Shown: positions 1 to 64,000 of the stretch, piece by piece
Position numbering within the stretch: the stretch's first letter is position 1
Layout of the letters: each line of letters begins with the position of its first letter
Virus record (IMG/VR): IMGVR_UViG_3300021140_000485
Source: a virus
Taxonomy: Duplodnaviria; Heunggongvirae; Uroviricota; Caudoviricetes
Direction: 5' to 3' (one strand)
Length of the DNA: 64,000 nucleotides
Translations under genes and position numbers: made by a program
The notes under the pieces: model-generated
Databases searched by the model: none
What the model saw: only the letters and a program-made list of their open reading frames with translations
What the model was told of the DNA's origin: nothing

Positions 1-57
1 TAAAGAGTAAACTTTTTAAAAAGTGGAAATTGTGTCATTTATTTTTAAATATGTTAA

Positions 58-582
58 TTATTCAGCAGATTCAGTAACCATTTCTTCAACTACTTCCATC
101 ATCTGAATGTCCATAGATAAAGTAACGTTCTCACTTAGCAATACACCACCTGTTTCCAATGGTGCGTTCCACGTAAGACCGAAATCATTTCTATTGATTG
201 TACCTGTGATTTCCCATCCGTGTTTTGTATTTCCCCACGGGTCAACACTCATACCGTTATACTCAGTGTGAAGCCAAATTTCTTTGGTGATTCCTTTGAT
301 TGTAACACTTCCTGTAATTGTTGTCATATCTTCAATCATCTTACCTGCGAAAGTGATTGTAGGGTACTCCTCTGAGTTAAAGAAGTCCGCCGATTTAAGA
401 TGGTTATCTCTGTCAACATTCCCTGTGTTGATTGTGTTAGTGTTAATAGAGACGAATACACTTCCGTCTTCTTGTACACCACCACCAAAGGTACTGAAAT
501 TACCTTTAACCGTAGAAATCATTAAGTGTTTTACTTTGAACCCAACTTCTGAGTGGGCACTATCAATTGTCATTCTTTTCAT
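58..582 (-). CDS. YceI-like periplasmic (polyisoprenoid-binding) protein. The start is trimmed to the internal MKRM, because the upstream 51 codons of the ORF run through the 62-bp intergenic repeat.
   Basis: The 175-aa product has an N-terminal hydrophobic signal-like segment and a YceI-family beta-barrel composition. ATG at 582. Confidence 0.65.
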   Translation of the reverse strand: MKRMTIDSAHSEVGFKVKHLMISTVKGNFSTFGGGVQEDGSVFVSINTNTINTGNVDRDNHLKSADFFNSEEYPTITFAGKMIEDMTTITGSVTIKGITKEIWLHTEYNGMSVDPWGNTKHGWEITGTINRNDFGLTWNAPLETGGVLLSENVTLSMDIQMMEVVEEMVTESAE

Positions 583-645
583 AATATATTTTGTTTTGTT
601 AAAATATAGATATAATATTGGGTTAGGTAAACCCCCATTTAATAG

Positions 646-707
646 AATATGAAACCTGAGAATGAATGTAGGTGTGGTGTGTGAGGATTTATCCCGAACC
701 TCACCCA
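646..707. repeat. Copy A of a 62-bp intergenic element, 61/62 identical to 3611..3672. It contains the hairpin arms GTGAGG / CCTCAC when read on the minus strand.
   Basis: Direct sequence comparison. It lies 60 nt upstream of the minus-strand YceI-like gene. Confidence 0.85.
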
Positions 708-748
708 CATAGAGTGAGTGAACTGTATTGTCCATTACTCTTTTTTAA

Positions 749-1390
749 TTATACGTTCTCTCTAATTATTTTACATGGGTTACCGTATGCAACCACATTG
801 TCAGGGATATCTTTAGTTACAACTGAACCTGCACCTATAATAGAGTTCTTACCTATTTTAACTCTGTGTAATATGTTTGTCCCCATACCTATTGTTGTAC
901 CTTCCCCTATGGTTACGTTTCCCGCAATGTTGGTGCCAGGATTAATGGAACAATAGTCACCTATGATTGTGTGATGACCAATAGATACGTGTCTGTTGAT
1001 TGATACAAAATCCCCCACTGTGGTATGTGCTGCAATTGAAACCTTTGAGTTAATTAGAACCCCACGTCCGAGTTCACTCATGTGTGATATGTCCAAACCA
1101 TCGTGTATAACATTAATGAACTTATTAATGTCAGGATTTATTGTCTCTATAATCTTTATCTTATGTTGAGGTTGGTATACTCCGAGAACAATCTTATCGT
1201 AGTTGTTTAAATCCACATCATCAAACAATTCTATATTGAAACCATCATGTGTGAATGTATTAATAATCGGTAACCCCAAATTGTTGTATATGTGAATGTC
1301 AGGCATTCTTCTGTTTATTGAATATAAATTATCCAATATCATTGTTATTATACTATCCCCCTTACCGAGAATTAATAATTTTGTTTCCAT
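749..1390 (-). CDS. Hexapeptide-repeat (left-handed beta-helix) sugar N/O-acetyltransferase, NeuD/PglD-like.
   Basis: The C-terminal half is built of [LIV]GxxxxI hexapeptide repeats ('VSIGHHTIIGDYCSINPGTNIAGNVTIGEGTTIGMGTNI') and the N-terminal part is Rossmann-like, as in NeuD. Confidence 0.8.
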   Translation of the reverse strand: METKLLILGKGDSIITMILDNLYSINRRMPDIHIYNNLGLPIINTFTHDGFNIELFDDVDLNNYDKIVLGVYQPQHKIKIIETINPDINKFINVIHDGLDISHMSELGRGVLINSKVSIAAHTTVGDFVSINRHVSIGHHTIIGDYCSINPGTNIAGNVTIGEGTTIGMGTNILHRVKIGKNSIIGAGSVVTKDIPDNVVAYGNPCKIIRENV

Positions 1391-2189
1391 ATCCCTTTTC
1401 TCTTAATTCCGCAGATGTATAATGTTCCATATCAAATTCATCCATCAATCTGTGGGCTCTTTTTAATAACTGCATGTTGGTGGTTTTTTCCTTACCCCTA
1501 TAATATAAATTATCTTCCAAACCTATTCTGATTCCATCAAAATCCAATAACCCATAGGTCATACTCTTTAACTGTTGTGAACCTATTCCACCCAAACACG
1601 TAAATGAGTTCGTTGGTAAGTTATTTTTAATTGTTGATAACGTACCAAATTCACATTGACCATTGTAGATATTTCCCAAAATCATATTGATGTGGTGTGG
1701 AGACTTTAATATGTTCTTTGAAATAAGATAGTTTGTATAGTTTAACATACCCGTATCAAAACATTCTATCTCAGGTTGTACCCCGTATTTGTCCATCTCA
1801 TTAATTAAAGACAATATCATCTCAGGTTGGTTAACCGATGTTCCTGATGGGAAGTTTAATGATGACATTGTTAGTGAACCCATGTCAGGATATAATTGTA
1901 GAACCTCCGCTCTTTGTGATAGTTCAGGGAAATTCCTACCTGTTAATGAAACGCAAATCAATAACTCAGGACAATACTTCTTTATCCCCTCTATTATCTT
2001 CTGATATACTTCCTTCTTGTATGTATTTTCTAACGTAACCTCATCCCTTGCATGAAGATGAACAATGGATATACCAATCTCATTTGCACCTATTACCTCA
2101 TCCACAATCTCACTTGGAGTTAATGGAGCAAACGAATTAATCCTCGTTGTCTGAGTACCTGTTGGAGTAAAATTAATTATTTTCTTCAT
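1362..2189 (-). CDS. BKACE / DUF849 family enzyme (3-keto-5-aminohexanoate cleavage enzyme-like beta-keto acid cleavage).
   Basis: The N-terminal signature 'PTGT....PLTPSEI....A...G.SIVHLHARD' matches the Kce family TIM-barrel. Confidence 0.75.
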   Translation of the reverse strand: MKKIINFTPTGTQTTRINSFAPLTPSEIVDEVIGANEIGISIVHLHARDEVTLENTYKKEVYQKIIEGIKKYCPELLICVSLTGRNFPELSQRAEVLQLYPDMGSLTMSSLNFPSGTSVNQPEMILSLINEMDKYGVQPEIECFDTGMLNYTNYLISKNILKSPHHINMILGNIYNGQCEFGTLSTIKNNLPTNSFTCLGGIGSQQLKSMTYGLLDFDGIRIGLEDNLYYRGKEKTTNMQLLKRAHRLMDEFDMEHYTSAELREKGYGNKIINSR

Positions 2190-3141
2190 AAATTAGGTGA
2201 GATTTTAATTTAAAAATCTCTTTGAAAGTATCATCAAAATGTTTTTCGTATATTATTTTTTCTGAATTATCAATTCTGATGGTTTTTACCTCATCCATAG
2301 GATACAAATTTTCAATATACCAATGGTTAGGTTTTACATTCAAGGTATGCACTTCGGAATTATTTATAATAACAATTACAGTTTCCTCTTCAATTTTTTG
2401 TGAATTGTAGAAAAGTTTGATTTTGTTGTCTTTTTTATCATAAAAAAGAGTATAATGTAAATTTCTTTCGTAAAAATGTTCTCCCTTTTTGAAAAAACCA
2501 TTGAGTTCAGATTCTTTTCTAAACAAAACATTTGTGTGATTTTTGAACTCTGTTTTGGTAATATATTCCAAATTTACATTCTGTCCAAAATCTCTCATCC
2601 TTTTTTCAATCTCATCACGATTATAATCGGTGAACAATCGTGGTAATTTGTCAACCCTTACAGACTTTAAAGACCCAAACATAAACCCATCACTGTCACC
2701 AGTTGTTGTGTAAAGAATTGAGTCATAATTTTCTAATAACTCATTGTGTTGTTTTAAAATTTCTAAATCAAGGACCTCACAATCATACTCAATGTGATGT
2801 ATATTTTTATATCCAAAATTGATTGCAATTTGTGATGCGATTGAAAACATTCTGTAGATTGCAAACCCATAAAAGTTTTTTATGAAAAAAATGGATTTTA
2901 TGATTTTGTCACCAAAAGAAAAAAAGAAACCAGGAGGTAATAAATCTACGTCCTCAGAAGTATCATTCAAATAGTCGTAGAAATAAAAATTACATTTTTT
3001 TTGAATATGAAAAGGAATATGAGTGTGAGATAATAAGGCAATGTGATATCCACTTTTTGAAACAGAATCAATACACCTCTCAAGAGCTCTTTCTTGTTCT
3101 TCCGATGGACAATGAGCCGTTATAAAAATCAAATCTTTCAT
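2173..3141 (-). CDS. Hypothetical protein. It may be a nucleotide-sugar transferase-like protein within the glycan-modification cluster.
   Basis: 322-aa ORF that is Phe/Tyr-rich. There is no firm motif; its context is the acetyltransferase and BKACE genes. Confidence 0.5.
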   Translation of the reverse strand: MKDLIFITAHCPSEEQERALERCIDSVSKSGYHIALLSHTHIPFHIQKKCNFYFYDYLNDTSEDVDLLPPGFFFSFGDKIIKSIFFIKNFYGFAIYRMFSIASQIAINFGYKNIHHIEYDCEVLDLEILKQHNELLENYDSILYTTTGDSDGFMFGSLKSVRVDKLPRLFTDYNRDEIEKRMRDFGQNVNLEYITKTEFKNHTNVLFRKESELNGFFKKGEHFYERNLHYTLFYDKKDNKIKLFYNSQKIEEETVIVIINNSEVHTLNVKPNHWYIENLYPMDEVKTIRIDNSEKIIYEKHFDDTFKEIFKLKSHLIYEENN

Positions 3142-3176
3142 TCAATAAAAAATAACAAAATAACAAATTCTGTAAA

Positions 3177-3212
3177 TAAAAAACCCCCACTTTATGTGAG
3201 GGTCTATTTTAT
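3177..3212 (-). terminator. Intrinsic terminator of the conserved family: 'AAAACCCCCAC-tttat-GTGAGGG' followed by a T-run on the minus strand.
   Basis: GC stem with one conserved C·A mismatch, followed by U-run. It lies at the 3' end of gene 3209..3583. Confidence 0.6.
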
Positions 3213-3583
3213 TGTTTGTTAAACGTGAGTGTTATATCACCACCACTTTCAAATTCATTCCACGCTAAGAGTGTTTCTCCACCGTTTTGTGTCTGAGTCC
3301 ACGTCTTACCGTTTGCGTCCGCAATCATCTCAATAGTTTGGTCATTGTCCGCCATCCATCCACGGTCCACATACACTCCCGCCTCAGGACCAAATGAAAG
3401 GTTACCTTGCATATACCATACATTCTCCTGAACCCAAAATAAAAGACTCTTGGTGTTGTGTACCTCTGTTGATGACCACGACACTTGTGAATTCGGTCCA
3501 ATTGTTTGATTGCCAGGTCCAACACCATCAATAGTTAAATTGTATTCAGTGTTGTTGTTAATTGTAATATTTGCTTGCCACAT
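3209..3583 (-). CDS. Hypothetical small beta-rich (lectin-like?) protein.
   Basis: 124 aa, rich in N/T/G/W. Preceded on the minus strand by copy B of the 62-bp element. Confidence 0.55.
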   Translation of the reverse strand: MWQANITINNNTEYNLTIDGVGPGNQTIGPNSQVSWSSTEVHNTKSLLFWVQENVWYMQGNLSFGPEAGVYVDRGWMADNDQTIEMIADANGKTWTQTQNGGETLLAWNEFESGGDITLTFNKQ

Positions 3584-3610
3584 AATAATTTTTATTTATA
3601 AATAGTTTGG

Positions 3611-3672
3611 AATATGAAACCTGAGAATGAATGTAGGTGTGGTGTGTGAGGGTTTATCCCGAACCTCACCCA
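3611..3672. repeat. Copy B of the 62-bp intergenic element.
   Basis: 61/62 identity to 646..707. It lies 28 nt upstream of the start of gene 3209..3583. Confidence 0.85.
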
Positions 3673-3718
3673 TCGAAATGAATGAGTTGGTTTCATATTT
3701 ATCACATATTTATCACAT

Positions 3719-4090
3719 ATGAAGTATATCATCACCGAAAGTAAATTAAACGAATATATCCTTAGTGTCATTGAAGAAATGTTCCCTGTTGATGATATTA
3801 ATTATACTGAAGCGTATGACGATGATGGGAATCCTGACGATACTGCCTATGTGTTTTATCTTGGGGATTATGAAAATGATGAAGTTATCTTCAGATGGTA
3901 TAGTAAGGATTATTGGGATGGTCCAGACGAAAGTACAGTTGATTATAGGATTAGACAATCCCCACTTTTAGTTTTTGAATCCAATAATACCTTTTATGAA
4001 ATAAATTCTATGTTCCAAAATTTATGGAAACCCGTATTTATTAAATGGTTTTACGAATCATTTTCATTACCAATTAAAACAATACTTTAA
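3719..4090 (+). CDS. Hypothetical protein of the leader family ('MKYIITESKLNEY').
   Basis: Paralogous N-terminus with the adjacent gene. Acidic and aromatic-rich. Confidence 0.6.
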   Translation: MKYIITESKLNEYILSVIEEMFPVDDINYTEAYDDDGNPDDTAYVFYLGDYENDEVIFRWYSKDYWDGPDESTVDYRIRQSPLLVFESNNTFYEINSMFQNLWKPVFIKWFYESFSLPIKTIL

Positions 4091-4091
4091 T

Positions 4092-4451
4092 ATGAATTAC
4101 CTCATCACCGAATCTCAGCTTGAATCTTTGGTAGAACAAAAATCCCCGAACAAAAACTTTGATAGATACAAAAAGATTATTATGAAAATGTTCCCTGAGA
4201 TTACTATGATGTTCTTAGGTGATAGTGTGGAAGGTTGGAGTTCATCTGATAATAAAGCATATCAAAAACAAATTATTAAAGTTGTATTTGACCCACGTAA
4301 AATCACTCAAGGTGAATACTTTGATGGATATTCTTATGACGCATATGAATCGTGTCGAAAAGTCCGTAAATTTATGATGTATGACCTTAATATGGACTTT
4401 GGTCGGCAGTGGGATTTAGATTGTTATCAAATCACTCTTAAAAAACTCTAA
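4092..4451 (+). CDS. Hypothetical protein of the leader family ('MNYLITESQLESL').
   Basis: Tandem paralogue of 3719..4090 with different codons but the same N-terminal peptide. Confidence 0.6.
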   Translation: MNYLITESQLESLVEQKSPNKNFDRYKKIIMKMFPEITMMFLGDSVEGWSSSDNKAYQKQIIKVVFDPRKITQGEYFDGYSYDAYESCRKVRKFMMYDLNMDFGRQWDLDCYQITLKKL

Positions 4452-4661
4452 TCTTTCTGATGCCGGGACCGAATCTTCCCCTACCCCTTCTTTGGTTATA
4501 ATCCCCACAATATCTGATAACCTTACGTTCATCGTTACCTTATTGTCAGTTAATCCTACATATAATTCAGGGTTGCCAGGAACTACATAAAAATCCTTTA
4601 TGGTCCATTCCTTTTCGTTGTAACTAATCTTCTTACTTATGATTGGAAATGCGTCTCTCAT
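4416..4661 (-). CDS. Hypothetical protein.
   Basis: 81-aa ORF that overlaps the 3' end of the plus-strand gene. Weak support. Confidence 0.35.
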   Translation of the reverse strand: MRDAFPIISKKISYNEKEWTIKDFYVVPGNPELYVGLTDNKVTMNVRLSDIVGIITKEGVGEDSVPASERLEFFKSDLITI

Positions 4662-4666
4662 AAAGA

Positions 4667-4822
4667 TTAAATATCTTTCTTGAGTCTAAATGTACACGCA
4701 GGTTTTCCATTAATTAGTGGCATTCCGTGTTCATCGTATGTGATTGACTTAACCACAACCTTTTTGTTCTTAAATCTACCCATAAGAACCGTGTCCCCCA
4801 CTTTGATGTCAATCTTAATCAT
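4667..4822 (-). CDS. Small KOW-like protein (51 aa), not in the ORF track.
   Basis: Manual translation gives 'MIKIDIKVGDTVLMGRFKNKKVVVKSI...', which resembles a KOW motif. Confidence 0.35.
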   Translation of the reverse strand: MIKIDIKVGDTVLMGRFKNKKVVVKSITYDEHGMPLINGKPACTFRLKKDI

Positions 4823-4825
4823 TGA

Positions 4826-5254
4826 TTAAACTGTTGGTCCACATCCAGGATTTTTGTTTGGTGAGGTACATTTAACACCCGTGTAAAAGTCAAACTTCTG
4901 TGGTTGGACTCTTATGTTATCCCACTCACCGAAATACTCTTTAAACTTACCGTTCTTAATCCTCTCCCTTATCTCATCTAATTGTGGTGTGTATTTGTTT
5001 TGTTGTTTGGCACCATACATAACACTCTCTATCTTTGCTTTGAAGAACGCTCCTGTGGGTCCGAGTTCTACAGGTGTTGATTGTGAAGTATCTTTGGTAT
5101 CATAAAACTTACCGTTCTCACCTTTAACATAGTAACCTAAAAGACTATCAATATCTTTTTCTAATCCACTTAAAACAGTTACAGGGTCTTTACCTTGTTC
5201 AGATATTACACCCATAACTTCCTTAATTCTTGATATTTGTTCTTGTAGGTTCAT
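4826..5254 (-). CDS. Hypothetical protein with the leader 'MNLQEQISRIKEVMGVISEQ'.
   Basis: Its first 28 nt are identical to those of the next gene. Confidence 0.65.
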   Translation of the reverse strand: MNLQEQISRIKEVMGVISEQGKDPVTVLSGLEKDIDSLLGYYVKGENGKFYDTKDTSQSTPVELGPTGAFFKAKIESVMYGAKQQNKYTPQLDEIRERIKNGKFKEYFGEWDNIRVQPQKFDFYTGVKCTSPNKNPGCGPTV

Positions 5255-5255
5255 A

Positions 5256-5693
5256 TTAACAATCTCCTATACCATAAAAAATGCAGTCAATAAGTTCTGC
5301 ATCATTTTTATCCCATATGTAAACCATAGAATCATTATCATTCATTCTATCCCTACATAATCTATGGTGTCCATCTATTACAATTAGTTTTCCCTTGTGT
5401 TTGTATAAATGAATATCTTTTTTATCATATGTTTCATCGGACATATCATTTACGTAGTCCATATTAATATCCTTTTGAACACTATAAACTTTCTTTGTTG
5501 GTGACAATCTTTGTTTTTTTGGGTTAAGTGTGTGTATTAATTCATCACTATCATTTACCACCATATCAAAAATGTTTGTGGATTCTAAATCTTTTTTTAA
5601 TTCAGGTTCGTACATAATTCCACAGTCTTTATGACTTTCGGTTATCATCCCCATCATTGATTGTATTCTTGATATTTGTTCTTGTAGGTTCAT
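5256..5693 (-). CDS. ParB/Srx-like nuclease-domain protein with the leader 'MNLQEQISRIQSMMGMITES'.
   Basis: The motif 'LIVIDGHHRL' is the DGHHR signature of ParB-like nuclease domains. Confidence 0.65.
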   Translation of the reverse strand: MNLQEQISRIQSMMGMITESHKDCGIMYEPELKKDLESTNIFDMVVNDSDELIHTLNPKKQRLSPTKKVYSVQKDINMDYVNDMSDETYDKKDIHLYKHKGKLIVIDGHHRLCRDRMNDNDSMVYIWDKNDAELIDCIFYGIGDC

Positions 5694-6478
5694 TACTTTT
5701 TATTCTTAACACAGTTAGGATATCTTTTACCAAACATCGTCTTCATACCTTTTTGAGTATATCCTTTCCAACATCTTTCAGTAATCTCGGTCTCACTTAA
5801 CGAACCTTTTAATTCATCTGCTTGTCGAGCTCGTAATTTCATCAAATACATTCGTTCAATCCACTCATCAGGCTCTTTTTGAAGTTCATCCTTCTTAAAT
5901 AAAGTATTTGGAATAATAAAGTCAATCATTTCGTCTTTGGTAATACCTTCAGGTTTTGTTGGTGGTGGAACACACACACTATTCATTTCTTGGTCTACAG
6001 ATATCTCATCAACATCAATATCATCCCTACCAACTATTTTATTTACCTCATCCAATTGTGTATCTTCAAACCACTGAAGCATCAAGTGAGTCAAATAAGT
6101 CCCTCTAAGTGATAGAATATTTAAAGTTTCTTTGAACTTACCTTTTGGTATAAATAACGTTCCTGATATAAATGCTCGTTCCATCATTTTTCTTGGGTCA
6201 TCCCACACACTTTCATCGTTGTGGAAAAATAATGCCAATTCCATTATAATTTTCCCGTCCTTACACCATTCCAAATCGTATCTTGTCTCATAATGTTTTA
6301 TAAGATATACATTGGAACCCTCAACATACTTATTCAGAATGTTATAAACCACTTTTTCTATATTAGGCGTAGGCTTAGTATATTTGGACCTAATCTGTTC
6401 CATCAATATTTCTTTAACACAATTCGTCAAGTTCATAATAATAAATACTTGGTTAATATTTATATTAACAATAGCCAC
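5693..6478 (-). CDS. Hypothetical protein.
   Basis: 261-aa ORF with a basic Cys-containing C-terminal tail. Confidence 0.55.
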   Translation of the reverse strand: MAIVNININQVFIIMNLTNCVKEILMEQIRSKYTKPTPNIEKVVYNILNKYVEGSNVYLIKHYETRYDLEWCKDGKIIMELALFFHNDESVWDDPRKMMERAFISGTLFIPKGKFKETLNILSLRGTYLTHLMLQWFEDTQLDEVNKIVGRDDIDVDEISVDQEMNSVCVPPPTKPEGITKDEMIDFIIPNTLFKKDELQKEPDEWIERMYLMKLRARQADELKGSLSETEITERCWKGYTQKGMKTMFGKRYPNCVKNKK

Positions 6479-6502
6479 CCTGTTATCAGGGCAATTTAGG
6501 AC

Positions 6503-6549
6503 CGTTACCGTTTCGGTAACAAAAAAAAGGGGAATTCGCTACTCCCCTT
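6503..6549 (-). terminator. Tandem hairpin terminator (GTTACCG-ttt-CGGTAAC and GGGGA-n9-TCCCC), with A/T-runs on both sides.
   Basis: Perfect inverted repeats. Lies at the 3' end of gene 6551..7174. Confidence 0.6.
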
Positions 6550-6550
6550 T

Positions 6551-7174
6551 TTATTTTAAACTCTCAGGTAAATAAAGTAATGTTGGGTTTTTCTTTTGAA
6601 TATCAACATCAGGATATCTTTCCTTGAATTTCATTGTATTGAAGGGTTGTGTGATGATGTGTACCCCACTCCTTGTTTTAATGTATGTCATAAATGTATC
6701 CCTACCATCTTCCTTATGTAACTCATTAATGAATTCTCTCATAGAAGTGTAATAACTGTTATGTGCAAAGTTATCAAGACTTACATTGTCAATATCAATA
6801 ACCCAACGTTTCTCTTGTGTTTTAATTTGACCAACAACAGAATCAAACAGGTGTTGTTGTTTTAGGTTTCCGTCCTGAATTCTTTGAGCAAGGGCGACCA
6901 TCATATTCAATGATACATCTTTGTGGTTTTGCTTTTGAACGTGAATATATGCACGAGCTTTGAACATCTCACAGAGTTGTTTAATCTCTTCATATCGTTT
7001 TTCAAGATACTCAATACTACTAACACAATATGTTTTAATAGTCCTAACCGATTGGTGATTATCTCTTTCACCTTCAGGTTGGTCTTTCTTTCTCTTGAAG
7101 ACATAGAGCATATAAAAATCACCCTCGTTTTCGAAGTTAAGTAGTTGTTTTATTTGTAGTATATTATCTATCAT
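6551..7174 (-). CDS. Hypothetical protein.
   Basis: 207-aa ORF. Confidence 0.55.
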   Translation of the reverse strand: MIDNILQIKQLLNFENEGDFYMLYVFKRKKDQPEGERDNHQSVRTIKTYCVSSIEYLEKRYEEIKQLCEMFKARAYIHVQKQNHKDVSLNMMVALAQRIQDGNLKQQHLFDSVVGQIKTQEKRWVIDIDNVSLDNFAHNSYYTSMREFINELHKEDGRDTFMTYIKTRSGVHIITQPFNTMKFKERYPDVDIQKKNPTLLYLPESLK

Positions 7175-7177
7175 AAA

Positions 7178-7420
7178 TTATTTTATAAATGTATTATAAA
7201 TTGCGGAGTTGGCAATAAAAAATGCACACCAACCTAAAATACTCATAACCACCACATATCCAACATAAAGTTCATCTTTATTGTCGAATTGAAATTTTAA
7301 ATATTCTTTGAATGATTTCATATCAACAAGTTTACTGACGGTCCAATGCATCAACAAAACCTCCAATACACCAACTAAAATTAAAATAAACAATACCATC
7401 ATTTCCATATTTTTTTCCAT
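7178..7420 (-). CDS. Small membrane protein (two predicted TM helices).
   Basis: Hydrophobic segments 'VLFILILVGVLEVLL' and 'VVVMSILGWCAFFIA'. Confidence 0.5.
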   Translation of the reverse strand: MEKNMEMMVLFILILVGVLEVLLMHWTVSKLVDMKSFKEYLKFQFDNKDELYVGYVVVMSILGWCAFFIANSAIYNTFIK

Positions 7421-7680
7421 CGGTTTTTAATTTCATCACCGTAACAAATAACAACCCCCAGTAAAAATATACCAAGAACCGTCCCTATAATTGTGTAAAA
7501 GTGTTCAGGTCTCATAATCTATAATTTAAAAAAGTTTATCGTACAACCATCTGAATACATAATCGACTCCTCTAAAGATAACGTAAACAAGACAATAAAG
7601 TAGGAGGAGGTAGATTAAAATCATACCACAAAGATATAATCTTATTTTGATATAACCAACACGACCACTATTTATTTTTA

Positions 7681-7953
7681 ATGGATAACGCAATCGTCAT
7701 AAAAAAACTACTACTAGCCCTTTTGAGGAGACAGTACCCCGAAATTGTTGATGTCGTAGTTAGTGTTAGAAAGGACCCTATGTTAGAATATCGCACAGAT
7801 TATTTTATCTACATTGGAGTCGCTTATAAGGACTTGTTAAATATCAATGCAAGTAAAATGATGAACGATGCCAGAGAAATTGTTTACGATGTTGCAGGAG
7901 GAAGAAATAGTTTTAATAGCGTTTCAATTCAAACCTATGACCCGAATAATTAA
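7681..7953 (+). CDS. Hypothetical protein.
   Basis: 90-aa ORF on the minority strand. Confidence 0.45.
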   Translation: MDNAIVIKKLLLALLRRQYPEIVDVVVSVRKDPMLEYRTDYFIYIGVAYKDLLNINASKMMNDAREIVYDVAGGRNSFNSVSIQTYDPNN

Positions 7954-8381
7954 GTTGTTGAATTAATCGACTCAGCAATCATCTTTTTAAATTTTGTCGT
8001 ACTCCATCCGTGAGAACGATTTAAATAATGAATGTCAATTGGAAGTTCCTTACCAGTAAAGTCTTTATCTTTGTAATCATCACCCAGGAATCTCACACCA
8101 GGACTTACTTTCAAAATAAGTTCAACCAATTCTTTTTCTGTTGTGTAGGTTGAGACCTCATTAACGTATTTAAGTGATAACAACATTTTGACTCTCTCCT
8201 CAACACTTAGGATTGGTTTTAACTTCTCAGGTCTTTCGATGGTTGGGTCAGTGTGCAACAACACGTGGACCCAATAACAATGTTCTTTCATCTCTTTGAA
8301 CATCTCGATATATCCAGGATGGATAACATCAAAATTACCAGCAATCACACCAATACTATACTTCTCACTATTTGGTTTCAT
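7950..8381 (-). CDS. Cytidylyltransferase-like nucleotidyltransferase (TagD / RfaE-domain-II fold).
   Basis: 'GVIAGNFDVIHPGY' matches the (T/H)xGH nucleotidyltransferase motif, with HPGY as a variant. 143 aa. Confidence 0.65.
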   Translation of the reverse strand: MKPNSEKYSIGVIAGNFDVIHPGYIEMFKEMKEHCYWVHVLLHTDPTIERPEKLKPILSVEERVKMLLSLKYVNEVSTYTTEKELVELILKVSPGVRFLGDDYKDKDFTGKELPIDIHYLNRSHGWSTTKFKKMIAESINSTT

Positions 8382-8390
8382 AAAATAAAA

Positions 8391-8789
8391 TTAAAAATGG
8401 TTCCTATAAAAATAAATTATGTCAGGAAACCTCTCAAATATCTTTGCCGTGACATCACATAACCACAGGTCTAAATTATAATCTATCGAGTAAATTGATG
8501 GTAACACATACCAAGCACCACCAATTTCTTTTTTACCGTCTTTAGTCTTAATCAAAGTGTATGATGCTTTCATTTTCTCATCCGACAAGGTACACTTGAA
8601 CTCACTATCACCTTGAGCAATTAATTCACAGAGATAGTCAGCACCTGATATCATCTCGAGTTCGTCAATATCACCTTCCCATTTGGGAATGTCCACAAAC
8701 CATCTGCTTTCAGGGGTTTTATAAAATCTATATGTTACTTCCATATTCTTGAGATTTGTTTTCTCAGAGGGGTTTTTATAATTATACAT
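8391..8789 (-). CDS. Hypothetical protein.
   Basis: 132-aa ORF. Confidence 0.5.
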   Translation of the reverse strand: MYNYKNPSEKTNLKNMEVTYRFYKTPESRWFVDIPKWEGDIDELEMISGADYLCELIAQGDSEFKCTLSDEKMKASYTLIKTKDGKKEIGGAWYVLPSIYSIDYNLDLWLCDVTAKIFERFPDIIYFYRNHF

Positions 8790-8866
8790 TATTAAAAAAA
8801 AAGTTTCAACTTGTTTGGGTAGATTAAACGGTAAAAACTTATATTTGTGGGTATTTATCTTTAACT

Positions 8867-9760
8867 ATGAGTGATTACAGACAATATATTACGGAATCCG
8901 TAAATTTGCGTGACTATTTAACAGATTCTGATTACGAGATTATATTTTATGATATGTTGAGGGATTTTGCCTTCGAGAGAAATCCAAAGTTATCTCGTAG
9001 AATCAATATGTCATATCTAATGACTAATTTTTTAGATAGTTTTATTAAACACTATAATTTGGATAAGAATAAAACACGTTATAGTCCAAGAGGTATTCCT
9101 GCAATTTATGGTCGTGAACTTTATGACGCAGGTTTATATGAAGTATCAATTTATTCACCTGAGAAAAAATTTACAGACACGTTCAAAAGATATTTAAATT
9201 GGTCAATATCAAAAATGAATATACCTAAAGAAGTTAATTACACCGTAACTGAAGAAATACCTAATAATGTAGAATTCCGTACATTTATAAATTATGAAGA
9301 TATTGTTAAATCAGGCCAAGTAAATCCCGAAATTTTAAAATACACGTCTCGTTCATATTCATCTCCATTTAACAAATTAGTTAGTGACTTGAAGTCTGAG
9401 CTAAACCTAAAGAAGGGTAACCCAACTGAAGGAGGTATACAATTTAACGTATACGAAACAGAATATACTGGCCGTCAGGAGTGGACTCAAAAATTCCTTA
9501 AACAACTTAGAAAATTTGTCAAGTCAAACGAGTTTTTAAAAGACAAGGTTAAAGCAATTAAACTAAAAGAAAACAACTACAGAATGGACCTCGACATAAT
9601 TTTAAATAACCCTGACCAATACACATCTTGGCATAGTCGTAGTGAAAATAGAGAAAAATTACAAAATATTTTCACCGTTATTAAAGATTACATTGAAGGT
9701 GAAGGATATAGTTTATCAGTATTTGAAATAGATTCACCTACTATGAGAAAACACTTTTAA
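8867..9760 (+). CDS. Hypothetical protein. Its N-terminus carries 'YITES'.
   Basis: 297-aa ORF, followed by a bidirectional terminator. Confidence 0.55.
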   Translation: MSDYRQYITESVNLRDYLTDSDYEIIFYDMLRDFAFERNPKLSRRINMSYLMTNFLDSFIKHYNLDKNKTRYSPRGIPAIYGRELYDAGLYEVSIYSPEKKFTDTFKRYLNWSISKMNIPKEVNYTVTEEIPNNVEFRTFINYEDIVKSGQVNPEILKYTSRSYSSPFNKLVSDLKSELNLKKGNPTEGGIQFNVYETEYTGRQEWTQKFLKQLRKFVKSNEFLKDKVKAIKLKENNYRMDLDIILNNPDQYTSWHSRSENREKLQNIFTVIKDYIEGEGYSLSVFEIDSPTMRKHF

Positions 9761-9762
9761 AT

Positions 9763-9795
9763 AAAAACCCCCACTTTAAGTGAGGGTTTTTTGTT
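9763..9795. terminator. Bidirectional intrinsic terminator of the conserved family ('AAAAACCCCCAC-tttaa-GTGAGGGTTTTTT').
   Basis: Lies between convergent genes, with U-runs on both strands. Confidence 0.7.
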
Positions 9796-10017
9796 TTACC
9801 AAGATTCAACATCAGTTAAATCAATTTCAACCTTAGCCAGGTGACTATAAACCACAAGACCATTTCCAATTCCTGTTGGAGTTATTTTCCAAGTGAATGT
9901 ACCATATTCTCCATAAATCGCTTTAATGTGTGATAACCATTCGTCATACATTTCCTGTTGTTTCTCATTAAGTTCCTCGTGAATTACAGTTTTTCTTATT
10001 TTATTCTCTTCCATCAC
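9796..10017 (-). CDS. Hypothetical protein.
   Basis: 73-aa ORF, 4-nt overlap with the RNA ligase gene. Confidence 0.45.
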   Translation of the reverse strand: MMEENKIRKTVIHEELNEKQQEMYDEWLSHIKAIYGEYGTFTWKITPTGIGNGLVVYSHLAKVEIDLTDVESW

Positions 10018-11027
10018 TTCTCGTTTAATAAGAATTTATTACTGATTGCTTTGAAACTTATTTTGGTATCGTAAGACCTAACCACAACACCTTCACGTTC
10101 AGTATTCCTGTTTAATACGGAACTACCTTCAGCATATTTTAACATACCTTCAACAGAATTTGGTAACAAGAAGTCCATCTCCAAGAAAGGAACATAATCA
10201 AAACCACAATTCTCCATAAGGTCAACAAACTTTGGCATAGTATATCTAACACCATTATCAATGTCAAAGGCGTTGAAGAACTTTACCATCTGACCTTTAA
10301 TTTTGTATGGGTTACCCTGAATACCTTCACCAATTAATTCACCTTGTAAACAAACGTTTTTGCCCAATGAACTTAACTTTTCTTCTATGTTCATTTCACG
10401 AGCAACTTTCCAAAAAGTATTACCTTCAGTTTCTAAAAGTTCCAAATTACGAGAACAAACACCAAACTCACCTTTTCTAAAGTAGAATGTTGCAGATGAA
10501 CCATCCAACTTTTCAGTTACGTAAAATTTGTGTTCACTCCTGTAACACATCGCAGAGTATTCAACAGAGATGTTCTGAACCCTTTCCTCATCAGTTTTGT
10601 GTAAGAACGATGGGAACGGACCTTTGACTTTACCAGCAAGTTCTGCGGGGATTGGTGGTTCGTATTTAACGATACCCAATCTCTCGGTAACATCAAGACC
10701 CTCATAAGCTGTCCAACCAAAGTCCCCGAAGACACTCATAGGTAAGATTAAACCTTGTGAAACTTGTCCACGAAGTTTAATGGTTTTTAAACGGAAACCT
10801 TCTTGGTCACCCATTTTTTTGTAAGACGATTTACGCAAGAACTCGAAATCTTCTTTGATTGGTAGGAATGAATCAATCTCACAGTATACACACAAGTCAC
10901 CAGGTTCGTATTCACCTTTCTTGGTAACAACCTTCCAACCTCCTACAACGGCAACTTCAATCGCATCGGCTCCGACGATTTCTTGGATGTCAGTAACTTT
11001 TCTAATAGACGCTAATTTTCTTTCCAT
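10014..11027 (-). CDS. ATP-dependent RNA ligase, DraRnl/Rnl5-like (N-terminal OB-like domain plus nucleotidyltransferase).
   Basis: Adenylation motif I 'TEKLDGSS' (KxDG) and covalent nucleotidyltransferase motifs are present. The N-terminus 'GADAIEVAVVGGWKVVTKKGEY' resembles DraRnl. Confidence 0.75.
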   Translation of the reverse strand: MERKLASIRKVTDIQEIVGADAIEVAVVGGWKVVTKKGEYEPGDLCVYCEIDSFLPIKEDFEFLRKSSYKKMGDQEGFRLKTIKLRGQVSQGLILPMSVFGDFGWTAYEGLDVTERLGIVKYEPPIPAELAGKVKGPFPSFLHKTDEERVQNISVEYSAMCYRSEHKFYVTEKLDGSSATFYFRKGEFGVCSRNLELLETEGNTFWKVAREMNIEEKLSSLGKNVCLQGELIGEGIQGNPYKIKGQMVKFFNAFDIDNGVRYTMPKFVDLMENCGFDYVPFLEMDFLLPNSVEGMLKYAEGSSVLNRNTEREGVVVRSYDTKISFKAISNKFLLNEK

Positions 11028-11053
11028 ATGTTTTTTTTACAAACATACGGATT

Positions 11054-11743
11054 TTATCTGATTTTACCAACACTAAACCCGTCGCTATCTACAACAATCC
11101 CTGTTCTTTTGAAGAAATTTTCATAGAAGTAGTCATTTAATTCATCTTGTATCTCCATACTAACTTCCCATCCAATCTCCTCATCATTAACAACATCTTT
11201 CAAATTTCTAGGTTCATAGTCACCTGTCATAACTAAACTAACAGTACCATCTACGATTGCCCAAAAATCAATTCGTTTTAAATCTTCATTTACGTGGTAG
11301 TTTTTTATTTTGAAGTCAAAGTTGTATCCACCACTTTCTACGTGATGTTTTGATAACAAAAAGTCTAAATTATTTTTAATTATATTATCAAAACCACCCA
11401 ACACATTTCTAATTAAAATATGACGAGCTTTTTCAAGAGTCATCCCATTTTTACCAATAAAAAACTCTTTGAATGTGTCATCCAATAAAGGTCGTTTAGT
11501 TAAAACTCTTTTAACAGTCTCATCGAATGATGTGTCTTCATTGATTGGATTTGGTTGGTTATCGTGCCAACACTTATGACAAATGTATGTGTCATCACCA
11601 CCTTCAGATATCTTCCAAGACCACCCACAATTATCACATATAACCTCACCATTCTCAACTTTTTCGGTAAGTAATGTCATAACTTGTTTTATACGTGAAA
11701 TGTCTTCAGATAGTCTCATATTAATAAATATCCCTATCACCAA
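11054..11743 (-). CDS. Zinc-ribbon protein with the leader 'MRLSEDISRIKQVMTLLTEK'. The likely start is the internal Met at 11719.
   Basis: CxxC...CxxC ('CDNCGW...ICHKCW'). Confidence 0.55.
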   Translation of the reverse strand: MVIGIFINMRLSEDISRIKQVMTLLTEKVENGEVICDNCGWSWKISEGGDDTYICHKCWHDNQPNPINEDTSFDETVKRVLTKRPLLDDTFKEFFIGKNGMTLEKARHILIRNVLGGFDNIIKNNLDFLLSKHHVESGGYNFDFKIKNYHVNEDLKRIDFWAIVDGTVSLVMTGDYEPRNLKDVVNDEEIGWEVSMEIQDELNDYFYENFFKRTGIVVDSDGFSVGKIR

Positions 11744-12456
11744 TAACCAACATCTTTCTTAAAATGCTCAATGTTGTGTCTGTTAAAATAGTTGCTTATT
11801 ACCAATCTAATCATTCCAAAATACCCCATCTTTAGAAATCTACGATTATCTTGCCCAACATAGTGTTTTGATATTTGGAACTTTTTTGGACTGTATTGTT
11901 TACTGAGATGATAATCTTCTGAGTGTTGGAGTGTTTCATCGAACCCATCTGTACTGAAGAACGCACTACGAGTTGTCATAAAATAAGTCCCTAACGCAAA
12001 CGGAACTTTCTTTTTCATAATGTGATTAATCCTGTTGAAAATCTTAAATATCATTTCACATTTAACATCACCATTTATACACCTAACATTACAAGTCAAC
12101 AAATCAAGGTTGTTATCCTCCATTTGTTTTAACGTGTCTTTTATTTGATTTGGGTTTAATAACGTTGAGTCAGCATCAAGGAATAAAATATATGGTGTAG
12201 TACTTCTCATCGCACCTTGATTTCTCCCGTAAGCTACAGGACCACCATTAATCAACTCAATTTTGATTGTTGGCTCATAATAAGTTTTTAAAGACTTAAC
12301 TAAGTCTCTTGTACCATCGGTGCTCTTAGCGTCTGCGACAATAACTTTAGTTCCCCAAATCCCATTTTGTGAAGCGATACTTGTAATTGTAGCATCAATA
12401 TACTTCCATTCATTATAGGATGGTATCACAATTGTTAGTTTATCTTTAATACTCAT
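11737..12456 (-). CDS. Family-2 glycosyltransferase.
   Basis: 'LTIVIPSYNE', 'VIVADAKSTDGT' and 'LFLDADS' (DxD) are GT-A fold motifs. Confidence 0.8.
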   Translation of the reverse strand: MSIKDKLTIVIPSYNEWKYIDATITSIASQNGIWGTKVIVADAKSTDGTRDLVKSLKTYYEPTIKIELINGGPVAYGRNQGAMRSTTPYILFLDADSTLLNPNQIKDTLKQMEDNNLDLLTCNVRCINGDVKCEMIFKIFNRINHIMKKKVPFALGTYFMTTRSAFFSTDGFDETLQHSEDYHLSKQYSPKKFQISKHYVGQDNRRFLKMGYFGMIRLVISNYFNRHNIEHFKKDVGYW

Positions 12457-13135
12457 TCAATTCAAATTTTCCGTTATTATAAATAATGTAGGATTTGTTT
12501 TCAATCCAATCACCACAGTTAAGATAATGAACATCACTCACCATCTTATCAGATGGTTGATGTATGTGTCCACAAATCACTGTATCACATCCTCTTTTTT
12601 TCGCTTGGTAAGCCAATTGTTTCTCAAAGGATGTCATAAATTGTACCGCCTCTTTAACACTGTCTTTAAGGTATTTAGATAATGAAAACTTCATACCCAT
12701 ACCTTTTAGTTTTCTATCGACATAAATTGCTAAGTCATATCCCATTGAACCGATAACACCTAACCATTTCCACTTGACAACACCGTCATATAAATCACCG
12801 TGTGTTACAAAAACATTTTCACCAAACTTATATTCGTTGACGATTTTTATGTTACCGAAATCAATATCATCATACGACCTTAAGAAGTCATCGTGATTAC
12901 CTGATACGTAAATAACCTCAGTCCCATTCTTTGAGTAAGATAATATCTTTCTAATCACGTTTGTGTATGATTGTTTCCAATAAAATCTTTTTTTAAGTAA
13001 CCATCCATCTATAATGTCCCCCACCAAAAAAAGATATTTTGGTTCATACTTTTTAAGGACTTCAATTAGTTCTTCAGCGTTTACTCCTCGAGCACCCAAG
13101 TGAACATCTGAGATAAACAACGCATCAATTTTCAT
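12446..13135 (-). CDS. Calcineurin-like metallophosphoesterase (LpxH-like pyrophosphatase architecture).
   Basis: 'ISDVHLG' and 'LVGDIIDGW', plus later GNHD/GH motifs. Confidence 0.7.
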   Translation of the reverse strand: MKIDALFISDVHLGARGVNAEELIEVLKKYEPKYLFLVGDIIDGWLLKKRFYWKQSYTNVIRKILSYSKNGTEVIYVSGNHDDFLRSYDDIDFGNIKIVNEYKFGENVFVTHGDLYDGVVKWKWLGVIGSMGYDLAIYVDRKLKGMGMKFSLSKYLKDSVKEAVQFMTSFEKQLAYQAKKRGCDTVICGHIHQPSDKMVSDVHYLNCGDWIENKSYIIYNNGKFELNEY

Positions 13136-13352
13136 ATAACATTTTCATATATTTTTGTTTAATACCAATAGCTCTCTTTTTGTCAGAAAAGCTAACTTGG
13201 TTCGTCGATACGATACTTATAAAATCTTCAACATCACTGTCTTCAATATTTTCAAATATGAACGCAAGTTCAGTGTCATTCAGTCCATATGACTTTTTTA
13301 AATATTCATCAACAAGGTCGAAAAAAAACTGACTATCTTCTTGACTAACCAT
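13125..13352 (-). CDS. Hypothetical small acidic protein.
   Basis: 75-aa ORF. Confidence 0.4.
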   Translation of the reverse strand: MVSQEDSQFFFDLVDEYLKKSYGLNDTELAFIFENIEDSDVEDFISIVSTNQVSFSDKKRAIGIKQKYMKMLYEN

Positions 13353-13587
13353 TGAGTAATTCTTTTTCTCGTTTATTCATAATCTCCGACAATTTGTTTT
13401 CATAAACTGTATGAAGTTCAAGGTTACACTGATATTGTAAATCATAATCGACTTTTTTATCTCGACTAAGATTTTTATCGTATAGAGTAATCAGTCTGTT
13501 TGCAGAATGAAGTTGTTTGAAATTTTCACAAGAGTTGATTACTTTAATAACCCAGTTCTTTAAATCTCCGTAGTGATTGCTAATCAT
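13345..13587 (-). CDS. Hypothetical small protein.
   Basis: 80-aa ORF. Confidence 0.4.
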   Translation of the reverse strand: MISNHYGDLKNWVIKVINSCENFKQLHSANRLITLYDKNLSRDKKVDYDLQYQCNLELHTVYENKLSEIMNKREKELLNG

Positions 13588-13677
13588 ATTAGTATAAATA
13601 TTAAAATTGTTAGTGGTTCCAGTAAATTAACGTAAGGGTAATATTGAATCATCTTACCTTCTATATGTCCAATCATA

Positions 13678-13953
13678 TCATAAGTTGTTTAAAACCGCCT
13701 CCAACATTTGGATGGCTTCTTTATCCTTCTTGGTCTTAACTTCTTTACTCTTGAGGTATTCCAAAGACGCAATAACCTCATCCTTCTTACTCATATTGGT
13801 ATTCGCCGGCAGGTTATGAGTGTGTCCCATAACCGAACTGTAGGTGCGTTCAGGTAGGTCACCACCTTCATAAAGAACTTTATAAATTGTTGCAGTCATC
13901 ACAGGGTCCTTGATGATTCTGTTAAGGAAATAAAAGGTAAGTAGTTTCTTCAT
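13678..13953 (-). CDS. Hypothetical small protein.
   Basis: 91-aa ORF. Confidence 0.4.
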   Translation of the reverse strand: MKKLLTFYFLNRIIKDPVMTATIYKVLYEGGDLPERTYSSVMGHTHNLPANTNMSKKDEVIASLEYLKSKEVKTKKDKEAIQMLEAVLNNL

Positions 13954-14154
13954 ATTGCTAAGATAGAAAAAATATTTTGATTAACCAAAATTATTCTTAT
14001 TCCCATCTCCAATTATGTTGGTTCTCCACCAATTGTTAAACTTGGATTTTGGGAATACTCGGGCATTTTTTTCTAACACGACACCCAAAAATGATATCAG
14101 AATAACAAACCCATAAAAAAATAAAATATAAACTAACGCGGTATTATTCATTCA

Positions 14155-14556
14155 TTAAAGTTTAATCTCAAATCTATCTCTCATAGATTGTAATTTATCT
14201 TCAGGAACACCGTGAGCGTTTACTCCACCGTGACGATTTTCTACGATGATTGAAAACACCTTGTAATCCCAATCTTTTGCCATATCAATGTAACTCTGCA
14301 TTTCCCACTCCTGTGTAAATGTATTTGATACAACTATCACATTGTTCAACCCTGCGGTGTGATTTAAAATCATTGCAGTATTAACACTGTGTTGACACCA
14401 CTCGTGGGCGTCTCTCAATTTAGAACCATCGAACTTATATTCACCATTGACCATAAAGTATTGGTCAGTCTCAAAGTGAGTTCCCCCCAAGTTTTTTGCC
14501 AATGTTGATTTACCTGAACCAGGGACACCTCTAACTAAGTATAAAATCTTTTCCAT
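14155..14556 (-). CDS. P-loop NTPase / putative (poly)nucleotide kinase.
   Basis: Walker A 'GVPGSGKST'. 133 aa, AAA_33-like. Confidence 0.65.
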   Translation of the reverse strand: MEKILYLVRGVPGSGKSTLAKNLGGTHFETDQYFMVNGEYKFDGSKLRDAHEWCQHSVNTAMILNHTAGLNNVIVVSNTFTQEWEMQSYIDMAKDWDYKVFSIIVENRHGGVNAHGVPEDKLQSMRDRFEIKL

Positions 14557-14578
14557 AGAACAAATATAATAAAAAAAA

Positions 14579-14608
14579 CCTGAGAAGTCTCAGGTTTTTA
14601 CTTTTTTA
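14579..14608 (-). terminator. Intrinsic terminator (CCTGAGA-ag-TCTCAGG followed by a T-run).
   Basis: Perfect 7-bp stem, immediately 3' of the small ORF at 14598..14714 on the minus strand. Confidence 0.6.
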
Positions 14609-14714
14609 CTAATTTCTTAGCCTCTTCTATCATCGCCTCAGTACTGCTGTACTTACACGGACAAGAAGGTCTACCGTTCTCTTTCAAGATTTGTTTTGCC
14701 TGTTCAAGTGTCAT
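14598..14714 (-). CDS. Small protein (38 aa) 'MTLEQAKQILKENGRPSCPCKYSSTEAMIEEAKKLVKK'.
   Basis: Manual translation. Ends at the terminator. Low support. Confidence 0.3.
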   Translation of the reverse strand: MTLEQAKQILKENGRPSCPCKYSSTEAMIEEAKKLVKK

Positions 14715-14847
14715 AACTGTTTCCTTTTAGTTCTTTTATGTATCGATTAATAATATCGTTGTTATTACTAATTCTGTCAAGGGTTTTTTTAACATTTACC
14801 CTGTTTCTTTTTGGTTTCCCCTCTTTTCTTGCCTTTGCCATACTCAT
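14704..14847 (-). CDS. Small basic protein (47 aa) 'MSMAKARKEGKPKRNRVNVKK...'.
   Basis: Manual translation. It overlaps the following small ORF via an ATGA start/stop-type junction. Confidence 0.3.
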   Translation of the reverse strand: MSMAKARKEGKPKRNRVNVKKTLDRISNNNDIINRYIKELKGNSYDT

Positions 14848-14868
14848 AAATATGTTAAAAACAAAAAA

Positions 14869-14896
14869 CCCCACCGTTAAGTGGGGTTCAAGATTA
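14869..14896 (-). terminator. Intrinsic terminator (CCCCAC-cgttaa-GTGGGG, a perfect stem) with a U-run on the minus strand.
   Basis: Lies at the 3' end of the cyclophilin gene. Confidence 0.65.
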
Positions 14897-15343
14897 AATC
14901 AATTCCATAGAATTGATTTGGTCACCTTGTTGGAGTTGGTCAATGATATCAACACCTTCAACAATCTTCCCAAAACAGGTATGATTACCGTCCAAGTGTT
15001 GGGTGTTCTGTCTATTGTGACAGATAAAGAACTGTGAACCTCCTGTGTTACGACCAGCGTGTGCCATTGAAAGAACACCTTTATCGTGGAATTGTTTTGG
15101 CGCTGTTACTTCACATTGGATTGTGTATCCAGGTCCTCCATTTCCAACACCGTTAGGACAACCACCTTGGGCAACAAATCCAGGAATCACTCTATGGAAA
15201 TTAAGTCCGTCATAGAATTTCTTGTTAATCAAACTCTTAAAGTTTTCTACCGTGATTGGAGTTTCGTTGTCATACAACTCCGCAATCATATCACCTTTTG
15301 CTGTTGAGATTTTTACTTTACTCATATATCTTGTTTTTAACAA
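14894..15343 (-). CDS. Cyclophilin-type peptidyl-prolyl cis-trans isomerase.
   Basis: 'FHRVIPGFVAQGG' and 'GGSQFFIC' are cyclophilin signatures. Confidence 0.85.
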   Translation of the reverse strand: MLKTRYMSKVKISTAKGDMIAELYDNETPITVENFKSLINKKFYDGLNFHRVIPGFVAQGGCPNGVGNGGPGYTIQCEVTAPKQFHDKGVLSMAHAGRNTGGSQFFICHNRQNTQHLDGNHTCFGKIVEGVDIIDQLQQGDQINSMELI

Positions 15344-15359
15344 TGATAACTAAAAAATA

Positions 15360-16202
15360 TTAGTGTATCAAGACCTTCTCGGTTTTACCATTATCATAAA
15401 GATAAATTATAATTTCTTCTTTACGAACATTATAAACAGGTCGACCCATCATGTCATACATCCCAATTACTTTTGGTTCAGGTTTGGTAAATGTAATCAC
15501 ACTTGAAAGATTAGAACGCTTACAAACATCTAATTTCCTAAACATGAATGTGTCCTGACTAACACATTTGTTCCACCATTGAGCAACTACTAATACACGA
15601 CCAGTGTCTTTAAATACAAAGTTAAAAAGCCTTGTATCACCATAACCTAAGAAGTCCGCATCTGGAAAATCATATTCCATTCCAATTTGGTAATCACTAA
15701 GTGAGTCCCACTCACTTTGAGTCATTTTAGCCATCCAAGGTCCTGAGTAGAACATTAAGTAGTAGCTCATACAAGTATCTTTTAATGGGTAACCTTTAAT
15801 AGTGCTCATTTCAAATTTATACTGCTTACAACTATTTGGATACACATTCGAACTTACAGTAGCGCCTGGAAACTTAATAATTTCTAAAGGTCGGTAGATG
15901 GCCGTATCACATTTTGTACACCTGTTCCAAACCTTCAAATACATTTTATATTTACCTTTAACATTAAATTGAACTTGAATCAACCCCCTATTATCTCTAA
16001 TAGTATCAGTCTTTTTGGTTTGGAAGTCGTAAACCATAAACATATAATCAACACAAGTGTCATCAAGTACTTGACCACTCACATACCATTTGTAAAGATT
16101 ACGTTGATTTGATTGTTGGAGTTTTAGTGTGCTCCAATCACATTTTGCGTTCGCTGTTGCTAAGGAGACCAAAAGCATTAAAAGCGTAAATAGTTTTTTC
16201 AT
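15360..16202 (-). CDS. Secreted hypothetical protein (signal peptide 'MKKLFTLLMLLVSLATANA').
   Basis: Sec-type signal. Cys/Trp/Tyr-rich 280-aa mature part. Confidence 0.6.
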   Translation of the reverse strand: MKKLFTLLMLLVSLATANAKCDWSTLKLQQSNQRNLYKWYVSGQVLDDTCVDYMFMVYDFQTKKTDTIRDNRGLIQVQFNVKGKYKMYLKVWNRCTKCDTAIYRPLEIIKFPGATVSSNVYPNSCKQYKFEMSTIKGYPLKDTCMSYYLMFYSGPWMAKMTQSEWDSLSDYQIGMEYDFPDADFLGYGDTRLFNFVFKDTGRVLVVAQWWNKCVSQDTFMFRKLDVCKRSNLSSVITFTKPEPKVIGMYDMMGRPVYNVRKEEIIIYLYDNGKTEKVLIH

Positions 16203-16250
16203 AATTTCAAATATAGAACATATATTTCAGAATATTGTCATCATAAAGTA

Positions 16251-16278
16251 AAAACCCCCACCGATTGGTGAGGGTTTC
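16251..16278 (-). terminator. Conserved-family terminator ('AAAACCCCCAC-cgattg-GTGAGGGTTT').
   Basis: Lies at the 3' end of the SPFH gene, with a minus-strand U-run. Confidence 0.6.
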
Positions 16279-16282
16279 AAAG

Positions 16283-17137
16283 TTACTTAATCCCATACAT
16301 TAGATTGGTTCCATTTCCCAGGACCGTGGACGGTACGTTACCTTTCCACTTCTCAATCCATTGTTGTTGAATCAACATAGGAGTTAGTGTTTGTTGTCGT
16401 AGTCGGTTTGCTTCCGCTTCAGCCTTAGCTCTTGTTAACATCGCCTGAGCGTTACCTTCAGCAGTTGCCACTTTAATCTTAGCCTCAGCCTCAGCTTGTT
16501 TTACTTTGTTCTCAGCCGTTAAAGCCGCTTGGACCGCGTTATTCTTAGCTTCAATTGCTTTCTTGAATGTTTCAGGGTAAACCAAGTTAGATGTAAACTG
16601 ACTTAGAATAAACCCTTCAGGTTCAAGTTGTTTTACCAAAACACTTCTAACCTTCAACTCAAACAATTCACGGTTTGAAATCAATTCATCCGCAGTGTAT
16701 GAGTTAGCAACAACTCGGAAAGCATCATACACAGCCGTCTTTAGAAATCCACCTTCAATATCACCCAACTCAACACGATACTTTGAAAAAATGTAAGGTA
16801 CTTTTTCACGTTTAACTGAGTAGTTCAACAATGGTGATACGTGAAACTCGGAACCGTCTTTTGAGTTAACAACAAACGACTCATCGATTTCATTCTCCCT
16901 GTCCAACTTATATTCTTTGTGTTGAACGTATGTTGGGAACTCAACAATTTTTGTACTGATTGGGTTATAAAATACCCACCCTGTTACCTCAGTAACATCA
17001 TCAACACCTTTACCATCTCCATAGAGATTTACCTTAACACCTACGTGTCCTGCATCAATACGTTCACATCCTGCGAACATAGTGAAAATTAATACCAAAG
17101 CAATTACGCTTCCCAAAATTTTAGTTAGATTGCTCAT
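16283..17137 (-). CDS. SPFH/band-7 (prohibitin/HflC-like) membrane protein.
   Basis: N-terminal TM segment, then an SPFH core, then a C-terminal Ala/Glu/Lys-rich coiled coil 'AEAEAKIKVATAEGNAQAM...'. Confidence 0.75.
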   Translation of the reverse strand: MSNLTKILGSVIALVLIFTMFAGCERIDAGHVGVKVNLYGDGKGVDDVTEVTGWVFYNPISTKIVEFPTYVQHKEYKLDRENEIDESFVVNSKDGSEFHVSPLLNYSVKREKVPYIFSKYRVELGDIEGGFLKTAVYDAFRVVANSYTADELISNRELFELKVRSVLVKQLEPEGFILSQFTSNLVYPETFKKAIEAKNNAVQAALTAENKVKQAEAEAKIKVATAEGNAQAMLTRAKAEAEANRLRQQTLTPMLIQQQWIEKWKGNVPSTVLGNGTNLMYGIK

Positions 17138-17366
17138 CTTCTTTTTTGTTTGTTTTAAATAAATTAATTAATGAATCCGCAACATTTTTAATTACATAAA
17201 CTCCGCCAATAAAGGTTGCTAATAAAAATGCGAAGCCAATTATTACAAGTGCACTGTCAGGTTTATTCATAAAAATAAATGAATAGTCCATAATTTCCCA
17301 CATCACCAATACAGTGATTACGATTAATGCTAAATGGAATAACGTTTTTATAAGGATATTTTTCAT
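17121..17366 (-). CDS. Small membrane protein.
   Basis: Two hydrophobic helices. Confidence 0.5.
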   Translation of the reverse strand: MKNILIKTLFHLALIVITVLVMWEIMDYSFIFMNKPDSALVIIGFAFLLATFIGGVYVIKNVADSLINLFKTNKKEDEQSN

Positions 17367-17380
17367 ACTCGTTTTTTTAA

Positions 17381-17406
17381 AAAACCCCCCACCGAAGTGA
17401 GGGGTT
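17381..17406 (-). terminator. Conserved-family terminator ('AAAACCCCCCAC-cgaa-GTGAGGGG'). It sits about 185 nt 3' of the stop of gene 17591..18025.
   Basis: Stem plus minus-strand U-run. The intervening 185 nt contains no convincing ORF. Confidence 0.5.
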
Positions 17407-17590
17407 AGTGTGTTGGCTAGGTTTTCTTCAATAAAGGTTTTAATGAGTTTTAAGGTTTGACTCTCTCAGTGATTTTTGAACAGGTGAACAATCTAATTTT
17501 TGAATACTTTAACGTCATCAATTATCTAATGGATAGTAGAGTTTTTATGTAACTAAATCTCCAAAAACACCAACCAAACACAACTTTCTT

Positions 17591-18025
17591 TTACAACGTT
17601 TTTGTCGCGTTGTATGTGTCTAACTCGTCCTGAAGAGCGTCAATCTCGTCTTCATAAGACTTAACCATTTTGTCTCGGGTGCTAGCGCTGATAACTACAT
17701 TATAGTTCAACAACATTGATTCACCATAACCTCTACGACTAACGTTACCCTCTTGGGTATCCATTTTCTTCAAGGTCTTAACCAAATTTTTCAATTCAGA
17801 CAAACGGAAAATCTTGTCATAAACTTCATTATTCGCCCTGTGGATTGCAGTCTTCAATTCAATCAATTGGTTAGTTTCTTCCAACAAACTCTGCAATTCT
17901 GTCTGTGGGTCATAACTACGGATGGCTCCTTCGATAACTGAGTTATCTTTTTCAATTCGAACAATTCTCTCATTGATACTTTTCACCAATCGAGCTTTTT
18001 GTTTTAGTGCTTGTTTAATCGTCAT
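17591..18025 (-). CDS. Hypothetical coiled-coil protein.
   Basis: 144-aa ORF. Confidence 0.5.
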   Translation of the reverse strand: MTIKQALKQKARLVKSINERIVRIEKDNSVIEGAIRSYDPQTELQSLLEETNQLIELKTAIHRANNEVYDKIFRLSELKNLVKTLKKMDTQEGNVSRRGYGESMLLNYNVVISASTRDKMVKSYEDEIDALQDELDTYNATKTL

Positions 18026-18064
18026 AATCTTCTATTTAAGTTTTACAAATATAAATGTTTTTTA

Positions 18065-18733
18065 TTAACTGTCAACTTCCGTGGGGTCAATTCTTTTTTC
18101 GTGATGGTCTTTAGGAAGTGTTAACCTTACTTTTGGTCGGTCCTTCAACAAAGAACGAATCTCACTTAAATCATAAGGATATAAGTTGTTACCGTCAACC
18201 CCAACGTCCATTGCTCGTCCATCAGCAATCTTAAGATGTGATGGTAAGTGAACGTGTCCGTGTAAGTGAATTACCCCATCATTCATACCATTCCAAGACG
18301 CTATTGGATAGTGTAGACATACGATAGAAATCTTATCTACAATCTTTCCGTTGGGAATCCTCAAATCTAAATGTAAGTAATCAAAACATCCTTTGAACAC
18401 CCTTTGGATGTCTTCTTTATCTCTACGAATGTGGTGGTCGTGGTTACCAAAAACTAAGTAAACGTTTTTACATAAGATTCTGTTACGAAACTCTTCAATC
18501 TTATCGAATCCACCGAAAGACCAGTCACCTAAGTGAATCAATATATCATTCTCACCAATCATCTCATTGATGTTGTTGACCAAGACATCATTCATATGGT
18601 CAAGGGATTTGAAATCTCGAGTTAGATTTTCAGCGCCAACCCATTTTGTAGTTGCGCTACAAATATTACCGTGACCATAGTGAGTATCACTGGTAAAAAA
18701 TAACCGCTGTCCTTTCTCTAATACAAGTTTCAT
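18065..18733 (-). CDS. Calcineurin-like metallophosphoesterase.
   Basis: 'TSDTHYGHGN', 'LGDWSFGG', 'GNHDHH', 'GHVHL'. Confidence 0.75.
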   Translation of the reverse strand: MKLVLEKGQRLFFTSDTHYGHGNICSATTKWVGAENLTRDFKSLDHMNDVLVNNINEMIGENDILIHLGDWSFGGFDKIEEFRNRILCKNVYLVFGNHDHHIRRDKEDIQRVFKGCFDYLHLDLRIPNGKIVDKISIVCLHYPIASWNGMNDGVIHLHGHVHLPSHLKIADGRAMDVGVDGNNLYPYDLSEIRSLLKDRPKVRLTLPKDHHEKRIDPTEVDS

Positions 18734-18772
18734 AGGACAAAGGTAAAATAAAATATAGATTAAATCAAAAAA

Positions 18773-19567
18773 TTACGCGATTTTTTCAAACTTAGATAAA
18801 GTTTCACTTGCTTTAGAACGTGCCATACCTGATGAACCACCAGCATTCAAGTCAGCAAAATAGTTAGACGCGTCTTTTTCATTATCAAATTTAGGAAGTG
18901 AATTTGGTGATTTACCTTTTAACATAAAGGCAATTGCAACTTTGGCAGCTACTCTTGGGTCATCTAATGAATCAGGATTACCTTCAAGGTTTTCACCAAC
19001 AAGACTACCATATTTTTTGTAGTTCGCTCTACCTGTTAGTCCATTGAACCCTCTACCTCTGTATTTGTATCCATCACCAGGTTCAGTGTTACCCAATCTG
19101 ATACCTGATTTGTACCCATACATATATTCAAAAAAGTCCTTATTACTTTTTTTAAGTCTCGTTAACTGTCTATCACTTAACCTTTGGGCTCTTTTACCAA
19201 AAATACTTCTGATTCTATCGTTACTTGTATTACCGTAACCAATTTCAGAACCCATCTGAAAACCAGATTCTTTGGCCAAAACACTTAATATACCAATTTG
19301 AGTATCAACATCAGTAATACCCATTTTATTCATTTCATCTATCACGATTTCTACGTTTCTGCCGGCTTCACCACTATAACTGTGTTTGATTTTACCATTA
19401 TCGGAAACTTCAAGGTCGTCGGTTTTAACCTCATCACCTTTTGGTTTCTCTTCAGGCGCAAATGCTGAAAGGGTTTTTAAAAAATCGGCAAGTCTCCCAA
19501 TAGCTTGTTCATTTAAACCCATAAGTCTAAACTGCTTATTAACTTCTTTCAAAAGTGGTTTTGACAT
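18773..19567 (-). CDS. GH19 (chitinase-like) peptidoglycan hydrolase / endolysin candidate.
   Basis: 'GDGYKYRGRGFNGLTGRANYKKYG' matches the GH19 catalytic-core signature. Confidence 0.75.
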   Translation of the reverse strand: MSKPLLKEVNKQFRLMGLNEQAIGRLADFLKTLSAFAPEEKPKGDEVKTDDLEVSDNGKIKHSYSGEAGRNVEIVIDEMNKMGITDVDTQIGILSVLAKESGFQMGSEIGYGNTSNDRIRSIFGKRAQRLSDRQLTRLKKSNKDFFEYMYGYKSGIRLGNTEPGDGYKYRGRGFNGLTGRANYKKYGSLVGENLEGNPDSLDDPRVAAKVAIAFMLKGKSPNSLPKFDNEKDASNYFADLNAGGSSGMARSKASETLSKFEKIA

Positions 19568-19626
19568 AGTATTTTTATCTATAAATATACAATTACAAAG
19601 TATTTATCATATATCTTTGATTCATT

Positions 19627-19914
19627 ATGGCCGACAGGAATTTTTATATGAGAAGAGTATTGACCAAAATTGTAAAAAATATGGTTAGTAAAAATCCTGC
19701 ATTCAAAAATATTCGTTCAGTTGAAATACAATTCTTACTTAAATCTCCTGTTAGAAGCGCAATGTGTGATTGGGTTTATGGTCTTACTATCAAGACATAT
19801 AACGATGATGTTAACCAACCTCAAATAATTTCTCAAATAAAAGAAAGAATTGATTCTGTTACATCACAACTAACAAAAGACACTTTCTGTCTCACCGACT
19901 ATTACTTCGAGTAG
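19627..19914 (+). CDS. Hypothetical protein.
   Basis: 95-aa ORF. Confidence 0.4.
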   Translation: MADRNFYMRRVLTKIVKNMVSKNPAFKNIRSVEIQFLLKSPVRSAMCDWVYGLTIKTYNDDVNQPQIISQIKERIDSVTSQLTKDTFCLTDYYFE

Positions 19915-21029
19915 TCGTATTTACGAAAAATCCCATCTACCGTATGTAACGCTTGAGCAACCACTTGGTGCATATCATAATAAGCATAGGTCCCAAGTCT
20001 ACCCCCAAATATGTATTTAGATTCAGACTCTGTCAATGATTTATATTTTTCATAAATCTCAACATTTTTACCGTCTCTGATTGGGTAATATGGTTCGTTC
20101 TCACCAGTATACTCACAAGAGTATTCCTTACTGATATAAGTACCTTTTTGATTCTTAGGGTCAAACCATTTATGTTCTAATATTCGAGTATACTTAGTAT
20201 CAGAATCAGTAAAATTCATTACAGGGTTTCCTTGGAAGTTGTCAACTTCTAATTGGTAATTCTCCCATCTAAGACTACGATATTCCAATCGACCAAATTC
20301 GTAATCGTAAAACTTATCAATTGGTCCTGTGTAAATTATCTTATCAGATAAAGACTCAAGGATATCTCTATTCTCAAAAAAATCAAATTCAGTCAGTACT
20401 TCAATACCTGATAGTAGTTTTTCAAAAATTTGGGTATAACCTCCGTCAGGAATTCCTTGGTACTTGTCATTGAAATAATTGTTATTCCAAGTAAATCTAA
20501 CAGGTAATCTTTTAATAATGGATGGTGGTAGTTCAGAACATTTCTTATCCCATTGTTTCTCAGTATAACCTTTAATCAACTTTTCATATATGTCAGTCCC
20601 TACCATTGAAAGAGCTTGTTCTTCCAAATTAGTGATAGGTCCCTTATATTTTTGTTCATCAATCATATACTGTGCCTTTTCAGGTGTGTTAACACCCCAC
20701 AGTTGATTGAATGTCCACATATTGAAAGGTAATGAGTAAATCTCACCCTTATAGTTAGCCAAAGGTGAATTAACAAACTGATTAAAAGTTGCAAATCTGT
20801 TTACGTAGTTCCAAACTCTTTCATCATTAGTATGGAATATGTGAGCACCATACTTGTGAACGTGTATACCGTCTATATTTTCAGTATAACAGTTTCCACC
20901 GATATGATTTCTTTTTTCAACAACTAATACGTTGAATTTCTTACTTAGTTCGTGGGCGCAGATTGCTCCAAAGAGACCTGCCCCCACGATTACAAAGTCA
21001 TAATGTCTATAGGAAGTCAAAAACGACAC
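19902..21029 (-). CDS. glf: UDP-galactopyranose mutase.
   Basis: N-terminal FAD fold 'YDFVIVGAGLFGAICAHEL....VEKRNHIGGNCYT' and length/sequence colinear with Glf. Confidence 0.85.
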   Translation of the reverse strand: MSFLTSYRHYDFVIVGAGLFGAICAHELSKKFNVLVVEKRNHIGGNCYTENIDGIHVHKYGAHIFHTNDERVWNYVNRFATFNQFVNSPLANYKGEIYSLPFNMWTFNQLWGVNTPEKAQYMIDEQKYKGPITNLEEQALSMVGTDIYEKLIKGYTEKQWDKKCSELPPSIIKRLPVRFTWNNNYFNDKYQGIPDGGYTQIFEKLLSGIEVLTEFDFFENRDILESLSDKIIYTGPIDKFYDYEFGRLEYRSLRWENYQLEVDNFQGNPVMNFTDSDTKYTRILEHKWFDPKNQKGTYISKEYSCEYTGENEPYYPIRDGKNVEIYEKYKSLTESESKYIFGGRLGTYAYYDMHQVVAQALHTVDGIFRKYDYSK

Positions 21030-22164
21030 TGTCAGGAGATAATACAGGTTTATTAATCTTGTTCTCTAATCTTTCTTTGAACTCATACAAGAAGTTAGAT
21101 GAATTAGTATAACATCTATCCTCAATCAAGAAACACAAATTAGGATATGGGTTTTCTCTACCTTCATTAATCATTTGTTCAACAACCTCAAGAGCTTCTT
21201 TGTTCCTTTGTCTTTTCTCATAAAAGAATGCCAAATACATCAAGTGTTCATTTCTTGTTGGAGAGAACGGTCCTGCAGATTTGTAGTGTTCTTCCGCTTT
21301 ATCATACTCCCCTCTAAAGTTATATGCTTCACCCAAAAGTATAAATGTTAGATATGACATCTCATCTAATCTTGCAGGTTTACCAGTATTAAACCAGTTG
21401 TGATTAAGTGCTAAAAACTTATTAAAGTAGAAAATCGCTCTACGAGCATATTCGTCTGAGTGGTCCTTTCCAAATGCAAGTTCATCAGGATTTCCATAAC
21501 AATCAGCATAACTCTTACCAACATACCAAAGATGATACATATCCTCATTGATGGTGTTTCCAACAACTTTGTCAATTTCTAATTCCAAAGCATCTCTCAA
21601 AAACTTTCTTGGTGCAAACCAAGTCTGACCATCATTTGTGATTAAGTGTCTAAATCCAAAAGGTAGAACCATTCTTTGGAAATTTTCACCGACTTCAGGT
21701 AAGTGAATTGTTTCGTGTCTTTTATCGTGTTGAAAAAACCAAGGTCTTTTTGCATTCCATAACCAAGTTCTGTAATACTTTGTACCCATTGCCTGAGCTG
21801 TAATGTTGAATGAATCAATTGAAGTGTCTTCCAATACAGTCCAATCAAAGTCCTCATCAACAATTAGTTGTTCATCAGCATCCATTCTCAGAATCCAATC
21901 ACATCCGTGGTCAGCCTTCAAACATTCCTGTAAGGTATGGTCTCTATTCCATCCTGGATATTGCCATTCAATCTCATACAGGAATCCAGGAATCCCTTTT
22001 TCTTTGAAGTAGTTTCTTATAATGTCTTGTGTTCCGTCAGTAGACCCATTGTCCTGTATAACCCAATAATCAATATATTGGAAACAGGAGTCTAACATTC
22101 TTGTGATAGTTCTGGCCTCATTAGCCACCATCGCGTTTAAGCAAATTTTGGTTTTTTTATTCAT
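21007..22164 (-). CDS. Glycosyltransferase (GT-A-like N-terminal domain) with a C-terminal helical-repeat region.
   Basis: 'YWVIQDNGSTDGT' and 'MDADE'. The C-terminus has TPR-like helices. Confidence 0.65.
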   Translation of the reverse strand: MNKKTKICLNAMVANEARTITRMLDSCFQYIDYWVIQDNGSTDGTQDIIRNYFKEKGIPGFLYEIEWQYPGWNRDHTLQECLKADHGCDWILRMDADEQLIVDEDFDWTVLEDTSIDSFNITAQAMGTKYYRTWLWNAKRPWFFQHDKRHETIHLPEVGENFQRMVLPFGFRHLITNDGQTWFAPRKFLRDALELEIDKVVGNTINEDMYHLWYVGKSYADCYGNPDELAFGKDHSDEYARRAIFYFNKFLALNHNWFNTGKPARLDEMSYLTFILLGEAYNFRGEYDKAEEHYKSAGPFSPTRNEHLMYLAFFYEKRQRNKEALEVVEQMINEGRENPYPNLCFLIEDRCYTNSSNFLYEFKERLENKINKPVLSPDSVVFDFL

Positions 22165-23404
22165 AAATGTAATTCATTACTTGTTCTTGTTTATAGTATT
22201 TTTTGATTGGGACACTGTTTTGGAACTTTTGTGAGTGTTGTGTAATCTCATCCCAATTCCAATCAAAATAACCCATTTCTTCAATTCTGTCGTGTATTCT
22301 TTTATCATAGAAGTCCCTGATTAATCTGGCCCTACGATTAATATCTGTTGCATTATTATCAACTGTTGAGTTGTTATTGTTGTATTGTAGATATAACACC
22401 TTCTTTACGTGAATCATCTTGGTTTCTAAAAATGTACGAATAAGAATCTCCAAGTCATCAGCAACAGGTGTTAATTTATTGTGTCCTGAAATATTATGAT
22501 AAACACTTCTCTCCCACATTCTAGCGTGGTTTGGCATTGTGATATTGAATCTAATTGTGAGTGGGTTTACATCAGGGTACCAATGAGCAAGTCTATCAAC
22601 ACCGTCAACATTTACCCAACTGTGTCCAGCATACCCAAAGTCAAAATAGTTATCGTGACGAGCATACCAATTACCAGTCCAATCGTGGTCATAAAACTTA
22701 GGTTCACCGTCCTCGTATATCTCTGAACAATCAGTATAAAGAAATCCCGCGTCAGGGTATTTTAATATTGCATCATTAGCGGTTTCAAGACAAGTTGTAA
22801 CCAAACAATCATCGTGGTCCAATTCAATCAACCAATCACCATCACCTAACATAGCTGCACGATGTTTAGCCAAACCAATATTACCACCCGATAATGGATA
22901 AATCCTGTGAGGTTTTACCCGATAGTCTTTCTCCGCAATTTCAGTTATCATCTCCCAAGTTTCAGGGTCAGGCGAATCATCAACCACAACCCATTCCCAA
23001 TTATCAAAGGTTTGGTTGTTTAAAGACTCATAAGTCCTATAAATCCTTTCTCCTGTTTTGTAGGTTGGTGTGAAAATTGTAAATCTTGGTCTAAAATATT
23101 CACAGTTTCTAAACACAGTCTGACAAACAATTACGTTCGCCAAAATTGCTTCATCAATCGGTTCATCATAGTGAATGTGAAATCTTTTCAAATGATAGTG
23201 TGGGATGTTTACTTCTTCACCAAAACTTATAATTAAGTCAGGTTTATATTTTGTATAATCACCAACGACATCGTTTGTATATGGTAGATTATAAACAACA
23301 ACATCATCAAACAGATGTTCTTCCCAGTATATTTGTGAGATTAAGGTTGTTTCACCTTCCGTACCTAATCCATACACTATTGCTGACGGTTTTTTTGTCT
23401 TCAT
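22157..23404 (-). CDS. Family-2 glycosyltransferase with an N-terminal extension.
   Basis: 'FTIFTPTYKTGERI', 'WVVVDDSPD' and 'IELDHDD' (DxD). Confidence 0.75.
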   Translation of the reverse strand: MKTKKPSAIVYGLGTEGETTLISQIYWEEHLFDDVVVYNLPYTNDVVGDYTKYKPDLIISFGEEVNIPHYHLKRFHIHYDEPIDEAILANVIVCQTVFRNCEYFRPRFTIFTPTYKTGERIYRTYESLNNQTFDNWEWVVVDDSPDPETWEMITEIAEKDYRVKPHRIYPLSGGNIGLAKHRAAMLGDGDWLIELDHDDCLVTTCLETANDAILKYPDAGFLYTDCSEIYEDGEPKFYDHDWTGNWYARHDNYFDFGYAGHSWVNVDGVDRLAHWYPDVNPLTIRFNITMPNHARMWERSVYHNISGHNKLTPVADDLEILIRTFLETKMIHVKKVLYLQYNNNNSTVDNNATDINRRARLIRDFYDKRIHDRIEEMGYFDWNWDEITQHSQKFQNSVPIKKYYKQEQVMNYIYE

Positions 23405-23491
23405 ACGTTCAAAACATAGTTATTTAAAGTGTTGTTGTAAAGTTCATATAAAAGAAAAGGTCCTCTTTCGAGGACCAATTCACCAACCATC

Positions 23492-24232
23492 TTATACCCA
23501 CTCCATCATAATCTGAGACTTCCCGTTCCATTCTTTGATTTGACGTTTCGGAACCCAAAACTCCATCTCTCCGATTTCCTCAACTCGTTTGAGGTATGCC
23601 TCACGGTAAGCTCCGGCTTCAGAAGAGTTCTTGATGTAAGGGATTCTCATATGCTTTGAACAAATCTTACCCATTCCTGTCAACATTGAGAACTCATCAG
23701 TCAAATCTTTACCACAACACATACAAACCTTCATACGGCTTACGGTCATCTTACCTGAGAACTTAACCGCCTTTGGTGAGATAGCCAAAATCTTAGTGAT
23801 ATCCAAGATTGTTGGGTTGAACTCAAGGTTGTAAGTCTCCTTCATTTGTTGACCGATTTTACGTCCAACCTTGATGGTTTCTCCTACGGTTGGAAGTTTG
23901 AAGTTGATAGTCTTAGACTTGTCTTCTTCCTTCTCGATTTGTTTGAGAGCTGCGTTGATTTGTTTGTTGGTCAACGTTCCCCACTTTTGAAGTTTAAGAG
24001 AGATGTCTTTCACGAAGGTGCTCTCACCGTTGTATTCAACGATTTTCTTCAACTCGGGACGTTCCTCAACGTTCAAAGTGGTTACAGGTGCATTGAGACA
24101 TTTCTCAGCGGCTTCGACTTGCTTGGGAGTCAAACGACCCCACTGGTTAAGAGATTCTTTCATTTTAAGGATGAAGCTGTTGTTACCTTGGTAGTTACGA
24201 ACTTTTTCTTGGGTAGTGATGGTGGTTGTCAT
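23492..24232 (-). CDS. Hypothetical protein with two 'WG(R/T)LTxKQ' repeats and a C-terminal Zn-ribbon. The start is set to the internal 'MTTTITTQEK'.
   Basis: Codon usage here is GC-richer and C-ending than in the rest of the window. The upstream 44 codons of the ORF lack coding character. Confidence 0.55.
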   Translation of the reverse strand: MTTTITTQEKVRNYQGNNSFILKMKESLNQWGRLTPKQVEAAEKCLNAPVTTLNVEERPELKKIVEYNGESTFVKDISLKLQKWGTLTNKQINAALKQIEKEEDKSKTINFKLPTVGETIKVGRKIGQQMKETYNLEFNPTILDITKILAISPKAVKFSGKMTVSRMKVCMCCGKDLTDEFSMLTGMGKICSKHMRIPYIKNSSEAGAYREAYLKRVEEIGEMEFWVPKRQIKEWNGKSQIMMEWV

Positions 24233-24333
24233 ATTGGTTGGTTTTAAATTCAATACAAAGATAAGGAAAGTTTTGGTTCCCACAACACAATTCAAAAAAA
24301 AATCCCCTCTTTTTTTAGAGGGGATTGTCACTC

Positions 24334-24798
24334 TTAGTTTTGAGTGAAGGCTTGGTCTGCCCAAGTCTTAGCTCCGAAGAATTCCCAAATCTTCATATCA
24401 CACATATCGGGGAAAGACTCTCTCATTGTACCTACAGTCAACACGTCCAAGAATCCTTTGTCGATACTGTTCCACTTGTTTCCTTTGGTGGTCAATACGT
24501 TCATCCAGTTACCGTATTCGTCCTTCACTTGAACGTTAACAAGTGTGTTCTTCTTGTATCCACTGATAACTCGCTTGGGAGTTCCTTTGGTGTCGTGGAT
24601 ACTGATGAACCCTGCTCGACACTTACCAGCGATACGGAACTCATACTCTTTGTTCTCGTCTTTAAGGTGGTTAGAAACCGATACAGTGTGACGTTTGCTC
24701 TTTACAATGGTTTCGAAACTTCCGTAGAATACGTCTCCTGCCATTACGCCTTCAGTAACTTTGATGATAGATTTTGGGGTGGTGGTTGTGGTTGTCAT
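24334..24798 (-). CDS. Hypothetical protein (N-terminus 'MTTTTTTPKS').
   Basis: 154-aa ORF with the same GC-rich codon usage. Confidence 0.55.
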   Translation of the reverse strand: MTTTTTTPKSIIKVTEGVMAGDVFYGSFETIVKSKRHTVSVSNHLKDENKEYEFRIAGKCRAGFISIHDTKGTPKRVISGYKKNTLVNVQVKDEYGNWMNVLTTKGNKWNSIDKGFLDVLTVGTMRESFPDMCDMKIWEFFGAKTWADQAFTQN

Positions 24799-24863
24799 AT
24801 GTGTGTGTATTTGTTTTTAACACTACAAAGATAGTGATATTATCCAAACTGCCAAAACTTTTT

Positions 24864-25169
24864 TTAAGAATTTCTACAACTTCCGTCACAACCTTGTCCG
24901 GCACCTTCGTAGTAGTTGGTCCTGAAGTCAACGTGGGTTCCTGTTGGTACGTTTGTTTTTCTACCACATTGGATACAAACTTCAAACCCATCGATACTGT
25001 TACCTAAACTTGTAACCATACCGTTCTCGTCTATCTGTAACGTAACGTGTTCATCTCGGTTAGATTTCATTAACTCAATCTCATTCCAATATTTTTGACG
25101 AACATATTCACCGAGAGAATAATCGTTTGGGTGGGAGAGTATTTCTTTTGATGTGATTTTTATTTCCAT
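24864..25169 (-). CDS. Hypothetical Cys-rich small protein (start trimmed to 'MEIKITSKEI').
   Basis: 'CIQCGRK...GCDGSC'. Confidence 0.5.
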   Translation of the reverse strand: MEIKITSKEILSHPNDYSLGEYVRQKYWNEIELMKSNRDEHVTLQIDENGMVTSLGNSIDGFEVCIQCGRKTNVPTGTHVDFRTNYYEGAGQGCDGSCRNS

Positions 25170-25257
25170 AGTTTTTTTTGTAAAAATAGTTTTAAGTTGT
25201 TTGTATGTAAACAAGATACCAGTCTTGTGGTATTTATTAAATATCTTGAGGTAAAAT

Positions 25258-25782
25258 ATGAAATTAGATGACGTTTTAAGAATTTTCAAACATTCAGGTG
25301 GTTACCCAAACCCAAAAGCAACAGATATTTTGGATTTTATGAATCTGAACAAAATCAAGTTCGCCCAAATGGTTGCAGATAGATTTGGTGAATCAGGGGC
25401 CGATAAGTTCTTCGACACCTCAGTAAAACGTTTATCTCAAAAAGATGGTGTATTTAAAATTTACCCATATGCTCAATGGGGACAGGATAACCCAAGTTAT
25501 CTTGATTTGGATTTTAGTAATTCAAATACGGTTTTAGAAGAAGTTGGTAACCCTTACATTGGTATTTTGATTGAAGATTGGCAATTAAAAGATTCTTTAG
25601 TCGAGTTTATGGATGATGAAGGTAATACTCAAACATATACATTAGACGAACTTTTTGAAGTGATATCTGATGAAGAACCTTACCAACTTGATGATGCAAT
25701 AGAAGATTGGATGTCTGTCATACAAAGGTCAATTTCAAATTACTTAGGAGTTCCGGTAGTTTTAGGAAATAGGAAAAAATAA
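25258..25782 (+). CDS. Hypothetical acidic protein.
   Basis: 174-aa ORF with its own perfect terminator. Confidence 0.55.
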   Translation: MKLDDVLRIFKHSGGYPNPKATDILDFMNLNKIKFAQMVADRFGESGADKFFDTSVKRLSQKDGVFKIYPYAQWGQDNPSYLDLDFSNSNTVLEEVGNPYIGILIEDWQLKDSLVEFMDDEGNTQTYTLDELFEVISDEEPYQLDDAIEDWMSVIQRSISNYLGVPVVLGNRKK

Positions 25783-25786
25783 AAAA

Positions 25787-25814
25787 GGTCAGATGATATC
25801 TGACCTTTTCTTTT
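25787..25814 (+). terminator. Intrinsic terminator (GGTCAGAT-gat-ATCTGACC followed by a T-run).
   Basis: Perfect 8-bp stem 4 nt after the stop codon. Confidence 0.75.
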
Positions 25815-25863
25815 GGGACTGACAGGATTTGTCAATCGACTCCACCACCTGGACTACCAGGAT

Positions 25864-26184
25864 TTACTTGGTAACCAAAGCTTCCACTTTGGATTTCATA
25901 TGTTCTGACAATGATACCTCACCAACCGTGGGTGTAATCAATGAAGTCAAAACAATTGAATCAACCAAATATTTGTACGGAATGTGAACCAAGAAGTCGG
26001 TACCATTGAAGAAATCCAAATCTCCTTTGAGTTCCAAACAACCGTGAACCATTTTCAAAAACAACTTAAACTGAATACCGTCAACAAAGGTTTCATTCAA
26101 GAGGGTCCCGAACTTCTCGTTCTCAATCCTAATATTGTATGTAAAATTGATTTTCATACCACAAATATAGAAATAACTTTTCAT
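25864..26184 (-). CDS. Hypothetical protein (start trimmed to 'MKSYF', downstream of the terminator hairpin).
   Basis: The ORF's longer N-terminal extension would run through the 26190..26219 hairpin. Confidence 0.45.
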   Translation of the reverse strand: MKSYFYICGMKINFTYNIRIENEKFGTLLNETFVDGIQFKLFLKMVHGCLELKGDLDFFNGTDFLVHIPYKYLVDSIVLTSLITPTVGEVSLSEHMKSKVEALVTK

Positions 26185-26189
26185 ATAAA

Positions 26190-26219
26190 CAAAAAAACCC
26201 GAAGATTTTTTTCTTCGGG
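26190..26219 (-). terminator. Intrinsic terminator on the minus strand (CCCGAAGA-a7-TCTTCGGG followed by TTTTTTT).
   Basis: Perfect 8-bp stem. It closes the tRNA plus noncoding transcription unit. Confidence 0.7.
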
Positions 26220-27170
26220 TTCTGGCACTTAGGTTGAGAATACACCTTCGATTAAGAATCTTTAGGGACATTATTGTTTCTTCCCGTTTCCACTACCTTT
26301 TGAGTAGTAATTCTTAGTGACGGTTCCTTAGGGGTACCATTCCTTGAGTCGTGCGGTTACTCTCTTTGTACTTGTTACTCTCCGAGGTTGCCACCCCAGT
26401 GAATCCTTGCGGGATTAGAGAACTTTCTCAAGAATCATTTGGGTCTTGGGAACCCATAATGGCAATGAACATCTCATTACTATGTAGTCACCTTTCGCCT
26501 ACGACTGACAGACACTTTTCCTTCGTCTTTTAGTATTTGCATACTTCAAAATGCAAAGTTGTTGGTCTGTGGATGGTGAAAGTAGCGGTCTGCCAACCAG
26601 ACAAGCCATCTTTTGAACGACTCGATACTGAACTACTCTCTGAGATATCCCTACCTCGATACTTCAAGAAATCTTCATAATTAAAATCTTGGTAGATTCT
26701 AACTAAGGTTACCAACAGCACCACCTGTACGATAACATGACTTTCGTCTTTAAGACACCTCTGATATTGAATCCCGTGATTGTAAAGTTGGATGACTTTA
26801 CTTCTCACAACAATTCTACGAGTTATTCTTATTGTTCTTCCGAACTCAACTCAACGACCCACATCGCTGAGTCATCATTCCATTTTGTCTACAGTGTCAC
26901 CCTCGACTACTCAGGAACAATGATATCCCGCTTGCCTACTCGAGCTCTAAGAACCGAAGTTCAAAGAACCGCAGTCTCCGTTAACCTTCGGAGACCACTT
27001 TATCCCACTTTCGTGGTTTATTTATTGACCATAGGCGGCCAATTATCTTATTTACTAACCTGTTGGTTAGAAGGATAATCAAATATGTAAAAGAACGTGT
27101 TTCGTTAATTGTTTCACAAAGTTAAGAAGATTATTTTAATCTGTCAAGCACTTTGTAAAAGTTTTTTTTG
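26220..27170 (-). ncRNA. Candidate structured noncoding RNA or 3' trailer co-transcribed with tRNA-Met. About 950 nt, elevated GC, no ORF longer than 113 aa in any frame.
   Basis: Bounded by the tRNA (5' side on the minus strand) and a strong terminator (3' side). The frame-track ORFs here are short and non-protein-like. Identity unknown. Confidence 0.3.
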
Positions 27171-27244
27171 TTGCGGGAGTCGGACTCGAACCGACGGCCT
27201 CAAGGTTATGAGCCTTGCGAGCTACCAACTGCTACCACCCCGCG
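27171..27244 (-). tRNA. tRNA-Met (anticodon CAU), initiator-like.
   Basis: Reverse complement reads 'CGCGGGGTGGTAGCAGTTGGTAGCTCGCAAGGCTCATAACCTTGAGGCCGTCGGTTCGAGTCCGACTCCCGCAA'. It shows a cloverleaf, a C1·A72 mismatch, a GTCGG/CCGAC T-stem and TTCGAGT T-loop, the anticodon loop CTCATAA, and no encoded CCA. Confidence 0.85.
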
Positions 27245-27474
27245 ATATATTTTAAAGAACGTGATTCGAAAAAAAATCCCAAAACTTATATCCTCTCGAA
27301 CACTCATTTTGGGATTTGGGGTTTGAGGATTCTACTCCTCTTCTTCCGAGTGTCTCACAAACTTACGAACAAATTTTGGACTTGTCAAATTGTTTATGAA
27401 ACTTTTTTTGGGGGTATTATCTACCTTTCGGTAGAGTTTTATAAATATATGCTAAAATTGGAAAAAACCAAGTC

Positions 27475-27894
27475 TTACAGTATATTCATTAACAATTTAT
27501 TTAATTTTTCTCCTGTTTCAAGGTTTTTTACTTGTTTTTTGGTAAAATAACCACATTCGGTGTGTTCCTCACCGTCTTTGGCACTCTCCAAATCAGGTAT
27601 AAGTTCCGTATCGCTATTGTATTCATATAGATACATTAGTCCCTTGAAGTGTTTACCATCACGCGTAAATCTTGGTAACATACCAGTGAACTTTAAGTTA
27701 TCAGGATTCAAATCTAAATCAGTTTCTTCTTTAAATTCTCTAACAGCTGCCACCCTTGTCTCTTCCCCCTCTTCAATTTTTCCCGCAGGAACAGACCACA
27801 TACCAGGGAAACTACCCTTCTTATTTCTCTTACATAGTAAGCATTTGTCACCAACTTTGACTAGTACACCGACGTATCTTTTGTAATCATTCAT
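27475..27894 (-). CDS. Nudix hydrolase.
   Basis: Nudix box 'GKIEEGEETRVAAVREFKEETDL'. Confidence 0.8.
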   Translation of the reverse strand: MNDYKRYVGVLVKVGDKCLLCKRNKKGSFPGMWSVPAGKIEEGEETRVAAVREFKEETDLDLNPDNLKFTGMLPRFTRDGKHFKGLMYLYEYNSDTELIPDLESAKDGEEHTECGYFTKKQVKNLETGEKLNKLLMNIL

Positions 27895-27908
27895 ATTTAT
27901 AGATATCT

Positions 27909-28259
27909 ATGAGAGTAAAAATAGGTGAAAATATATTCAATGTGAAGATTAGACACGACAATAAAGGTCGTGCTATGGGTATGATGGGTCGTAAATTTAC
28001 TGACGAGTATAACGGTATGTTATTCTTTATGGATGAAGACTCAAGTTGTTTTTGGATGAAGAACTGCGTCATTCCTCTTGATATCATATTCATTGATAAT
28101 AGAGTAATAACTAAGATACACCACGACTGTCCTCCTTGTAAAGAAGATGACTGTCCAAGTTATTGTGGAAAGGGTGGAATGATTTTAGAAATTATGGGTG
28201 GTTCTGCAAAAGAACTCGATATCAAAAAAGGTGATGAGATTAAGATTCTTGTTGACTAG
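27909..28259 (+). CDS. DUF192-family protein.
   Basis: 'GMMGRKF....GMLFFMDEDSSCFWMKNCVIPLDIIFID' follows the DUF192/COG1430 pattern. Confidence 0.6.
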   Translation: MRVKIGENIFNVKIRHDNKGRAMGMMGRKFTDEYNGMLFFMDEDSSCFWMKNCVIPLDIIFIDNRVITKIHHDCPPCKEDDCPSYCGKGGMILEIMGGSAKELDIKKGDEIKILVD

Positions 28260-29658
28260 CATCAATCTTCTCTTGTAACTTTCTCAAAAATTCCTCACCA
28301 ATCATTTTAACAAACTTAATGTAAGGAGCGTCCTCTCTTTCAGGGTCGTATCTGTATGAACCTCTTGGTGGTCTTGTACTTCTTCCAAGATAGTTAAGTC
28401 CTGATATGTTGGTAATACATTTGTGTCCACCTGAGTTAGCTTGAATCAAGTCCCAAGCGTTGATACCAATCTTATCTAACATTTGCATTTCTTCTTCAGA
28501 TAGTTGGTCGTATGGTTTTTCCATCATATCCTTAATTTTATCAAGGATTTTTTCACCACCATCCATCATCATCAACTTACCACCATAAATTGCATCGAAG
28601 TCTTTGAATGTAAATCCTACTGATTCAGGTCCAACTGATGATTCACTCACATACTTTATCGTTGATAATGGGATTGTTCTATCTTTAAGTTGTCCCTCCC
28701 ATTTGGCCAGAACCTCTTGTGCAATCTCACCGAGATTAACACCTTTGAGTTCTCTATCTTTTTTGAATGGATTACAAGATGCCTGTACTAACCCTAACGG
28801 CCACATAATAATTAAGAAGTCAGCTTCAGGATTGTTTCTAAAAGGAGTGTATCGGTCATATGACCCAGTACCTTTTAAACTACCCATACCATACTGAACG
28901 ATGATATTACCAATCTTCCTAACATTTGGATGACCTTTCATTGAGTCCATATAGGTCTCAGCGTTTCTTTGAAGGTCCTCAGGTTTTTCTCTTGTATTGG
29001 AACCCATCCAAGATTTGATGTTGTTTAATATTGAAAGTAAGGATGGTTCCGAATCATTAACCAAGTATTCAAGGAACCCTTTCTTGTTTTTGAACGCCAA
29101 CAATAGTTTGTTTGTAACAAATCCTAACAACATTTTGTTACTAGCCAAATCTTTTTCTTTGTTAAGTCTAAACAAATAATTGATTACATCCTTGGTTGTT
29201 AAACCATATTTGGCAAAGTCTGCTGAGTCGACAGTTGATATTAATCTAATGTCATCAGCAGGAAATAATTCTTTTGGTGAGATAATTTGTGAAATGGTTT
29301 CAACGTTTGACCTTGCCTGTCTAAAAGACTTTGAAGCGTCTTTCTCAGCACCGACTTGTTTGTCGTGGTGGTCAGTGTGAATAACAAACATTGGTTTACC
29401 GTGAGCAAAATCAACTAAGACTGGCATTACATCACCAGATGCATCAGGTTTTTTAACTGAGAATTCTTTATCTCCATACTGTATAACCTCACTATCAACA
29501 ACTTTAATACCATTATCTTCAAGGTATTTTTTCATTGCAATTGCAGTTGTTACACCATCCAAATCTTGGTGGAAATATATTTTAGCCTTTGGGTATCTTT
29601 GTGCCAAAGCCTTAATGTCTCTTAAACCTGATTCCTTAATTATTTTTTTCATACACAC
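28240..29658 (-). CDS. DHH-family phosphoesterase (NrnA/RecJ-like DHH plus a C-terminal domain).
   Basis: 'FHQDLDGVTT' (DxD) and 'VIHTDHHDK' (DHH) motifs. 472 aa. Confidence 0.7.
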   Translation of the reverse strand: MCMKKIIKESGLRDIKALAQRYPKAKIYFHQDLDGVTTAIAMKKYLEDNGIKVVDSEVIQYGDKEFSVKKPDASGDVMPVLVDFAHGKPMFVIHTDHHDKQVGAEKDASKSFRQARSNVETISQIISPKELFPADDIRLISTVDSADFAKYGLTTKDVINYLFRLNKEKDLASNKMLLGFVTNKLLLAFKNKKGFLEYLVNDSEPSLLSILNNIKSWMGSNTREKPEDLQRNAETYMDSMKGHPNVRKIGNIIVQYGMGSLKGTGSYDRYTPFRNNPEADFLIIMWPLGLVQASCNPFKKDRELKGVNLGEIAQEVLAKWEGQLKDRTIPLSTIKYVSESSVGPESVGFTFKDFDAIYGGKLMMMDGGEKILDKIKDMMEKPYDQLSEEEMQMLDKIGINAWDLIQANSGGHKCITNISGLNYLGRSTRPPRGSYRYDPEREDAPYIKFVKMIGEEFLRKLQEKIDASQQES

Positions 29659-29661
29659 TAA

Positions 29662-30033
29662 TTACATTGATGGTAACATACTCATAAGAACCACATCGTT
29701 AGCTCTTAACCCATTTTTAGCCTTTAAATTACACAAATGATTGAATTTATACATATGGTTCGCTTGCATCGTCATATCTTCTAATTTACTCAAACTATCA
29801 CCAGGTTTGATTTTATACAACATTATGTTTTGCACACCTTCGTTTTTAATATCTTTAACTAAATCTTCTTTAGTGAAACAATATTTTGCACCGGCTTCAG
29901 TTGGTTTAGGACCTTTTTTAAGAATCTCTTCCGCTTTTTTAACGTAAAAAGATTCAGGTTGTGTCTGTTCACTAACAACCTTACGAATTAAGTTAGTTAA
30001 TTCTGACTCTGTTAATCTAATAACTTTTTTCAT
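29662..30033 (-). CDS. Hypothetical protein. Its N-terminus 'MKKVIRLTESELTNLIRKVVSEQ' belongs to the leader family.
   Basis: 123-aa ORF. Confidence 0.5.
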   Translation of the reverse strand: MKKVIRLTESELTNLIRKVVSEQTQPESFYVKKAEEILKKGPKPTEAGAKYCFTKEDLVKDIKNEGVQNIMLYKIKPGDSLSKLEDMTMQANHMYKFNHLCNLKAKNGLRANDVVLMSMLPSM

Positions 30034-30404
30034 TAGTATTTAAGTGTTAATAGGTATTTTAATTTGTTTATTAATAGTAACATCTCATCTCTCAAGTTGA
30101 GTAAGTCGCTATCAACTTTAGGGTCTAATCTGTCAGTAAGTGAAATTAAAAATTCACACGTACCATCAATAAAGCTTTGTAATGACATTGATTCTAAGTC
30201 TTGAAACATAATTGAGAATGATTCTGTAAATTCAGGTCTACCATATTTACCCATCATACCTTCAACAAAGTCATCAATGAATCCCCCCATTTTATCGTAT
30301 ACTTTACCGTATGCTCTGTGTTTTGCGTCATACATAGTTTGCCAATGTATAAATCTAAATTGGTTTTGTATTTGTACTAATTTTAATATTACTTCTTCTT
30401 TCAT
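30033..30404 (-). CDS. Hypothetical protein.
   Basis: 123-aa ORF. Confidence 0.5.
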   Translation of the reverse strand: MKEEVILKLVQIQNQFRFIHWQTMYDAKHRAYGKVYDKMGGFIDDFVEGMMGKYGRPEFTESFSIMFQDLESMSLQSFIDGTCEFLISLTDRLDPKVDSDLLNLRDEMLLLINKLKYLLTLKY

Positions 30405-30405
30405 T

Positions 30406-31461
30406 TTAAGCCGTCATTGGTCCTTTTATTAATGTATTCATAAACATACCCATTATATCCATTTTTTGTGAACCTAAAGACATTTCGTTACCACCATCTT
30501 TAACTTCATCTGATACTTTTGGGAAATCCTCTTGTAAATATGTTTGTGCTTCAGGAGTTTTTTCATACTTCTCCATCTTGGCTAATAATTCGTCTTCCCC
30601 TCCAACTATTTTTTCAAGTTCATCTGGTCCAACAAAATTTGCAACACCTAAATAATCTAAGAATCCTAAATAGAATTTGGTTTTACCCATCAAAACTCTA
30701 ATCTTCATATTACCTTTTCTCCATAGGTCCGAAACTCTTCCAGCACCTAATCCACCACCATAAAAAAATCTTTGTAAAAAATTTGGTTTGTTTAAAATTG
30801 TGGGGTCCAAGAATTTTTCTCTCTTAACTAACGACTCAAGTCCTTGAATTAGTTCTTGTTGTTGTTTAGCAGATTTAGTAGGTAATCTTTTCGCTAAAGA
30901 AGCCGCCTCAGTTCCAACACCTCTAAAAAGTCTTACCCATTCTTTGATGGTGTTTTTAAATCCTCTTGTGATGGCTCCACCAGGTATACGGTCAATGAAT
31001 TCATCAACTTTTGGTGCCCATTCTCTACCTTTTCTTGCGAAAGTACCAAGAGCACCTTCACTTTTAGCAATTTGATTTAGATATTTTTGCGCTTTAACAG
31101 TATCACCAGCATCAACTGCTTTAGATACCGCTCTCATTAATTGAGGTGTTTTACCCCCAACTTTCATCGCTCCCATAACAGATTTACCTAAAGCATCACC
31201 AATGTAAGGGACAACAGAAATTAACGATAAAAAGGCATAAAGGTTATCGCCTTGTCTGTAATAAGATATTGCGTTTATTAAATCAGCAATTCCTGTTGGG
31301 TCTACAATCCCAACCAAACTTAACACATCATTTTTCCAATTGTCCTCGTTAAGAGTTTTAGTATCAGAAGTTTTTTCCAATACCATAACACTCTTAATGA
31401 TTTCAAGTTGGGATTCCGTTAATATTACTTGAGGCATAAATTCTTTTACAATAAATACCAA
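30406..31461 (-). CDS. Hypothetical protein. It carries 'MPQVILTESQLEIIKSV' near its N-terminus, so the start may be the internal Met at 31437.
   Basis: 351-aa ORF, Gly/Ala/Lys-rich. Confidence 0.55.
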   Translation of the reverse strand: MVFIVKEFMPQVILTESQLEIIKSVMVLEKTSDTKTLNEDNWKNDVLSLVGIVDPTGIADLINAISYYRQGDNLYAFLSLISVVPYIGDALGKSVMGAMKVGGKTPQLMRAVSKAVDAGDTVKAQKYLNQIAKSEGALGTFARKGREWAPKVDEFIDRIPGGAITRGFKNTIKEWVRLFRGVGTEAASLAKRLPTKSAKQQQELIQGLESLVKREKFLDPTILNKPNFLQRFFYGGGLGAGRVSDLWRKGNMKIRVLMGKTKFYLGFLDYLGVANFVGPDELEKIVGGEDELLAKMEKYEKTPEAQTYLQEDFPKVSDEVKDGGNEMSLGSQKMDIMGMFMNTLIKGPMTA

Positions 31462-31465
31462 GAAG

Positions 31466-31492
31466 TTAAAAAGAAAACCCCCACTTTTTTAG
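31466..31492 (-). terminator. Conserved-family terminator ('AAAACCCCCAC-tttttta-GTGAGGGTT').
   Basis: Overlaps the stop of the methyltransferase gene, with a minus-strand U-run. Confidence 0.6.
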
Positions 31493-32358
31493 TGAGGGTT
31501 CTGATTGTTGAAATCGATGACTTGTTGTCTTCGTTGTTCTACGAATAACCCGACTCTGTCTCGAGCCACTTTAGAATAGTTTGGACTCAGTTCAATACCA
31601 ATCCATCTTCTGTCAAGTGTCTCAGCGGCGACCAAACTTGTACCTGAACCTGCGAATGGGTCAAGAACAATGTCATTCTTATACGTAAGAATTTTGATTG
31701 CCTTGGTTGGAATATCCATTGAGAACGTGGCTTTAGTTAGACTTCGTGTGTCAGCAAAGTATTTCCACTGTCCGAAAACCAAATCGATGAACTCACGTTT
31801 TTGTTGTTCCGTATACATCATCTTTGGTCTCATATTACCATCCTTACCTTCTACTTCTCCCATTTCGCCAGTCCATTCAGGTTGACCTTTTACTTTCTTA
31901 ATGTGTTTGTTTTTGTATGCCAAAATAACACATTCTTTTGGGTTATAGATGTAAGGGGCTGAAGGGCTCATCCAAGACCCCCAAGCCGTGGTACGACTTC
32001 TATGTGGTGATTCTTCTTCAAGGTCAACAACTCCGAAGAATTTGTAACCAATCTGTTTCATAATCTGCCACACTTCACTGACCATAAAGATTCTACCTCC
32101 TTTATCCTGACGGTTGATTTCGTATGGGATGTTAAGAGCAATCCTACCATCATCTTTCAATACACGGTATGCTTGTTCCATCCACGAATATGTAAATTTT
32201 ACATATTCCTCCCAAACCATATCATCTTCGTGAACATCATAATCGATACCAACACCATAAGGTGGTGATGTAACAATCAGGTCCACTGAACCTTCAGGCA
32301 TCGAAGCCATCACTTCAATACAATCTCCATTAATTACTCTTCCAATTAAATCTTCCAT
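31489..32358 (-). CDS. DNA methyltransferase (N6-adenine/N4-cytosine, beta-class motif order).
   Basis: Motif IV 'DLIVTSPPYG' near the N-terminus and motif I 'LDPFAGSGTS' near the C-terminus. Confidence 0.8.
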   Translation of the reverse strand: MEDLIGRVINGDCIEVMASMPEGSVDLIVTSPPYGVGIDYDVHEDDMVWEEYVKFTYSWMEQAYRVLKDDGRIALNIPYEINRQDKGGRIFMVSEVWQIMKQIGYKFFGVVDLEEESPHRSRTTAWGSWMSPSAPYIYNPKECVILAYKNKHIKKVKGQPEWTGEMGEVEGKDGNMRPKMMYTEQQKREFIDLVFGQWKYFADTRSLTKATFSMDIPTKAIKILTYKNDIVLDPFAGSGTSLVAAETLDRRWIGIELSPNYSKVARDRVGLFVEQRRQQVIDFNNQNPH

Positions 32359-32359
32359 A

Positions 32360-33529
32360 TTATAATCCTAAAATTTCAAGGGTTTTATTCACTCTACTTT
32401 GTGGTGACAAGTTTCTTTCATAATACTCCCTTGCGTTTTTAGAAATATAACTTAAAAATTCGTGGTCATCAACAACCTCTTTGAATCTTTCCTCAATCAT
32501 TTTTACGTGGTGAGGTCCTGATAGTCGGTCACTGGCAACTCCATTGTGTCTTGGCATATCATCAGGATATGGAACAGAAATGTAATGTACGTTTGGAATT
32601 AACTTTTCGTGCATTTCAACTTGGAACTCAAATCTAATCAATGGCATTCCAATCGCCATACATTCAATGTCTCTATAACAAAGTTCTCCCACTCCTGCCA
32701 TAGACAACGACACTTGGTAATCTATCATATCATTGAAGTATGCTTCAGGGGTTGTTGGTGTTTCGGGACAATACAACAACTCATCCGAGAAATGTTTTAA
32801 AGCGGGTCTTTGTGAAACATTACCTCTGAAATACATTAAAGGTACTTTGTTTTGAACGTGTTTTCTTTTGTGATAAAACTGTTCCAAGTCAATCAAACCA
32901 GATGGGAAATAAATCCAAGGTGAGTATTTGTCATAGTTATTATCAACGTGGTGTTTAATCTTGTAATCAATGAACTGTGAAATCAAAACCTTCTTACATA
33001 AAGGATTGTGTTTCTCATTCATAGTTGCGTAACCCAAGTCATCAGAGACACTCATAATCCAAAACTCACCAGAGTCAGCATCTTCAATAACATATTCACA
33101 CTCCAACAATAAGAATTCTTTGGCAAGACCTTTTTTTAATTTAATTTCTTGTCTGTCAAAGTGAGCATTCTCAAAATGCCTGTTCTCAATAACCTCATAT
33201 CGTTCTGATAGTTCTTGGGTTAACTCATCCCAAAATAAATTGTAATTACGATAGTATCGAGTTTTGTCATTTGTTGGGTTATGGATTATCAGTCTACGAT
33301 GAGGTTTATCACCATTTCCACTTTTATTCTGAACCTCACGGTTGAGATACCATAGAGCTTTATTCAAATCTTGAAGTTCCTTGTCAGTCCCCTTTTTACC
33401 TGCCCTTGAAATATATTTTACAGTATTCCCAAGATTAAATCCTAAGTCCCAAGCTTCAATAACTTTTATTGCTTCATATGGATTATTCTTTCCCCCATAA
33501 TGTTGAGGGTGATTTACTTGTTCACTCAT
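32360..33529 (-). CDS. DUF3310-domain protein with a C-terminal domain of roughly 300 aa and unknown (possibly transferase-like) function.
   Basis: 'HPQHYGGKNNPYEAIKVIEAW.....GNTVKYISRAGKK....AL...WYL' fits the DUF3310 pattern. Confidence 0.65.
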   Translation of the reverse strand: MSEQVNHPQHYGGKNNPYEAIKVIEAWDLGFNLGNTVKYISRAGKKGTDKELQDLNKALWYLNREVQNKSGNGDKPHRRLIIHNPTNDKTRYYRNYNLFWDELTQELSERYEVIENRHFENAHFDRQEIKLKKGLAKEFLLLECEYVIEDADSGEFWIMSVSDDLGYATMNEKHNPLCKKVLISQFIDYKIKHHVDNNYDKYSPWIYFPSGLIDLEQFYHKRKHVQNKVPLMYFRGNVSQRPALKHFSDELLYCPETPTTPEAYFNDMIDYQVSLSMAGVGELCYRDIECMAIGMPLIRFEFQVEMHEKLIPNVHYISVPYPDDMPRHNGVASDRLSGPHHVKMIEERFKEVVDDHEFLSYISKNAREYYERNLSPQSRVNKTLEILGL

Positions 33530-33532
33530 ATA

Positions 33533-34696
33533 TTAATCGTTATAAATTGAACCACTTTTATTTTCAGACTCTTCGAATTGATGTTGTTCCATAATATCTT
33601 TAAGTGGTGATTTTTGAGTATCAACTTTAGTATTCATATTATGAATAATCTTATCAAGAGTTAATGCAAAGTCCAGAGTTTCGGATATGATACCAACAAT
33701 TTTATATGGGTCACCATTTGATGCCGGTCTACGGTCTTCAACATAACCCTTCCATTCTTTTGATGTAGACAATGGAACTCTGATTGATGCACCTCGGTCA
33801 GCAACCCCCCAACTAAACTTGTCAATAGATTGGGTTTCGTGTTTACCAGTCAAACGAAGATTGTTATCAGAACCGTAATTGTTAATGTGTAACTGATGAC
33901 GTGAATCAAAGGCGTTAAAGATGTTTTTGAAGTATTCATCACCACCTTCATTTCTCATCTTGTCATTTGAGAAGTTACAGTGTAATCCTGAACCATTCCA
34001 ATCACCCATCACAGGTTTAGGGTGGAATTCAATCTTAAAACCATAGTCCTCAGACATTTGTTGTAAAATGTATCTCGACATCCACAAATCATCACCGGCC
34101 TTTAATTTACCTTTGGAGAATACCTGGTACTCCCACTGACCCAATAAGACCTCGGCGTTTGTACCTGTAATTTCAATACCTGCCAAGATACAATTTTCCA
34201 TATGAGTATCCACAAATTTTCTACCGTTAACTTGTCCGTTACCTACACCACAATAGTATTTTCCTTGTGGTTCAGGATATCCATTCTCAGGGAAACCCAA
34301 AGGTCTACCATCTTTCATAATGGTATACTCTTGTTCAAAACCAAACCAAAGGTCCTCTTCTTCTTCCCCAACAAGACTTCTTGTATTTGATACGTGTGGA
34401 GTCCCATCGGGATTCATAACCTCACACAACACCAAGAAAGACCATAGACCACCTTCGTTAAGTGAGTTGTGATAAACTCTAACAGGTTTCAAAATACAAT
34501 CAGAAAAATGTCCGTCAGCTTGTTGTGTTGATGAACCATCAAAACTCCACTCAGGGCAATCCTTCAGTGTTATAATATCCCCATATGGAATATTCTGAAG
34601 ACCAGTCTCTTCTTTTTCAATCACCTTAACCTTACTTCTAAGATTAGGTTCTGGCTGATACCCATCCAACCACACATATTCTAATTTAACTTTCAT
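33533..34696 (-). CDS. Glutamine synthetase type-II-like protein.
   Basis: 'LEYVWLDG', 'FDGSSTQQADG..SD..L.PV', 'LVLCEV', 'GVADRGASIRVP' and 'NGDPY' are colinear with the GSII beta-grasp and catalytic domains. Confidence 0.75.
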   Translation of the reverse strand: MKVKLEYVWLDGYQPEPNLRSKVKVIEKEETGLQNIPYGDIITLKDCPEWSFDGSSTQQADGHFSDCILKPVRVYHNSLNEGGLWSFLVLCEVMNPDGTPHVSNTRSLVGEEEEDLWFGFEQEYTIMKDGRPLGFPENGYPEPQGKYYCGVGNGQVNGRKFVDTHMENCILAGIEITGTNAEVLLGQWEYQVFSKGKLKAGDDLWMSRYILQQMSEDYGFKIEFHPKPVMGDWNGSGLHCNFSNDKMRNEGGDEYFKNIFNAFDSRHQLHINNYGSDNNLRLTGKHETQSIDKFSWGVADRGASIRVPLSTSKEWKGYVEDRRPASNGDPYKIVGIISETLDFALTLDKIIHNMNTKVDTQKSPLKDIMEQHQFEESENKSGSIYND

Positions 34697-34701
34697 ATTA
34701 T

Positions 34702-34893
34702 TTAATTTTCTTTTTTTACAACGTAGTAACCTTTGGAATAACTAGACTCCTCAATCAATCCTTCATCCATTAGTTTATTTAATTTAACTTCAGTTTCATT
34801 TTCAGTCTCTTTCAAAATGTATTTTGAAATGTAACTGATGTGAATTGGTTGTCTCAACTTAGAAAGTAGTGTCTTGAGCGTCTTGTCTTCCAT
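34702..34893 (-). CDS. Hypothetical small protein.
   Basis: 63-aa ORF. Confidence 0.4.
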   Translation of the reverse strand: MEDKTLKTLLSKLRQPIHISYISKYILKETENETEVKLNKLMDEGLIEESSYSKGYYVVKKEN

Positions 34894-34895
34894 AA

Positions 34896-35123
34896 TTAAT
34901 AATCTAAAAATTTATCATTGTCTTCCAAAAATTCTAAAAATGGGTGGTCATAATCCATATCAACCCATTTTCCTTTATTTCCATCCCATATCAAATATTC
35001 ATCTGAGATATTTGTTCGGGTATATTTAAGTTCAAAAGTTTTACCCTTATCATCCTTGACCTTATATTGAGTTGTATAAGAGAATGATAGTTCTTCTGGT
35101 GGACCTACAATTGAGTATTTCAT
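34896..35123 (-). CDS. Hypothetical small protein.
   Basis: 75-aa ORF. Confidence 0.4.
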   Translation of the reverse strand: MKYSIVGPPEELSFSYTTQYKVKDDKGKTFELKYTRTNISDEYLIWDGNKGKWVDMDYDHPFLEFLEDNDKFLDY

Positions 35124-35344
35124 TTCTTTTTCTTTTTGTACTTTTTCTCAACACCCTCCGTTTTTTCTTTTTTCTTAACTTCGGTAATGATTGGAGCAAC
35201 TCGTCCATCTTCTTTCCATTCGTTCTTTGGAATGAACTTCCAATAACCCGTTGAAACTCGTTGGTCCGCAACCTTGTCTTCAACGCGCATAATTCGTCCC
35301 ACCTCGTACTGAGATGTTTCTTTGATAGCTTTAATGCATTTCAT
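35120..35344 (-). CDS. Hypothetical small protein with a poly-Lys tail.
   Basis: 74 aa. Preferred over the overlapping ORF 35062..35283. Confidence 0.4.
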   Translation of the reverse strand: MKCIKAIKETSQYEVGRIMRVEDKVADQRVSTGYWKFIPKNEWKEDGRVAPIITEVKKKEKTEGVEKKYKKKKK

Positions 35345-35546
35345 TTTTAGTAGTATTAGATTTTAAGTTAAATGTAGTAATGATTTCTTGTTCTGACAAA
35401 TTCTTCTCATAAAGTTTATAAACTTTGCTTGAAAACTCATCCATAAAGATGATTGCGTCAGCCTTACCATAGAGACCGTCCAAATTGTATTTGTATAAGT
35501 AATGTAAGGTTGTTTGTTCTGAAATGTATCGTCTGTGAAAACCCAT
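35331..35546 (-). CDS. Hypothetical small protein.
   Basis: 71 aa. Preferred over the overlapping ORF 35363..35566. Confidence 0.35.
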   Translation of the reverse strand: MGFHRRYISEQTTLHYLYKYNLDGLYGKADAIIFMDEFSSKVYKLYEKNLSEQEIITTFNLKSNTTKNEMH

Positions 35547-35555
35547 ATCACAAAA

Positions 35556-36341
35556 TTACGAAACAATTTTTAAATTATCAAAATTTTCTAACTTTTCTTT
35601 TGGGACACTTTGAAGAATATATGAAAGAAGTTTTCTTTTCGCCATTGGGATAAGCGTCTCTTCAAAAGGGAAATGTTGTCTTGATTGAAACTCAAACACA
35701 GGTAATTTACTTTGGTACACGTCTTGTTTCCAATTTGTAGATTCATTAATTATTTGATTAACTGTTCTACCATCAGTAACTCCTGAAAAAATAGACTCAA
35801 GATGTAATTTAGAGTCTTTTGACTTTTTTATCTTTCTTATTGAGTACTCCCAAATGTATAACTCTTTTTCAGGTTTACGAGTATAAACTAAGTACCCATA
35901 ACCTTTGTGTAAGTAGTTCTTATTTTTTTTATGTTGTATATCTGTAGATTCGTAAACAATAGACCATATGGATTTACCAATACTGAAAACATCCATAAGT
36001 TTTGAGTTTGAGTAATATAAAGTTTTCTTTAATTCTAAACTTTGGTCTTCATTTAGATTAGGTAATTTTTTTGGGTATAATTCTTTCAATAGAATTTCAT
36101 CATCACAAGTTTCGAATTTTTTATTCGTAAGTAATAATGTATTTTCTCGATTAATTGATTGGACATTAGCTAAATGAAGTGAAATCTCGACAAAATCAGG
36201 GTATATCTTATAATCGTCAAAACTACTCTCACATTTTTGTATGTAATCTAATAGCGTATATTTGTTATACTCAAAATCTATTGGTTCCTGAAACATCCAT
36301 TCAGGACTCAACTTAAATTGTGTTTTTCTCTTTCTTCCCAT
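35556..36341 (-). CDS. Hypothetical protein.
   Basis: 261-aa ORF. Confidence 0.5.
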   Translation of the reverse strand: MGRKRKTQFKLSPEWMFQEPIDFEYNKYTLLDYIQKCESSFDDYKIYPDFVEISLHLANVQSINRENTLLLTNKKFETCDDEILLKELYPKKLPNLNEDQSLELKKTLYYSNSKLMDVFSIGKSIWSIVYESTDIQHKKNKNYLHKGYGYLVYTRKPEKELYIWEYSIRKIKKSKDSKLHLESIFSGVTDGRTVNQIINESTNWKQDVYQSKLPVFEFQSRQHFPFEETLIPMAKRKLLSYILQSVPKEKLENFDNLKIVS

Positions 36342-36371
36342 TTACTAAATGATAATTAAAAAGAAAATTTA

Positions 36372-38123
36372 TTAAAGTTTTATAATGTAATAAGTCTCTC
36401 CTTGGACGGTCTCTTCGTGAACCGCCCCATCATTGTGTGACATCATATCATAACTCTCATTATCGATAACAGTATCTATAAATTTTTCCTTATCAATAAA
36501 ATCATCTAATTCTAATCCGTAATCCTCCGCGTATCCAGTTGGGTTGTATCTAACTTCATCCAACTTACTTTCAATCATATTTTCAATATCATCGTCTGAA
36601 AAATCACCTTCAGGATTTTCTTCTATTTCTTCTTTTTGTTCTTCTAATTCAGTAATATAGTCTTCCAATTGACTAATTCTATCGTCAATTTTATCAACCT
36701 TATCTTCATCATCAATCCCATATTTAATTTTTTCAAGTCTTTCTATCTCCCTTTGTGTTTGTAAAACTCTAGCGTCAATAATTTTAATAGTTTCAACTTG
36801 TTTTGAATCTAATTGTCTTTGGGAATCGTCTAAATAAGCATCAGGCTCTTGGTAAACGTCCTGATTGAAATAATCATCAAACCAATTAAGTATTTCATCC
36901 TCATTAACCGCATTATCCTTAACCCAACTAGCAAACCCATCATACCCTTCAGTATCAACCATATCCTCAACATACTCTCTCAACGCATCATCCATCTCCG
37001 TCTCGGTACCCACAGTATATTCATCACCATATAGTTCAGTTGCAAATTTTTGCATTCCATAGTGTTGGGATTCCAAAGGTATTAAATCGTAAACGTCTTT
37101 ATATTCTTTAAACTCATCTAACTCTTCTTCTAATTGTTCAATCTGAGATAATAAATCATACCTTACAGTATCAGAATTTTCATATTCTTCTTGAAGTTCA
37201 CTTATTCTTTCTAAAATATCCGTTCTTCTTTCTTCATCATCTTCACTCATAGATTCGATTTCTCCCTCTGAAACCAAATAATCAAAAAGTGCGTGTGCCA
37301 TCAATCCTATAGTTGGGCAATCAGGACCTAACTCCCACTCTTTATCAATTCTTCGTTCATTTGCTTCTTCCATAGACAATCTTTTTTCTTGAGCAATCCT
37401 TTTTTCTTGTTCTTTTTTATCAATATCAGTCTTTGTTATGTAGTAATCTAAATTACTCATTTTGTCTTCATATTTTCTCTCAAGAAAACTAATAATAAAC
37501 GAATACACAACATTAAAGTTTGGTATAGAATTTAAAACATCCTCCATACCAACTCTCACATTTTTAACATAAAAATAAGGTTTGGAGTTTCTAACAAAAA
37601 CAATTGTTATTTTTTCCTCAGGATTATTTTTATTAATTAAATAGACAATTTTTTTGTCCCCATATTCCCCATATGTTATGTTAAACGAGTTTTCACTACT
37701 AACGTCGACACATCCTACAGAATCTTTACCATAATAACAAGCGCCTGATTGGGTAGATGGTGAAACAATCAATAATTTATCATCTTCAAATATTATGGAC
37801 TTGTTATTGGTAGTGGTCATATTGTTTAGATATTGACCGGTAAAACTATCTATTTGGTTTTTTAAATCTTCATATGAACCAAACTTATTAATGTCAGTTG
37901 TTTGTAAAACACCTTTAAGTCTTTCAAATTTCTGTGTCAAATCAATAATATTAATTAAGTTAATATTATCCCCTTCTTCAGGGAATTTGTTTGCAACCCA
38001 ATCCCAATACTCAGGTTGGATGTATTTTACTATTGACGATAAGAGTGGTAAACTCAGTTTGTCCTTATATTTTGTTGTAAAATCAGACTTACTTTGTTCT
38101 TTTAATAACTTACGGATTGACAT
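36372..38123 (-). CDS. Large acidic hypothetical protein (Asp/Glu-rich C-terminal half).
   Basis: 583-aa ORF. Confidence 0.6.
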   Translation of the reverse strand: MSIRKLLKEQSKSDFTTKYKDKLSLPLLSSIVKYIQPEYWDWVANKFPEEGDNINLINIIDLTQKFERLKGVLQTTDINKFGSYEDLKNQIDSFTGQYLNNMTTTNNKSIIFEDDKLLIVSPSTQSGACYYGKDSVGCVDVSSENSFNITYGEYGDKKIVYLINKNNPEEKITIVFVRNSKPYFYVKNVRVGMEDVLNSIPNFNVVYSFIISFLERKYEDKMSNLDYYITKTDIDKKEQEKRIAQEKRLSMEEANERRIDKEWELGPDCPTIGLMAHALFDYLVSEGEIESMSEDDEERRTDILERISELQEEYENSDTVRYDLLSQIEQLEEELDEFKEYKDVYDLIPLESQHYGMQKFATELYGDEYTVGTETEMDDALREYVEDMVDTEGYDGFASWVKDNAVNEDEILNWFDDYFNQDVYQEPDAYLDDSQRQLDSKQVETIKIIDARVLQTQREIERLEKIKYGIDDEDKVDKIDDRISQLEDYITELEEQKEEIEENPEGDFSDDDIENMIESKLDEVRYNPTGYAEDYGLELDDFIDKEKFIDTVIDNESYDMMSHNDGAVHEETVQGETYYIIKL

Positions 38124-38210
38124 TATTTTTTATTTGATAAATACTTTGATTGATTTATATTTCTACAAGTTTACTATTTATATGTAATAAAACTCCAATA
38201 CTACAAAATT

Positions 38211-38363
38211 ATGGGATGTGGTTGTAAAAACAAAGCAAACAACAGTACTAACACTCAATCAAGTCAACAACAGACTCAAGCAACCGCTCAAAGAGCTCAG
38301 TATGTTCAAGAGACTGTTAAAGATGCCATTAAGAAAACAGTTGAGAAATATTACAAACGTTAA
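38211..38363 (+). CDS. Small protein (50 aa) 'MGCGCKNKANNSTNTQ...', with its own terminator.
   Basis: Manual translation. A perfect hairpin plus T-run follows the stop after 27 nt. Confidence 0.4.
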   Translation: MGCGCKNKANNSTNTQSSQQQTQATAQRAQYVQETVKDAIKKTVEKYYKR

Positions 38364-38389
38364 GTTGTAATATGTTAGTAAAATTAAAA

Positions 38390-38414
38390 GGGTGAAGAAA
38401 TTCACCCTTTTTTT
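38390..38414 (+). terminator. Intrinsic terminator (GGGTGAA-gaaa-TTCACCC followed by a T-run).
   Basis: Perfect 7-bp stem. Confidence 0.7.
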
Positions 38415-38424
38415 ATATTTATAA

Positions 38425-39447
38425 GTGATGACAGGGAAATTACAAAGATTAATCGACGATGTTAATAATGGTAAATTTGATATTATCAAAGATTTTTTTG
38501 GTGATATGGAAACTTTTTTGGACTATCTTGGTAAAAAAGGTTTGATACACGAATTAGACCTTATTAACAACGAAGAAGAATTCGAATATGAAGTTAACAA
38601 AATAGCCCTCGCAATTAAAGAACATAATCCCGAAAAATTTAGAGAATATGTTTTATCTTCATTAAGTGATGTTACTTATGAAAATGGTGAATACTATGTG
38701 ACTTTGAATGATAAAAGTAGACTCGCGTATCTTTTTTGTGATGATAGAAGAAATGGTATGTCTCAATCAACAATATCAGAGATACTAGATGGTGAATGGG
38801 ATTTTGATTTTTGGGATACTACCGATAATGTTTATAGGGATGTTATTCAAGAACTAAATAAGGATAATCTTACTTATTTATCAAAAAAAATAAGTAACGA
38901 ATTATCTGACGTTAAGGTAGAACCTGAAACAGAATTGTTAGAAGAAATTGCCGAGGAACAAGGTCATCCTGAATATGTAACCTTAACCCCCGAGTTGATT
39001 CACGACAGAATATTCAATGATGAGGATTCAACAGAAAGTATTTTGAATGAAACCGAAAACATTAAATCAGATTTACACTCATTACATAACAGAGCATATG
39101 CAAATGCTTATGAAGATGAGGTGTATAGTGGTATAATGGATGAACTTGAAACATTTTTTGATATGCGCCATTCTGATTGGATAACAGTTCCAAGTAGTGT
39201 AAACCCAAACAAATCTTATACCTATTTCAAAGTTAAAATAAATAATTTTGATTCAGAGATTTCCGATTACCTTAATAACGCGAAGAATCATAATGAACCA
39301 TTAAGTAATTATGGTGACTATCTTAGTATTTTGAGTGAAAATATTAGTTATGGTAGTGCCAATTGTTTGGTATATTACACGCCTGATTATGCGGATTGGC
39401 CAAAAACAAAAGAAAATATTAACGAACTTTTTGGTGACTATTTTTAA
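38425..39447 (+). CDS. Acidic hypothetical protein.
   Basis: 340-aa ORF. Confidence 0.55.
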
Positions 39448-42400
39448 ATAATCCCCTTTAGTTTAGCTTTATCCAAAACTTTTTTAGCTCTCTCTTCAAG
39501 AGATGTTATTCTAACCTCTTGTTCTTTTAACGCTTCAATGTTAACGGCAATCATTTCTTTATAATTCATTGTTAACACTTTACCTTCAGTATAAATAACT
39601 TCAGGAACATAAGGCAAAACTTCTTGAGCAATAAATCCAATAGCTTTTTTGTCATTAGAACTATATTCTTTACCTCTCCATTTAAATGTGACACCTCTAA
39701 TACTTAATATCTTATTTAGAGCATCACCGATAGGTTTAACATCTTTTTTCAGTCTTTCATCTGAAGGACCTGTTGGTCCTTGTGGACCTTGAGCTCCTTG
39801 TGCTCCGAATGTTGAACTAGCACCTCCTTGAGCCCCTGGTGCTCCTTGTGCCCCTGTTGGACCTGGTGTTGCAGAACCTTGAGCACCTGTTGGTCCTTTA
39901 AGACCTGTAGGTCCTTGTGCACCGACGGCTCCCTCAAAACCTTGTGAACCTTGAGCTCCTTGAGCCCCTGTTGCACCTTGTGCACCTTGTGGTCCATTAG
40001 GAGACGTTGGCCCTTGAGCCCCTTGAGCTCCTTGAGCTCCAATAGCACCTGAATTTCCTTGAGCGCCTTGAGCACCTTGAGCGCCGGCTGTACCTGAACC
40101 TTGAGCACCTTGAGGTCCTGTTGGTCCTGTTGCACCTTGAGGTCCTGTTGGTCCTGTTGCACCTTGAGCACCTTGAAATCCTTGACCCCCTGTAGGTCCT
40201 ACGGCTCCTTGTGAACCTTGAGCCCCTTGAGGTCCTGTTGGTCCTGTTGCACCTTGAGCTCCTTGAGCTCCAACAGGTCCTTGAGCACCTGTGGCTCCTT
40301 GGAATCCCTGCTGACCATTAGGTCCTATTCCACCTACGTCCCCTTGAGCACCTTGCGCTCCTTGGAATCCTTGTCCTCCTGTTGCTCCTTGAGACCCTTG
40401 AGCACCTGTTCCTCCTTGAGCTCCCTGAAAACCTTGTCCTCCTTGCGCCCCTTGTGGACCTTGAGCTCCTGTGGCACCTTGAGCACCTTGAGCTCCCTGC
40501 CCACCTTGCGCTCCTTGTGGACCTATTGCTCCTTGGAAACCTTGTGCTCCTTGAAAACCTTGTCCTCCTTGAGCCCCTTGAGTTCCTGTTGCTCCTTGAG
40601 CACCTTGAGCCCCTTGTGCTCCCTGTCCTCCTGTTGCGCCTTGAGCTCCTTGTGCTCCTTGTCCTCCTGTTGCTCCTTGGACTCCTTGTCCACCTGTTGC
40701 TCCTTGCGCACCTTGGTTACCAACAGCACCTTGAGCTCCTTGGAAACCTTGAGCCCCCTGACCTCCTTGTGCACCTTGTACTCCAACAGCACCTTGAGCC
40801 CCTTGTGCTCCTTGGAAACCTTGTCCTCCTTGAGCACCTTGAGTACCTGATATACCTACAGAACCTTGAGAACCTTGAGCCCCTTGTCCTCCTTGAGCAC
40901 CTTGAGTTCCTGATACACCTTGAGCTCCTTGAGCCCCTTGGAAACCTTGACCTCCTTGAGCACCTTGAGTTCCTGTTGTACCTTGAGCCCCTTGAGCTCC
41001 TTGAAAACCTTGTCCTCCTTGAGCTCCTTGGGTTCCTGTTGCTCCTTGAGCTCCTTGAGCTCCTTGAGCTCCTTGGAAACCTTGAGCACCTTGGGTTCCT
41101 GTTGCACCTTGAGCCCCTTGAGCTCCTTGGAAACCTTGACCTCCTTGAGCCCCTTGGGTTCCTGTCGCTCCTTGTGCACCTTGAGCTCCTTGTGCTCCCT
41201 GTCCACCCTGAGCACCCTGAGTTGCTGTCGCTCCTTGCGCTCCTTGAGCTCCTTGAGCTCCTTGACCACCTTGAGCACCTTGGTTACCAACTGCCCCTTG
41301 TGAACCTTGAGCCCCTTGTGCTCCTTGTCCACCTTGGGCTCCCTGATTACCTTTAGCCCCTTGAGCTCCTTGCGCCCCTTGGGCTCCTTGACCACCTTGA
41401 GCACCTTGGTTACCAACTGCCCCTTGTGAACCTTGAGCCCCTTGCGCTCCTTGTCCACCTTGCGCTCCTTGTCCACCTTGAGCACCTTGAGCCCCTTGTG
41501 CTCCTTGAGCACCTTGTCCTCCTTGAGCACCTTGTGTTCCCGTTGCACCTTGAGCACCTTGAGCTCCTTGGAAACCTTGTCCACCTTGAGCACCCTGTGT
41601 TCCTGTTGCTCCTTGAGCCCCTTGTGCTCCTTGGGCTCCTTGTCCACCTTGAGCACCCTGTGTTCCTGTTGCACCTTGAGCACCTTGTGCTCCTTGGGCT
41701 CCTTGTCCACCTTGGGCACCTTGGTTACCCTTTCCACCTTGAGCACCTTGTGCTCCTTGGGCCCCTTGTCCACCTTGAGCACCCTGATTACCTGTCGCAC
41801 CCTGAGCCCCTTGAGCTCCTTGAGCTCCCTGTCCACCTTGTGCACCTTGGTTACCAACCGCTCCTTGTGAACCTTGAGCTCCTTGAGCTCCTTGTCCTCC
41901 TTGGGCGCCTTGGTTACCAACCGCTCCTTGTGAACCTTGAGCTCCTTGAGCACCTTGTCCACCTTGAGCACCTTGATTACCTTTTCCACCTTGAGCGCCT
42001 TGAGCTCCTTGAGCTCCTTGTCCTCCTTGGGCACCTTGGTTACCAACCGCTCCTTGTGAACCTTGAGCTCCTTGAGCTCCTTGTCCACCTTGAGCGCCTT
42101 GATTACCTTTTCCACCTTGGGCGCCTTGAGCACCTTGAGCACCTTGTCCTCCTTGAGCCCCTTGGTTACCTGTTGCCCCTTGAGCTCCTTGTGCGCCTTG
42201 TGAACCTTGCCCTCCTGTTGCTCCTTGGGAACCTTGAGCTCCTTGGGCTCCTTGACTACCAACCGCTCCTTGAGCACCTTGGTTACCAGTATTACCCTGA
42301 GCACCTTGTCCTCCTTGGGCACCTTGATTACCTTGAGCGCCTTGTGGTCCAGCATTTACATTACCTTTCCATCCGGTAGAGTCTATTATTAATCCGTAAT

Positions 42401-42602
42401 TGTTTGTAACTGTATTAGCACTTAAATTTGTATTTTGTACTTGGAATATAGGTGCTGTCTTGGCAATTTTTAGATATGTTGTTGTTTGATTTACAACATA
42501 ATTCAATGTAGAACTAGAATATACCAAATCACTTCGAGTATTCCCCGAATCATAAAATTGTATTGTTATACTTGCAGGTACTATTATTATATTCTCAGCC
42601 AC
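39444..42602 (-). CDS. Collagen-like (Gly-X-Gln triplet) fibre protein with a C-terminal intramolecular-chaperone / peptidase S74 domain. Candidate tail fibre.
   Basis: About 290 uninterrupted G-x-Q triplets. The C-terminus '[12 protein letters not shown]....FKWR......GFIAQEV' matches the SDxRLK auto-cleaving chaperone signature. The N-terminal roughly 90 aa is non-repetitive. Confidence 0.85.
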
Positions 42603-45600
42603 GTAATTTTTCTTCTAATTCAGTTAATGATGTTTTAAGGACATCCATTCTTTTTTGATTTTCTTTTACAAAAGATACTCCAAGAGTAACAAGTAGTTCA
42701 TACTGTAAAGATTTATAACCAAACTTATCTTCCCAAACAATTTCAGGAAAATATTTTTCAACTTGTTGGGCGATAAAACCTATACTTCGTTTTTTAAGTA
42801 AATACTTTTCATTGTCTTTATACAATGAAAGTTGTGGTATATTTTCAACCCAATCAAAAGATACACCATTCATATTAACAACATCAATAGCTCTATCAAA
42901 TTTCTTGATGTTTTCTTTCAATCTTCTATCTGAAGGTGGCCCTTGAGGTCCTTGAGCACCTTGTGCTCCTTGTGGTCCCGTTTTACCAGCATTACCTTGA
43001 GCACCTTGAGCACCTTGTGGTCCTGTAACACTAGCACCTTGAGCTCCTTGAGAACCAGTACCTCCTGCAGGTCCTGTTGCACCTTGAGCTCCTTGGACTC
43101 CTTGTGGACCTGTCCCACCTGTAACAGCTCCTTGAGCGCCTTGTGCTCCTTGTGCCCCTGCAGCTCCTTTTCCTCCTTGAGCACCTTGTGCTCCTGTGGA
43201 ACCCTGAGTTCCGGCCTTTCCTGTTGCACCTGTAGCACCTTTTGGTCCCGATGGTCCTTGAGCTCCTGTTGGTCCTTGAGGTCCTCTTGACCCTTGTACA
43301 CCTTGTCCTCCTGTCTGACCTGCAGCACCTTGAGCCCCCTGTGTCGCACCCGCAGGTCCTTTTGTTCCTCCCGCACCTTGAGCACCTGTAGGACCTGGAC
43401 CTCCTGTAGGACCTGTCGCTCCTTGAGACCCTTGAGAACCTTGAGCTCCAGCGGGTCCTTGAGCACCTTGTGTAACACTCGGATTCCCTTGTGGTCCTTG
43501 TGAACCTGTTGCTCCTGTGGCACCCTGAGCTCCTTGGGTACCTCCTTGAGCACCTGTGGCTCCTTGTGGGCCTTGAGGTCCTTTTGCTCCTTGAGCTCCT
43601 TGAGGACCTCCTTGAGCCCCTATCGGACCTTGGGCTCCTTGAGCTCCTGTAGCACCTGTTGCACCTTGAGTACCTCCTGTAGCACCTTGGAATCCCTGAG
43701 GTCCTGTAGCACCTGTAGCACCCTGAGCCCCTTGAGGTCCTCCTTGTGCACCAACAGGTCCTTGAGCACCTGTAGCACCTGTAGCACCTGGAGCCCCTTG
43801 CGGAGTACCTTGTGGTCCTTGAGCACCTTGAGCTCCTGTTGGTCCTGTAGAGCCTGTTGCTCCTTGGACCGCTCCTTGAGCACCTTGATTACCAACAGCA
43901 CCTGTTTGTCCAGTCGCACCTTGTGCCCCTTGAGCACCTTGAGGTCCTCCTGGATTTCCCTGAGCACCTTGGGCTCCTTGTCCACCTTGAGCACCCTGTG
44001 CACCTGTTGGTCCTCCCTGTGCACCTGTTGGTCCTTGAGCACCTTGGGCTCCTTGAGCACCTTGTCCTCCTTGTACACCTCCTTGAGAACCTGTTGGTCC
44101 TTGAGCTCCTGTCGCACCTGTGGCACCTGTCGCTCCTTGCGTTCCTCCTTGAGCACCTGTTGGTCCTTGAGCCCCTGTTGCACCTGTGGCTCCTGTAGCC
44201 CCTTGAGGTCCTCCTTGTGCACCAACAGGTCCTTGAGCTCCTGTAGCTCCTGTGGCTCCCGTCGCACCCTGAACTCCACCTTGAGCACCTGTTGGTCCTT
44301 GAGCTCCTGTAGCTCCTGTGGCCCCTGTTGCACCCTGAACTCCACCTTGAGCACCTGTAGGTCCTTGTGCACCTGTTGTTCCATTAGCACCCGTTGCCCC
44401 CTGAACTCCACCTTGAGCACCTGTTGGCCCTTGTGCACCTGTTGTTCCATTAGCACCTTGAGCCCCTTGAGGTCCTCCTTGTGCACCTGTTGGTCCTTGG
44501 GCACCTGTTGTACCTTGAGCACCTTGAGCTCCTTGAGAAGCTCCTTGTGCTCCTTGTGAACCAACGGCTCCTTGAGCACCTTGTGCTCCCTGATTTCCCT
44601 GAACTCCACCTTGTGCTCCTGTAGGTCCTTGGGCACCTGTTGTACCTTGAGCACCTTGAGCCCCTTGAGAAGCCCCTTGAGCTCCTTGTGAACCAACGGC
44701 TCCTTGTGCACCCTGTGCTCCCTGATTTCCCTGAACTCCACCTTGTGCTCCTGTAGGTCCTTGTGCACCTGTTGTACCAGCGGCACCTGTTGCCCCCTGA
44801 ACTCCACCTTGAGCACCTGTAGGTCCTTGTGCTCCTGTGGCACCTGTCGCACCTGTTGCCCCTTGGACACCTCCTTGAGCTCCCGTACTACCTTGAGCTC
44901 CTTGAGCACCTGTCGTACCCTGAGCACCCTGAGAAGCACCTTGTGCACCTTGTGAACCAACGGCTCCTTGAGCACCTTGTGCTCCCTGATTTCCTTGGAC
45001 ACCACCTTGAGCTCCCGTAGGTCCTTGGGCACCTGTCGTACCTTGAGCACCTTGAGCACCTTGTGATGCACCTTGAGCTCCTTGTGAACCAACGGCTCCT
45101 TGAGCACCTTGTGCTCCCTGATTTCCTTGGACACCACCTTGAGCACCTGTTGTCCCTTGAGCACCTTGAGCTCCTGTCGCCCCTGTCGCTCCTTGCGTTC
45201 CTCCTTGAGCGCCCGTACTACCTTGGGCACCTTGGGCACCTGTGGCTCCTGTCGCTCCTTGTGTTCCTCCTTGAGCACCTGTACTACCTTGAGCACCTTG
45301 TGCCCCTGTCGTACCTTGAGCACCTTGTGAACCTCCTTGAGCACCTTGTGAACCAACGGCTCCCTGAGCACCTTGGGCTCCTTGTCCTCCTTGTGTCCCA
45401 CCTTGAGCACCTGTACTACCTTGAGCACCTTGAGCACCTGTCGTACCTTGAGCACCTTGTGAACCTCCTTGAGCTCCTTGTGAACCAACGGCTCCTTGAG
45501 CACCTTGTGCTCCCTGATTTCCTTGGACACCACCTTGAGCACCTGCAATACCTTGAGCACCTTGTGCCCCTGTTGTTCCTTGCGCCCCTTGAGACGCTCC

Positions 45601-46017
45601 TTGAGCACCTTGTGCTCCTACTGCTCCTTGAGCACCAGTACTACCTTGTGCTCCTTGAGCTCCTGTACTACCACCCCCACCTTGAGCTCCCGTTGTTCCT
45701 TGTGCCCCAACATTTCCTTGAGCTCCTTGAGCACCTTTAATAGTTGTTTGTGGTCCAATCCATACACCGGCATTATTAATCATATTTTGACCACCAACCC
45801 ATAAACCTGATGGTGAACTTGATATTGTAACACCTGTAGTTGTTATGTCATTATTACTGAAAACTACTAATGATGGACTTGTTGTTGCAGAAAATTTGAC
45901 ATCACCCGGTGCAACCATATTAATTTGGATACTATCCGCAGCAGACGCCCCCTCGTATACTATATGAGGCGATGAGTTTCCTGTAGTTCCACTTGGATAT
46001 ATTATTACGTCTGCCAT
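42595..46017 (-). CDS. Collagen-like fibre protein paralogue 2 with a C-terminal S74 chaperone domain.
   Basis: Gly-X-Y repeats with periodic one-residue insertions ([12 protein letters not shown]). The C-terminus is '[12 protein letters not shown]...VSFDW...GFIAQQV'. Confidence 0.85.
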
Positions 46018-46020
46018 ATA

Positions 46021-49000
46021 TTAATTTCTTTCAACCTTTTCTTCTAAATTTGTTAATAGAGAATCCAAGTCATCAATAAATACTTGTTGCTCTTTTATGG
46101 CTTCTACTAAATAAGCGTTAAGTGAGGTATAGTTTAAACTATAATAACCGCCACCCCTTAATTCAATTATATCTGGTATTACACTTCTAACTTCTTGTGC
46201 AATAAAACCAAACGAGTGTAGTTTACCATCTCGTTTCATTGCCTCATAGTTGGGGTCTAATTCGTTCCAATCAAATTCAACAGGATTTAATTGTAAAACA
46301 CTTTCTAACGAGTTTTCAATAGTAGTAATTTCTTGTTTTAAACTAATATCTGAAGGACAAGTATTAGGAACACCAATAATTAAACAACCTCCTGTGTCTA
46401 GGTCGTAATAAAGTGATGATAAGTCATACCATACGGGAGCAGGTAAAGGAGTTACACAACTAAGATTTGCACAGTCAGTCGCATTTTCAAACACAGATGT
46501 GTTGTTAGTCCAAGTAGTAATATCGTCTGGCGAGTATATGTCCCCATAAAATCCGCGGTTTAATGAACAAGCACTACCCGGGTCACCCGCATAATAACCT
46601 GAATATTGAAAACAAGATGCTGATGGTGGTCCTGCCGGTCCTGGCGCTCCAGGAGCACCCTGAGCACCTTGTGGTCCCGTATCACCTTGAGCTCCCGTAG
46701 CACCTGTTAGTCCGTCGGCACCTGCAGGTCCTGGTGCTCCTTGAGCACCTTGTGTTAACCCTTGTGCACCTTGTGGTCCTTGAGCGCCTTGTGCACCTTG
46801 TGGTCCTTTTGCACCTGTAGGTCCTGGTGCTCCTTGTGCACCTAATGGACCGGCACCTCTAAGTTCCCCTATTCCCCCTTGAGCCCCCTGAGCACCTGAT
46901 GGTACAATTGGTGTAGGTCCTTGAGCACCTTGTGCACCTTGTCCTCCACCTGCTCCTTGAGCTCCTTGGAATCCAAGAGGTCCTTGAGCACCTTGAGTAG
47001 CACCTGTTGGTCCTTGAGCCCCTGTAGCACCTTGTGGTCCAGGAAGTCCAGCAATTCCTTGTGTTCCAACATTTCCTTGAGCACCTGTAGGTCCGGGAGA
47101 ACCTTGAGCACCTGTTGCACCGATATTTCCAATAGGACCAGGACCTGTTCCTTGAGCTCCTTGTGGTCCTTGAACACCAGGAAATCCTGTGTTTCCTTGT
47201 GCACCTGTGGCACCTGTTGCACCTGTTGGTCCAACATCTCCTTGTGAACCTTGAAATCCAAAAGTACCGGTACCACCACCAGCACCTGTATTTCCAACAT
47301 CACCTTGTGCACCTGAAAAACCTGTGGCACCTTGAGCTCCTTGAGAACCTGTAGGCCCAACCGGACCTGTTGCTCCACCCGCTCCTTGAGAACCTTGAGC
47401 TCCTGTAGCACCAGTATTTCCAACATTACCTTGTGAACCTTGAGCTCCTTGAGCCCCTTGTGGTCCTCCTCCTCCCACAGGACCCGCAAAACCTGGAAAT
47501 CCTGTAGAACCTTGAGAACCTTGAGCTCCTTGAGCCCCTTGTGGTCCAACGGCCCCTTGAGAACCCTGAGCTCCTTGAGCTCCTTGAGCACCTATTGTAC
47601 CTGAATTACCTGTTGGCCCAAAGACTCCTACCGTTCCTTGAGCTCCTTGTGCTCCTTGTGGTCCTCCTGAACCTTGTGGACCTCGAGCCCCTTGTGAACC
47701 CTGAGCACCTTGTGCTCCTTGTGCACCCACATTACCTGTAGGTCCAACGGCTCCTTGTGAACCCTGAGCACCTTGTGCTCCTTGTGCACCTTGGTTACCT
47801 GTAGGTCCAACGGCTCCTTGTGAACCTGTATTACCTTGAGCTCCTTGGTTACCGGTATTTCCTTGGGCTCCTGTATGTCCTGTTGAACCTTGTGCTCCTT
47901 GAGCTCCTGTTGCACCTCCATTACCTGTTGGTCCAACCGCTCCTTGGAAACCTGTGTTACCTTGTGCTCCTTGATTACCTGTGTTTCCTTGTGCACCTGT
48001 ATGTCCTGTTGAGCCCTGAGCACCTTGTGCACCTGTTGCCCCACCATTACCTGTAGGCCCTACATTACCTTGTGAACCTTGAGCCCCTTGTGCCCCTTGA
48101 GCCCCTTGAGCCCCTTGTGGTCCTACATTACCTTGTGAACCTTGTGCTCCTTGTGCTCCTTGTGGTCCTGTTGAACCTGTTGGTCCGACATTACCCTGAG
48201 CTCCCTGATTACCTTGAGCACCTGTTGGCCCCACGTTTCCTTGTGCACCTGTGTGTCCTGTTGAACCCTGAGCACCTTGTGCTCCTGTAGCTCCCGCATT
48301 ACCTGTTGGTCCTACGTTACCCTGAGAACCTTGATTTCCTTGTGCACCTGTATTACCAGTATTACCTTGAGCACCTGTATGTCCTGTTGAACCCTGAGCG
48401 CCTTGTGCTCCTGTCGCACCTCCGTTACCTGTTGGTCCGACATTACCCTGAGCGCCCTGATTACCTTGTGAACCTTGTGACCCTGTTGCACCTGTTGGTC
48501 CGACATTACCTTGTGCTCCCTGATTACCTTGTGAACCTTGTGACCCTGTCGCTCCTGTTGGTCCGACATTACCCTGAGCACCTTGATTACCTTGAGAACC
48601 TTGAGCTCCCACATTACCTTGTGCACCAGGATGTCCTGTTGAACCCTGAGCTCCTTGAGCACCTGTCGCACCTCCGTTACCTGTTGGTCCGACATTACCC
48701 TGAGCACCTTGATTACCTTGAGAACCTTGAGCTCCCACATTACCTTGTGCGCCAGGATGTCCTGTTGAACCCTGAGCTCCTTGTGCACCTGTCGCTCCTC
48801 CGTTACCTGTTGGTCCGACATTACCCTGAGCGCCCTGATTACCCTGAGCACCTGTTGGTCCCACGTTTCCTTGTGCACCAGGATGTCCTTGAGAACCTTG
48901 AGCATTTGCTGAACCTTGAGCTCCTTGATTACCCTTTCCACCTTGTGAACCTTGTGAACCCTGAGCACCCGTATTTCCAATGGCTCCTTGAGCTCCTTGA

Positions 49001-49284
49001 TTACCTTGGAATCCTGTTATATTTGTTCCAGGTCCTAACCAAGCACCTGTACCATTTAATACTTGAATTCCTCCAATAGTTAGATTATTAATGATATTAA
49101 TATCATCATACGCTTGGATACCACCCGATGACATTAATAATGTAGAACCCCACTTTATAGAAGTACCAGCACCATAAGGTCTGACCTCTAACCTCAAAGT
49201 TCCCGTATTTTCAAAATCAATATAGGGAATCCTTCCGGGATTCGGGACTAAATTACCAGGTACAATTGTTATATTTTTTGCCAT
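46021..49284 (-). CDS. Collagen-like fibre protein paralogue 3 with a Cys-rich linker and a C-terminal S74 chaperone domain.
   Basis: G-N-x / G-A-Q triplets. The C-terminus is '[13 protein letters not shown]...VEFDWNE...FGFIAQEV'. Confidence 0.85.
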
Positions 49285-49345
49285 CAGGGATTTTTCTACT
49301 CTCTATAAATACAATTCTTATGCTTTTTAGATAAACAAAAAACAA

Positions 49346-49627
49346 TTAAATAATATGTTTTTTGATTATATCAACAGCTTCAGTTAATTCATTATAGTCC
49401 CTATCAGGAGTATACATATGAGGAATGGTTTTTTCTTTAGTTTCTTCAATAATGAGTAATGCTGGTACAAAATCATTTTCTGTTAATTGTGAAAAGATAT
49501 CATACTCTTCTTCATACTCATCAATGTCTCTATCAACGAAGTCAATGTTCTCTTTGACTAACATCTCTTTGAAGTCAGTACAATGAGGACAGCCTTTCAT
49601 TGTATAAACAATAATTGTTTTACTCAT
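49346..49627 (-). CDS. Glutaredoxin/NrdH-like small redoxin (CPHC).
   Basis: 'VYTMKGCPHCTDFKEML'. 93 aa. Confidence 0.65.
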   Translation of the reverse strand: MSKTIIVYTMKGCPHCTDFKEMLVKENIDFVDRDIDEYEEEYDIFSQLTENDFVPALLIIEETKEKTIPHMYTPDRDYNELTEAVDIIKKHII

Positions 49628-49935
49628 TAGTTCATTAGTATTTCAGTTAATTCAGGTGTCGGCACAACTCCTGTTCTTGTCATATCAACTACACCATTTT
49701 TGAAGAGTTTTAAAGTCGGTACCGCTCTGATTCCCATCTCTGTTCTTACGAAGTCGTGGTCTGTGTCAATATCGTATTTGTATACAGGTATTTTTGTTTC
49801 ATTCTCAGATGTGATTTTCTCAAGTGATGATAACAATACTTTACAAGGCCCACACCAAGTTGCGTATAAATCTAAGAGGAAACTTTCCTTGTTATTTATT
49901 TTTTCTTTCAATTGTTCTGTCGTTAACTGTTCCAT
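49627..49935 (-). CDS. trx: Thioredoxin.
   Basis: 'LLDLYATWCGPCKVL'. Confidence 0.85.
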   Translation of the reverse strand: MEQLTTEQLKEKINNKESFLLDLYATWCGPCKVLLSSLEKITSENETKIPVYKYDIDTDHDFVRTEMGIRAVPTLKLFKNGVVDMTRTGVVPTPELTEILMN

Positions 49936-49944
49936 ATTCTATAA

Positions 49945-50253
49945 TTAGTTTTTTTTATTTAAAAGTGACCTTAAATATATTTCCACAACGTTCATTTTTT
50001 CAGGTAAGAAATAACACACAATACTAAATCGTGTATTACTATCCCATTCCTGTACGTGTAGATATATTTGTTCTTTTTTATTCGCCGAGTAAATCATCTC
50101 TCTAAGATTATTTGTAGGGTAACTATCCTTTACGTATACCAATTCAAGCTTGTTGAATTTTTTACCGTCAATATCAACGTTCCCTAAATTAAACTCTGAA
50201 AATATAACCCCCTCTTTTTGTTCAATACTTTCAATATACCTCGGTCTTTCCAT
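49945..50253 (-). CDS. Hypothetical protein.
   Basis: 102-aa ORF. Confidence 0.45.
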   Translation of the reverse strand: MERPRYIESIEQKEGVIFSEFNLGNVDIDGKKFNKLELVYVKDSYPTNNLREMIYSANKKEQIYLHVQEWDSNTRFSIVCYFLPEKMNVVEIYLRSLLNKKN

Positions 50254-50305
50254 AATATTATTTTACTACAAAATATATGAAAATAAAAAAGGGAGTAAAC
50301 CTCCC

Positions 50306-50593
50306 TTAATTTAAAAATATCTTACCGAAAGCATTTTCAATAAATTGTATTTGTTCTCTGTGTTTTTCTTTGTTCTTCTTAGGTCCACCATTCAACTTCA
50401 AACATATATCAATATATTGTGATTGTGTTAAAGTTATTTCTTCACCACTATCAAAGTTTTGTTGTGCAACCTTTTCGATTTCTTTGTAAAACTCTTCTTT
50501 CTTTTCTAAGGGAACAAGACTTTTTAAATCATCTTCATTAGAATTGAAAAACTTCTTAACTCCTGCAATGTAAATTTTTACATCAACACTCAT
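50306..50593 (-). CDS. Hypothetical protein.
   Basis: 95-aa ORF. Confidence 0.45.
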   Translation of the reverse strand: MSVDVKIYIAGVKKFFNSNEDDLKSLVPLEKKEEFYKEIEKVAQQNFDSGEEITLTQSQYIDICLKLNGGPKKNKEKHREQIQFIENAFGKIFLN

Positions 50594-50611
50594 AACAATA
50601 AAATTTAATAA

Positions 50612-51946
50612 TTATCTTCTTCCTTCTAACTCTGTGAAGTCATATAGACCTGGACCAACCTCGAATGCCACATCAGTGATTTCCTTAGGTAATACTATAT
50701 TATTTGAACCCATAATATTCATAATCATAATCTCAGGTAAAGTGGCAACACACGCAGGTATTGACTTAACCTCAGGACAATTTAGAACTGCAAAATATGC
50801 TAATTTTTTAAGTTCACATATCGCATCAGGAACACTAGTTATACACCCATCAAATGTAAGCCTATCTAAGTTTGTGAATCTTGAAATTGTATCAGGAATT
50901 CTAAATGTAATTGGTGTTCTAGTGTTTCTAGTTGAGATATTAATTTTGTGTATGTCGTCAGGTAATGAATCAAATAACTCATCCAAACCATACAACCCAA
51001 TAAACTTACCTACAGAACCAGACTCAAAGTTATCAATAACCAATTCTTTACCTTGGTGTGTTAAACCTTTAGCAAATTCAGGTTTGAAGTAATCTTTAAG
51101 TTCTGCCATAGGACCGTTCAAATACTCAATTAAATTAACACTACGGTCATCCTTATCCATAAACTGATTTGATTGGAAATGGAATTGGTATCTTTCTTTT
51201 GGTAATCCTGTTGTTGGAGATACATTAGTATCATTTGGATTATAGATAACATACAAAGGTCCGTCTTTAATGTATCTATCGAAGTAACTTAAACCAGGTG
51301 CTGAAGTACACCAACGAGTCTCTTGTTGATTACCACCGTAAAAACAAGCGGCTTCTTTACCTCTTTCTCCTTTATCAGATATCTTAATAACTCTCCAATT
51401 TTTACCCTCAAATCCAGATTCAGCACCAGGGTGTACTGGCGCAGCCTTTCTTTCGGCTTTAGTTGTTGTCGCCATAGTTAAGTCAAAGTCCTTAACAGCA
51501 TCGTATAAAGCTTCAGGTGTTAGTTTATTGATATCCCTCATTTCAAGAGGTAACTTACCTTTAAACCTTTTAAACTTGGTCAAATCCTCAGTCACTTTGT
51601 AAAGGTCTTCCATAAACCTTTCTCTCATAACTTTAACTTCTCTCTCGTGACCTTGTTCACCTCTTGGGATTTCAGTCTTAACGTTCATATAACTCTTAAT
51701 TAACCAAGGAGTGTATTCACCAACTTTAACTCGAGATAATTCCTCTTTTGATGCTCTTTCCAAATCAACATCATTTAAACGAGATGTTGGGTCGGCTTGG
51801 ATTAATTCGAAGAACTCTTGTTTGCTCAATGGAGCCTTTAAAGGTTTACCTTCTTTATCTTTTTTAGGTAATACAAACTTATCCATCAAAACTTCAAGTC
51901 TTGATTGTTCCAATATGATTTTCTTAAGTACGTTTGCGAACTTCAT
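50612..51946 (-). CDS. Hypothetical protein with a C-terminal leucine-rich-repeat-like region.
   Basis: The C-terminal roughly 120 aa has an 'L..L.L..C..I..IP..I..L' periodicity. The middle contains 'ETRWCTSAPGLSYFDRY'. Confidence 0.55.
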   Translation of the reverse strand: MKFANVLKKIILEQSRLEVLMDKFVLPKKDKEGKPLKAPLSKQEFFELIQADPTSRLNDVDLERASKEELSRVKVGEYTPWLIKSYMNVKTEIPRGEQGHEREVKVMRERFMEDLYKVTEDLTKFKRFKGKLPLEMRDINKLTPEALYDAVKDFDLTMATTTKAERKAAPVHPGAESGFEGKNWRVIKISDKGERGKEAACFYGGNQQETRWCTSAPGLSYFDRYIKDGPLYVIYNPNDTNVSPTTGLPKERYQFHFQSNQFMDKDDRSVNLIEYLNGPMAELKDYFKPEFAKGLTHQGKELVIDNFESGSVGKFIGLYGLDELFDSLPDDIHKINISTRNTRTPITFRIPDTISRFTNLDRLTFDGCITSVPDAICELKKLAYFAVLNCPEVKSIPACVATLPEIMIMNIMGSNNIVLPKEITDVAFEVGPGLYDFTELEGRR

Positions 51947-51992
51947 TATCTTACAAATTTAATAATAAATATACAATTAACCACAAATTATT

Positions 51993-52877
51993 CTAATAAT
52001 TCATTATAAGAATCTCTTCCCCCATATTTTGAGTTTTACCTTTGGTTGCCGCAGCTGCCTTGGCAAAAAGTTTTTTCTCCCATCGATACTTGTCTTCAGG
52101 GAACCAAGTATGTAGTAATTCAAAATCATAATAGGATAAACTGAATTTACCCTTAACCTCATCTAATACATTTGCCAACCTTTCGTGGTCGTCTCTATCA
52201 AAATCGTGATTTGAGTAGTAGTTCTCAGTTTTCCAATATGGTGGGTCCAAATAAATGTATGTAGTTGGTGAATCATACTTAGCAATTACTTCAGCAAAAT
52301 CCATATTTTCGACCACACTAATTTTCAAGAAATGTTCCACCCACTCAGGCTTAGATAACTTATCCCTAAATGTTAGATACTTTGACTTGTATTTACCTTT
52401 CAAATCAATGAACGAACTTGTTTCTGGTCTACTCCCACTAAACACTTGTGTTAGAACATATGCATATTTTGCCGCAATATTATAATCAGGATTATTAATC
52501 TCTAACCCGTCCGAAAATAATTCTCTCTGGAACTCCACAAATTGTTCTTTATAGATTGTAGGAGTTGTCTCCTCTCCAAGTTGTTGACAAGGAATTGAAT
52601 TAACAGCCTTGAGTAGTTCTTTTGGATTCTTAAGACAAGAAAATAAATTGTGATTCAATGGATTAAAGTCGTTGTAAACAACAGTTTTTAAATTAGGGAA
52701 TTTTTTTAAATCCATATTATAAAAACACCAAAACATTCCTCCGAATGTTTCAACATACGTTTCCATATCTGTTGGATAGAAATCAACTATCCATTTACCA
52801 ATCTTACTTTTACCTCCAATATAACTGAGCATAGAATTCTTTTTTACAAAGATAAGAATTAGATTCTTAAAAAGCAA
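51993..52877 (-). CDS. dam: Dam-family (D12 class) DNA N6-adenine methyltransferase. The likely true start is the internal 'MLSYIGGKS' at 52832.
   Basis: 'SYIGGKSKI' (motif I region) and 'YLDPPYW' (motif IV, DPPY). Confidence 0.8.
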   Translation of the reverse strand: MLFKNLILIFVKKNSMLSYIGGKSKIGKWIVDFYPTDMETYVETFGGMFWCFYNMDLKKFPNLKTVVYNDFNPLNHNLFSCLKNPKELLKAVNSIPCQQLGEETTPTIYKEQFVEFQRELFSDGLEINNPDYNIAAKYAYVLTQVFSGSRPETSSFIDLKGKYKSKYLTFRDKLSKPEWVEHFLKISVVENMDFAEVIAKYDSPTTYIYLDPPYWKTENYYSNHDFDRDDHERLANVLDEVKGKFSLSYYDFELLHTWFPEDKYRWEKKLFAKAAAATKGKTQNMGEEILIMNY

Positions 52878-52909
52878 CCCCCAATGTTAAGTTTTTTCAA
52901 GATATTGAT

Positions 52910-52954
52910 ATATGTTAACACAACCTTATACTTATGTTAAGAGAGTGTTAACAC
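52910..52954. promoter_or_regulatory. Two copies of the palindrome-containing motif TGTTAACAC, 24 bp apart, in the divergent promoter region between the dam gene and gene 52985.
   Basis: Direct reading: 'ataTGTTAACACaacc' and 'gagTGTTAACACtttt'. Confidence 0.4.
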
Positions 52955-52984
52955 TTTTCATAAACCAAAATAAATTAAAATAAA

Positions 52985-53227
52985 ATGAAAAAGTTTTTAT
53001 TGGTTTTAATGATGGGTTTATTATTCACACCATCATTCGCTCAAGGCGGAAAAGGAAAGAAGAAACACAAGACACAACAAAATACAGAAGTTGTGTCAGA
53101 AGTGCGACCAATTCATAGACAACGTTGGGTTGAAAGGGATGGTGAGTATTATGTCATCGTTTCAAGAACCACAATAAGTAAAGAAGATTATCTAAGACTT
53201 AGAGAGCTTCAGAGAAACAATCACTGA
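52985..53227 (+). CDS. Small secreted protein (signal peptide 'MKKFLLVLMMGLLFTPSFAQ').
   Basis: 80 aa, basic. Confidence 0.55.
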   Translation: MKKFLLVLMMGLLFTPSFAQGGKGKKKHKTQQNTEVVSEVRPIHRQRWVERDGEYYVIVSRTTISKEDYLRLRELQRNNH

Positions 53228-53264
53228 TAACAGTTTTTGTATGGGCGACAAGACGCTTTTTGAG

Positions 53265-53296
53265 AAAACCCCATCTTGCTACACGGGGTTTTTTTA
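53265..53296 (+). terminator. Intrinsic terminator (AAAACCCC-n12-GGGGTTTT followed by a T-run).
   Basis: Lies downstream of gene 52985..53227. Confidence 0.5.
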
Positions 53297-53522
53297 CAAT
53301 ATGATTGACTCCACTTACGAGGTTTTTTGAAATTAGATTTACTTGCCTCGTTTGTTTGAATATATTCTTTAATAATTGATTTAATTAAATCTCTCATAAT
53401 AATAAATACTATGGCTTGTCAAGATTGTAAAAAAGGTTCACCAATAAGATTAACTAAAAATCAGTGGTTGTCATTGATTGCCGGAGCATATATGGTTAGT
53501 GCTACGATATACACCACTTATG

Positions 53523-54458
53523 TTATTTTTCGTTGGCTTCTAAAGTAGCCTTATCGAACTTAACACTTAATTTAACATACATATACGCCCCGTTGAATCC
53601 TTTACCTTTTAATCTCAACGGTACGTTACTATCAAACACTTTAGGTGCGGCAACTTTCAATTCACCATCGGGATGTGGGATAGTATAATAATCCTCAGTT
53701 AAATCTTTATAATCCAATACGAGATTATAAATCAAATCATCCCCCATTTTTTGAAATCCTTCTGATTCAACAATTTCTATTTTTAAGATTAAATCTCCAT
53801 ACATACCTTGTTGGAAGTCACCCTTTTGGTCCATCTTGAAGAACTGACCTTCATCAACCCCTTTAGGTAAGTTTACACTTATACTTTCAAATTTCTTTGT
53901 TGTACCAACACCAGAACAATTACTACAGAATCTGGCTAAATTATACCCTTTACCCTGACATTGTGGACAAGCACTTCTAACTTGTTGTTGGAAGAATCCT
54001 GAACCAAGGATTTGAGTGATAGCACCTGTGCCACCACATCCATTACAACCAACTCTATCACCACCAGAACCTGAACAACTATTACAAGCAACATCTCTTT
54101 GGTAACTTAAGTTTTTAGTAACCCCCTTATAAGATTCTAAAACACTGACATCAACCTTTAAAACTTTATCAGGAACTTTTCTATGTCTTGGATTACCTCT
54201 CCCCCCATTTTGAAACATCTCTCTAAAAAAGTCCTCAAATTGAGAACCTGCAAAGGGATTGTTTTGTGAGTTAAGATATGATTCTTTTTTAGACGGATTT
54301 GATAATATATCATACGCCTCGGCGATTTCTTTAAACTTTTCAGCACCTTCAGGGTTTACATCTGGGTGATATTGTTTACTTAATTTCCTATACGCTTTTT
54401 TGATTTCATCGTCAGACGCGTTTTCAGAAACACCTAAAATTTCGAAATAATTTTTCAT
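53523..54458 (-). CDS. DnaJ/Hsp40-like co-chaperone (J domain plus four CxxCxGxG zinc-finger repeats plus a C-terminal domain).
   Basis: 'YHPDVNP' HPD motif. 'CNSCSGSG', 'CNGCGGTG', 'CPQCQGKG', 'CSNCSGVG'. Confidence 0.85.
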   Translation of the reverse strand: MKNYFEILGVSENASDDEIKKAYRKLSKQYHPDVNPEGAEKFKEIAEAYDILSNPSKKESYLNSQNNPFAGSQFEDFFREMFQNGGRGNPRHRKVPDKVLKVDVSVLESYKGVTKNLSYQRDVACNSCSGSGGDRVGCNGCGGTGAITQILGSGFFQQQVRSACPQCQGKGYNLARFCSNCSGVGTTKKFESISVNLPKGVDEGQFFKMDQKGDFQQGMYGDLILKIEIVESEGFQKMGDDLIYNLVLDYKDLTEDYYTIPHPDGELKVAAPKVFDSNVPLRLKGKGFNGAYMYVKLSVKFDKATLEANEK

Positions 54459-54469
54459 TCAGCTATTAT

Positions 54470-55111
54470 ATGAACTTCTATATTGTATTGTTTAAGGATA
54501 AGACTAAGAAAAAGATAATAAAGAAATTTTCTAATTCAAAAAAAGCCGAGGATTTTTATAACGAAATGTTAAAAGAAAATAAAAGTGTTATTTTTGAAAA
54601 GTTATTTGATAACGGGAAACCCTCAAAATACGACATTGGTTTATTGTCAGATAAAAAACCAAAATCAAATCAAATCTATATTCAAGATGAGATTGGTAGA
54701 AATATTAAAGTAACATTTGAGGATGATTCTTTTACCGCAATAAAAATATCACCATACAAAGTTGAAGAAACTATATTCGATATTTCCAATAATAAAAAAA
54801 TATCAATAACCGATTTTGTTTCCTTATTAAAAAAGGACGATAGTTTAAAAGTTATCTATCCTCTTAACAACAAAATTATATTGCAAAATGATGATAACTT
54901 AAAACTATTCTCATTAAAAAGTGAGAGTGAATGTATGAGGTTCATTGAGTGTTTATCTGAACATATCTACACTCAAAAAAGAAAAGATTGTATGTTTGTG
55001 AATGATACTTCCAAACCTCAAAAGAAATATCTAATTAAATTACTTTCAGAATATGGGTTTGATAAAAAAATGTTATACCGTAAACACACTACTTATCCTC
55101 GGTCAACATAA
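54470..55111 (+). CDS. Hypothetical protein.
   Basis: 213-aa ORF. Confidence 0.5.
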   Translation: MNFYIVLFKDKTKKKIIKKFSNSKKAEDFYNEMLKENKSVIFEKLFDNGKPSKYDIGLLSDKKPKSNQIYIQDEIGRNIKVTFEDDSFTAIKISPYKVEETIFDISNNKKISITDFVSLLKKDDSLKVIYPLNNKIILQNDDNLKLFSLKSESECMRFIECLSEHIYTQKRKDCMFVNDTSKPQKKYLIKLLSEYGFDKKMLYRKHTTYPRST

Positions 55112-55319
55112 AATGAAAATCAACCCCTGATATTTCAACAGTAAACTGGTTGTGATGTCTGTCAATTTCCCTGAATTTTCCAATCATTTTACTATAGTCT
55201 TCTTTATTTAATTCAAAAACAACTATTGTGTCACCTTCAGGAAAAAGGTCAACCAAATAATCAGACAGTAATGCCATCTTTCCTAATTCGTCCAGAGAAT
55301 TCTCTTTATCTTGCTCCAT
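55089..55319 (-). CDS. Hypothetical small protein.
   Basis: 76-aa ORF. Confidence 0.4.
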   Translation of the reverse strand: MEQDKENSLDELGKMALLSDYLVDLFPEGDTIVVFELNKEDYSKMIGKFREIDRHHNQFTVEISGVDFHFMLTEDK

Positions 55320-55465
55320 AATGTTTCTTTTGGTTTGACGAATAATTCATCTTTTTTTAGTTTTTTAAGTTCTTCAGCGAACTTAGTCTTTTCGTTGTTT
55401 AACTCGGCTTGGTCTTTATCAATTTCCTTCTTCAGCCAGTTCAACATTTTCTCCTCGTGGCTCAT
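55283..55465 (-). CDS. Hypothetical small protein.
   Basis: 60-aa ORF. Confidence 0.35.
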   Translation of the reverse strand: MSHEEKMLNWLKKEIDKDQAELNNEKTKFAEELKKLKKDELFVKPKETLWSKIKRILWTN

Positions 55466-55856
55466 CTATAATATCAAGTAATTGTGGTTTATCTCCAAAC
55501 TCAAATTGTAAGGTCTTTAAAGTGTCTAAATCTCTCTTAGCAAAAGTTTCTTTAAGTTGTTGTACCGCAAGATTGAATAATTCATCTTTCATTTCACGTT
55601 CCTTATTCAATCTAATAACTTTATTGATACCTGTAATTGTTTTCTCAAAAGATATTTCACTCATTTCACAGACAAAACTAATTCCTTTCATATTTTCCAC
55701 GCCAGAATCAAATGGAACAATACTACAAATCTCTTGAATTGATTTTGGTAATCCCCAATTTGAGGGGAAGGCTAAGTCTATAGACATATAAGTCTCAAGT
55801 TTTCTCATTGAGACAAAGTAACTCCCGAAGGATTCTATGTGTTGGTATAAGTTCAT
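55419..55856 (-). CDS. Hypothetical protein.
   Basis: 145-aa ORF. Confidence 0.5.
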   Translation of the reverse strand: MNLYQHIESFGSYFVSMRKLETYMSIDLAFPSNWGLPKSIQEICSIVPFDSGVENMKGISFVCEMSEISFEKTITGINKVIRLNKEREMKDELFNLAVQQLKETFAKRDLDTLKTLQFEFGDKPQLLDIIDEPRGENVELAEEGN

Positions 55857-55892
55857 ACTTGTAAAATATAGGTTAAAATATAACTAATAGAA

Positions 55893-55947
55893 AGCCCAAA
55901 AAACAATAAGTCCCTGTTAGATAACTTAAGTTCGTTTCCTAACAGGG
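55893..55947 (-). terminator. Intrinsic terminator (CCCTGTTAG-n18-CTAACAGGG, then a T-rich run on the minus strand).
   Basis: Perfect 9-bp stem, 3' of the Hc1-like gene. Confidence 0.55.
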
Positions 55948-56035
55948 CCCCTATTAATCTTACGAGGTTCCTTAAACTAACCAATATTGAAAATATAAAC
56001 ACAAATAAAAAAATAGTGTTAATATTCAACATAAC

Positions 56036-56209
56036 TTAGTCTTTTTTACTCTCATCCAAAATCTCTACGCGAAGTTGTTGTAACAAAGCTTTCAATTCTT
56101 GACAAGTCTTTCTAGCTCTTGTACCGGCACTTTTATTACCTTTGTAGAACTTCTCCGTGTCAAACGATAGAGTTTCGGTTAAATCTTTAATTTGCTTCAA
56201 AGTTTCCAT
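56036..56209 (-). CDS. Histone H1-like nucleoid protein (Hc1-domain), 57 aa, not in the ORF track.
   Basis: Manual translation gives 'METLKQIKDLTETLSFDTEKFYKGNKSAGTRARKTCQELKALLQQLRVEILDESKKD'. The 'KGNKxAGTRxRK..QELKA' core is typical of Bacteroidetes Hc1/histone-H1-like proteins. Confidence 0.6.
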   Translation of the reverse strand: METLKQIKDLTETLSFDTEKFYKGNKSAGTRARKTCQELKALLQQLRVEILDESKKD

Positions 56210-56280
56210 TTTCAATTAAAAATAAAATCTGTTTATTTGTTGGTTTAATTATAATATAGATTAAACCATAATCAACCCAA

Positions 56281-56745
56281 TTATAAATGAATTACAGAAC
56301 GATTAAATAGTTTATAAACCTCTGTTAATATATCCAGGTCAGATTTAACAAAAGTTTTGTCTAAGTCAAATAAGTCTTTTACAAATAAGTTGATTGATTT
56401 TCTGATGTTCTCATCTTTTTGATTATAAAAGCTGTCGTTCATAAACACCTTCATATAATCTTTATGTTCACCATCAGAATCTATGAGAATATTTTCCTTT
56501 TGGAAGTTTTCTAATATTTTGTTCCAACACCAATTAAAGTGATTTGTTATATCTTCTTCAGAAAATTTAATTTTAGTTTCTAATGTGTCGTCACCAAGAT
56601 ATGTTGTTACCACTAATGTGGTTAAAGATTCAACAATATCATTAAATAACTCAACCCTTTCAGGTATCATATTATGGATATTAAACCATATCTCAACGTC
56701 TTCCTTTGGCACAGGTTGGGTTATCCAATTATAAAAATTCTCCAT
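56281..56745 (-). CDS. Hypothetical protein.
   Basis: 154-aa ORF. Confidence 0.5.
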   Translation of the reverse strand: MENFYNWITQPVPKEDVEIWFNIHNMIPERVELFNDIVESLTTLVVTTYLGDDTLETKIKFSEEDITNHFNWCWNKILENFQKENILIDSDGEHKDYMKVFMNDSFYNQKDENIRKSINLFVKDLFDLDKTFVKSDLDILTEVYKLFNRSVIHL

Positions 56746-56791
56746 AGTTTCCTATGGAGAATCATAAAATCAAATTATATTAATTGTAGTG

Positions 56792-58531
56792 TTATTGAGT
56801 TTTTTTGTTATAATCAACAAGACTTTTCATTTTTTGAATCTCTTCAGAAATTAATTTCTCTTGTTTATTTTCTTTACTCTCACCTAATTTTTTGAAGATG
56901 TCTTGTGATTTTTTAGCACCTTTCTTAAGTTTCAAATCACCTTGTTCTGTTGACTCACCAGCTTGGTCCACAGGTTGTGGATATCTCTTATAAGACGCGT
57001 TCATTTGTTCTGCACCATAAACATTATCCTCAAAGTTTTTATACATCTTTTCACCAAGTTCTGATGGAACAACATTACCTAAAGCATTCCCATCTTTGTC
57101 AACTTGAGCATTACCCGTTTTAGATGAACCTTTTAAGTTAGCCTCAATCCACTCATCATTTGGTTTAATCTCGTCATAAACCAAATTAGTCATACCAGGA
57201 TATGCAAAATCGTCAATGTATTCCTCAACAGCATCTGAAGCTTTATAAGCTTTCTTAGGTGTTTCTTTCATTTCACCGTTACCCCTTGGGAATTTCTTAG
57301 GTTCCATATCATATTCACCTTCAGAAGCATCTTTTAAATACTCTTTCATCTTCTTAACAGTGTCTTTGATGTGTTTGTCATTAACCTCTTTGTTTTTCTT
57401 TTCAACCTTATTGAAATCGGGTTCAACTGAAGAACTTTTTTTACTAATATTTGATTGTTCCATTACAATTCTTTCAATTAAATCAATTATTTCATTTTCA
57501 GTCAATTTAACACTTTCATTAACTTTAGCTTTACCTTTACCAGGCCAATCTTTTTTAGCTCTTTTTGCAAAGTATAATTGACTCATTTTTGTCTTATCAG
57601 TATGTGGTACTTTCTTACCATCATCTTTTAATTTCTGAGTCTTGTCTTTCAATTTTTTGATTGCCTTATCTAAATCATCAATTGTCATATCAGAATATTG
57701 ACCAGTTTGTTTAACATCAACATTTCCTTTCCACTTTTCAGTAACTTCATATTTTTTACCGTCAACAGTAAAACTATCTTTACCTTCTTTCTTAGCCTTT
57801 GCTAAAGCCCCTGAGAATGCATTACCTTCTTCAGTCTCTCCTTGTTCACCCATTCTTTGTTTTTTTATATCCGAGTAAACACCAATAACTTTAGATGGTC
57901 TACCATCAAACTCATCTCTATCTTCTTCACCAATATCCATTCTTTTTTTACGTAATTTCAATGGTCCCCATTTGTCACGATATGTGTTAAATATTCTTCT
58001 ACCACTATCACTTTGGTCTCCACTTTGAAACCACCTTTGATTGCCAGCCTTTTCAGTAAATGAATCATAATCATCAAACTCTTCCTCGTCATAATCAAAA
58101 TCAAAACCACCAGTGTACTCTCTATCCCTTTCATCAGTCCAATACTCTTTATCACCTCTGTTTTGACCTAAAAATTTACTTTCATTGAATTCTTTAGCAA
58201 CTTTCTTTTCGTAATTGTATCCTACATTTTTAACCTTGCCTACTTTTTTAGGACTATCAGTTTCAAAATCACCGTAAGGTTTAACCCCTTCAATGTCATC
58301 ATCACCCATAGTGTATTCTTTCATAGGTTTTTTCTTACGTAGAAGTTTGAAGTCCCCAGCATCTATTTTATTATTCTTGTTCTTGTCTAACTCACTTTGT
58401 CTACCGTGTAGTTTTTCAGTGGTTTCAACTTTTTTGGCAATTTCAGAAACAATTTGGTCAGCCTTAGCCTCCAAAGCTTCATTTAATGCTTTTTCAACGA
58501 TGTTGTCAATATATTTTGAAAAATTGTCCAT
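56792..58531 (-). CDS. Large Lys/Glu/Asp-rich hypothetical protein.
   Basis: 579-aa ORF with a highly charged, low-complexity composition. Confidence 0.6.
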   Translation of the reverse strand: MDNFSKYIDNIVEKALNEALEAKADQIVSEIAKKVETTEKLHGRQSELDKNKNNKIDAGDFKLLRKKKPMKEYTMGDDDIEGVKPYGDFETDSPKKVGKVKNVGYNYEKKVAKEFNESKFLGQNRGDKEYWTDERDREYTGGFDFDYDEEEFDDYDSFTEKAGNQRWFQSGDQSDSGRRIFNTYRDKWGPLKLRKKRMDIGEEDRDEFDGRPSKVIGVYSDIKKQRMGEQGETEEGNAFSGALAKAKKEGKDSFTVDGKKYEVTEKWKGNVDVKQTGQYSDMTIDDLDKAIKKLKDKTQKLKDDGKKVPHTDKTKMSQLYFAKRAKKDWPGKGKAKVNESVKLTENEIIDLIERIVMEQSNISKKSSSVEPDFNKVEKKNKEVNDKHIKDTVKKMKEYLKDASEGEYDMEPKKFPRGNGEMKETPKKAYKASDAVEEYIDDFAYPGMTNLVYDEIKPNDEWIEANLKGSSKTGNAQVDKDGNALGNVVPSELGEKMYKNFEDNVYGAEQMNASYKRYPQPVDQAGESTEQGDLKLKKGAKKSQDIFKKLGESKENKQEKLISEEIQKMKSLVDYNKKTQ

Positions 58532-58571
58532 ACGATTTTTAATTATAAATATCCACGATTATGTAATCGTT

Positions 58572-59543
58572 TTATTTTTTGTTTTTAGTTTTTAGATTGT
58601 AATAAAGTATCTTTTTGATTATTTGTTCATCAACACCCAATTTTTGACTAGCCGAATTAATTGCTTCTTTAACTGAACCATTTTCAAAAATTTTAACTGC
58701 ACCTGCCCCTTGATTACAATAGGGAAAGGTCAAACATTTCTTTTTGACCTTAACAAACTTTCCTCCTTTATAAATTGGTTTCTTACCCCCTCTCCAGTTT
58801 TTCTTATTTTTAGCAATAAATGCCGGTGTTGAGTAAGCTCCTACTGAGGCTGACGTAGTTGCTTCTGTTGCTTCAACCTTTTCTATATCACCTTCTTTAC
58901 TCTCAATCTTAGATAATTTTGTATAGTAATGTGGGTCTTCATATAAATGGTCTTTTGCAATCTCCATTGCAATTTTAATACTATCGGTATGTTCTAATTC
59001 AGTTTTAACACCCTTAACAAGTTCTTTCTTTAAGGTTTTAAACACATCTTCAATTTCACCCTTCATTTTACCTTTAGAGTGCATTTTAGCAATATCCTTA
59101 AGTGTTTTACCTTTGGCTAAACCACCAGGTATCTTTTCAGTTTCATTTGTTTCCTCTTTAGTAAATAATGGTGCTGAAAATGGACCTGCAGATGATGCAC
59201 CTGTTGCCTCATCAGCCTCTATTTTATTAACCCTACCATATTTTTTCTTTTTTACAAATGGGTCATTAGACGCCGCATTTGGAACACCGTAACTGTATTG
59301 GTCACCAGTGTCTTTATCGTGTTTTCTAGATTTTTTCTTAAACTCAACAAAATCAGAATCTAATTTCAAATCTTCTTTGAATTTATTTTTAGCATCTTCG
59401 TATTCAGATTCTTTTGTCTCACCCTCCATATTCATAGAATATTTCAAAGCATCCCCAATAGTGTCAGAATTTAATTTGACATTCGGCTGTGATGTATAAG
59501 CCGCCATAATACCTTTTTTAAATAAATCTGAACTACTTCTCAT
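58572..59543 (-). CDS. Lys-rich hypothetical protein.
   Basis: 323-aa ORF. Confidence 0.55.
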   Translation of the reverse strand: MRSSSDLFKKGIMAAYTSQPNVKLNSDTIGDALKYSMNMEGETKESEYEDAKNKFKEDLKLDSDFVEFKKKSRKHDKDTGDQYSYGVPNAASNDPFVKKKKYGRVNKIEADEATGASSAGPFSAPLFTKEETNETEKIPGGLAKGKTLKDIAKMHSKGKMKGEIEDVFKTLKKELVKGVKTELEHTDSIKIAMEIAKDHLYEDPHYYTKLSKIESKEGDIEKVEATEATTSASVGAYSTPAFIAKNKKNWRGGKKPIYKGGKFVKVKKKCLTFPYCNQGAGAVKIFENGSVKEAINSASQKLGVDEQIIKKILYYNLKTKNKK

Positions 59544-59544
59544 C

Positions 59545-59790
59545 TTATGCGTTTCTTAATCTTGGTTCCCAATATGAACGGTTCATCCACATAAATTGGT
59601 AGAACTCTCTAAACATTCTTAAAGTAATATCTTTAATGTCTCCTTGAAGTTTACCTCTTTTTATTTCTTTGGCAATCGTGTCCATCATTTTGTCTTCGAA
59701 TTGCTTAATAGTATTAGTATTCATAAAGCTCTTTATTTCTTTACGAATTAATACCTCTATTTCTTTTACGTCTGAACTTGTTAGTGCCAT
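59545..59790 (-). CDS. Hypothetical small protein.
   Basis: 81-aa ORF. Confidence 0.45.
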   Translation of the reverse strand: MALTSSDVKEIEVLIRKEIKSFMNTNTIKQFEDKMMDTIAKEIKRGKLQGDIKDITLRMFREFYQFMWMNRSYWEPRLRNA

Positions 59791-60218
59791 TACTTTGTTA
59801 TGTATAAATAACTCAAAGTCAGAATTATTGCTCCTGAAATTATCTGAGAAAAAGTTTTTTTTGTTTTAACTTTTCTTAATTCTTTTTGAGTGGTTTTTAT
59901 CTCATCGTTTAAGATTTCATTTTTTCTTTTTTCACTTTCAACTAAGGTAATGTAATTATCCTCTTTTGACTTTAGTTTTTGTATTACTGAATCTTGATAA
60001 GTAACTTTTAATTCTAATTGTGTGATTTGAATATTAGCCAAAGATAATTGAGCAATCGCCGAATCACCCCTCATCAAATCTTTAACAACCTCTCTAGCAA
60101 CTTTAACAGGTAAAACTACTACCTGGCTATCTTTACTTTGAGTAACGGTCTGTGAAAAACTTGGTAAGCTCAGTGTCAGTAAAATTACTAACAGAATTAA
60201 TCTTTTTACCATATTCAT
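59790..60218 (-). CDS. Secreted coiled-coil protein (signal peptide 'MNMVKRLILLVILLTLSLPSFSQ'). Spanin-like partner candidate; no lipobox Cys.
   Basis: Its start lies 86 nt inside the preceding TM/coiled-coil gene, in another frame. Confidence 0.5.
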   Translation of the reverse strand: MNMVKRLILLVILLTLSLPSFSQTVTQSKDSQVVVLPVKVAREVVKDLMRGDSAIAQLSLANIQITQLELKVTYQDSVIQKLKSKEDNYITLVESEKRKNEILNDEIKTTQKELRKVKTKKTFSQIISGAIILTLSYLYITK

Positions 60219-60501
60219 TCCCTACTTTAATTCTAATCTCTTTTATTTGTTGTATACTGTTGTTTGTCTCTTCAATTTTAACTTCATACTTTTCAATCTC
60301 AGTTTGTAGTTTCTCTTGTTTTTTTTCGATATTTTCAATCTTATTATTTAACTCTCTAATTTCAAAACGAGCTTCTTCACTCATCTTACTTAAAGGTGTT
60401 AAAACAAAAATCATCCAATACAATATAAAAAGACACACAACAAATATTAATATAGATTTGTAGTTGTTCTTAATATATGATATGATTAGATTACTCTTCA
60501 T
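60133..60501 (-). CDS. N-terminal TM anchor plus coiled-coil protein (i-spanin-like topology).
   Basis: 'ILIFVVCLFILYWMIFVL' TM segment, then a heptad-rich region. Confidence 0.5.
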   Translation of the reverse strand: MKSNLIISYIKNNYKSILIFVVCLFILYWMIFVLTPLSKMSEEARFEIRELNNKIENIEKKQEKLQTEIEKYEVKIEETNNSIQQIKEIRIKVGNEYGKKINSVSNFTDTELTKFFTDRYSK

Positions 60502-61066
60502 CTTGTGTTGTTTGTTTTCTTGAAGCTAAAACCCTCGACCACTTAACTTTAAATTTATCGTAAAAACTTTTTAACTTATTAATTGTTTCTAAAGTCTCAT
60601 CATCAACTTTCAACATATTCCCGTTGATGTAAGTACCACTACTTTCACCAATAGTATAAATAAAATCAATATCTTTATCGATAATTTTACCTGACCATTC
60701 AACAGTAGTTGGGTATAGGTTTAATTGATTAAAATCTGAAAGGTCTGAAACCTCTTCAGAGAAGTCATCCATAGTCTCTTGGAAAGCAACTTTATCGTCA
60801 GTTGTAATGTCTGTATCAGATTTTTCTTTTCCGTGAATGGCTAGTATCCCACCTGATATTCTATATTTTTGGACATACTCATCGTCAGCCTCTTTTTCTT
60901 TACCATTCTCAGCAGTATCGTATTCATCCTGTTCGATTTCATCTTCGATACTCTTACCAATATTCATTGGTCCAAGTTTTTCGGCGTTTAATTGTTCCAT
61001 CACCAATCTTGATGTCTTTAACAAGTCTTTAATTTCGTCGTACCTATTGTTCGCTAAGTTGTTCAT
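60491..61066 (-). CDS. Acidic hypothetical protein.
   Basis: 191-aa ORF. Confidence 0.5.
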   Translation of the reverse strand: MNNLANNRYDEIKDLLKTSRLVMEQLNAEKLGPMNIGKSIEDEIEQDEYDTAENGKEKEADDEYVQKYRISGGILAIHGKEKSDTDITTDDKVAFQETMDDFSEEVSDLSDFNQLNLYPTTVEWSGKIIDKDIDFIYTIGESSGTYINGNMLKVDDETLETINKLKSFYDKFKVKWSRVLASRKQTTQDEE

Positions 61067-61655
61067 CTTCTATTTGTTTTTTGAATGATGTGAAAGGAAA
61101 TGCAGGACTTAAATCTGTAAATCTTTGGTCATAATTACTTCTTGAAACTATTCCCTTGAAGTTTTCGATGCCATCGAATTTTGTATTATGCCCTACGAAT
61201 TTATTTGGTATTGAAAATTTCTCACACAACATTTTACAAAGTTCAACAGATTTCTCGATTTGAACATCCGTGTATGGTTGCCAAAAGAAATAGTCTCTCC
61301 ACTTCTTTTCATATACATTATCTTTATAAATATTACCAATCCAATTCAAGTAGTGTTCAGAAAGAGGTTTTTTATTTAACCATCCATAGTTTTCAAAACA
61401 AACAATTATATGATTTTTTTTAATCCTATCATTAATTAAAAAATCACTAGTGTAATTCGGTGATAATATCTCTAATACTCTACCTTCTCGAGTTATTAGA
61501 TAGTGAGGTAACTTAGTATAGTTACCCCCCATTCTAAACTTAAGGGAGGTCAAGTATTCACTTGCCTCCCTTGATGTATGACAGAGCACAATCTGTCTTT
61601 TTTCTTTAAGTTTTTTTTGTGTCTTAAATTTACCGTAAACGATTACTTCATCCAT
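61044..61655 (-). CDS. N-acetylmuramoyl-L-alanine amidase-like (Amidase_2/PGRP fold) protein.
   Basis: 'IVLCHTS' plus 'HYLITREGRV' fit the Zn-binding His / substrate region of type-2 amidases. Moderate support. Confidence 0.5.
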   Translation of the reverse strand: MDEVIVYGKFKTQKKLKEKRQIVLCHTSREASEYLTSLKFRMGGNYTKLPHYLITREGRVLEILSPNYTSDFLINDRIKKNHIIVCFENYGWLNKKPLSEHYLNWIGNIYKDNVYEKKWRDYFFWQPYTDVQIEKSVELCKMLCEKFSIPNKFVGHNTKFDGIENFKGIVSRSNYDQRFTDLSPAFPFTSFKKQIEDEQLSEQ

Positions 61656-62328
61656 TTCGTCCTGTATAGGATAGTCGGTTTATATTGTTTTGTTCTTCGG
61701 ATAAATTTTCAAACTTTTTCCTGTTCATTTCATCAAGAAGTTTTTGTAGTCTTTCAATCTCTTCTTGTGACGCTTTTAACCTTTCATTCTCATCTCTTTC
61801 GAATTCTTTCTTAGCAACTTCTTTCGATATTTCGTCAATGTCAACGTCAGGTGGTAAAGTTTTCTTATCCTGTTCCTCAAATTTAACTAACATATGTAAA
61901 AACGAAAGAGAAATTAGTGGTAACATACCACCAGCAAAGAACGCTAAGAATCTTTTATGTGACACAAGGTTACCAGATTCAACTCCAATATATGAAACGA
62001 GAGGGTCTGTCATTTCAACCCAACTCTTGAACATATCTCCATTCATATCAATATACTGATAAGCAAAAAATATGTTACCAATAAATTGTATTAATGTTAC
62101 AATACCAAATGGTAAATAAACTTTTCTACCCATTTGTGCTGATATTGCAGCAAGTGCTGACAACGCAGCAATTTCAATACCTACTGATAGATAGATTGCC
62201 CAAGTAACAGGATTACTTATTCCATACCAAGTAGTAACGTGAGATATTGAAACAAATGCAACTGTTAGAATTGGAATCAAAAATGCAAAGTAGATGATTT
62301 TTTTAAAATTCCTTTGTATCCAATTCAT
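61648..62328 (-). CDS. Multi-pass membrane protein with a C-terminal coiled coil (holin-like or infection-related).
   Basis: 4-5 hydrophobic helices followed by 'EEIERLQKLLDEM'. Confidence 0.55.
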   Translation of the reverse strand: MNWIQRNFKKIIYFAFLIPILTVAFVSISHVTTWYGISNPVTWAIYLSVGIEIAALSALAAISAQMGRKVYLPFGIVTLIQFIGNIFFAYQYIDMNGDMFKSWVEMTDPLVSYIGVESGNLVSHKRFLAFFAGGMLPLISLSFLHMLVKFEEQDKKTLPPDVDIDEISKEVAKKEFERDENERLKASQEEIERLQKLLDEMNRKKFENLSEEQNNINRLSYTGRNG

Positions 62329-62330
62329 AG

Positions 62331-62618
62331 TTATTTCATTTTAGCTTCTAATGACGAAATTTCATTGTCAATTTGAGTTTGTCTATTAACATCTAAAATT
62401 TTTCTATCAGTTGATTGAATCATTCTTTTTTCGGATTTCAACCCTTCAATCTGAAGTCTTAAATTCAATTCTTCTTTAGTGTATGTGGAGTCTTTGATTA
62501 CACCAATCTCTTTTCTAATTTTTGACAACTCACGAGTGTCTCCACAACTTTTGAAGAAACTCAACACCGCAATTACCAAAACAATCACAGTGAAATTCTT
62601 TTTAATAAATTCTTTCAT
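62331..62618 (-). CDS. Small signal-anchored coiled-coil protein.
   Basis: 'FTVIVLVIAVLSFF' TM segment. 95 aa. Confidence 0.5.
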   Translation of the reverse strand: MKEFIKKNFTVIVLVIAVLSFFKSCGDTRELSKIRKEIGVIKDSTYTKEELNLRLQIEGLKSEKRMIQSTDRKILDVNRQTQIDNEISSLEAKMK

Positions 62619-62650
62619 AGTTTTTTTTTATAAATAAATATCCAAAAATC

Positions 62651-63460
62651 TTATAGATAATCAAAAAGTTCACTAGACTCATTACGCAACTTACGTAAAG
62701 CCTTCTCTTTAATTTGTCTAACACGTTCCTTAGTTAATTGGAAGTCATTACCAATATCTTCAAGTGTACGGGTATTTCCTGACAATCCGTAGTAATCTTC
62801 AATGATAATTTTTTCACGGTCATCTAAAACTTCTAAGATACCTTTCAACTTGTCTTTAAGGATGTCTTTTGTATGAAATCCGGAGTCAGGTGCCAAAGCA
62901 TCAGGATTACTCAAAACATCCAACAAAGTATCACCATCTTCATTGAGGGGATTATCATAATTAACCGTATAAGGAAGGGTTACAAACTTTTCGGGTAACT
63001 CAACCCCACTCTTCTCAAGTTCTTTTTTAGCCTTTTGAAGTTCTTGAACAACATTCACAGGAAGACGAATAGTTCTCGCATTCTCGTTAAGTGATTGTAG
63101 GATTGATTGTCTTACCCACCAAACCGCATATGAAATAAACCTTAGCTGTTTGGACCAATCGAAATTTTCAACAGCTTTAAGTAATCCAAGATTACCTTCA
63201 GCAATTAGGTCACAAAGTTCTAATCCTTGATTTTGGTATTGTTTGGCAACAGTAATTACAAATCGGAGATTACCTGTTAACAATTCTTGTTCAATTTGAC
63301 GTTTCTCTGTTAACGTCAAATCATCCGATAACATTCTCTGAGCGAGTTGTTTTTCTCTATCAGGTGTCATAACTTTTATCTTACGAATATCTTTAAGATA
63401 AGTTGCAATCTCTTCTTGATTAATAGGGATACTTAAATTTTTGTCTTTCATATGTCTCAC
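62651..63460 (-). CDS. Sigma-70 family RNA polymerase sigma factor.
   Basis: Region 2 'FISYAVWWVRQSI' and 'LIAEGNLGLLKAVENFD'. Region 4 HTH 'RTLEDIGNDFQLTKERVRQIKEKALRKLR'. Confidence 0.85.
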   Translation of the reverse strand: MRHMKDKNLSIPINQEEIATYLKDIRKIKVMTPDREKQLAQRMLSDDLTLTEKRQIEQELLTGNLRFVITVAKQYQNQGLELCDLIAEGNLGLLKAVENFDWSKQLRFISYAVWWVRQSILQSLNENARTIRLPVNVVQELQKAKKELEKSGVELPEKFVTLPYTVNYDNPLNEDGDTLLDVLSNPDALAPDSGFHTKDILKDKLKGILEVLDDREKIIIEDYYGLSGNTRTLEDIGNDFQLTKERVRQIKEKALRKLRNESSELFDYL

Positions 63461-63999
63461 TTAATGTAGGTTTTTAAAATTTGTTGTTCTTCTTCTGTTA
63501 GTGTTTCAAGTCCTTGGTCGTATATTTTTTCTAAAAGGTCGTCTAATGTAGGTATCTTGATTTTGTTTTTTGAGCGACGAATGATATCAATAATGTCGTC
63601 TTCATCATCATCGTCATCTTCATTTTCAAGAAATTCTAATATTGAAAACCCTTCCGTTCCATTCTTAACATTCGTCATATTAACAGATGACAAATTTAGT
63701 TCCGAATTTGGATTATCGATGTTAAAAAACCACTTTTCGTCATCATCAGGTAAAAAGACTGACATATTGTCAGTTTCACTGACAAAAATTCCATATATGT
63801 TACCGTAAAAAGCATCGTGAACATATGATTTAATCTCATCTTTAGTCATTTCACTCTTGAAATGAAAAAAAAACAAACCTGAATTGTAAAGATAAGAAAA
63901 ATTTTCAGACCCAACGACTGGTGATACCACCATAATAATATCGTTTTTGTGTTTGTCGTTAAAGTCCTTAAAAGAGATAATTAAGTTGTACTTTGTCAT
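63457..63999 (-). CDS. Acidic hypothetical protein with a poly-Asp/Glu stretch.
   Basis: 180-aa ORF with 'EDDDDDEDD'. It may be truncated at the window edge (its start at 63999 is inside the window). Confidence 0.5.
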   Translation of the reverse strand: MTKYNLIISFKDFNDKHKNDIIMVVSPVVGSENFSYLYNSGLFFFHFKSEMTKDEIKSYVHDAFYGNIYGIFVSETDNMSVFLPDDDEKWFFNIDNPNSELNLSSVNMTNVKNGTEGFSILEFLENEDDDDDEDDIIDIIRRSKNKIKIPTLDDLLEKIYDQGLETLTEEEQQILKTYIK

Positions 64000-64000
64000 A

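Follow-up and report, generated by a model that had tools for sequence, protein, structure and literature searches.

A structured element of about 95 nt recurs in a clade of uncultured large phages, where it marks the boundaries of gene cassettes and is very probably the crossover point at which those cassettes are exchanged. Two copies of it lie in the window, by which we mean the whole 64,000-nt stretch of phage DNA that was analyzed (Caudoviricetes; IMG/VR record IMGVR_UViG_3300021140_000485). As a structured nucleic-acid motif the element is uncatalogued, and its covariation is unusually clear: there are 15 compensating pairs, and in some subtypes the upper stem is replaced entirely. Our preferred reading, to which we give about an even chance, is that it is a hairpin spacer between cassettes, duplicated by recombination between copies, which acts as an intergenic RNA signal.

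Both copies read on the minus strand, and so in the sense direction of the neighboring genes (Table 1), and share a repeat that a repeat finder placed in family D16: 645–707 and 3610–3672 (plus-strand coordinates) are identical at 62 of 63 positions, the sole mismatch being A at 687 versus G at 3652. A sequence-only reading of the window had described this duplication as a 62-bp element, and the duplication is real; that 62-bp sequence occurs in the window exactly twice (646–707 and 3611–3672, plus strand), dinucleotide-preserving shuffles contained no match, and GTGAGG-N12-CCTCAC is found in the window only at the two repeat sites. Profile and covariance-model searches extended the homologous unit beyond 62 bp, from 738 to 645 and from 3700 to 3610 on the minus strand, and only these two copies appear in the 64 kb, an unfiltered covariance-model scan included. 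Copy B is complete and copy A is a chimera. The 5′ part of copy A (738–708; GTAATGGACAATACAG TTCACTCAC ...) belongs to a subtype seen in two relatives, L151 and L181, and its 3′ part (707–645) is identical to the subtype of copy B; because the two halves come from different subtypes, its closing stem cannot form. Three exact copies of GGTTTCATATT, taken at first for a motif in common, turned out to be the two strands of the copy B closing stem plus copy A.

Table 1. Coordinates of the element copies and neighboring features in the window
Feature	Position	Strand	Basis or remark
YceI-like gene	58..582	-	Pfam PF04264, E 6.8e-41; ATG at 582
Promoter-like site TTTACC-17-TATATT, between copy A and YceI start, outside the element	603..631	-	Consensus match only
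Element copy A, chimeric	645..738	-	Covariance model 74.8 bits; alignments; fold; comparison with L151 and L181
63-bp shared stretch, copy A side (holds the repeat first described)	645..707		62/63 identity
Cassette between copies: 124-aa gene, terminator, 322-aa gene, BKACE gene, hexapeptide transferase gene	708..3609	-
Intrinsic terminator, AGACCCTCAC ATAAA GTGGGGGTTT and T-run, closing the 124-aa unit	3181..3205	-	Terminator scan; repeat families D13, D14
124-aa gene, function unassigned	3209..3583	-	ATG at 3583
Element copy B, complete	3610..3700	-	Covariance model 96.7 bits, E 1e-24; nhmmer E 2e-22; fold
63-bp shared stretch, copy B side (holds the repeat first described)	3610..3672		62/63 identity
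Copy B closing stem	3699-3689 (AATATGAAACC) pairs with 3621-3611 (GGTTTCATATT)	-
Copy B 5′ loop motif CTCATTCAT	3686-3678	-
Copy B upper stem and apical part	3674-3636	-
Copy B 3′ loop motif ATTCATTCTC	3632-3623	-
Divergent 123-aa gene	3719..4090	+

What ties the element to cassette boundaries? In three metagenome contigs (L114, L130, and L147), sequence matching the window from 4823, 4449, and 4539, respectively, down to 3610 is joined directly to 708–1 through one element, so that the 2,965-bp unit made up of the cassette and one repeat copy is missing. Identity to the window shifts at the element in all three, being 87–93% on one side and 96–98% on the other. A fourth contig (L128) is colinear with window 1965–3881 and has the cassette, and the upstream gene content next to the element varies between relatives. 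The differences among these natural variants are just those expected from recombination between copies, and the one-copy contigs joined through the element thus identify it as a boundary and very probably as the crossover point. We suggest that a crossover within the conserved core of two elements left the 63-bp duplication as its footprint. The chimeric copy A and the 63-bp identity fit an ordinary homologous crossover, for which a dedicated enzyme is unnecessary, and the two direct repeats could recombine again, with the cassette dropped or released as a circle.

How widely is the element distributed, and where does it sit? The search for further copies yielded carriers among 3 to 6 viral contigs and 37 metagenome contigs, with ∼40 distinct versions in all; most of the IMG/VR contigs, which are 37 to 79 kb long, have a single copy. 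Its core is nearly invariant between copies while the flanking genes differ, and relative to one contig (L001) the element is 88 to 92% identical and the operon 75%, the core being better conserved than the flanking coding DNA. The element's usual starting point is the upstream stop codon: at least five gene families without cross-matches have a TAA stop 28 nt before GTGAGG, and in five gene families the stop codon falls within the closing stem. Tandem, divergent, and convergent gene settings all occur, with at least one co-oriented neighbor in every context, and about 12 copies are followed by a convergent gene and hence by no gene start. L181, which encodes an identical YceI protein, has a third element copy ∼1 kb past the window's left edge, of the very subtype that supplied the 5′ half of copy A. 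Contig ends fall at the element, as a repeat would lead one to expect: in four metagenome contigs the end is inside it, and in five others the distance is at most ∼115 nt. Two other sets of candidates were discarded: the 111 loci from a 15-mer search of viral contigs were nearly all chance matches, and two matches in bacterial metagenome-assembled genomes were at chance level for the pattern and are not matched by the covariance model. Matches to isolated phages were absent in a megablast search with window 1–8000. Few of the large proteins matched PHROGs, and tblastn with the phage sigma factor gave distant matches only (∼35% identity) that were uninformative on the host.

The element folds as one long imperfect hairpin, a ∼95-nt rod (−24 to −36 kcal/mol) in which a conserved internal loop separates a GC-rich upper stem from a closing stem that varies in sequence but remains complementary. 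TTCAYTCAC and GTTCAYTC stand on opposite strands of the internal loop, the same motif read 5′ to 3′, which makes the loop two-fold symmetric. RNAalifold predicted 26 pairs, 15 of them with compensatory changes, from an alignment of 33 sequences, many of them close relatives, that represents some 6 to 8 independent lineages. On the predicted structure 96.7% of cells are paired, and 58 double-change cells were observed against 10.5 ± 2.6 in shuffles, with 0 of 500 shuffles reaching 58; in slid controls only 2 to 4 pairs covaried. None of the covarying pairs of the predicted structure involves a base that the search pattern had fixed. Versions of the closing stem include GATAATGGA/TCCATTATC, GTAATGGA/TCCATTAC, AATATGAAACC/GGTTTCATATT, and AATAATACAATACAT/ATGTATTGTATTATT, and in the lower part of the upper stem UGUG/CACA becomes GGUG/CACC, UAAA/UUUA, or GGAG/CUCC. 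Diverged subtypes recovered with the covariance model keep the loop motifs and the closing stem and have wholly different upper stems; in one of them the upper stem is followed by TTTTT, resembling an intrinsic terminator. The element does contain a hairpin, as the sequence-only reading claimed, but the one that covariation supports is not the 6-bp GTGAGG/CCTCAC stem then proposed. Both that stem and an alternative TCAYTCAY/RTGGGTGA hairpin compete with the rod, and the alignment supports the rod, in which the supposed “CA-rich tract” pairs with TGTGGGTG. Stem changes are nearly all from one Watson–Crick pair to another, with few G·U pairs, and on the element strand A·C mismatches outnumber G·U. 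As RNA, the complementary strand is ∼6 kcal/mol more stable in 32 of the 33 versions; as to the functional strand, fold energies favor the complement and gene orientation favors the element strand.

Is the element a signal of a familiar kind? The main subtype is not a canonical intrinsic terminator, and the sequence-only reading was right to doubt that it was one: no U-run follows its hairpin, the upper stem on the minus strand leading instead into ACACC/TACATTC, and the terminator scan reported neither copy. The suggestion that it uses the same arms as the window's terminator family did not hold, since those terminators (minus strand, CCCTCAC-loop-GTGGGGG-T-run) have their arms in the opposite order to the element's. 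The element was unmatched in Rfam 15 at the gathering score, and no family covered it at E up to 10 in the window or its relatives. A resemblance to a tRNA 3′ half (TTCGGG loop, CACCA) was rejected, the loop being 12 nt and ARAGORN finding no tRNA-like gene there. So was a coding role: the versions are not open in the same frame (a 10-codon ORF in the long type stops at the TGA within GGGTGAGG, copy B has one of 34 codons in a different frame, and in copy A a third frame continues into YceI), and substitutions in the ORFs are mostly non-synonymous. The long form also has a “Module 2,” made up of three CCATTAYCGTAA-like repeats, which the window lacks.

Both copies do lie upstream of minus-strand genes, as first described, at distances that we measure as 62 nt (YceI-like) and 26 nt (124-aa) before the ATG rather than 60 and 28 nt. 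Pfam confirmed the YceI-like assignment (Table 1) and gave no match for the 124-aa protein. The description of both products as secreted was not borne out: a hydrophobic signal-like stretch is absent from both N termini, and the YceI domain begins at residue 5. Copy B has no co-oriented gene upstream, and the divergent ATG is only 18 nt beyond its 5′ end. A sense transcript of copy B would need read-through or a promoter within the divergent gene.

The function first preferred for the element was that of a shared promoter or operator in the 5′ leaders of the YceI-like and 124-aa genes, and we consider such co-regulation, whether by promoter, operator (perhaps for the sigma-70 family protein that the window encodes at 62651–63460), or leader, very unlikely. 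The presence of that sigma factor is in keeping with it, as are the position of both window copies upstream of co-oriented genes and the 124-aa gene, whose 26-nt gap between element and ATG contains no separate recognizable promoter; a promoter overlapping the 3′ end of the element may serve this gene. The element itself is nonetheless not a promoter. Its relatives are anchored to upstream stop codons, and the 12 or so copies that precede convergent genes are unrelated to gene starts. The promoter scan found no sigma-70-like site inside 645–738 or 3610–3700, nor does either copy contain the Bacteroidota-type motif TTTG-N17-22-TAnnTTTG (N19 included), whereas in L001 and L138 host-type promoters are found on its downstream side, as is the promoter-like site before YceI. 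Only two copies in 64 kb are too few for a general phage promoter; the 124-aa gene of L151 has another location, behind the transferase gene, with a terminator and no element in front of it; and the covariation fits a folded strand, not a linear protein-binding site. A signal for processive antitermination, comparable to lambda nut or HK022 put, by which the transcribed element would modify RNA polymerase to pass the intrinsic terminators found after each small gene, seems to us similarly improbable. It would account for conserved linear motifs flanking a hairpin of variable sequence, and the copies in the window and L181 each precede a gene, an intrinsic terminator, and then further genes; yet many copies precede a convergent gene, where there is nothing to read through, one subtype itself carries a terminator-like hairpin and T-run, and no N-like or Q-like factor was identified. 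That the repeat is a functionless segmental duplication, a recent copying error that contains a hairpin by chance, we can hardly credit: the two copies alone in the window, 62/63 identical, would suit it, but the ∼40 distinct homologues elsewhere, their strong compensatory covariation, and a core that outconserves the flanking coding DNA (88 to 92% versus 75%, relative to L001) do not.

A selfish MITE-like element, with its transposase encoded elsewhere and the closing stem as terminal inverted repeat, would explain why the element is short, has inverted-repeat ends, is intergenic in several flank combinations, and is multi-copy in the lineage, with assemblies breaking at it. An RNA structure and a small mobile or repeated element were both sensible early candidates, but a classical MITE is unsupported and in our view improbable. 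Inspection of the flanks of ∼40 copies revealed no target-site duplication; the terminal repeats vary between subtypes around a nearly invariant interior, whereas MITE families show the reverse; and in five gene families the 5′ end coincides exactly, to the base, with the stop codon. Moreover, relatives vary in the adjoining genes, not in the presence of the element at an otherwise continuous site (among 183 loci there were no filled and empty sites differing by exactly the element), and no transposase was seen among the nearby genes. A recombination site acting as DNA, folded as a single strand or cruciform, at which a dimeric recombinase or structure-specific nuclease inserts or excises cassettes somewhat in the manner of attC, is also unlikely. 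The element often starts at a cassette gene's stop codon, its structure is kept while the stem sequence varies, its internal loop is two-fold symmetric, gene gain and loss immediately adjoin it, nearly all stem changes replace one Watson–Crick pair by another, with few G·U pairs, and genes that we read from their motifs as homing-endonuclease-like lie beside a copy in L151. Set against this, the attC cores RYYYAAC/GTTRRRY are absent, elements do not follow genes one to one (e.g., fam1-fam3-fam2-element), no integrase was found among the proteins scanned, and the chimeric copy A and the 63-bp identity are explained by ordinary homologous crossover. A bolder version, that the rod is the site of a novel cassette-exchange system in the variable regions of large phages, in which a dimeric phage enzyme binds the symmetric TTCAYTCA loop, in folded DNA or RNA, and cuts or joins there, so that cassettes are inserted precisely at stop codons in a phage counterpart of integron attC recombination, we regard as unlikely.

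How might a hairpin spacer act as an intergenic RNA signal? Under this preferred reading, the folded element would be transcribed with the upstream gene and serve as a cis-acting RNA signal between genes; we infer an RNA rather than a DNA function, and with it the functional strand. Its task would be to label or shield the 3′ end of the message from that gene or, alternatively, to halt or process read-through ahead of the following promoter. Our best guess at its role is accordingly a signal for RNA processing, 3′-end formation, or insulation between genes. The symmetric loop suggests recognition by a dimeric factor, with the T7 RNase III sites or the stem-loop half of the T4 PeSL as possible parallels.

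Several known systems resemble the element in part. RNase III processing sites between phage T7 early genes, reportedly described by Dunn and Studier in 1983, are likewise repeated intergenic hairpins in which an internal loop separates a lower from an upper stem, and they directly follow the stop codon of the upstream gene. Cleavage at the T7 sites leaves a protective 3′ hairpin. The likeness is one of architecture and position, not of sequence, and the internal loop of the element is symmetric and far more strongly conserved in sequence. REP/BIME, ERIC, and Neisseria Correia elements are imperfect palindromes of 35 to 155 nt in transcribed intergenic regions of chromosomes, present in tens to hundreds of copies; they are often co-transcribed as hairpins of the 3′ UTR, with effects on the stability or processing of the mRNA, and are hotspots of recombination. 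In Correia elements the terminal repeats are conserved and a TA duplication is present. The phage element shares with these families the form of a short intergenic imperfect palindrome, but the chromosomal location, high copy number, conserved terminal repeats, and TA duplication are not seen for it. Integron attC sites mark the 3′ end of a cassette, often overlap its stop codon, and are recognized as a folded structure of variable sequence. In all of these respects, and in cassette gain and loss, the element is similar; it differs in that the R″ (RYYYAAC) and R′ (GTTRRRY) cores are absent from its closing stems (e.g., GATAATGGA/TCCATTATC and AATATGAAACC/GGTTTCATATT), in that it does not follow every gene and no integrase is among the proteins scanned, and in having a conserved center and a variable base, where attC has the reverse. 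The T4-type promoter-early stem-loop (PeSL) joins a terminator stem-loop to a strong early promoter of sigma-70-like type, with ∼50 per 170-kb genome (Arbiol et al. 2010, PMC2839356; Comeau et al. 2014, PMC4122927). Like the element, PeSLs are short conserved intergenic stem-loop motifs that start at or near the upstream stop codon and are concentrated beside small genes of unknown function in variable regions; they bound indels and replacements between close relatives, and their direct repeats flank cassettes that could be excised as circles. The element, in contrast, has no promoter consensus inside, is a rod of ∼95 nt whose stems covary and whose internal loop is conserved and symmetric, is far rarer at 2 in 64 kb, and comes from uncultured phages of an unrelated group.

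Almost nothing is annotated in the clade of uncultured large phages that carries the motif. In it, the modular evolution of phage accessory genes is caught in natural populations: a four-gene cassette of 3 kb is present at the locus in some phages and missing from it in others, with the junction precisely at the element. Should the element be shown to act in RNA processing or insulation, or as a dedicated site of recombination, this would account for the way in which these phages swap small accessory genes while sparing neighboring expression units, and the element would be a marker for cassette boundaries in metagenomic phage genomes.

How far does the repeated sequence extend? A 62-bp duplication had been proposed from the sequence alone, and it is confirmed: the 62-nt string has exactly two occurrences in the whole window and a match in none of 100 dinucleotide-preserving shuffles. 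A repeat finder widens it to 63 nt with one mismatch, and the only two GTGAGG-N12-CCTCAC sites in the window are these two repeat copies. A profile and a covariance model from relatives define the homologous unit as a longer intergenic spacer of ~95 nt, present as copies A and B, both on the minus strand. An unfiltered covariance-model scan finds only these two in all 64 kb (96.7 and 74.8 bits); leaving aside the reverse strand of copy B, the next best match scores 15.8 bits (E 0.35). A third copy lies ~1 kb past the window's left edge in L181, a contig encoding an identical YceI protein, and its start there falls on the TAA that ends a 92-aa gene. The 5' end of copy B is overlapped by an 11-nt tandem duplication (ATATTTATCAC twice, plus strand), and the divergent gene at 3719 starts (ATG) directly after it.

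How widespread is the element among uncultured phages? Pattern scans recovered its apical part in six IMG/VR contigs of 17–79 kb, one copy each. Metagenome contigs with it number 37, some with marine or TARA in their names, and distinct versions total ~40. Two matches in bacterial metagenome-assembled genomes were rejected, being at chance level for the pattern and without a match to the covariance model. Viral contigs as long as 335 kb carry relatives of the window's 322-aa gene, and thus the clade includes very large phages. The window contains T-run terminators, a sigma-70 family gene, a tRNA and a GOLLD RNA. It is also enriched in TTTG-N17-22-TAnnTTTG, which we take to be a Bacteroidota-type promoter (11 sites versus 4.3 expected, with 11 reached in no shuffle), often just upstream of start codons. 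These presumed promoters and the missing Shine-Dalgarno sequences suggest that the host may belong to the Bacteroidota. The GOLLD RNA is full-length (Rfam RF02032, 307 bits, E 4e-87); a same-strand tRNA-Met(CAT) closely precedes it, with a promoter-like site upstream of the tRNA. Elsewhere, collagen-like Gly-X-Y repeats make up most of three very long ORFs (1052, 1140 and 1087 aa), with a 9-nt period and, in one part, a higher-order 66-nt period. Auxiliary genes unusual for a phage are also present (Table), and most large window proteins have no PHROG or Pfam match.

The consensus fold is one long imperfect hairpin. Its closing stem (GAUAAUGGA/UCCAUUAUC in the common long type) and a short UCAG/CUGA stem lead to a large internal loop, which has UUCAYUCAC on its 5' and GUUCAYUC on its 3' strand; above this comes an upper stem (UGUG-GGUG / CACC-A-CACA, then GU/AC and GGG/CCC) with a 5-nt loop. 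The sequence-only reading foresaw a hairpin, and one is present; by consensus fold and covariation, the 6-bp GTGAGG/CCTCAC stem of that reading is only a competing register, and its "CA-rich tract" is the 3' strand of the upper stem. For 33 distinct sequences RNAalifold gives 26 pairs, 15 with compensatory changes, and 96.7% of cells counted on this structure pair. Double changes occupy 58 cells versus 10.5 ± 2.6 in shuffles (observed value reached in 0 of 500), and sliding the partner by 1–3 columns as a control leaves 2–4 covarying pairs; the fixed bases of the search pattern contain none of the covarying pairs. Compensating versions of the lower upper stem include UGUG/CACA, GGUG/CACC (the copy B type), UAAA/UUUA (L151) and GGAG/CUCC (L123, L131), and those of the closing stem GATAATGGA/TCCATTATC, GTAATGGA/TCCATTAC and AATAATACAATACAT/ATGTATTGTATTATT. 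At several loci the covariance model also picks up diverged same-strand copies, in which the closing stem and both TTCAYTCA loop motifs are kept while the upper stems are entirely different (AAAGGGAGAC/GTCTCCTTT then TT; ATGGTCGG/CCGACCAT; GGGTGTC/GACACC) and also covary. Because both loop strands carry the same 5'-to-3' motif, the internal loop is two-fold symmetric, which suggests that the folded strand may be recognised by a dimer. Read as RNA, the complement folds ~6 kcal/mol better than the element strand in 32 of 33 versions.

Does the element belong to a known class? It matches no Rfam family, and we rejected tRNA-like, coding (open frames differ between versions) and, after a terminator scan, canonical terminator readings. 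An attC site was likewise rejected, as core sites are missing and not every gene is followed by an element. An uncatalogued structural motif is well supported.

Both copies lie upstream of minus-strand genes, for the YceI-like and the 124-aa protein. These had been called secreted, a description that finds no support, since neither N-terminus has signal-peptide-like character. The window's terminator family (CCCTCAC-loop-GTGGGGG plus a T-run on the minus strand) has its arms the other way round from the element. These terminators, which have a near-common stem (AAAAACCCCCAC..GTGAGGG, plus strand), coincide with mosaic boundaries, as at 3142, where identity to the related contig L128 falls from 100% to 61%. 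Some small neighbouring genes are alike in the coding sequence for their N-terminus (MNLQEQISRI..., 74% identity over 76 nt) and others have related N-termini (MKYIITESK/MNYLITESQ); both kinds reappear in relatives such as L001, and such conserved stretches may be further portable homology.

Where does the element sit relative to genes? The stop codon of the preceding gene, the TAA of GATAATGG, falls at the same element position, 28 nt before GTGAGG, in five or more gene families that show no cross-match between their C-terminal sequences; copy A and the L151 copy lie 8–13 nt past the stop codon. Gene settings are tandem, divergent (copy B, L001, L117) or convergent (~12 contigs, such as L113), and at least one neighbour is co-oriented with the element in every setting, which makes the element strand the likelier sense strand. 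At loci with a recognisable promoter, this lies downstream of the element, and promoter scans of the element itself gave no sigma-70-like or TTTG-N17-22-TAnnTTTG match; it has no internal promoter.

Coordinates of the element copies, neighbouring genes and other features (window unless a contig is named)
Feature	Coordinates	Strand	Remark
62-nt string	646-707; 3611-3672
63-nt repeat	645-707; 3610-3672
Copy A	738->645	-
Copy B	3700->3610	-
Copy B closing stem, AATATGAAACC/GGTTTCATATT	3699-3689 with 3621-3611
11-nt tandem duplication	3690-3718
YceI-like gene	58-582	-	Pfam YceI, E 6.8e-41; 62 nt downstream of one copy
124-aa gene	3209-3583	-	no Pfam match; 26 nt downstream of the other copy
322-aa gene	2190-3141
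Promoter-like TTTACC-17-TATATT	631-603		before YceI; downstream of element
Promoter TTTG-N19-TATTTTTG	L001		before 317-aa gene; downstream of element
Promoter TTTG-N19-TATCTTTG	L138		downstream of element
Terminator family	3177-3214; 9761-9798; 14862-14899; 17378-17415; 31467-31487
MNLQEQISRI... coding stretch	5179-5254; 5618-5693
MKYIITESK/MNYLITESQ genes	3719; 4092
GOLLD RNA	26231-26640	-
tRNA-Met(CAT)	27170-27244	-
TTTG-N-TAnnTTTG site	27358-27389	-	upstream of tRNA
Collagen-like ORFs	~39444-49284	-	66-nt period at ~43.4-45.2 kb
UDP-galactopyranose mutase; glutamine synthetase-like; full DnaJ; RNA ligase	19902-21029; 33533-34696; 53523-54458; 10014-11027
Endonuclease-like genes	L151 9117-10618		adjoin element
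ORF-free stretch	L181 ~1800-2600	+
ORF-free stretch	L151 ~11760-12420	+
ORF-free stretch	L113 ~1000-400	-
~14-nt repeats	L001 3545-3585; L113 1725-1680 and 1095-1020

The recombination footprint at the element is clear. Three contigs (L114, L130 and L147) align to the window from 4823, 4449 and 4539, respectively, down to 3610 and then straight on from 708 to 1, with an overlap of 64 nt that is the element. In all three, this is the window's locus with a single element, lacking the 2,965-bp unit (124-aa gene, terminator, 322-aa gene, BKACE and hexapeptide transferase), and their identity to the window shifts across the element from 87–93% to 96–98%. L128 has the window arrangement, with 100% identity in the 124-aa gene and terminator, 97.8% in the element and 60.6% in the 322-aa gene, whose BKACE flank is 96% identical; IMG/VR relatives hold 322-aa gene copies that are 95–100% identical. 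These identities mark the 322-aa gene as one more mosaic patch. The operon has its closest relative in L151 (91%); here the 124-aa gene comes after the transferase gene, preceded by a terminator, and another 2 kb along is the element, itself preceded by two endonuclease-like genes; by motif reading, one of these has repeated CPKHGDF zinc-ribbon motifs and a Vsr/DUF559-like C-terminus, and the other is T5orf172-like. The single element of L001 is in a divergent spacer that precedes the operon. On the upstream side of the element, relatives have the gene families fam1, fam1-fam3, fam1-fam3-fam2 or fam4, with the junction always at the stop codon. Copy A is itself a hybrid: its 5' 31 nt (GTAATGGACAATACAG TTCACTCAC) are of the L151/L181 subtype and its 3' 63 nt of the copy B subtype, so its closing stem and one upper-stem pair are broken. 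Other hybrids include L115, as well as L124/L137/L144, a group whose closing stem is that of the second subtype. Four metagenome contigs stop within the element itself and another five no more than ~115 nt from it, as assembly at a repeat would be expected to produce.

The simplest explanation is that two elements crossed over within their conserved core. This would leave 63-bp direct repeats, and recombination between these would yield the L114-type locus, or the present arrangement would derive from it.

What might the element do? A conserved folded element stands at cassette boundaries, and natural variants differ by recombination at it. We list the readings in order of preference. Leading, at about an even chance, is a transcribed intergenic signal that would form, protect or process the 3' end of the upstream message and insulate the next unit. 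The RNase III sites of T7 resemble this reading, as does the stem-loop half of T4 promoter-early stem-loops, or PeSLs (PMC2839356), and in one element subtype the upper stem looks like a terminator. That the element works at the DNA level, as a site for a structure-specific recombinase or nuclease, is unlikely. We also doubt a selfish MITE-like element, because the target duplication of a classical MITE is absent, the ends vary and the centre is invariant. An antitermination signal seems quite improbable, and no better can be said of the promoter or operator proposed in the sequence-only reading, which the positions of related copies contradict: they are anchored at stop codons, occur in convergent settings and have promoters downstream, none inside, and copies unrelated to gene starts were the outcome that this reading had itself named as its refutation. 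Incidental duplication without function is the least credible, having almost no weight.

Other conserved stretches occur near element copies in relatives. Just downstream lies an ORF-free stretch of ~650–800 nt, rich in G-runs and C-runs and with no Rfam match at gathering score, which may be a large non-coding RNA. Three ~14-nt repeats, CCATTATCGTAA / CCATTACGGTAA / ACATTACGATAA, come after the element's long form, in relatives only. Their motif ACGGTAATCYACAT, not found in the window, also stands alone upstream of a nearby gene in relatives, and this gene appears to have been lost from L121, L129 and L136 through recombination between such motifs.

The element does not fit the definition of a PeSL, as the promoter is lacking, and it also stands apart by its architecture, with its long rod, symmetric conserved loop and covarying stems, and by its abundance and phage lineage. 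In effect, however, it is PeSL-like: a conserved stem-loop module between genes, by which accessory genes are bounded and shuffled.

Follow-up and report, generated by a model that had tools for sequence, protein, structure and literature searches.

What use could a large tailed phage from freshwater have for a BKACE (DUF849) enzyme encoded between a sugar acyltransferase and a large transferase-like protein? The question is raised by three overlapping genes on the minus strand of the window, that is, the whole 64,000-nucleotide stretch of viral DNA analysed here. An earlier note on this DNA had proposed that the trio makes an unusual N-acyl group on an amino sugar. On evidence that is comparative throughout, we regard it as fairly probable that the genes form a co-transcribed, translationally coupled glycan-tailoring cassette, in which the BKACE would provide an acyl-CoA, the acyltransferase would use it to N-acylate an NDP-linked amino sugar and a GT-A glycosyltransferase would transfer the product.

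Layout and surroundings of the cassette

The cassette begins with the gene of the putative GT-A glycosyltransferase (2173..3141, minus strand, 322 aa), continues with the BKACE gene (1362..2189, minus strand, 275 aa, Pfam BKACE PF05853) and ends with the gene of the predicted hexapeptide sugar N-acyltransferase (749..1390, minus strand, 213 aa). The list of open reading frames reproduced exactly the coordinates of the three minus-strand frames and the 29-nt overlap between the BKACE and acyltransferase genes that had been reported, and it gives a further overlap of 17 nt between the 322-aa gene and the BKACE gene. Independent gene calls on public contigs with identical genes yield the same three frames, and the overlaps are preserved in homologues (for example, BKACE at 8001-8825 and acyltransferase from 8800). 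The Shine-Dalgarno-like motif AAGGGA of the acyltransferase gene lies within the 3' end of the BKACE gene. Upstream, the cassette is bordered by an intrinsic-terminator-like hairpin (3181..3205, minus strand; 10-bp stem with 5 G-C pairs, followed by a T-run) at the end of a 124-aa gene, and the DNA homology of the region to other phages begins at 3176-3210. A promoter-like site (3149..3176, minus strand; TTTACA-16-TATTTT with an upstream TG, a consensus match only) is located 8 nt before the ATG of the 322-aa gene; as promoter-like matches in the region are not more numerous than expected from shuffled sequence, it is the position alone that is suggestive. In two related loci (L001 and L002), the DNA homology spans 749-3176 of the window, essentially the trio alone, indicating that the trio moves as a unit.

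Other genes of the window are also concerned with sugars. At 7950..8381 (minus strand), 4.8 kb upstream, lies the gene of a cytidylyl/adenylyltransferase-like protein of the sugar-phosphate nucleotidyltransferase type (Pfam CTP_transf_like, E 4.1e-11; PHROG 7878, E 1.9e-32). Its homologues are found 4-8 kb from the cassette in five loci (L010, L022, L023, L030 and L038), and it is possibly associated with the cassette. The window further encodes three collagen-like fibres, a UDP-galactopyranose mutase and three additional GT2 enzymes. No aminotransferase, WbqC, FdtA or NeuB was detected in the window by tblastn, and an aminotransferase is also absent from the 7 kb past its left edge.

The three encoded proteins

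The middle gene product matches the BKACE profile over nearly its full length (E 8.6e-61; 206.1 bits against a cut-off of 24.8; profile positions 2-270 of 274), which confirms the family named in the earlier note. Alignment with the reference structures of Kce (2y7d) and 3no5 places H44, H46, E225, E142, R221 and D226 opposite His46, His48, Glu230, Glu143, Arg226 and Asp231 of Kce, which we take to be the numbers of its active-site residues and which were related to the numbering of chain 2y7d_A by an offset of 6 residues for its tag. Thereby, H44, H46 and E225 correspond to the Zn ligands and E142 to the catalytic base. Proteins that lack any one of these residues are classed as 'not BKACE' (groups G6 and G7); the earlier note had made its assignment depend on their presence, and all six are not only present but invariant in 113 members of the clade. 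Judged by sequence, the catalytic set is that of the canonical CoA-dependent BKACEs, whose activity is predicted here. Because the fold family and the active-site residues (Zn ligands, catalytic Glu and the Arg/Asp pair) are shared with Kce (PDB 2Y7D-G), the same chemistry is to be expected.

In other respects, the phage protein differs from Kce and its relatives. Its scores fall far below every NCBIfam equivalog cut-off, being less than half of that of any characterised group (the best, Kce NF052387, gives 177.4 against 382 bits), Glu14 of Kce is replaced by Gln13, and the pocket bears a conserved signature of its own, with clade-specific residues N6, F7, P9, R85, T107, S109, S110, S118, N150, Y151, Y154, N168, N173 and Q178. 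It is also encoded by a phage, in a context of glycan biosynthesis rather than catabolism. Sequence comparison thus defines a distinct BKACE clade common to phages and Bacteroidota, within which the phage sequences are monophyletic in the tree. A search with the BKACE brought up ~3,500 relatives, counted as cluster representatives at 90% identity; among the best 120, identity to the phage protein is 84-99%. The 50,697 GenBank phage records contain no BKACE and no DNA or protein relative of the region or of the 322-aa protein, and PHROGs has no BKACE family.

The 213-aa protein is predicted to be a left-handed β-helix, acyl-CoA-dependent sugar N-acyltransferase of the PglD/PerB/VioB/NeuD type. 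It matches Pfam Hexapep (E 1.2e-18), and TIGR03570 (NeuD/PglB/VioB) is by far the best NCBIfam model (E 7.6e-42), although at 143.2 bits it remains under the cut-off of 160.8 and the alignment covers residues 58-207 only. Matches in the PDB are PerB (4ea7, 1.8e-21), VioB, PglD, WeeI and PglB. H139 aligns with the catalytic His of PerB that is replaced in the mutant entries 4eaa and 4eab; we take the catalytic His on the β-helix of this family to be His141 in PerB and His125 in PglD. Neither H139 nor H140 varies among 30 phage homologues. These results agree with the NeuD/PglD type named in the earlier note. The N-terminal ~57 residues match nothing; the secondary structure predicted ahead of the β-helix is β-α-β-β-β-α, in a poor model (pLDDT 63) with which a fold search returned nothing significant. 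The phage enzyme resembles PglD, PerB, VioB, WeeI and NeuD in length (~200-220 aa), β-helix, catalytic His and the company of DegT enzymes, but differs from them in its unmatched N-terminus, its score below the family cut-off and its invariable pairing with a BKACE, which suggests an acyl donor other than acetyl-CoA.

The 322-aa protein has no match in Pfam, NCBIfam or PHROG, and its 605 metagenome homologues are all unnamed. The earlier description as transferase-like was borne out by structure prediction: the AF2 model (pLDDT 90.9) comprises a GT-A domain (residues ~1-210) and a C-terminal β-sandwich (~230-320), conforms to the Rossmann-like nucleotide-diphospho-sugar transferase fold and has phage and giant-virus glycosyltransferases as its best matches in BFVD (best E 8.8e-19). 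A candidate DXD-like motif, E118-Y-D120, directly follows the strand 113-118 and is invariant, as are H39, H41, D56 and H115, in 50 homologues. No homologue was found across 80 bacterial loci. The model thus points to a glycosyltransferase of a new, apparently phage-restricted family, and the protein appears to be soluble.

Linkage of the pair in phages and bacteria

The acyltransferase gene directly follows the BKACE gene in all 42 related IMG/VR loci, down to 58% identity, an arrangement far beyond chance. The 322-aa gene is linked to the pair, before or after it, in ~30 of these loci, and a mini DegT aminotransferase adjoins it in 32, usually right after the acyltransferase (in L032, for instance, at 9742-10332). 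We also considered whether this ~196-aa DegT-like gene of related phages is only a part of an aminotransferase gene that has been split or recoded; the idea was rejected because what lies downstream varies among loci and the ends of the gene are the same in independent gene calls. In the more distant phage lineage, genes of GT2, GT11, WbqC, sulfotransferase, methyltransferase and GNAT type form an island around the pair. Loci without the hexapeptide enzyme have in its place, after the BKACE, the gene of a GNAT (c54; 28.9 bits, above the cut-off) or of a GNAT-like protein with a weak match (U214). The genes, whose failure ever to co-occur elsewhere had been named as contrary evidence, are therefore found together repeatedly, and the pair recurs in bacteria.

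In bacteria, mostly Bacteroidota, BKACE genes of the same clade adjoin that of the same acyltransferase or of a GNAT. Of 80 bacterial loci, 30 have an acyltransferase homologue directly beside the BKACE gene by a strict criterion, and 44 have one no more than 6 kb away, in the typical case immediately following. Recurrent neighbours are DegT (13 loci), GT2 (13 + 8), WbqC (7), ArnT-like PMT_2 (6) and FdtA (5). Algoriphagus shows an identical three-gene logic (BKACE-acyltransferase-GT2), and in Saprospiraceae the order DegT-GT2-FdtA-ArnT-like is followed by BKACE-acyltransferase. Algoriphagus yeomjeoni DSM 23446 and Marinifilum flexuosum DSM 21950 are carriers that can be cultured. Protein fusions tell the same story: GNAT and BKACE domains are joined, in both orders, in at least nine cluster representatives, and one BKACE is fused to an aminotransferase whose sequence matches Mimivirus L136 (E 4e-70), on a 20%-GC contig where a full-length acyltransferase homologue adjoins. 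One GNAT-BKACE fusion has a thiolase gene on one side and a FadB-like gene on the other, which is a fatty-acid rather than a glycan context. Taken together, these neighbours and fusions are what one would expect of a BKACE that provides the acyl donor with which amino sugars are N-acylated, and they support the pairing put forward by the earlier note, at the level of gene linkage. In contrast, its suggested connection with pseudaminic or legionaminic acid finds almost no support, as NeuB adjoins in a single bacterial locus.

Proposed route, alternatives and known systems

Setting out from the domains identified, the complete sets of catalytic residues, the linkage and the fusions, we infer the direction of the BKACE reaction, the passing of its acyl-CoA to the acyltransferase, an NDP-amino sugar as substrate and the acceptor as follows. 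The BKACE would convert a β-keto acid (R-CO-CH2-COO-) and acetyl-CoA into acetoacetate and R-CO-CoA by a Claisen-type exchange, providing an acyl-CoA that the host does not otherwise supply. With it, the PglD/PerB-type transferase would N-acylate a nucleotide-linked amino sugar, which in most related phages may be made by the mini DegT enzyme beside the pair and in the present phage would have to be supplied by the host or by a gene beyond the window. The soluble GT-A enzyme would then transfer this sugar to an acceptor in the cytoplasm, conceivably a protein of the virion (the collagen-like fibres of the same window are candidates) or a lipid-linked precursor of the host envelope. A broader reading, which we hold only tentatively and somewhat short of an even chance, is that the whole BKACE clade, spanning Bacteroidota, other bacteria, jumbo phages and an AT-rich giant-virus-like contig, is specialised in the synthesis of acyl donors for glycan tailoring, delivering a rare acyl-CoA (for instance, of a hydroxylated or keto short-chain acyl group) to an amino sugar through an adjacent or fused left-handed β-helix or GNAT enzyme. 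Several points count against the main reading. The cassette has no conserved gene for making a β-keto acid, so that the BKACE substrate must be a common metabolite; acetoacetate is an unusual by-product for a biosynthetic route; and the distance of the BKACE from every characterised equivalog, the missing aminotransferase of the window, the sub-threshold TIGR03570 score, unmatched N-terminus and poor model of the acyltransferase and the fusion in a fatty-acid context belong on the same side.

The acyltransferase, moreover, might simply use acetyl-CoA, as do, to our knowledge, all its characterised close structural relatives (PerB, PglD, VioB and WeeI). The cassette would then still serve glycan synthesis, but the BKACE would not feed what is an ordinary N-acetyltransferase. 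It could instead work in the condensing direction, from acyl-CoA and acetoacetate to a longer β-keto acid and acetyl-CoA, the acid being attached by another route, or it could act on a sugar-borne β-keto-acid group (NDP-4-keto-hexuronate, N-malonyl or N-acetoacetyl). Activation of a free acid would fit the AMP-binding or CapK-like ligases that recur near the BKACE in some bacterial or phage-like loci, and the Saprospiraceae layout mirrors the Arn pathway, the first intermediate of which is a β-keto acid. However, the four-gene phage cassette is without a ligase, the catalytic residues are those of CoA-dependent BKACEs, and the adjacent or fused partner is always an acyl-CoA-dependent acyltransferase, from two unrelated folds, for which a shared CoA thioester is the simplest explanation; we therefore consider such a separation of the two enzymes unlikely.

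Two further explanations depart more widely from the proposed route. The GT-A enzyme might modify phage DNA bases with an acylated amino sugar that the other two enzymes tailor; its apparent solubility and the several DNA methyltransferases of the phage, an investment in DNA modification, would agree with this, and phage glycosyltransferases are described as decorating DNA with diverse glycans (Pyle et al. 2024, as cited in PMC12619734). Yet a non-exhaustive scan of the neighbouring genes revealed no hydroxymethylase or base-modification gene, the fibres, mutase and GT2s of the window suggest protein or surface glycans, and the bacterial modules accompany GT2 enzymes of the Und-P type and GT-C enzymes like ArnT, an indication of envelope glycans. 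We consider DNA an improbable target. The pair might also be a non-glycan auxiliary metabolic module that degrades a β-keto acid, such as an intermediate of lysine fermentation, carnitine or deoxyribonate, to acetoacetate and acyl-CoA for energy during infection. The fusion flanked by thiolase and FadB-like genes would suit such a role, and every characterised BKACE is catabolic according to the passages of PMC4922564 and the NetSyn preprint that cite Bastard et al. 2014. Nevertheless, no other gene of such a pathway lies near the 42 viral or 80 bacterial loci, lysine-fermentation genes being seen in no locus examined, and the genes conserved around the pair encode sugar aminotransferases, ketoisomerases and glycosyltransferases, with one BKACE fused to a sugar aminotransferase; lysine fermentation and other catabolic roles were rejected on this gene context, and we regard the module as very improbable.

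The preferred reading, donor synthesis for N-acylation, would bring several things that are new. The earlier note had called such a function unexpected for a phage; sugar and LPS genes have already been reported in freshwater jumbo phages of Bacteroidota (PMC9723584, PMC12619734), so that only the BKACE is new in this respect. Our literature searches found no link between BKACE/DUF849 and glycans (phage, polysaccharide, O-antigen or LPS), no earlier description of a role of the family in glycan synthesis and nothing relevant on WbqC. If the broader reading of the clade is correct, this would be the first biosynthetic, non-catabolic role of a BKACE and would introduce a new building block into viral glycans, with phages decorating their own virions or rewriting the host surface with an acylated sugar. 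The conserved partnership would add a route to N-acyl diversity in bacterial and viral glycans and give thousands of as yet unannotated DUF849 proteins a function. The cassette would represent a portable and abundant glycan-tailoring module of uncultured freshwater jumbo phages, its 322-aa protein would define a new family of phage glycosyltransferases, and, with three small, seemingly soluble enzymes, the hypothesis lends itself to direct testing in vitro.

Known systems offer partial parallels. FdhC is a GNAT sugar N-acyltransferase using 3-hydroxybutanoyl-CoA, and FdhC-type systems share the logic of non-acetyl N-acylation of an NDP-amino-6-deoxyhexose, a GNAT being able to replace the hexapeptide enzyme beside the BKACE; their acyl-CoA comes from general metabolism or FabG-like enzymes, and we found no involvement of a BKACE in the literature on them. 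With the Arn pathway (ArnA/B/C/D/T, lipid A aminoarabinose), the Saprospiraceae/Chitinophagales version has in common a DegT, an N-acylating enzyme, a GT2 and an ArnT-like PMT_2 GT-C, but here a hexapeptide acyltransferase and a BKACE replace the ArnA formyltransferase, and the sugar is probably a 3-amino-3,6-dideoxyhexose, since FdtA is present; the phage cassette differs again in having a soluble GT-A enzyme and no GT-C. Virus-encoded aminotransferases, N-acyltransferases and glycosyltransferases are likewise combined in the Mimivirus viosamine cluster (R141/L136/L142), where the acyl group is acetyl, and in mycobacteriophage virion glycosylation. None of these viral descriptions includes a BKACE, nor do those of the freshwater bS21 phages and 'moraphages' (PMC12619734, PMC9723584), which are similar in host range and gene content (GS, DnaJ and several glycosyltransferases).

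Organization of the cassette and its three products

The earlier note described an acyltransferase and a BKACE gene with a 29-nt overlap, together with a 322-aa ORF; our ORF listing reproduced its coordinates exactly and placed the three ORFs consecutively on the minus strand. They encode a 322-aa protein with the predicted fold of a GT-A glycosyltransferase (GT; 2173-3141), a 275-aa BKACE (1362-2189) and a 213-aa hexapeptide acyltransferase (749-1390); the GT and BKACE genes overlap by 17 nt, and the BKACE and acyltransferase genes by 29 nt. Independent gene calls on public contigs with identical genes gave the same three ORFs. A strong terminator-like hairpin (3205-3181, minus strand) ends the gene upstream of the cassette, a promoter-like site (3176-3149, minus strand) lies 5' of the first cassette ATG, and an AAGGGA motif within the BKACE gene precedes the acyltransferase start. 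The DNA of two related loci, L001 and L002, matches the window at 96% identity over 749-3176 only, approximately just the trio, and their flanks are unrelated to it; the trio appears to be a discrete, mobile cassette. In the closest relatives, L003/L021, the GT is 100% identical to that of the window and BKACE 97%, whereas the acyltransferase is only 66% identical. This disparity indicates recombination within the module, with a breakpoint at the BKACE/acyltransferase junction, through which acceptor specificity could possibly be swapped. Directly 3' of the cassette lies a YceI-like protein (58-735, minus strand, 225-aa ORF), followed past the left edge by ORFs without a Pfam family. Its start is probably an internal ATG near 582 (174 aa), matching the JGI gene call, so that a spacer of 166 nt remains, in which there is a weak hairpin (634-620).

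Pfam upheld the family assignments of the earlier note, with a full-length BKACE match (PF05853, 8.6e-61) in the 275-aa protein and a Hexapep match (1.2e-18) in the 213-aa protein. Alignment of the former to the characterised BKACE Kce (2y7d, 2.7e-29) and to 3no5 revealed the zinc ligands H44 and H46 (His-x-His) and E225, the catalytic glutamate E142, and R221 and D226. All six residues, the active site on which the earlier note had staked its reading, are invariant in 113 of 113 clade sequences (33 unique phage and 80 bacterial). With these residues intact and invariant, the protein is predicted to be a catalytically competent BKACE. It scores below half of the cut-off of every characterised equivalog in NCBIfam, and its clade carries a signature that differs from Kce and is mostly polar and uncharged (N6, F7, P9, R85, T107, S109, S110, S118, N150, Y151, Y154, N168, N173, Q178 and Q206). 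In a neighbour-joining tree the phage BKACEs are monophyletic, with a contig of a Cytophagales MAG as sister.

Among NCBIfam models, the acyltransferase scores best with that of the NeuD/PglB/VioB sugar acetyltransferases (7.6e-42), although its 143 bits fall slightly short of the 160.8-bit cut-off. Its closest solved structures are the perosamine N-acetyltransferase PerB (1.8e-21), VioB, PglD, WeeI and PglB. H139, invariant among the homologues, aligns with the catalytic histidine of PerB, the residue mutated in 4eaa and 4eab. The first approximately 57 residues have no sequence match to anything, and structure prediction was poor, so that a PglD-type nucleotide-sugar-binding domain at the N terminus is neither supported nor contradicted.

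The 322-aa protein matched no family in Pfam, NCBIfam or PHROG; its own family comprises 605 or more proteins from metagenomes, all of them unnamed. The structure prediction proposed earlier for this ORF yielded a confident AlphaFold2 model (pLDDT 90.9), for which the top matches in a viral structure library are glycosyltransferases from phages and giant viruses (best 8.8e-19). An invariant E118-Y-D120 directly follows strand 113-118, at the probable position of the DXD motif of GT-A enzymes, and residues 230-320 form a beta-sandwich in the model. Because no homologue was found among the 80 bacterial loci, the GT family looks phage-specific.

Gene linkage and BKACE fusions in viruses and bacteria

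The co-occurrence of these genes in other genomes, on which the proposal of the earlier note also depended, was borne out. BKACE homologues (58-98% identity) are encoded at 42 IMG/VR loci. In every case the acyltransferase gene lies directly 3' of BKACE and overlaps it, and the GT-A gene is linked in approximately 30, mostly just upstream but downstream in L019 and L025-L027. A DegT/DnrJ/EryC1-like protein of 187-210 aa (mini-DegT) is encoded beside the pair in 32 of the 42 (for example, L032:9742-10332 and L151:11464-12027), mostly just 3' of the acyltransferase. Compared with normal sugar aminotransferases, it retains the SFHxxK PLP-lysine motif but is missing the entire C-terminal domain and approximately 35-60 residues from its interior. 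We rejected the possibility that it is half of a split gene, as it is a stand-alone ORF; it was not found in the window or in the 7 kb past its left edge. A further phage lineage, more distantly related and with contigs of 270-335 kb, has the pair embedded in a co-directional gene island that encodes GT2, GT11, a double-GT2 protein, mini-DegT, WbqC, SAM-methyltransferases, a GNAT-methyltransferase, a GH130-like protein and a sulfotransferase.

A bacterial scan with one genome per species retrieved 80 loci (BKACE 41-57% identical), mainly from Bacteroidota (Cytophagales, Chitinophagales, Saprospiraceae, Algoriphagus, Marinifilum and Flavobacteriaceae), with some from Planctomycetota and other phyla. 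A strong acyltransferase homologue lies within 700 bp of BKACE in 30 of these loci, and a member of its homology cluster within 6 kb in 44, where it is usually the gene that follows BKACE (median start offset +813 nt). Recurrent neighbours are DegT (13 loci), GT2 (13 and 8), WbqC (7), the ArnT-like GT-C PMT_2 (6), the 3,4-ketoisomerase FdtA (5), GT4 and NAD-dependent sugar dehydratases. In Saprospiraceae/Chitinophagales, DegT-GT2-FdtA-PMT_2 is divergent from BKACE-acyltransferase; WbqC-acyltransferase-BKACE-GT2 and BKACE-acyltransferase-WbqC-DegT also occur, and the Algoriphagus order BKACE-acyltransferase-GT2 follows the phage three-gene logic. Where the hexapeptide gene is missing, as in Flavobacteriaceae and some other bacteria (for example, L086:8871-9515 and L094:8825-9451), BKACE is followed by an approximately 210-aa GNAT (c54; 28.9 bits, above the cut-off) or by a 214-aa protein (U214, 18 loci) that matches GNAT weakly (17 bits, short of the cut-off), and AMP-binding or CapK-like ligases recur in the vicinity.

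When 1.84 billion proteins were searched, the 150 best-ranked representatives included fusions. At least nine join GNAT to BKACE, with GNAT as the N-terminal domain in seven and as the C-terminal one in two. A 632-aa BKACE-aminotransferase fusion, 48% identical to the phage BKACE, is encoded at 1408-3306 of L159 (GCA_013566075.1, JACCDY010785037.1), a 4.9-kb contig of 20% G+C and possibly of giant-virus origin. Its aminotransferase part has a match to the sugar aminotransferase L136 of Mimivirus (7mfo, 4e-70), and a full-length PglD-type acyltransferase (35% identity, 1e-38) adjoins it. GNAT fusions in both orders, adjacency to the other acyl-CoA-dependent fold and the aminotransferase fusion argue strongly that BKACE and the acyltransferase share a pathway and a CoA thioester.

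A candidate route of amino-sugar acylation

For the observed domain identities, catalytic residues, linkage and fusions, the most economical route runs from BKACE through the acyltransferase to the glycosyltransferase, in line with the earlier idea of an unusual N-acyl group on an amino sugar. BKACE would convert a beta-keto acid and acetyl-CoA to acetoacetate and an acyl-CoA, the adjacent acyltransferase would place this acyl group on an NDP-amino sugar supplied by a DegT-type aminotransferase, and the glycosyltransferase would install the product; we infer the direction of the BKACE reaction, the passage of the thioester from one enzyme to the other and the use of an NDP-sugar as substrate. 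Candidate sugars are 3-amino-3,6-dideoxyhexoses, suggested by the presence of FdtA at some of the bacterial loci, and a 4-amino-4,6-dideoxyhexose, to which the L136-like fusion points. Because the phage GT appears soluble and neither a flippase nor a GT-C was seen in the phage regions, we tentatively favour an acceptor in the cytoplasm, which may be virion proteins or a lipid-linked precursor. For similar phages, sugar genes have been proposed to remodel the surface against superinfection (PMC9723584).

It is also conceivable, if rather unlikely, that the acyltransferase uses plain acetyl-CoA and that BKACE catalyses a different step of the glycan pathway, for example in the condensing direction or on a sugar-borne beta-keto acid. 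DNA hypermodification as the target is considerably less probable. Least probable of all is a catabolic auxiliary module: one GNAT-BKACE fusion does lie between thiolase and FadB-like genes, but the gene context contradicts this reading.

Neither sugar N-acylation cassettes nor phage glycan genes are new in themselves. BKACE was absent from PHROGs and from the 50,697 GenBank phage records searched, and no paper in the literature searched ties BKACE/DUF849 to phages, polysaccharides or O-antigens; the published subdivisions of the BKACE family, as summarised in PMC4922564 and the NetSyn preprint, are catabolic, and most of the sequences analysed came from Proteobacteria. The novelty would therefore lie in the unprecedented acyl-donor enzyme of an amino-sugar tailoring module and in a new phage GT-A family. 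The proposed association of BKACE with glycans would surprise glycobiologists and is directly testable.

The source phage and its other genes

The source virus is an uncultured jumbo phage, with related IMG/VR contigs of up to 335 kb. The window has approximately 32% G+C and encodes a tRNA-Met, DNA methyltransferases (Dam-type and others) and many ORFs without a family match. Near-identical genes occur in JGI metagenomes, including 3300002835 (B570J40625), whose sample prefix recurs in the supplementary material of a freshwater bS21-phage study. By gene content alone, the window is similar in kind to freshwater Bacteroidota jumbo phages with glutamine synthetase, DnaJ, several glycosyltransferases and LPS-type sugar genes (PMC12619734, PMC9723584). 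Its glutamine-synthetase-like protein (33533-34696), full DnaJ with J, Zn-finger and C-terminal domains (53523-54458) and sigma-70 family factor (62651-63460), all on the minus strand, recall the 'moraphages' of freshwater metagenomes (PMC12619734).

A UDP-galactopyranose mutase followed by two GT2 proteins, one with TPR repeats (19902-23404, minus strand), and another GT2 (11737-12456, minus strand) look like a further glycan module, distinct from the cassette and probably galactofuranose-containing; a cytidylyltransferase-like gene is also present. An RNA ligase with a PHA02142 OB domain, two calcineurin-like phosphoesterases and a weak DHH-family match (10014-11027, 12446-13135, 18065-18733 and 28240-29658, all minus strand) may form an RNA-repair or nucleotide-processing set. 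Three proteins of 1,052, 1,140 and 1,087 aa, encoded in tandem and consisting for the most part of collagen Gly-X-Y repeats (39444-49284, minus strand), are probably fibres, because each has a C-terminal Peptidase_S74 domain, an intramolecular chaperone typical of phage fibres. The G+C content of this region is 0.43-0.56 compared with approximately 0.32 elsewhere, presumably owing to the repeat codons. A cyclophilin-type peptidyl-prolyl isomerase (14894-15343, minus strand; Pfam 8.1e-42) may act as a folding helper for the proline-rich collagen-like fibres.

Follow-up and report, generated by a model that had tools for sequence, protein, structure and literature searches.

What does it mean when several hairpins in one phage genome share not only a shape but very nearly the same letters? 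A preliminary description of the stretch analysed here (64,000 nucleotides, hereafter the window) had noted a family of terminator-like stems carrying an apparently invariant C·A mismatch, and had proposed that their sequence is conserved beyond structural need, either through recognition by a protein or through the recent spread of a small element. We examined the strand, anatomy and position of these hairpins, their counterparts in related phages, and the frequency of the odd base pair across viral contigs.

Strand, anatomy and number of the hairpins

The open reading frames of the window lie nearly all on the minus strand, and at all six sites it is on this strand that a T-run comes after the hairpin (GUGGGGG followed by UUUU(U/A/C)...). 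For these two reasons the RNA stem contains a U·G pair rather than C·A: the minus-strand transcript reads AACCCUCAC-loop-GUGGGGGUUUU, that is, CCCUCAC/GUGGGGG, fully paired with a single wobble, and the C·A mismatch came from reading the hairpin on the non-coding strand. Because the opposite strand reads the wobble as C·A, the hairpin is strong in sense (−14.6 to −19.0 kcal/mol, 10–12 continuous pairs) and about 4–5 kcal/mol weaker in antisense (−10.1 to −14.0 kcal/mol, with an internal mismatch), in keeping with the strand specificity that G-U versus C-A confers on terminator hairpins (Kingsford et al. 2007, PMC1852404). The six sites and one neighbouring region are as follows.

3181..3205, minus strand: T1, AGACCCUCAC-AUAAA-GUGGGGGUUU then UUUAUUU; 3 nt past the stop of the minus-strand ORF 3209..3583; sense −14.6, antisense −10.1 kcal/mol
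9763..9791, minus strand: T2, AAAAACCCUCAC-UUAAA-GUGGGGGUUUUU; 4 nt past the stop of a 73-aa ORF (9796..10017), opposite the convergent plus-strand ORF 8867..9760; sense −17.0, antisense −13.2 kcal/mol
14866..14889, minus strand: T6, the shorter variant CCCCAC/GTGGGG, RNA GAACCCCACU-UAAC-GGUGGGGUUU, equal to the family stem without its U·G pair; 4 nt past the stop of a cyclophilin gene (14894..15343)
16251..16278, minus strand: T3, GAAACCCUCACC-AAUC-GGUGGGGGUUUU; 4 nt past the stop of an SPFH/Band-7 gene (16283..17137); sense −19.0, antisense −14.0 kcal/mol
17383..17406, minus strand: T4, AACCCCUCAC-UUCG-GUGGGGGGUU then UUUU; sense −17.2, antisense −12.9 kcal/mol
17407..17590, minus strand: conserved noncoding region, about 180 nt long, that separates gene 17591..18025 from T4
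31474..31502, minus strand: T5, AGAACCCUCACU-AAAAA-AGUGGGGGUUUU; the loop contains the stop codon of a DNA methyltransferase gene (31489..32358); sense −16.5, antisense −11.4 kcal/mol

Five of the six hairpins lie at, or no more than 4 nt from, a minus-strand stop codon, and T4 follows one at a distance of 184 nt. A stable GC-rich sense-strand hairpin with a stem of about 5–14 bp and a loop of 3–8 nt, a U-tract on its 3' side and a position after a co-oriented gene or RNA are the features of intrinsic terminators, and they support the view, already taken in the preliminary description, that these are predicted Rho-independent terminators, here of leftward, minus-strand transcription. T2, which has T-runs on both strands, may also act on plus-strand transcripts, more weakly because of the C·A mismatch. 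A caution for sequence-only reading follows from the strand assignment: a conserved 'mismatch' may be a G·U wobble on the other strand, and may reveal the direction of transcription.

A search of the window for CCCCAC-N(3–10)-GTGRGGG returned five matches, all on the plus strand (3185–3202, 9769–9786, 16256–16274, 17387–17403 and 31479–31498), where 0.01 were expected and none of 100 shuffles reached five. The five repeated hairpins and the sixth, perfect variant could thus all be located far above chance; the fifth had been placed about 8 nt too far left, at 31466..31492. Family members make up 5–6 of the 16 sense-strand terminators of the window, and the other ten have different stems. All copies fall within 3–32 kb, amid accessory genes that include the cyclophilin, SPFH and methyltransferase genes and an RNA ligase operon. 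Their 7-bp stems are identical and their loops are five different ones (AUAAA, UUAAA, AAUC, UUCG and UAAAAAA); the flanks do not align beyond the hairpin and its A/T tracts. The shared sequence therefore does exceed what a GC-rich stem and a U-run call for, both in the window and across IMG/VR, and the thought that the five are a sampling accident among terminators without sequence preference fails on the excess over expectation and on the IMG/VR counts given below.

That GC-rich terminator stems of an AT-rich genome simply come to look alike has something to recommend it, in that terminators of the relatives often begin CCCU.../...GGGG and stem position 4 shows a mild general enrichment of U·G (16 of 158). 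It would nonetheless have to yield five identical 7-bp stems against an expectation of 0.01, in a group of phages where the family occurs about once per 200–400 kb, and a control with the wobble moved to position 3 speaks against generic wobble tolerance. We regard coincidence or convergence as already refuted for practical purposes, its residual probability being minimal.

The same arms had also been said to recur in a 62-bp upstream repeat. This repeat is 63 nt long, with copies at 645–707 and 3610–3672 that are 98% identical. One copy holds GTGAGGG and the other GTGAGGA, the partner arm is CCTCAC, which makes a different hairpin, and the GTGGGGG/CCCCCAC arm is absent from the repeat. Its fold is not significant (z = −1.6) and no copy of it occurs among the 437 loci examined. 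With a single arm-like string to connect it to the family, the repeat was rejected as a member.

The family in relatives and at mosaic breakpoints

The window belongs to a large uncultured aquatic phage. Megablast of positions 1–20000 against INPHARED phages gave no match, and the INPHARED protein matches were only to uncultured huge phages (39–43% identity) and PA5oct-like phages (<30%). On the 3' side of the terminators, Bacteroidota-type TAnnTTTG motifs occur that might hint at the host; clear TTGACA-16/17-TATAxT promoters are present too.

At the homologous positions of relatives the family is not conserved by position. The T3 site carries the family hairpin in none of 80 relatives, which have other terminators there, and the gene content downstream of it is highly variable among the same 80; compared with the relative L035, T3 is the left edge of a two-gene insertion. 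At the T5 site a terminator with a different stem is present in 78 of 79 relatives; T5 stands in place of the GGGUC/GACCC-type terminator found there in relatives, and the family stem appears only in one 99%-identical contig. The window terminator at 14574–14599 is of the CCUGAG type and its counterpart in L035 is of the CCCUCAC type. The nearest relative after the 98–99% contig is only about 70–77% identical, and the 'replacement' at T5 may accordingly have come about by gradual turnover and not in one conversion event. Across 1.97 Mb of protein-selected relatives we counted nine family occurrences at five unique sites (about one copy per 200–400 kb), against five copies in the window. Among the explanations first offered, the recent spread of a small element fits these counts, and the differing T3 and T5 sites, best.

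T4 is the exception, being the only member kept at its homologous position in distant relatives, and it is probably the oldest resident copy. There the relatives show 15 hairpin types in which the inner stem covaries and the odd pair is U·G in 7 of 15, C-G in 4–5 and U-A in 2. Two contigs also differ at a site that they share, with U-A in L285 and U·G in L311. The mismatch had been called invariant, and these comparisons at homologous positions show U·G alternating with both Watson-Crick forms. Since U·G is replaced by C-G or U-A at the homologous site, the wobble is not essential. The region that precedes T4 contains conserved blocks, among them GATAATTGAT, TTCAAAAGTCA and TTAAAACTTAAAACTC; apart from the terminator RNAalifold found no conserved fold in it, and nothing in Rfam matched it significantly. 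It is possibly an unstructured small RNA ended by T4, or regulatory DNA.

L311 matches L285 on its upstream side and L312 on its downstream side, with the changeover exactly at the hairpin they share. More broadly, 179 family hairpins occupy 110 genomic contexts, and 37 pairs of contexts have one flank only in common. In this way the hairpin marks breakpoints in the mosaicism of related phages. Amplification of the same stem is also seen in L066, a contig with no detectable protein similarity to the window: within 14 kb it has 14 copies, and a conserved block of about 90 nt comes after every one of them.

A tiny REP- or MITE-like mobile element, whose transposase or nuclease would recognise the imperfect DNA hairpin through its G·T or C·A, could account for copies in 110 contexts, many of them unrelated, for amplification in particular lineages and for a conserved imperfection. 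We consider it very unlikely. Nothing is conserved beyond the hairpin of about 25–30 nt and its tracts, target-site duplications are absent, and T5 replaces an old terminator instead of being added as an insertion. Every copy is in terminator orientation, directly past a stop codon (184 nt past, for T4), and a scan of about 50 ORFs of the window, beyond which the genome extends, turned up no transposase, RAYT-type, HNH or GIY-YIG domain.

The coincidence of recombination breakpoints with the hairpin could also be taken to mean a DNA-level signal housed in terminators: an uptake sequence like DUS or USS, a recombination hotspot or a packaging-related signal of host or phage. Uptake sequences serving as terminator stems are a documented case of sequence-conserved terminators (PMC1852404). 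This reading is highly improbable on present counts, with only 5–6 copies per 64 kb, all strictly intergenic and co-oriented with genes; 120 bacterial stretches among the matches listed hold mostly single copies, span many phyla and GC contents, and include no densely populated genome.

Origin of the shared stem and its wobble

We put at roughly 0.65 the probability of the joint reading in which the six sites are intrinsic terminators, as predicted from their anatomy, and recombination has multiplied one terminator module in this lineage, so that the shared sequence would reflect common descent and not structural need. On this account copies of a single module would have reached a number of gene ends, unrelated to one another, in the lineage of this phage, probably by short-patch recombination or gene conversion, and gene-plus-terminator cassettes were probably exchanged between co-infecting phages. 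The hairpin would have served as a short homologous linker in such exchange, as PeSL elements do in T4-type phages, and the wobble would be the founder's inherited mark, persisting since its cost in RNA is presumably low. One feature sits awkwardly with simple recent duplication, which would have preserved the loops too: because the loops differ, the identical stems may owe something to selection on their sequence or to an unusual way of copying.

Selection of that kind is the substance of the recognition hypothesis, according to which a factor of the phage or its host, be it an antiterminator, an RNA chaperone or a processing or 3'-end-protecting RNase partner, recognises the hairpin and keeps the stem with its U·G, so that new terminators would converge on this sequence or give way to it. 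Identical stems amid differing loops and flanks are consistent with it, as is the amplification of the same stem in L066; in addition, the protein encoded at 53523..54458 weakly matches Q-like antiterminators (phrog_127, E = 5e-6). A further point in its favour is the frequency of the wobble. Among the IMG/VR matches listed for the stem AACCCNCAC..GTGNGGGTTTT, an unselected set, there are at least 89 unique U·G sites, at least 16 with U-A and at least 13 with C-G, which makes the wobble form about 5–7 times commoner than either Watson-Crick form among the viral contigs listed, an excess that is hard to interpret since the contigs in the sample are not phylogenetically independent. In a control with the wobble position shifted by one, the counts were C-G 63, U·G 15 and U-A 14; there the stem with a wobble is about four times rarer than the perfect one. 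Stem position 4 of generic terminators in the relatives has U-A in 39, C-G in 36 and U·G in 16 (n = 158). Selection acting on the wobble, and not inheritance, could lie behind this surplus of U·G relative to both Watson-Crick pairs. A full-text literature search for the commonest variant, CCCTCACAGAAATGTGGGGG, matched no paper.

Other observations weigh against recognition, which we judge unlikely. At the homologous, protein-selected T4 site, U·G, C-G and U-A alternate and the inner stem covaries. Close relatives have unrelated stems at the T3 and T5 positions, so no gene here depends on the hairpin, and ten terminators of the window manage with other stems. In distant bacteria the same stem is an ordinary terminator after tRNA genes. 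No conserved loop or bulge nucleotides of the sort found in nut boxB or RNase III sites are present, five copies having five loops and the family across IMG/VR having dozens, and no candidate binding protein was identified. The proposal that a protein recognises the hairpin thus fares poorly against varying loops, a covarying inner stem and unrelated stems at the same positions in relatives.

A bolder extension of the copied-module reading would make CCCUCAC/GUGGGGG a promiscuous, portable terminator module of unrelated aquatic phages, spread as a recombination linker (a terminator-only, pan-lineage analogue of PeSL) with its U·G wobble actively maintained. The wobble might be kept up because it prevents the DNA from being a perfect palindrome, because it makes termination one-directional or because a factor reads it. 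We find this extension conceivable but doubtful.

Comparison with known systems

The hairpins resemble intrinsic terminators in having a GC-rich stem of 7–12 bp, a loop of 3–7 nt and a U-tract, in lying at or near a co-oriented stop (184 nt away for T4), and in a wobble that only the sense RNA tolerates, so that the signal depends on direction. Ordinarily, however, such terminators have structure in common and not sequence, whereas in the window the same 7-bp stem, wobble included, recurs in 5 of 16.

REP and BIME palindromic repeats are short imperfect palindromes that lie after genes in many copies and may terminate transcription or stabilise mRNA. The family is like them in form, in its position 3' of genes and in being repeated; it differs in having far fewer copies, a canonical U-tract and no conserved flanking tetranucleotide, and no RAYT-type transposase was found.

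The DUS and USS of Neisseria and Pasteurellaceae offer a parallel in which the sequence of a terminator stem is conserved for a reason other than termination (PMC1852404). Those signals occupy host genomes in hundreds to thousands of copies and are tied to natural transformation (PMC1852404); here, by contrast, a phage has a handful, and the bacterial matches listed include no densely populated host genome.

T4-type phages offer close counterparts in their PeSL (promoter-early stem-loop) cassettes, which run to about 100 bp and join a terminator stem-loop to a conserved sigma-70-type promoter (Arbiol et al. 2010, PMC2839356; Comeau et al. 2014, PMC4122927). As in PeSL, the window has repeated intergenic terminator hairpins in multiple copies amid small accessory genes, at recombination junctions where related phages differ by indels or replacements. 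Unlike PeSL, it conserves only the hairpin of about 25–30 nt, the promoter composite is absent, the same hairpin occurs in unrelated phages as well, and the window phage is not shown to be T4-type. The idea of a longer cassette repeated at the window hairpins was rejected, as their flanks do not align. No conserved promoter block comes after the copies, so they are not full PeSL-type cassettes. L066, with its hairpins and conserved downstream sequence, comes nearer to the true PeSL layout than the window does; its promoter-like block, ATTTTGTCTGGAAA, is absent from the window. The family adds a case, outside T4-type phages, of a repeated terminator placed where genome mosaics join, with amplification in particular lineages. 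It lends weight to the view that phages swap self-contained gene cassettes with the help of short regulatory hairpins.

Hairpin sites, strand and fold

The motif CCCCAC-N(3-10)-GTGRGGG matches the window five times, always on the plus strand, against 0.01 expected from dinucleotide-preserving shuffles. Neither arm alone is in unusual excess (CCCCCAC, 10 versus 4.8 expected; GTGAGGG, 6 versus 5.2), and the non-random signal is the pairing of the two arms. The five full hairpins (T1 to T5) and a shorter relative (T6) are:

T1, 3181-3205, minus strand: terminator 3-4 nt past the stop codon of a minus-strand ORF
T2, 9763-9791, minus strand: 3-4 nt past the stop codon of a minus-strand ORF, between convergent genes
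T3, 16251-16278, minus strand: 3-4 nt past the stop codon of a minus-strand ORF
T4, 17383-17406, minus strand: after a 184-nt noncoding stretch
T5, 31474-31502, minus strand: stop codon inside the loop
T6, 14866-14889, minus strand: 3-4 nt past a stop codon; family stem minus the wobble pair

All five sites named in the preliminary description are real, with the fifth interval placed ~8 nt too far left. When the window hairpins are aligned with 60-nt flanks, invariant columns are confined to the stem and adjoining T-run, so the conserved unit spans ~25-30 nt.

Transcription in the window is almost wholly leftward by the ORF list, and the T-run lies 3' of the hairpin on the minus strand; the 'AAAA' that had been set in front of the hairpin is this same run seen on the plus strand. 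Because the genes are on the minus strand, the hairpins follow minus-strand stop codons and the T-run is on that strand, the RNA reads AACCCUCAC-loop-GUGGGGGUUUU, and what had been described as a C·A mismatch is a U·G wobble. Sense-strand folds of T1-T5 have continuous stems (-14.6, -17.0, -19.0, -17.2 and -16.5 kcal/mol), and antisense folds carry an internal mismatch (-10.1 to -14.0 kcal/mol); strand-specificity of terminator hairpins through G-U versus C-A has been described (Kingsford et al. 2007, PMC1852404). T1-T6 are ordinary predicted intrinsic terminators, earlier read from the wrong strand. T2, with T-runs on both sides, may have a weaker second role as a predicted terminator for plus-strand ORF 8867..9760. 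The family stem occurs in 5 of the 16 sense-strand terminator-like hairpins in the window, and T6 has the same stem minus the wobble pair.

Pairing constraint and sequence preference

Homologues of gene 17591..18025 (40-49% amino-acid identity) have a conserved noncoding region downstream, with a predicted terminator 160-186 nt past the stop codon in 44 of 62 such loci. The stems at this T4 site vary around the pattern C(3-5)-[U·G, C-G or U-A]-C-A; the 15 distinct hairpin types have U·G in 7, C-G in 4-5 and U-A in 2, and the inner stem shows compensatory changes (CAC/GUG, CAUC/GAUG, CAAUA/UAUUG, CUGGUA/UACUGG). A second homologous site has U-A in one fetched locus (L285) versus U·G in another (L311). 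Since the three pairs alternate at homologous sites, the wobble is common yet dispensable, and the invariance once claimed for it does not hold. By these comparisons the hairpin evolves like a structure under pairing constraint, and T4 is likely the ancestral copy in this lineage.

The noncoding stretch that ends at T4 (17407-17590, minus strand, ~180 nt) is conserved in most of the 62 distant relatives, in blocks including GATAATTGAT, TTCAAAAGTCA and TTAAAACTTAAAACTC. It has neither a conserved fold nor an Rfam match; an unstructured small RNA is one possibility, a control region acting at the DNA level another.

IMG/VR has at least 120 matches to the exact motif. A second scan, which allowed any bases at the wobble pair (AACCCNCAC..GTGNGGGTTTT), walked the collection in the same order and is therefore a sample unselected for that pair. 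Its unique sites among the matches listed, where contigs are not independent samples and only within-scan ratios are meaningful, carry U·G in 89, U-A in 16, C-G in 13, G-C in 7 and A-U in 2; without contig L066 and contigs sharing window proteins, U·G numbers 57 versus 16 and 11 among the matches listed. Freeing the neighbouring pair instead gave C-G 63, U·G 15 and U-A 14 (among the matches listed), and in 158 unique terminators of protein-selected relatives wobbles form 7.4% of stem pairs, position 4 being U-A in 39, C-G in 36 and U·G in 16. By these two controls, general wobble tolerance does not account for the U·G excess; with the free-pair counts, they place the over-representation of this particular stem and wobble at roughly an order of magnitude, an excess that may come from descent or from selection. 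Most frequent is CCCUCACA-GAAA-UGUGGGGG, with 28 of 127 copies among the matches listed, in many different flanks. The family is genuine, widely scattered and amplified in this phage, and the earlier proposal that the shared sequence exceeds structural need is upheld by the five window copies and by the U·G excess in IMG/VR.

Recognition of the hairpin by a protein, also proposed earlier, would account for the excess of the wobble form. We regard it as doubtful, because it conflicts with the variable loops, with the wobble and stem variation at the conserved T4 site and with the unrelated stems that relatives have in place of T3 and T5, and no candidate protein was found. A DNA signal of the uptake-sequence kind has a precedent (PMC1852404) and is highly improbable here, as the bacterial matches listed are scattered across phyla and several are plain terminators past tRNA-Phe or tRNA-Ala genes.

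CCCUCAC/GUGGGGG is the terminator directly 3' of tRNA-Phe(GAA) in Bacteroidales MAGs (L129, L139, L145, L152) and follows tRNA-Ala(GGC) in two gammaproteobacterial genomes (L135, L143), orthologous host sites with the same stem. Family stems repeat in tandem at bacterial loci L218 (2659-2870), L184 (1780-2000), L238 (5003-5440) and L237 (96-210), spaced ~90-100 nt apart (~190 nt in L184) and preceded by conserved sequence, and resemble small RNA gene arrays; examples are ctttatcctgaacaa-CCCTCAC-CGGTAACG-GTGGGGG and gttaacagcacaaaa-CCCTCAC-CGTAAG-GTGGGGG.

Other features of the window and phage group

A full-length GOLLD RNA (Rfam RF02032; 26231-26640, minus strand; 307 bits, gathering score 150) has a tRNA-Met gene nearby (27170-27244, minus strand) and its own terminator directly 3' (AGAACCCGAAGA-AAAAAA-UCUUCGGGUUUU, 26223-26194). 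A 63-nt direct repeat (645-707 and 3610-3672, 98% identical), upstream of a YceI-like gene and of ORF 3209..3583, contains a GUGAGG/CCUCAC hairpin; its fold is not significant, and it has no copies in 437 fetched loci. Three tandem genes of ~1050-1140 aa each (39444-49284, minus strand) combine long stretches of collagen triple-helix repeats with a Peptidase_S74 (endosialidase chaperone) domain at the C terminus; they probably encode alternative tail fibres, and their 9-nt periodicity dominates the output of the repeat finder.

An accessory set unusual for a phage (58-23404, minus strand) comprises YceI-like, hexapeptide transferase, BKACE, cytidylyltransferase, RNA ligase with PHA02142 OB domain, cyclophilin PPIase, SPFH/Band-7, two metallophosphatase, UDP-galactopyranose mutase and three GT2 glycosyltransferase genes. 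The motif (G)GATATTTAT(A/T)A recurs 15-25 nt ahead of start codons and downstream of many group terminators (~20-40 nt past them in relatives L241-L320; window 31440-31452, 58500-58515, 62580-62600) and may represent a promoter element that lacks a -35 box. Promoters of the classic TTGACA-16/17-TATAxT kind are also present, for example upstream of 18025.

A DHH-like 472-aa protein (28240-29658, minus strand) has >200 IMG/VR relatives on contigs up to ~145 kb, its sole INPHARED matches being uncultured huge phages of 635-735 kb (LR745206, LR756502; 39-43% identity). With the SPFH gene on contigs up to 310 kb, these relatives place the window in a group of large aquatic phages that is abundant and uncultured.

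Spread and recombination seams

Relatives were fetched by protein similarity, a choice blind to terminators, and the closest informative ones are only ~70-77% identical to the window. At the T5 site, downstream of a methyltransferase gene, a terminator is present in 78 of 79 relatives, its stem being of the GGGUC/GACCC type or similar, and the sole carrier of the family stem is a 99%-identical contig. The protein is homologous there up to its final few codons and so is the next gene downstream, so the hairpin region is the sole difference. Past the SPFH gene, at the T3 site, the family stem is absent from all 80 relatives, which have varied other terminators or none, followed by different genes. 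Past one and the same small gene, the window has a CCUGAG stem (14574-14599) and relative L035 a CCCUCAC stem.

The U·G stem occurs nine times (five unique sites) in 1.97 Mb of relatives versus five copies in 30 kb of the window. Of the explanations suggested earlier, this density best fits the recent spread of a small element, and the amplification is lineage-specific. Chance likeness of the stems is excluded by the sparse copies in relatives, by the shuffle expectation and by the neighbouring-pair control. A transposon-like element is an unlikely vehicle: neither conserved ends nor duplications accompany the hairpin, T5 replaces the terminator type of the relatives, and ~50 window ORFs include no transposase or homing nuclease, in a genome that runs past the window.

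The family terminators also fall where gene neighbourhoods change. L311 matches L285 in the upstream gene and L312 in the sequence downstream, and it switches partner exactly at the hairpin present in all three. T3 is the left edge, in the window, of an insertion that L035 is without (280-aa ORF, cyclophilin gene, T6 and small ORF). Altogether, 179 family hairpins with 200-nt flanks fall into 110 distinct contexts, 37 pairs of which are alike on one flank only (31 upstream, 6 downstream), as fits a gene travelling together with its terminator. At such junctions the family hairpin marks recombination seams.

Contig L066 (IMGVR_UViG_3300042197_000954, 38684-53049), with no detectable protein similarity to the window, has 14 family copies in single-gene units within 14 kb (12 U·G, 2 C-G). 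Each copy, CCC(U/C)CACC-GAAA-GGUGGGGG and then a U-run, lies after a small ORF and before a conserved ~90-nt block containing GGAATTTTGTCTGGAAAAAGGGTGTATGACAC. This layout is very like the promoter-early stem-loop (PeSL) cassettes that mediate modular shuffling in T4-type phages (PMC2839356, PMC4122927), and we see our finding as a modest addition to known PeSL-type biology rather than a new mechanism.

Follow-up and report, generated by a model that had tools for sequence, protein, structure and literature searches.

A leader shared by unrelated proteins of a giant Bacteroidota phage is a candidate modular head-targeting propeptide

In a 64,000-nt stretch of phage DNA (the window), about 13 of the 93 open reading frames (~14%) begin with one of a family of leaders, 7–23 aa long from Met1, fused to bodies that otherwise have little in common. 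Our best reading, which we put forward tentatively and at slightly less than even probability, is that this leader may be a modular head-targeting propeptide, a functional counterpart of the T4 capsid targeting sequence (CTS), in jumbo phages of Bacteroidota. This reading is preferred because leader genes are preceded by a promoter motif of head genes and because the end of the leader matches the predicted capsid cleavage site. The window genes carrying leaders or leader-like segments, together with related elements, are the following.

3719–4090, plus strand: 123-aa protein, short leader MKYIITES at 3719–3742; two copies of TATTTAT before the gene, at 3696–3702 and 3707–3713
4092–4451, plus strand: 119-aa protein, short leader MNYLITES at 4092–4115; in a common transcription unit with 3719, downstream of it, the bodies of the two being unrelated
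4826–5254, minus strand: 142-aa protein, helix leader MNLQEQISRIKEVMGVISEQ at 5195–5254
5256–5693, minus strand: 145-aa protein, helix leader MNLQEQISRIQSMMGMITES at 5634–5693
5693–6436, minus strand: 247-aa protein, first gene of its operon, weaker leader MNLTNCVKEILMEQ and C-terminal CWKGYTQKGMKTMFGKRYPNCVK motif; GTATTTAT before the gene at 6441–6448
8867–9760, plus strand: 297-aa protein, leader MSDYRQYITES; GTATTTAT at 8851–8858
11054–11719, minus strand: 221-aa zinc-ribbon protein, diverged helix leader MRLSEDISRIKQVMTLLTEK in different codons
18773–19567, minus strand: 264-aa lysozyme-like protein, leader-like start MSKPLLKEVNKQFRLMGLNEQ; TATATTTAT at 19581–19589
28240–29652, minus strand: 470-aa DHH-type protein, minimal leader MKKIIKES
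29662–30033, minus strand: 123-aa protein, composite leader MKKVIRLTESELTNLIRKVVSEQ; match to the leader profile with i-E 7e-9
30406–31437, minus strand: 343-aa protein, first gene of its operon, composite leader MPQVILTESQLEIIKSVMVLEK; GTATTTAT at 31451–31458
36372–38123, minus strand: 583-aa acidic protein, leader-like start MSIRKLLKEQS; GTATTTAT at 38137–38144
49305–49312, minus strand: GTATTTAT upstream of the collagen-like fibre gene 46021–49284, taken as reference for the late-type promoter motif
50612–51946, minus strand: 444-aa protein, leader-like start MKFANVLKKIILEQS; TATATTTAT at 51965–51973
56792–58531, minus strand: 579-aa Lys/Glu-rich protein, internal leader-like helix NESVKLTENEIIDLIERIVMEQS

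The eight N-termini quoted in a preliminary description of this DNA are all present in the sequence at the coordinates which it gave. Genes 28240, 18773, 36372 and 50612 (named here by their first coordinate) are further carriers, and 5693 and 53221 are weaker cases. Enrichment was assessed over the 93 ORFs (19,406 residues), with the first 25 residues of each taken as the N-terminal zone. TES was found 6 times in this zone versus 4 times elsewhere, an 11-fold excess (binomial estimate, p ~4e-4). When checked for equal frequency at internal positions, the extended motif h-[h/T]-[TSK]-E-[SQK] also proved in excess at N-termini, with 12 occurrences versus 7 elsewhere (12.6-fold; binomial estimate, p ~2e-7). 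In contrast, the generic L/I-x-E proposed as the invariant core showed no enrichment at N-termini (1.3-fold), so that only the extended motif is enriched. The same peptide does recur with different codons, as had been described: depending on the gene, the codon for the Ser of TES is AGT, TCT, TCC or TCA, so that selection acts on the peptide. The four genes flagged at 3719–5693 as adjacent paralogues are near each other, but they are not strictly adjacent since the minus-strand ORFs 4416–4661 and 4667–4822 intervene. Nor are they paralogous, as judged by BLAST similarity confined to residues 1–23 and 1–38: the resemblance ends with the leader and the bodies are not paralogues.

Two leader modules can be distinguished, and these can be combined. 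The first is a short N-terminal strand ending in h-h-T-E-S, for example MKYIITES. The second is an amphipathic helix, MNLQEQISRIKxMMG, closing with [VL]-I-[NST]-E, in which the hydrophobic positions 3, 7, 10, 14 and 17 follow a heptad pattern. Both modules are joined in genes 29662 and 30406, and all short leaders of the window close with h-h-T/K-E.

A TAT(A)TTTAT motif was observed 11–25 nt before the ATG in all seven window transcription units headed by a leader gene, versus 13 of the 46 other units (hypergeometric estimate, p ~5e-4). It was also observed in contig L235, where it precedes the portal, protease and scaffold genes by 5–29 nt, and before the fibre gene of the window. None of the window genes with host-type promoters carries a leader. 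The shared motif suggests that leader genes may be expressed together with prohead components.

The window phage is a giant freshwater phage of Bacteroidota, belonging to a family with genomes of 290–326 kb. The window has a G+C content of ~32% and encodes a sigma-70 factor, a Dam methylase, an amidase, DnaJ and collagen-like fibres. A Bacteroidota host is indicated by three features: promoters of the host type TAnnTTTG, signal peptides in Bacteroidota style and SprB repeats in a fibre. The true lipoprotein signals found in other window proteins differ in look from the leader. No phage in GenBank is close to the window; the cultured Flavobacterium phage immuto has the head module and ~10 window genes in common. 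An exact look-up of one conserved window protein found no contig >200 kb. The block to the right of the window, coding for a 722–747-aa protein, a RuvC-like protein, a primase, an exonuclease, SbcD, SbcC and a sigma factor, was found again on IMG/VR contigs of 185–326 kb, several of them of 293–326 kb. The huge phage LR756508.1 is the best GenBank match of the SbcC of this flank and of the capsid protein alike.

A T4-type prohead protease, on which the proposed processing would depend, was found in relatives of the window phage: their head module includes Terminase_6N, Portal_T4, Peptidase_S77, an acidic scaffold and the Gp23 capsid protein. Among leader-bearing contigs, L026 and L044 contain a T4-type head module (with Peptidase_S77, Gp23 and Portal_T4 assigned by Pfam in L026), and their capsid lineage occurs on contigs of 222–326 kb. 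The module is seen on relatives with 45–75% identity in a flank protein, the 64-kb window and its flanks stopping short of it. To link the two regions we used a less conserved 696-aa tail gene located 7–9 kb from the capsid gene. Contigs of 199–326 kb with the window-flank syntenic block also carry this tail gene, adjoining the capsid and scaffold genes. The phage family of the window thus builds a head of the T4 type and encodes an S77 protease for it. Leader genes themselves adjoin the capsid gene, and also follow baseplate-hub-like genes.

In T4, a 65-residue propeptide is removed from gp23 (PMC5694885). The T4 gp23 sequence used here was checked (100% identity). In a MAFFT alignment, its cleavage site E65↓A66 aligned with L-I-N-E↓A in the phage family, a predicted cleavage motif such as was looked for in the capsid, and the immuto capsid carries IVSE↓A in the same invariant columns. 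LINE↓A is the type of tetrapeptide that ends the leader. Consistently, [ILVM]-x-E was found at residues 17–19 or 23 in 61 of the 68 unique helix leaders, versus 14% of background windows; the other 7 are without h-x-E. A scaffold segment, MKEEINQLVKESLSEQ, was considered as a leader copy and rejected: it looks alike, but gives no score against the leader profile.

We scanned IMG/VR with a DNA pattern allowing every synonymous codon for M-N-L-[QK]-E-[QH]-I-S-R-[IM]-[KQ]. This helix-leader pattern was found in 58 stretches, on contigs of 4–316 kb and often in 2–4 genes in tandem. More than 40 unrelated bodies, of 90–600 aa, are fused to the helix leader. Most are without a Pfam family; some are recognisable enzymes, and a few are P-loop kinases or contain peptidoglycan-binding domains. 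Leader/body junctions mapped from BLAST alignment starts were too noisy for statistics. The pattern had 0 matches in 185,579 bacterial and archaeal genomes, and a related pattern matched only phage-like contigs plus one likely chance sequence. GenBank phages are without the helix leader, except for a diverged form in immuto (gp083, gp230 and gp231); tblastn of the leader peptides against GenBank phages gave nothing useful, and a literature search for the leader peptide string gave nothing relevant. A 44-column leader profile searched against 5.8 billion proteins found matches down to E = 1e-12, all of them short fragments, so that this search shows significance and yields no census of bodies. 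Matches to the profile were N-terminal in 61 cases out of 70.

The variability of the locus among related phages, suggested as a check, was seen, and the locus is a shuffling cassette array: the same cassette occurs in other arrays of contigs L002, L063 and L067. In particular, the 145-aa protein of 5256–5693 has an identical copy in a different tandem array of L002. Homologous bodies were found with different leaders, or with none. The L068 homologue of the zinc-ribbon protein 11054 carries another leader type, MKDLILKVLREE, while the L043 homologue of 28240 has a longer leader, ending LLNES at the same junction. Homologues of the 247-aa protein (5693–6436) adjoin leader genes in 33 loci. The pattern of these loci shows cassette swapping between phages. 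As the DNA of the first 15 codons hardly differs between copies, the leader would also be a recombination joint that lets phages swap cargo cassettes.

As a head-targeting propeptide, the leader would act in four steps. Leader genes would be transcribed late, from a phage-specific promoter type common to portal, protease and scaffold genes, as the shared motif suggests. The amphipathic helix would then dock the protein onto the prohead scaffolding core. Judging from the alignment, Peptidase_S77 would cut after the Glu of h-h-[TNS]-E, a site of the same kind as the predicted capsid maturation site L-I-N-E↓A. Finally, the mature cargo would stay in the head and enter the host with the DNA. This cargo would consist of kinases, a phosphoesterase, peptidoglycan hydrolases and basic Cys-rich modules, with many unknowns.

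Several observations were counted in favour of head targeting: the head module on contigs that hold the window-flank block; more than 40 bodies in tandem arrays, with an identical cassette in different arrays, as in T-even internal proteins; homologous bodies with another leader or none; leader genes beside the capsid gene and after baseplate-hub-like genes; and bacterial genomes free of the leader. Counted against it were the better conservation of the helix than of the Glu, together with internal and C-terminal copies; the fit of T-E-S-x-L to a helix capping box; the large cargo list implied by ~14% of the window ORFs; and strong synonymous-site conservation, a sign of a further constraint on the nucleic acid. 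L-T-E-S-x-L is a textbook helix N-cap, with a hydrophobic staple and a capping box at the helix start, and such an N-cap would account for the T and S of the leader without a protease. Taken together, the head module, the h-x-E end, the promoter motif and the shuffling array agree with the interpretation in the preliminary description, while the paralogy and the generic L/I-x-E had to be abandoned.

The best-conserved part of the leader is indeed the helix (E5, R9 and the hydrophobic positions 3, 7, 10, 14 and 17) and not the Glu. This could be expected if the helix were a general, uncleaved docking or oligomerisation module, directed to a common non-capsid partner (for example a hub of the phage or of the host, a chaperone or a membrane), or a linker between modules. 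We consider this rather unlikely. The helix is found also internally and at C-termini, at module junctions, as in ..KPKNES-MKKTIRLTENDLIRIIKKVITEQ.. and in the window protein 56792, and contig L028 encodes a fusion protein with a second, internal leader; these positions keep an uncleaved docking or linker helix a serious rival. The phage DnaJ of the window and the Clp-like ATPases which adjoin leader genes in L068 and L234 would also fit. However, docking would not call for the Glu that 90% of copies have at a fixed distance, and it leaves unexplained the agreement with the capsid maturation site predicted here, the late-type promoter and the location of leader genes within structural modules. 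The 56792 protein also has an 84-residue module in common with a scaffold protein of a related phage.

At the nucleic-acid level, 63 unique copies of the block from -4 to +44 show hardly any variation, even at synonymous sites. In these copies Leu3 is encoded by CTA in 78% of cases versus 9% genome-wide, Ile7 by ATA in 97% versus 38%, and Ser8 by TCA in 95% versus 34%. Conservation drops sharply upstream of -4 and past codon 15, the genes of tandem arrays abut as TAATATG, and the leader RNA is weakly structured, folding less well than 191 of 200 shuffles. Translation in Bacteroidota starts without the use of Shine-Dalgarno sites. With fixed synonymous sites (CTA, ATA, TCA), sharp borders, TAATATG junctions and poor folding, the block could act as nucleic acid, as an unstructured A-rich translation start and/or a recombination homology joint, the peptide being a tolerated by-product. 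We find this improbable as the primary function, though a part for the block in translation start or in recombination is a serious rival as well. Diverged copies, such as 11054, keep the peptide pattern with other codons (Ser AGT versus TCN), the heptad amphipathic pattern points to a function of the peptide, DNA conservation does not extend to the short and composite leader types, and the motif is found also far from start codons. Since the peptide pattern survives codon change, a nucleic-acid role cannot be the whole story; fixed synonymous sites on the one hand and diverged copies keeping the peptide on the other indicate that both levels are under constraint.

Chance or a compositional effect of AT-rich N-termini is extremely improbable and was rejected: N-termini in AT-rich genomes are indeed rich in Lys, Ile and Asn and the generic L/I-x-E is not enriched, but for the extended motif the excess is 11- to 15-fold, profile matches reach E = 1e-12 against 5.8 billion proteins, and a pattern allowing all synonymous codons hits 58 viral stretches and 0 bacterial ones. 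Two other candidates were discarded. A Sec, Tat or lipoprotein signal peptide would require an uncharged hydrophobic core of at least ~8 residues, which is interrupted here by E5, R9 and K/Q11. For the leader of a RiPP precursor a short core peptide, with modifying enzymes encoded close by, would be expected, versus the bodies of 90–600 aa, some of them recognisable enzymes, that are found.

The T-even internal proteins form a diverse set with only the capsid targeting sequence in common (PMC3012670). Like the T4 CTS of IPI-III, Alt and gp24, the present leader is N-terminal, of 10–20 residues, and closes in hydrophobic-x-Glu, in a phage family with the gp20/gp21(S77)/gp22/gp23 head. In both cases, very diverse cargo is alike only in the leader, and loci vary between related phages (PMC3012670, PMC5694885). 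Unlike the CTS, the leader here is longer and made of two parts (strand and helix), its carriers are far more numerous (>40 bodies, ~14% of window ORFs) and it occurs in tandem arrays and in internal or C-terminal copies; the host is a member of Bacteroidota, the genome is of ~300 kb and cleavage and packaging are predictions. The resemblance to T4 that had been proposed holds for a short N-terminal leader and a terminal h-x-E and, by inspection, not for sequence similarity to the T4 leader, MKTYQEFIAE. The present leader would be analogous rather than homologous to the T4 CTS.

In the giant phages phiKZ, 201phi2-1 and SPN3US, many inner-head proteins are processed after Glu and paralogues have identical N-termini (PMC5694885). 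The propeptides there, mostly of more than 100 residues, are cut at A/S/G-x-E. In contrast, the leader P3 is I/L/V/M, the leader length is 7–23 aa and the protease is S77, and a propeptide of the phiKZ/SPN3US type was rejected on these grounds. The head protease of phiKZ, 201phi2-1 and SPN3US is a different, phiKZ-type enzyme. Other systems resemble the modular arrangement rather than the processing. Arbiol et al. 2010 reportedly described PeSLs, mobile regulatory cassettes in hyperplastic regions of T4-type genomes. As with PeSLs, short conserved DNA blocks lie at gene boundaries and small accessory genes are shuffled as modules; unlike these non-coding elements (a promoter and a stem-loop), the conserved block here is the first 15 codons, and the upstream sequence is not conserved. 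Polymorphic toxin and effector systems combine a conserved N-terminal trafficking module with swappable C-terminal enzymatic modules and arrays of alternative cassettes. Their substrates are secreted by bacteria and have N-terminal domains of large size, whereas the leader is found only in phages and has 7–23 residues.

A wider form of the head-targeting reading, which we regard as quite possible at a probability well short of even, is plug-and-play cargo: one universal address tag, almost invariant as DNA, would load interchangeable enzymes by the dozen into T4-type capsids, to be injected along with the DNA, and would double as a recombination joint. Phages would then have their own equivalent of polymorphic effector delivery, at a scale that T4 does not show. 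Should head targeting itself be correct, the leader would mark proteins that an abundant uncultured freshwater jumbo phage family injects into Bacteroidota. Such proteins, most of them without a known family, would probably serve in anti-defence and host takeover. It would also reveal cargo exchange between phages through a conserved coding joint and a CTS analogue on a much larger scale than in T4, doubling as that joint, and would provide a natural tag for loading foreign proteins into capsids, as done with the T4 leader. The cultured relative immuto, which has a diverged leader and the same type of protease, makes this reading testable now.

Finally, the protein of 5256–5693 had been described as a ParB-like nuclease, an assignment that found no support in Pfam or in a PDB sequence search. 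AlphaFold2, run on the single sequence, placed a helix at residues 3–20 in a model that is poor overall (pLDDT 37). In the same protein, a DGHHR motif is visible by eye.

Promoter-like motifs of two classes were found upstream of about 30 genes in the window. Enzyme genes (RNA ligase, kinase and Dam) are preceded by the host-type Bacteroidota motif TAnnTTTG, and the phage-type motif, (G)TAT(A)TTTAT, is located 5-29 nt 5' of the ATG in fibre, lysis-cassette and leader genes, as well as in head genes of the relatives. For the latter motif, the probable reader is the sigma factor that the phage encodes at 62651-63451. Example genes and two further window genes are:

10014-11027, host-type TAnnTTTG
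14155-14556, host-type TAnnTTTG
51993-52832, host-type TAnnTTTG
46021-49284, phage-type (G)TAT(A)TTTAT, collagen-like fibre gene
56792-58531, phage-type (G)TAT(A)TTTAT, 579-aa Lys/Glu-rich protein
53523-54458, full DnaJ
56036-56209, Hc1 histone-like protein

The product of 33533-34696 is, from a reading of its sequence, a putative glutamine-synthetase-like protein. In the fibre region, the genes carrying collagen-like repeats (39749-49284) have a G+C content of 48-56%, against 32% for the genome; the ORF calls at 39749-39997 and 40856-42355 are out-of-frame artefacts.

An 84-residue module (DFDFDYDEEEFDD...) is common to the 579-aa Lys/Glu-rich protein and a related phage's gp22-like scaffold (L236, 8077-9963), at 46% identity; the 579-aa protein is a possible core or internal protein of the head. 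Within the head modules of relatives, a small gene resembling that of ribosomal protein S21 lies between the portal and protease genes (L235, 6577-6768; also in L236 and L238). An intein (Pfam Intein_splicing) was also observed in the T4-type portal gene of the relative L026 (12215-13924).

The C-terminus of the 247-aa product of the first leader-operon gene (5693-6436) carries a conserved motif, CWKGYTQKGMKTMFGKRYPNCVK, also present in L034 (8909-10696), another phage stretch. This motif recurs across several PHROG families of unknown function and is one among several small basic, Cys-rich modules shuffled between such proteins, which also include KKPKGS..GPWVNIC..PCGR..YPKCR and KVYPSAYANGYAVQVCKG.

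Two leader genes are fused in L028 (11793-12662), the second leader (..KRNQQEQISRIRSMMGIVTE..) being now internal; the body of this fusion is also found as a stand-alone protein in L023. In two unrelated contigs, leader genes adjoin genes whose sequences read as those of putative Clp-type AAA+ ATPases (L068, 752-2752; L234, 3872-5875), an adjacency that may reflect either coincidence or a functional link. Composite leaders (MKIKKNGQVIRLTESDLKKIVKRVLIEQ) were also observed on QCKH01000009.1 (L231 and L232), a 64-kb contig from a Prochlorococcus single-cell assembly. This contig also encodes Bacteroidota-style signal peptides, and is probably a marine flavobacterial phage and not Prochlorococcus DNA.
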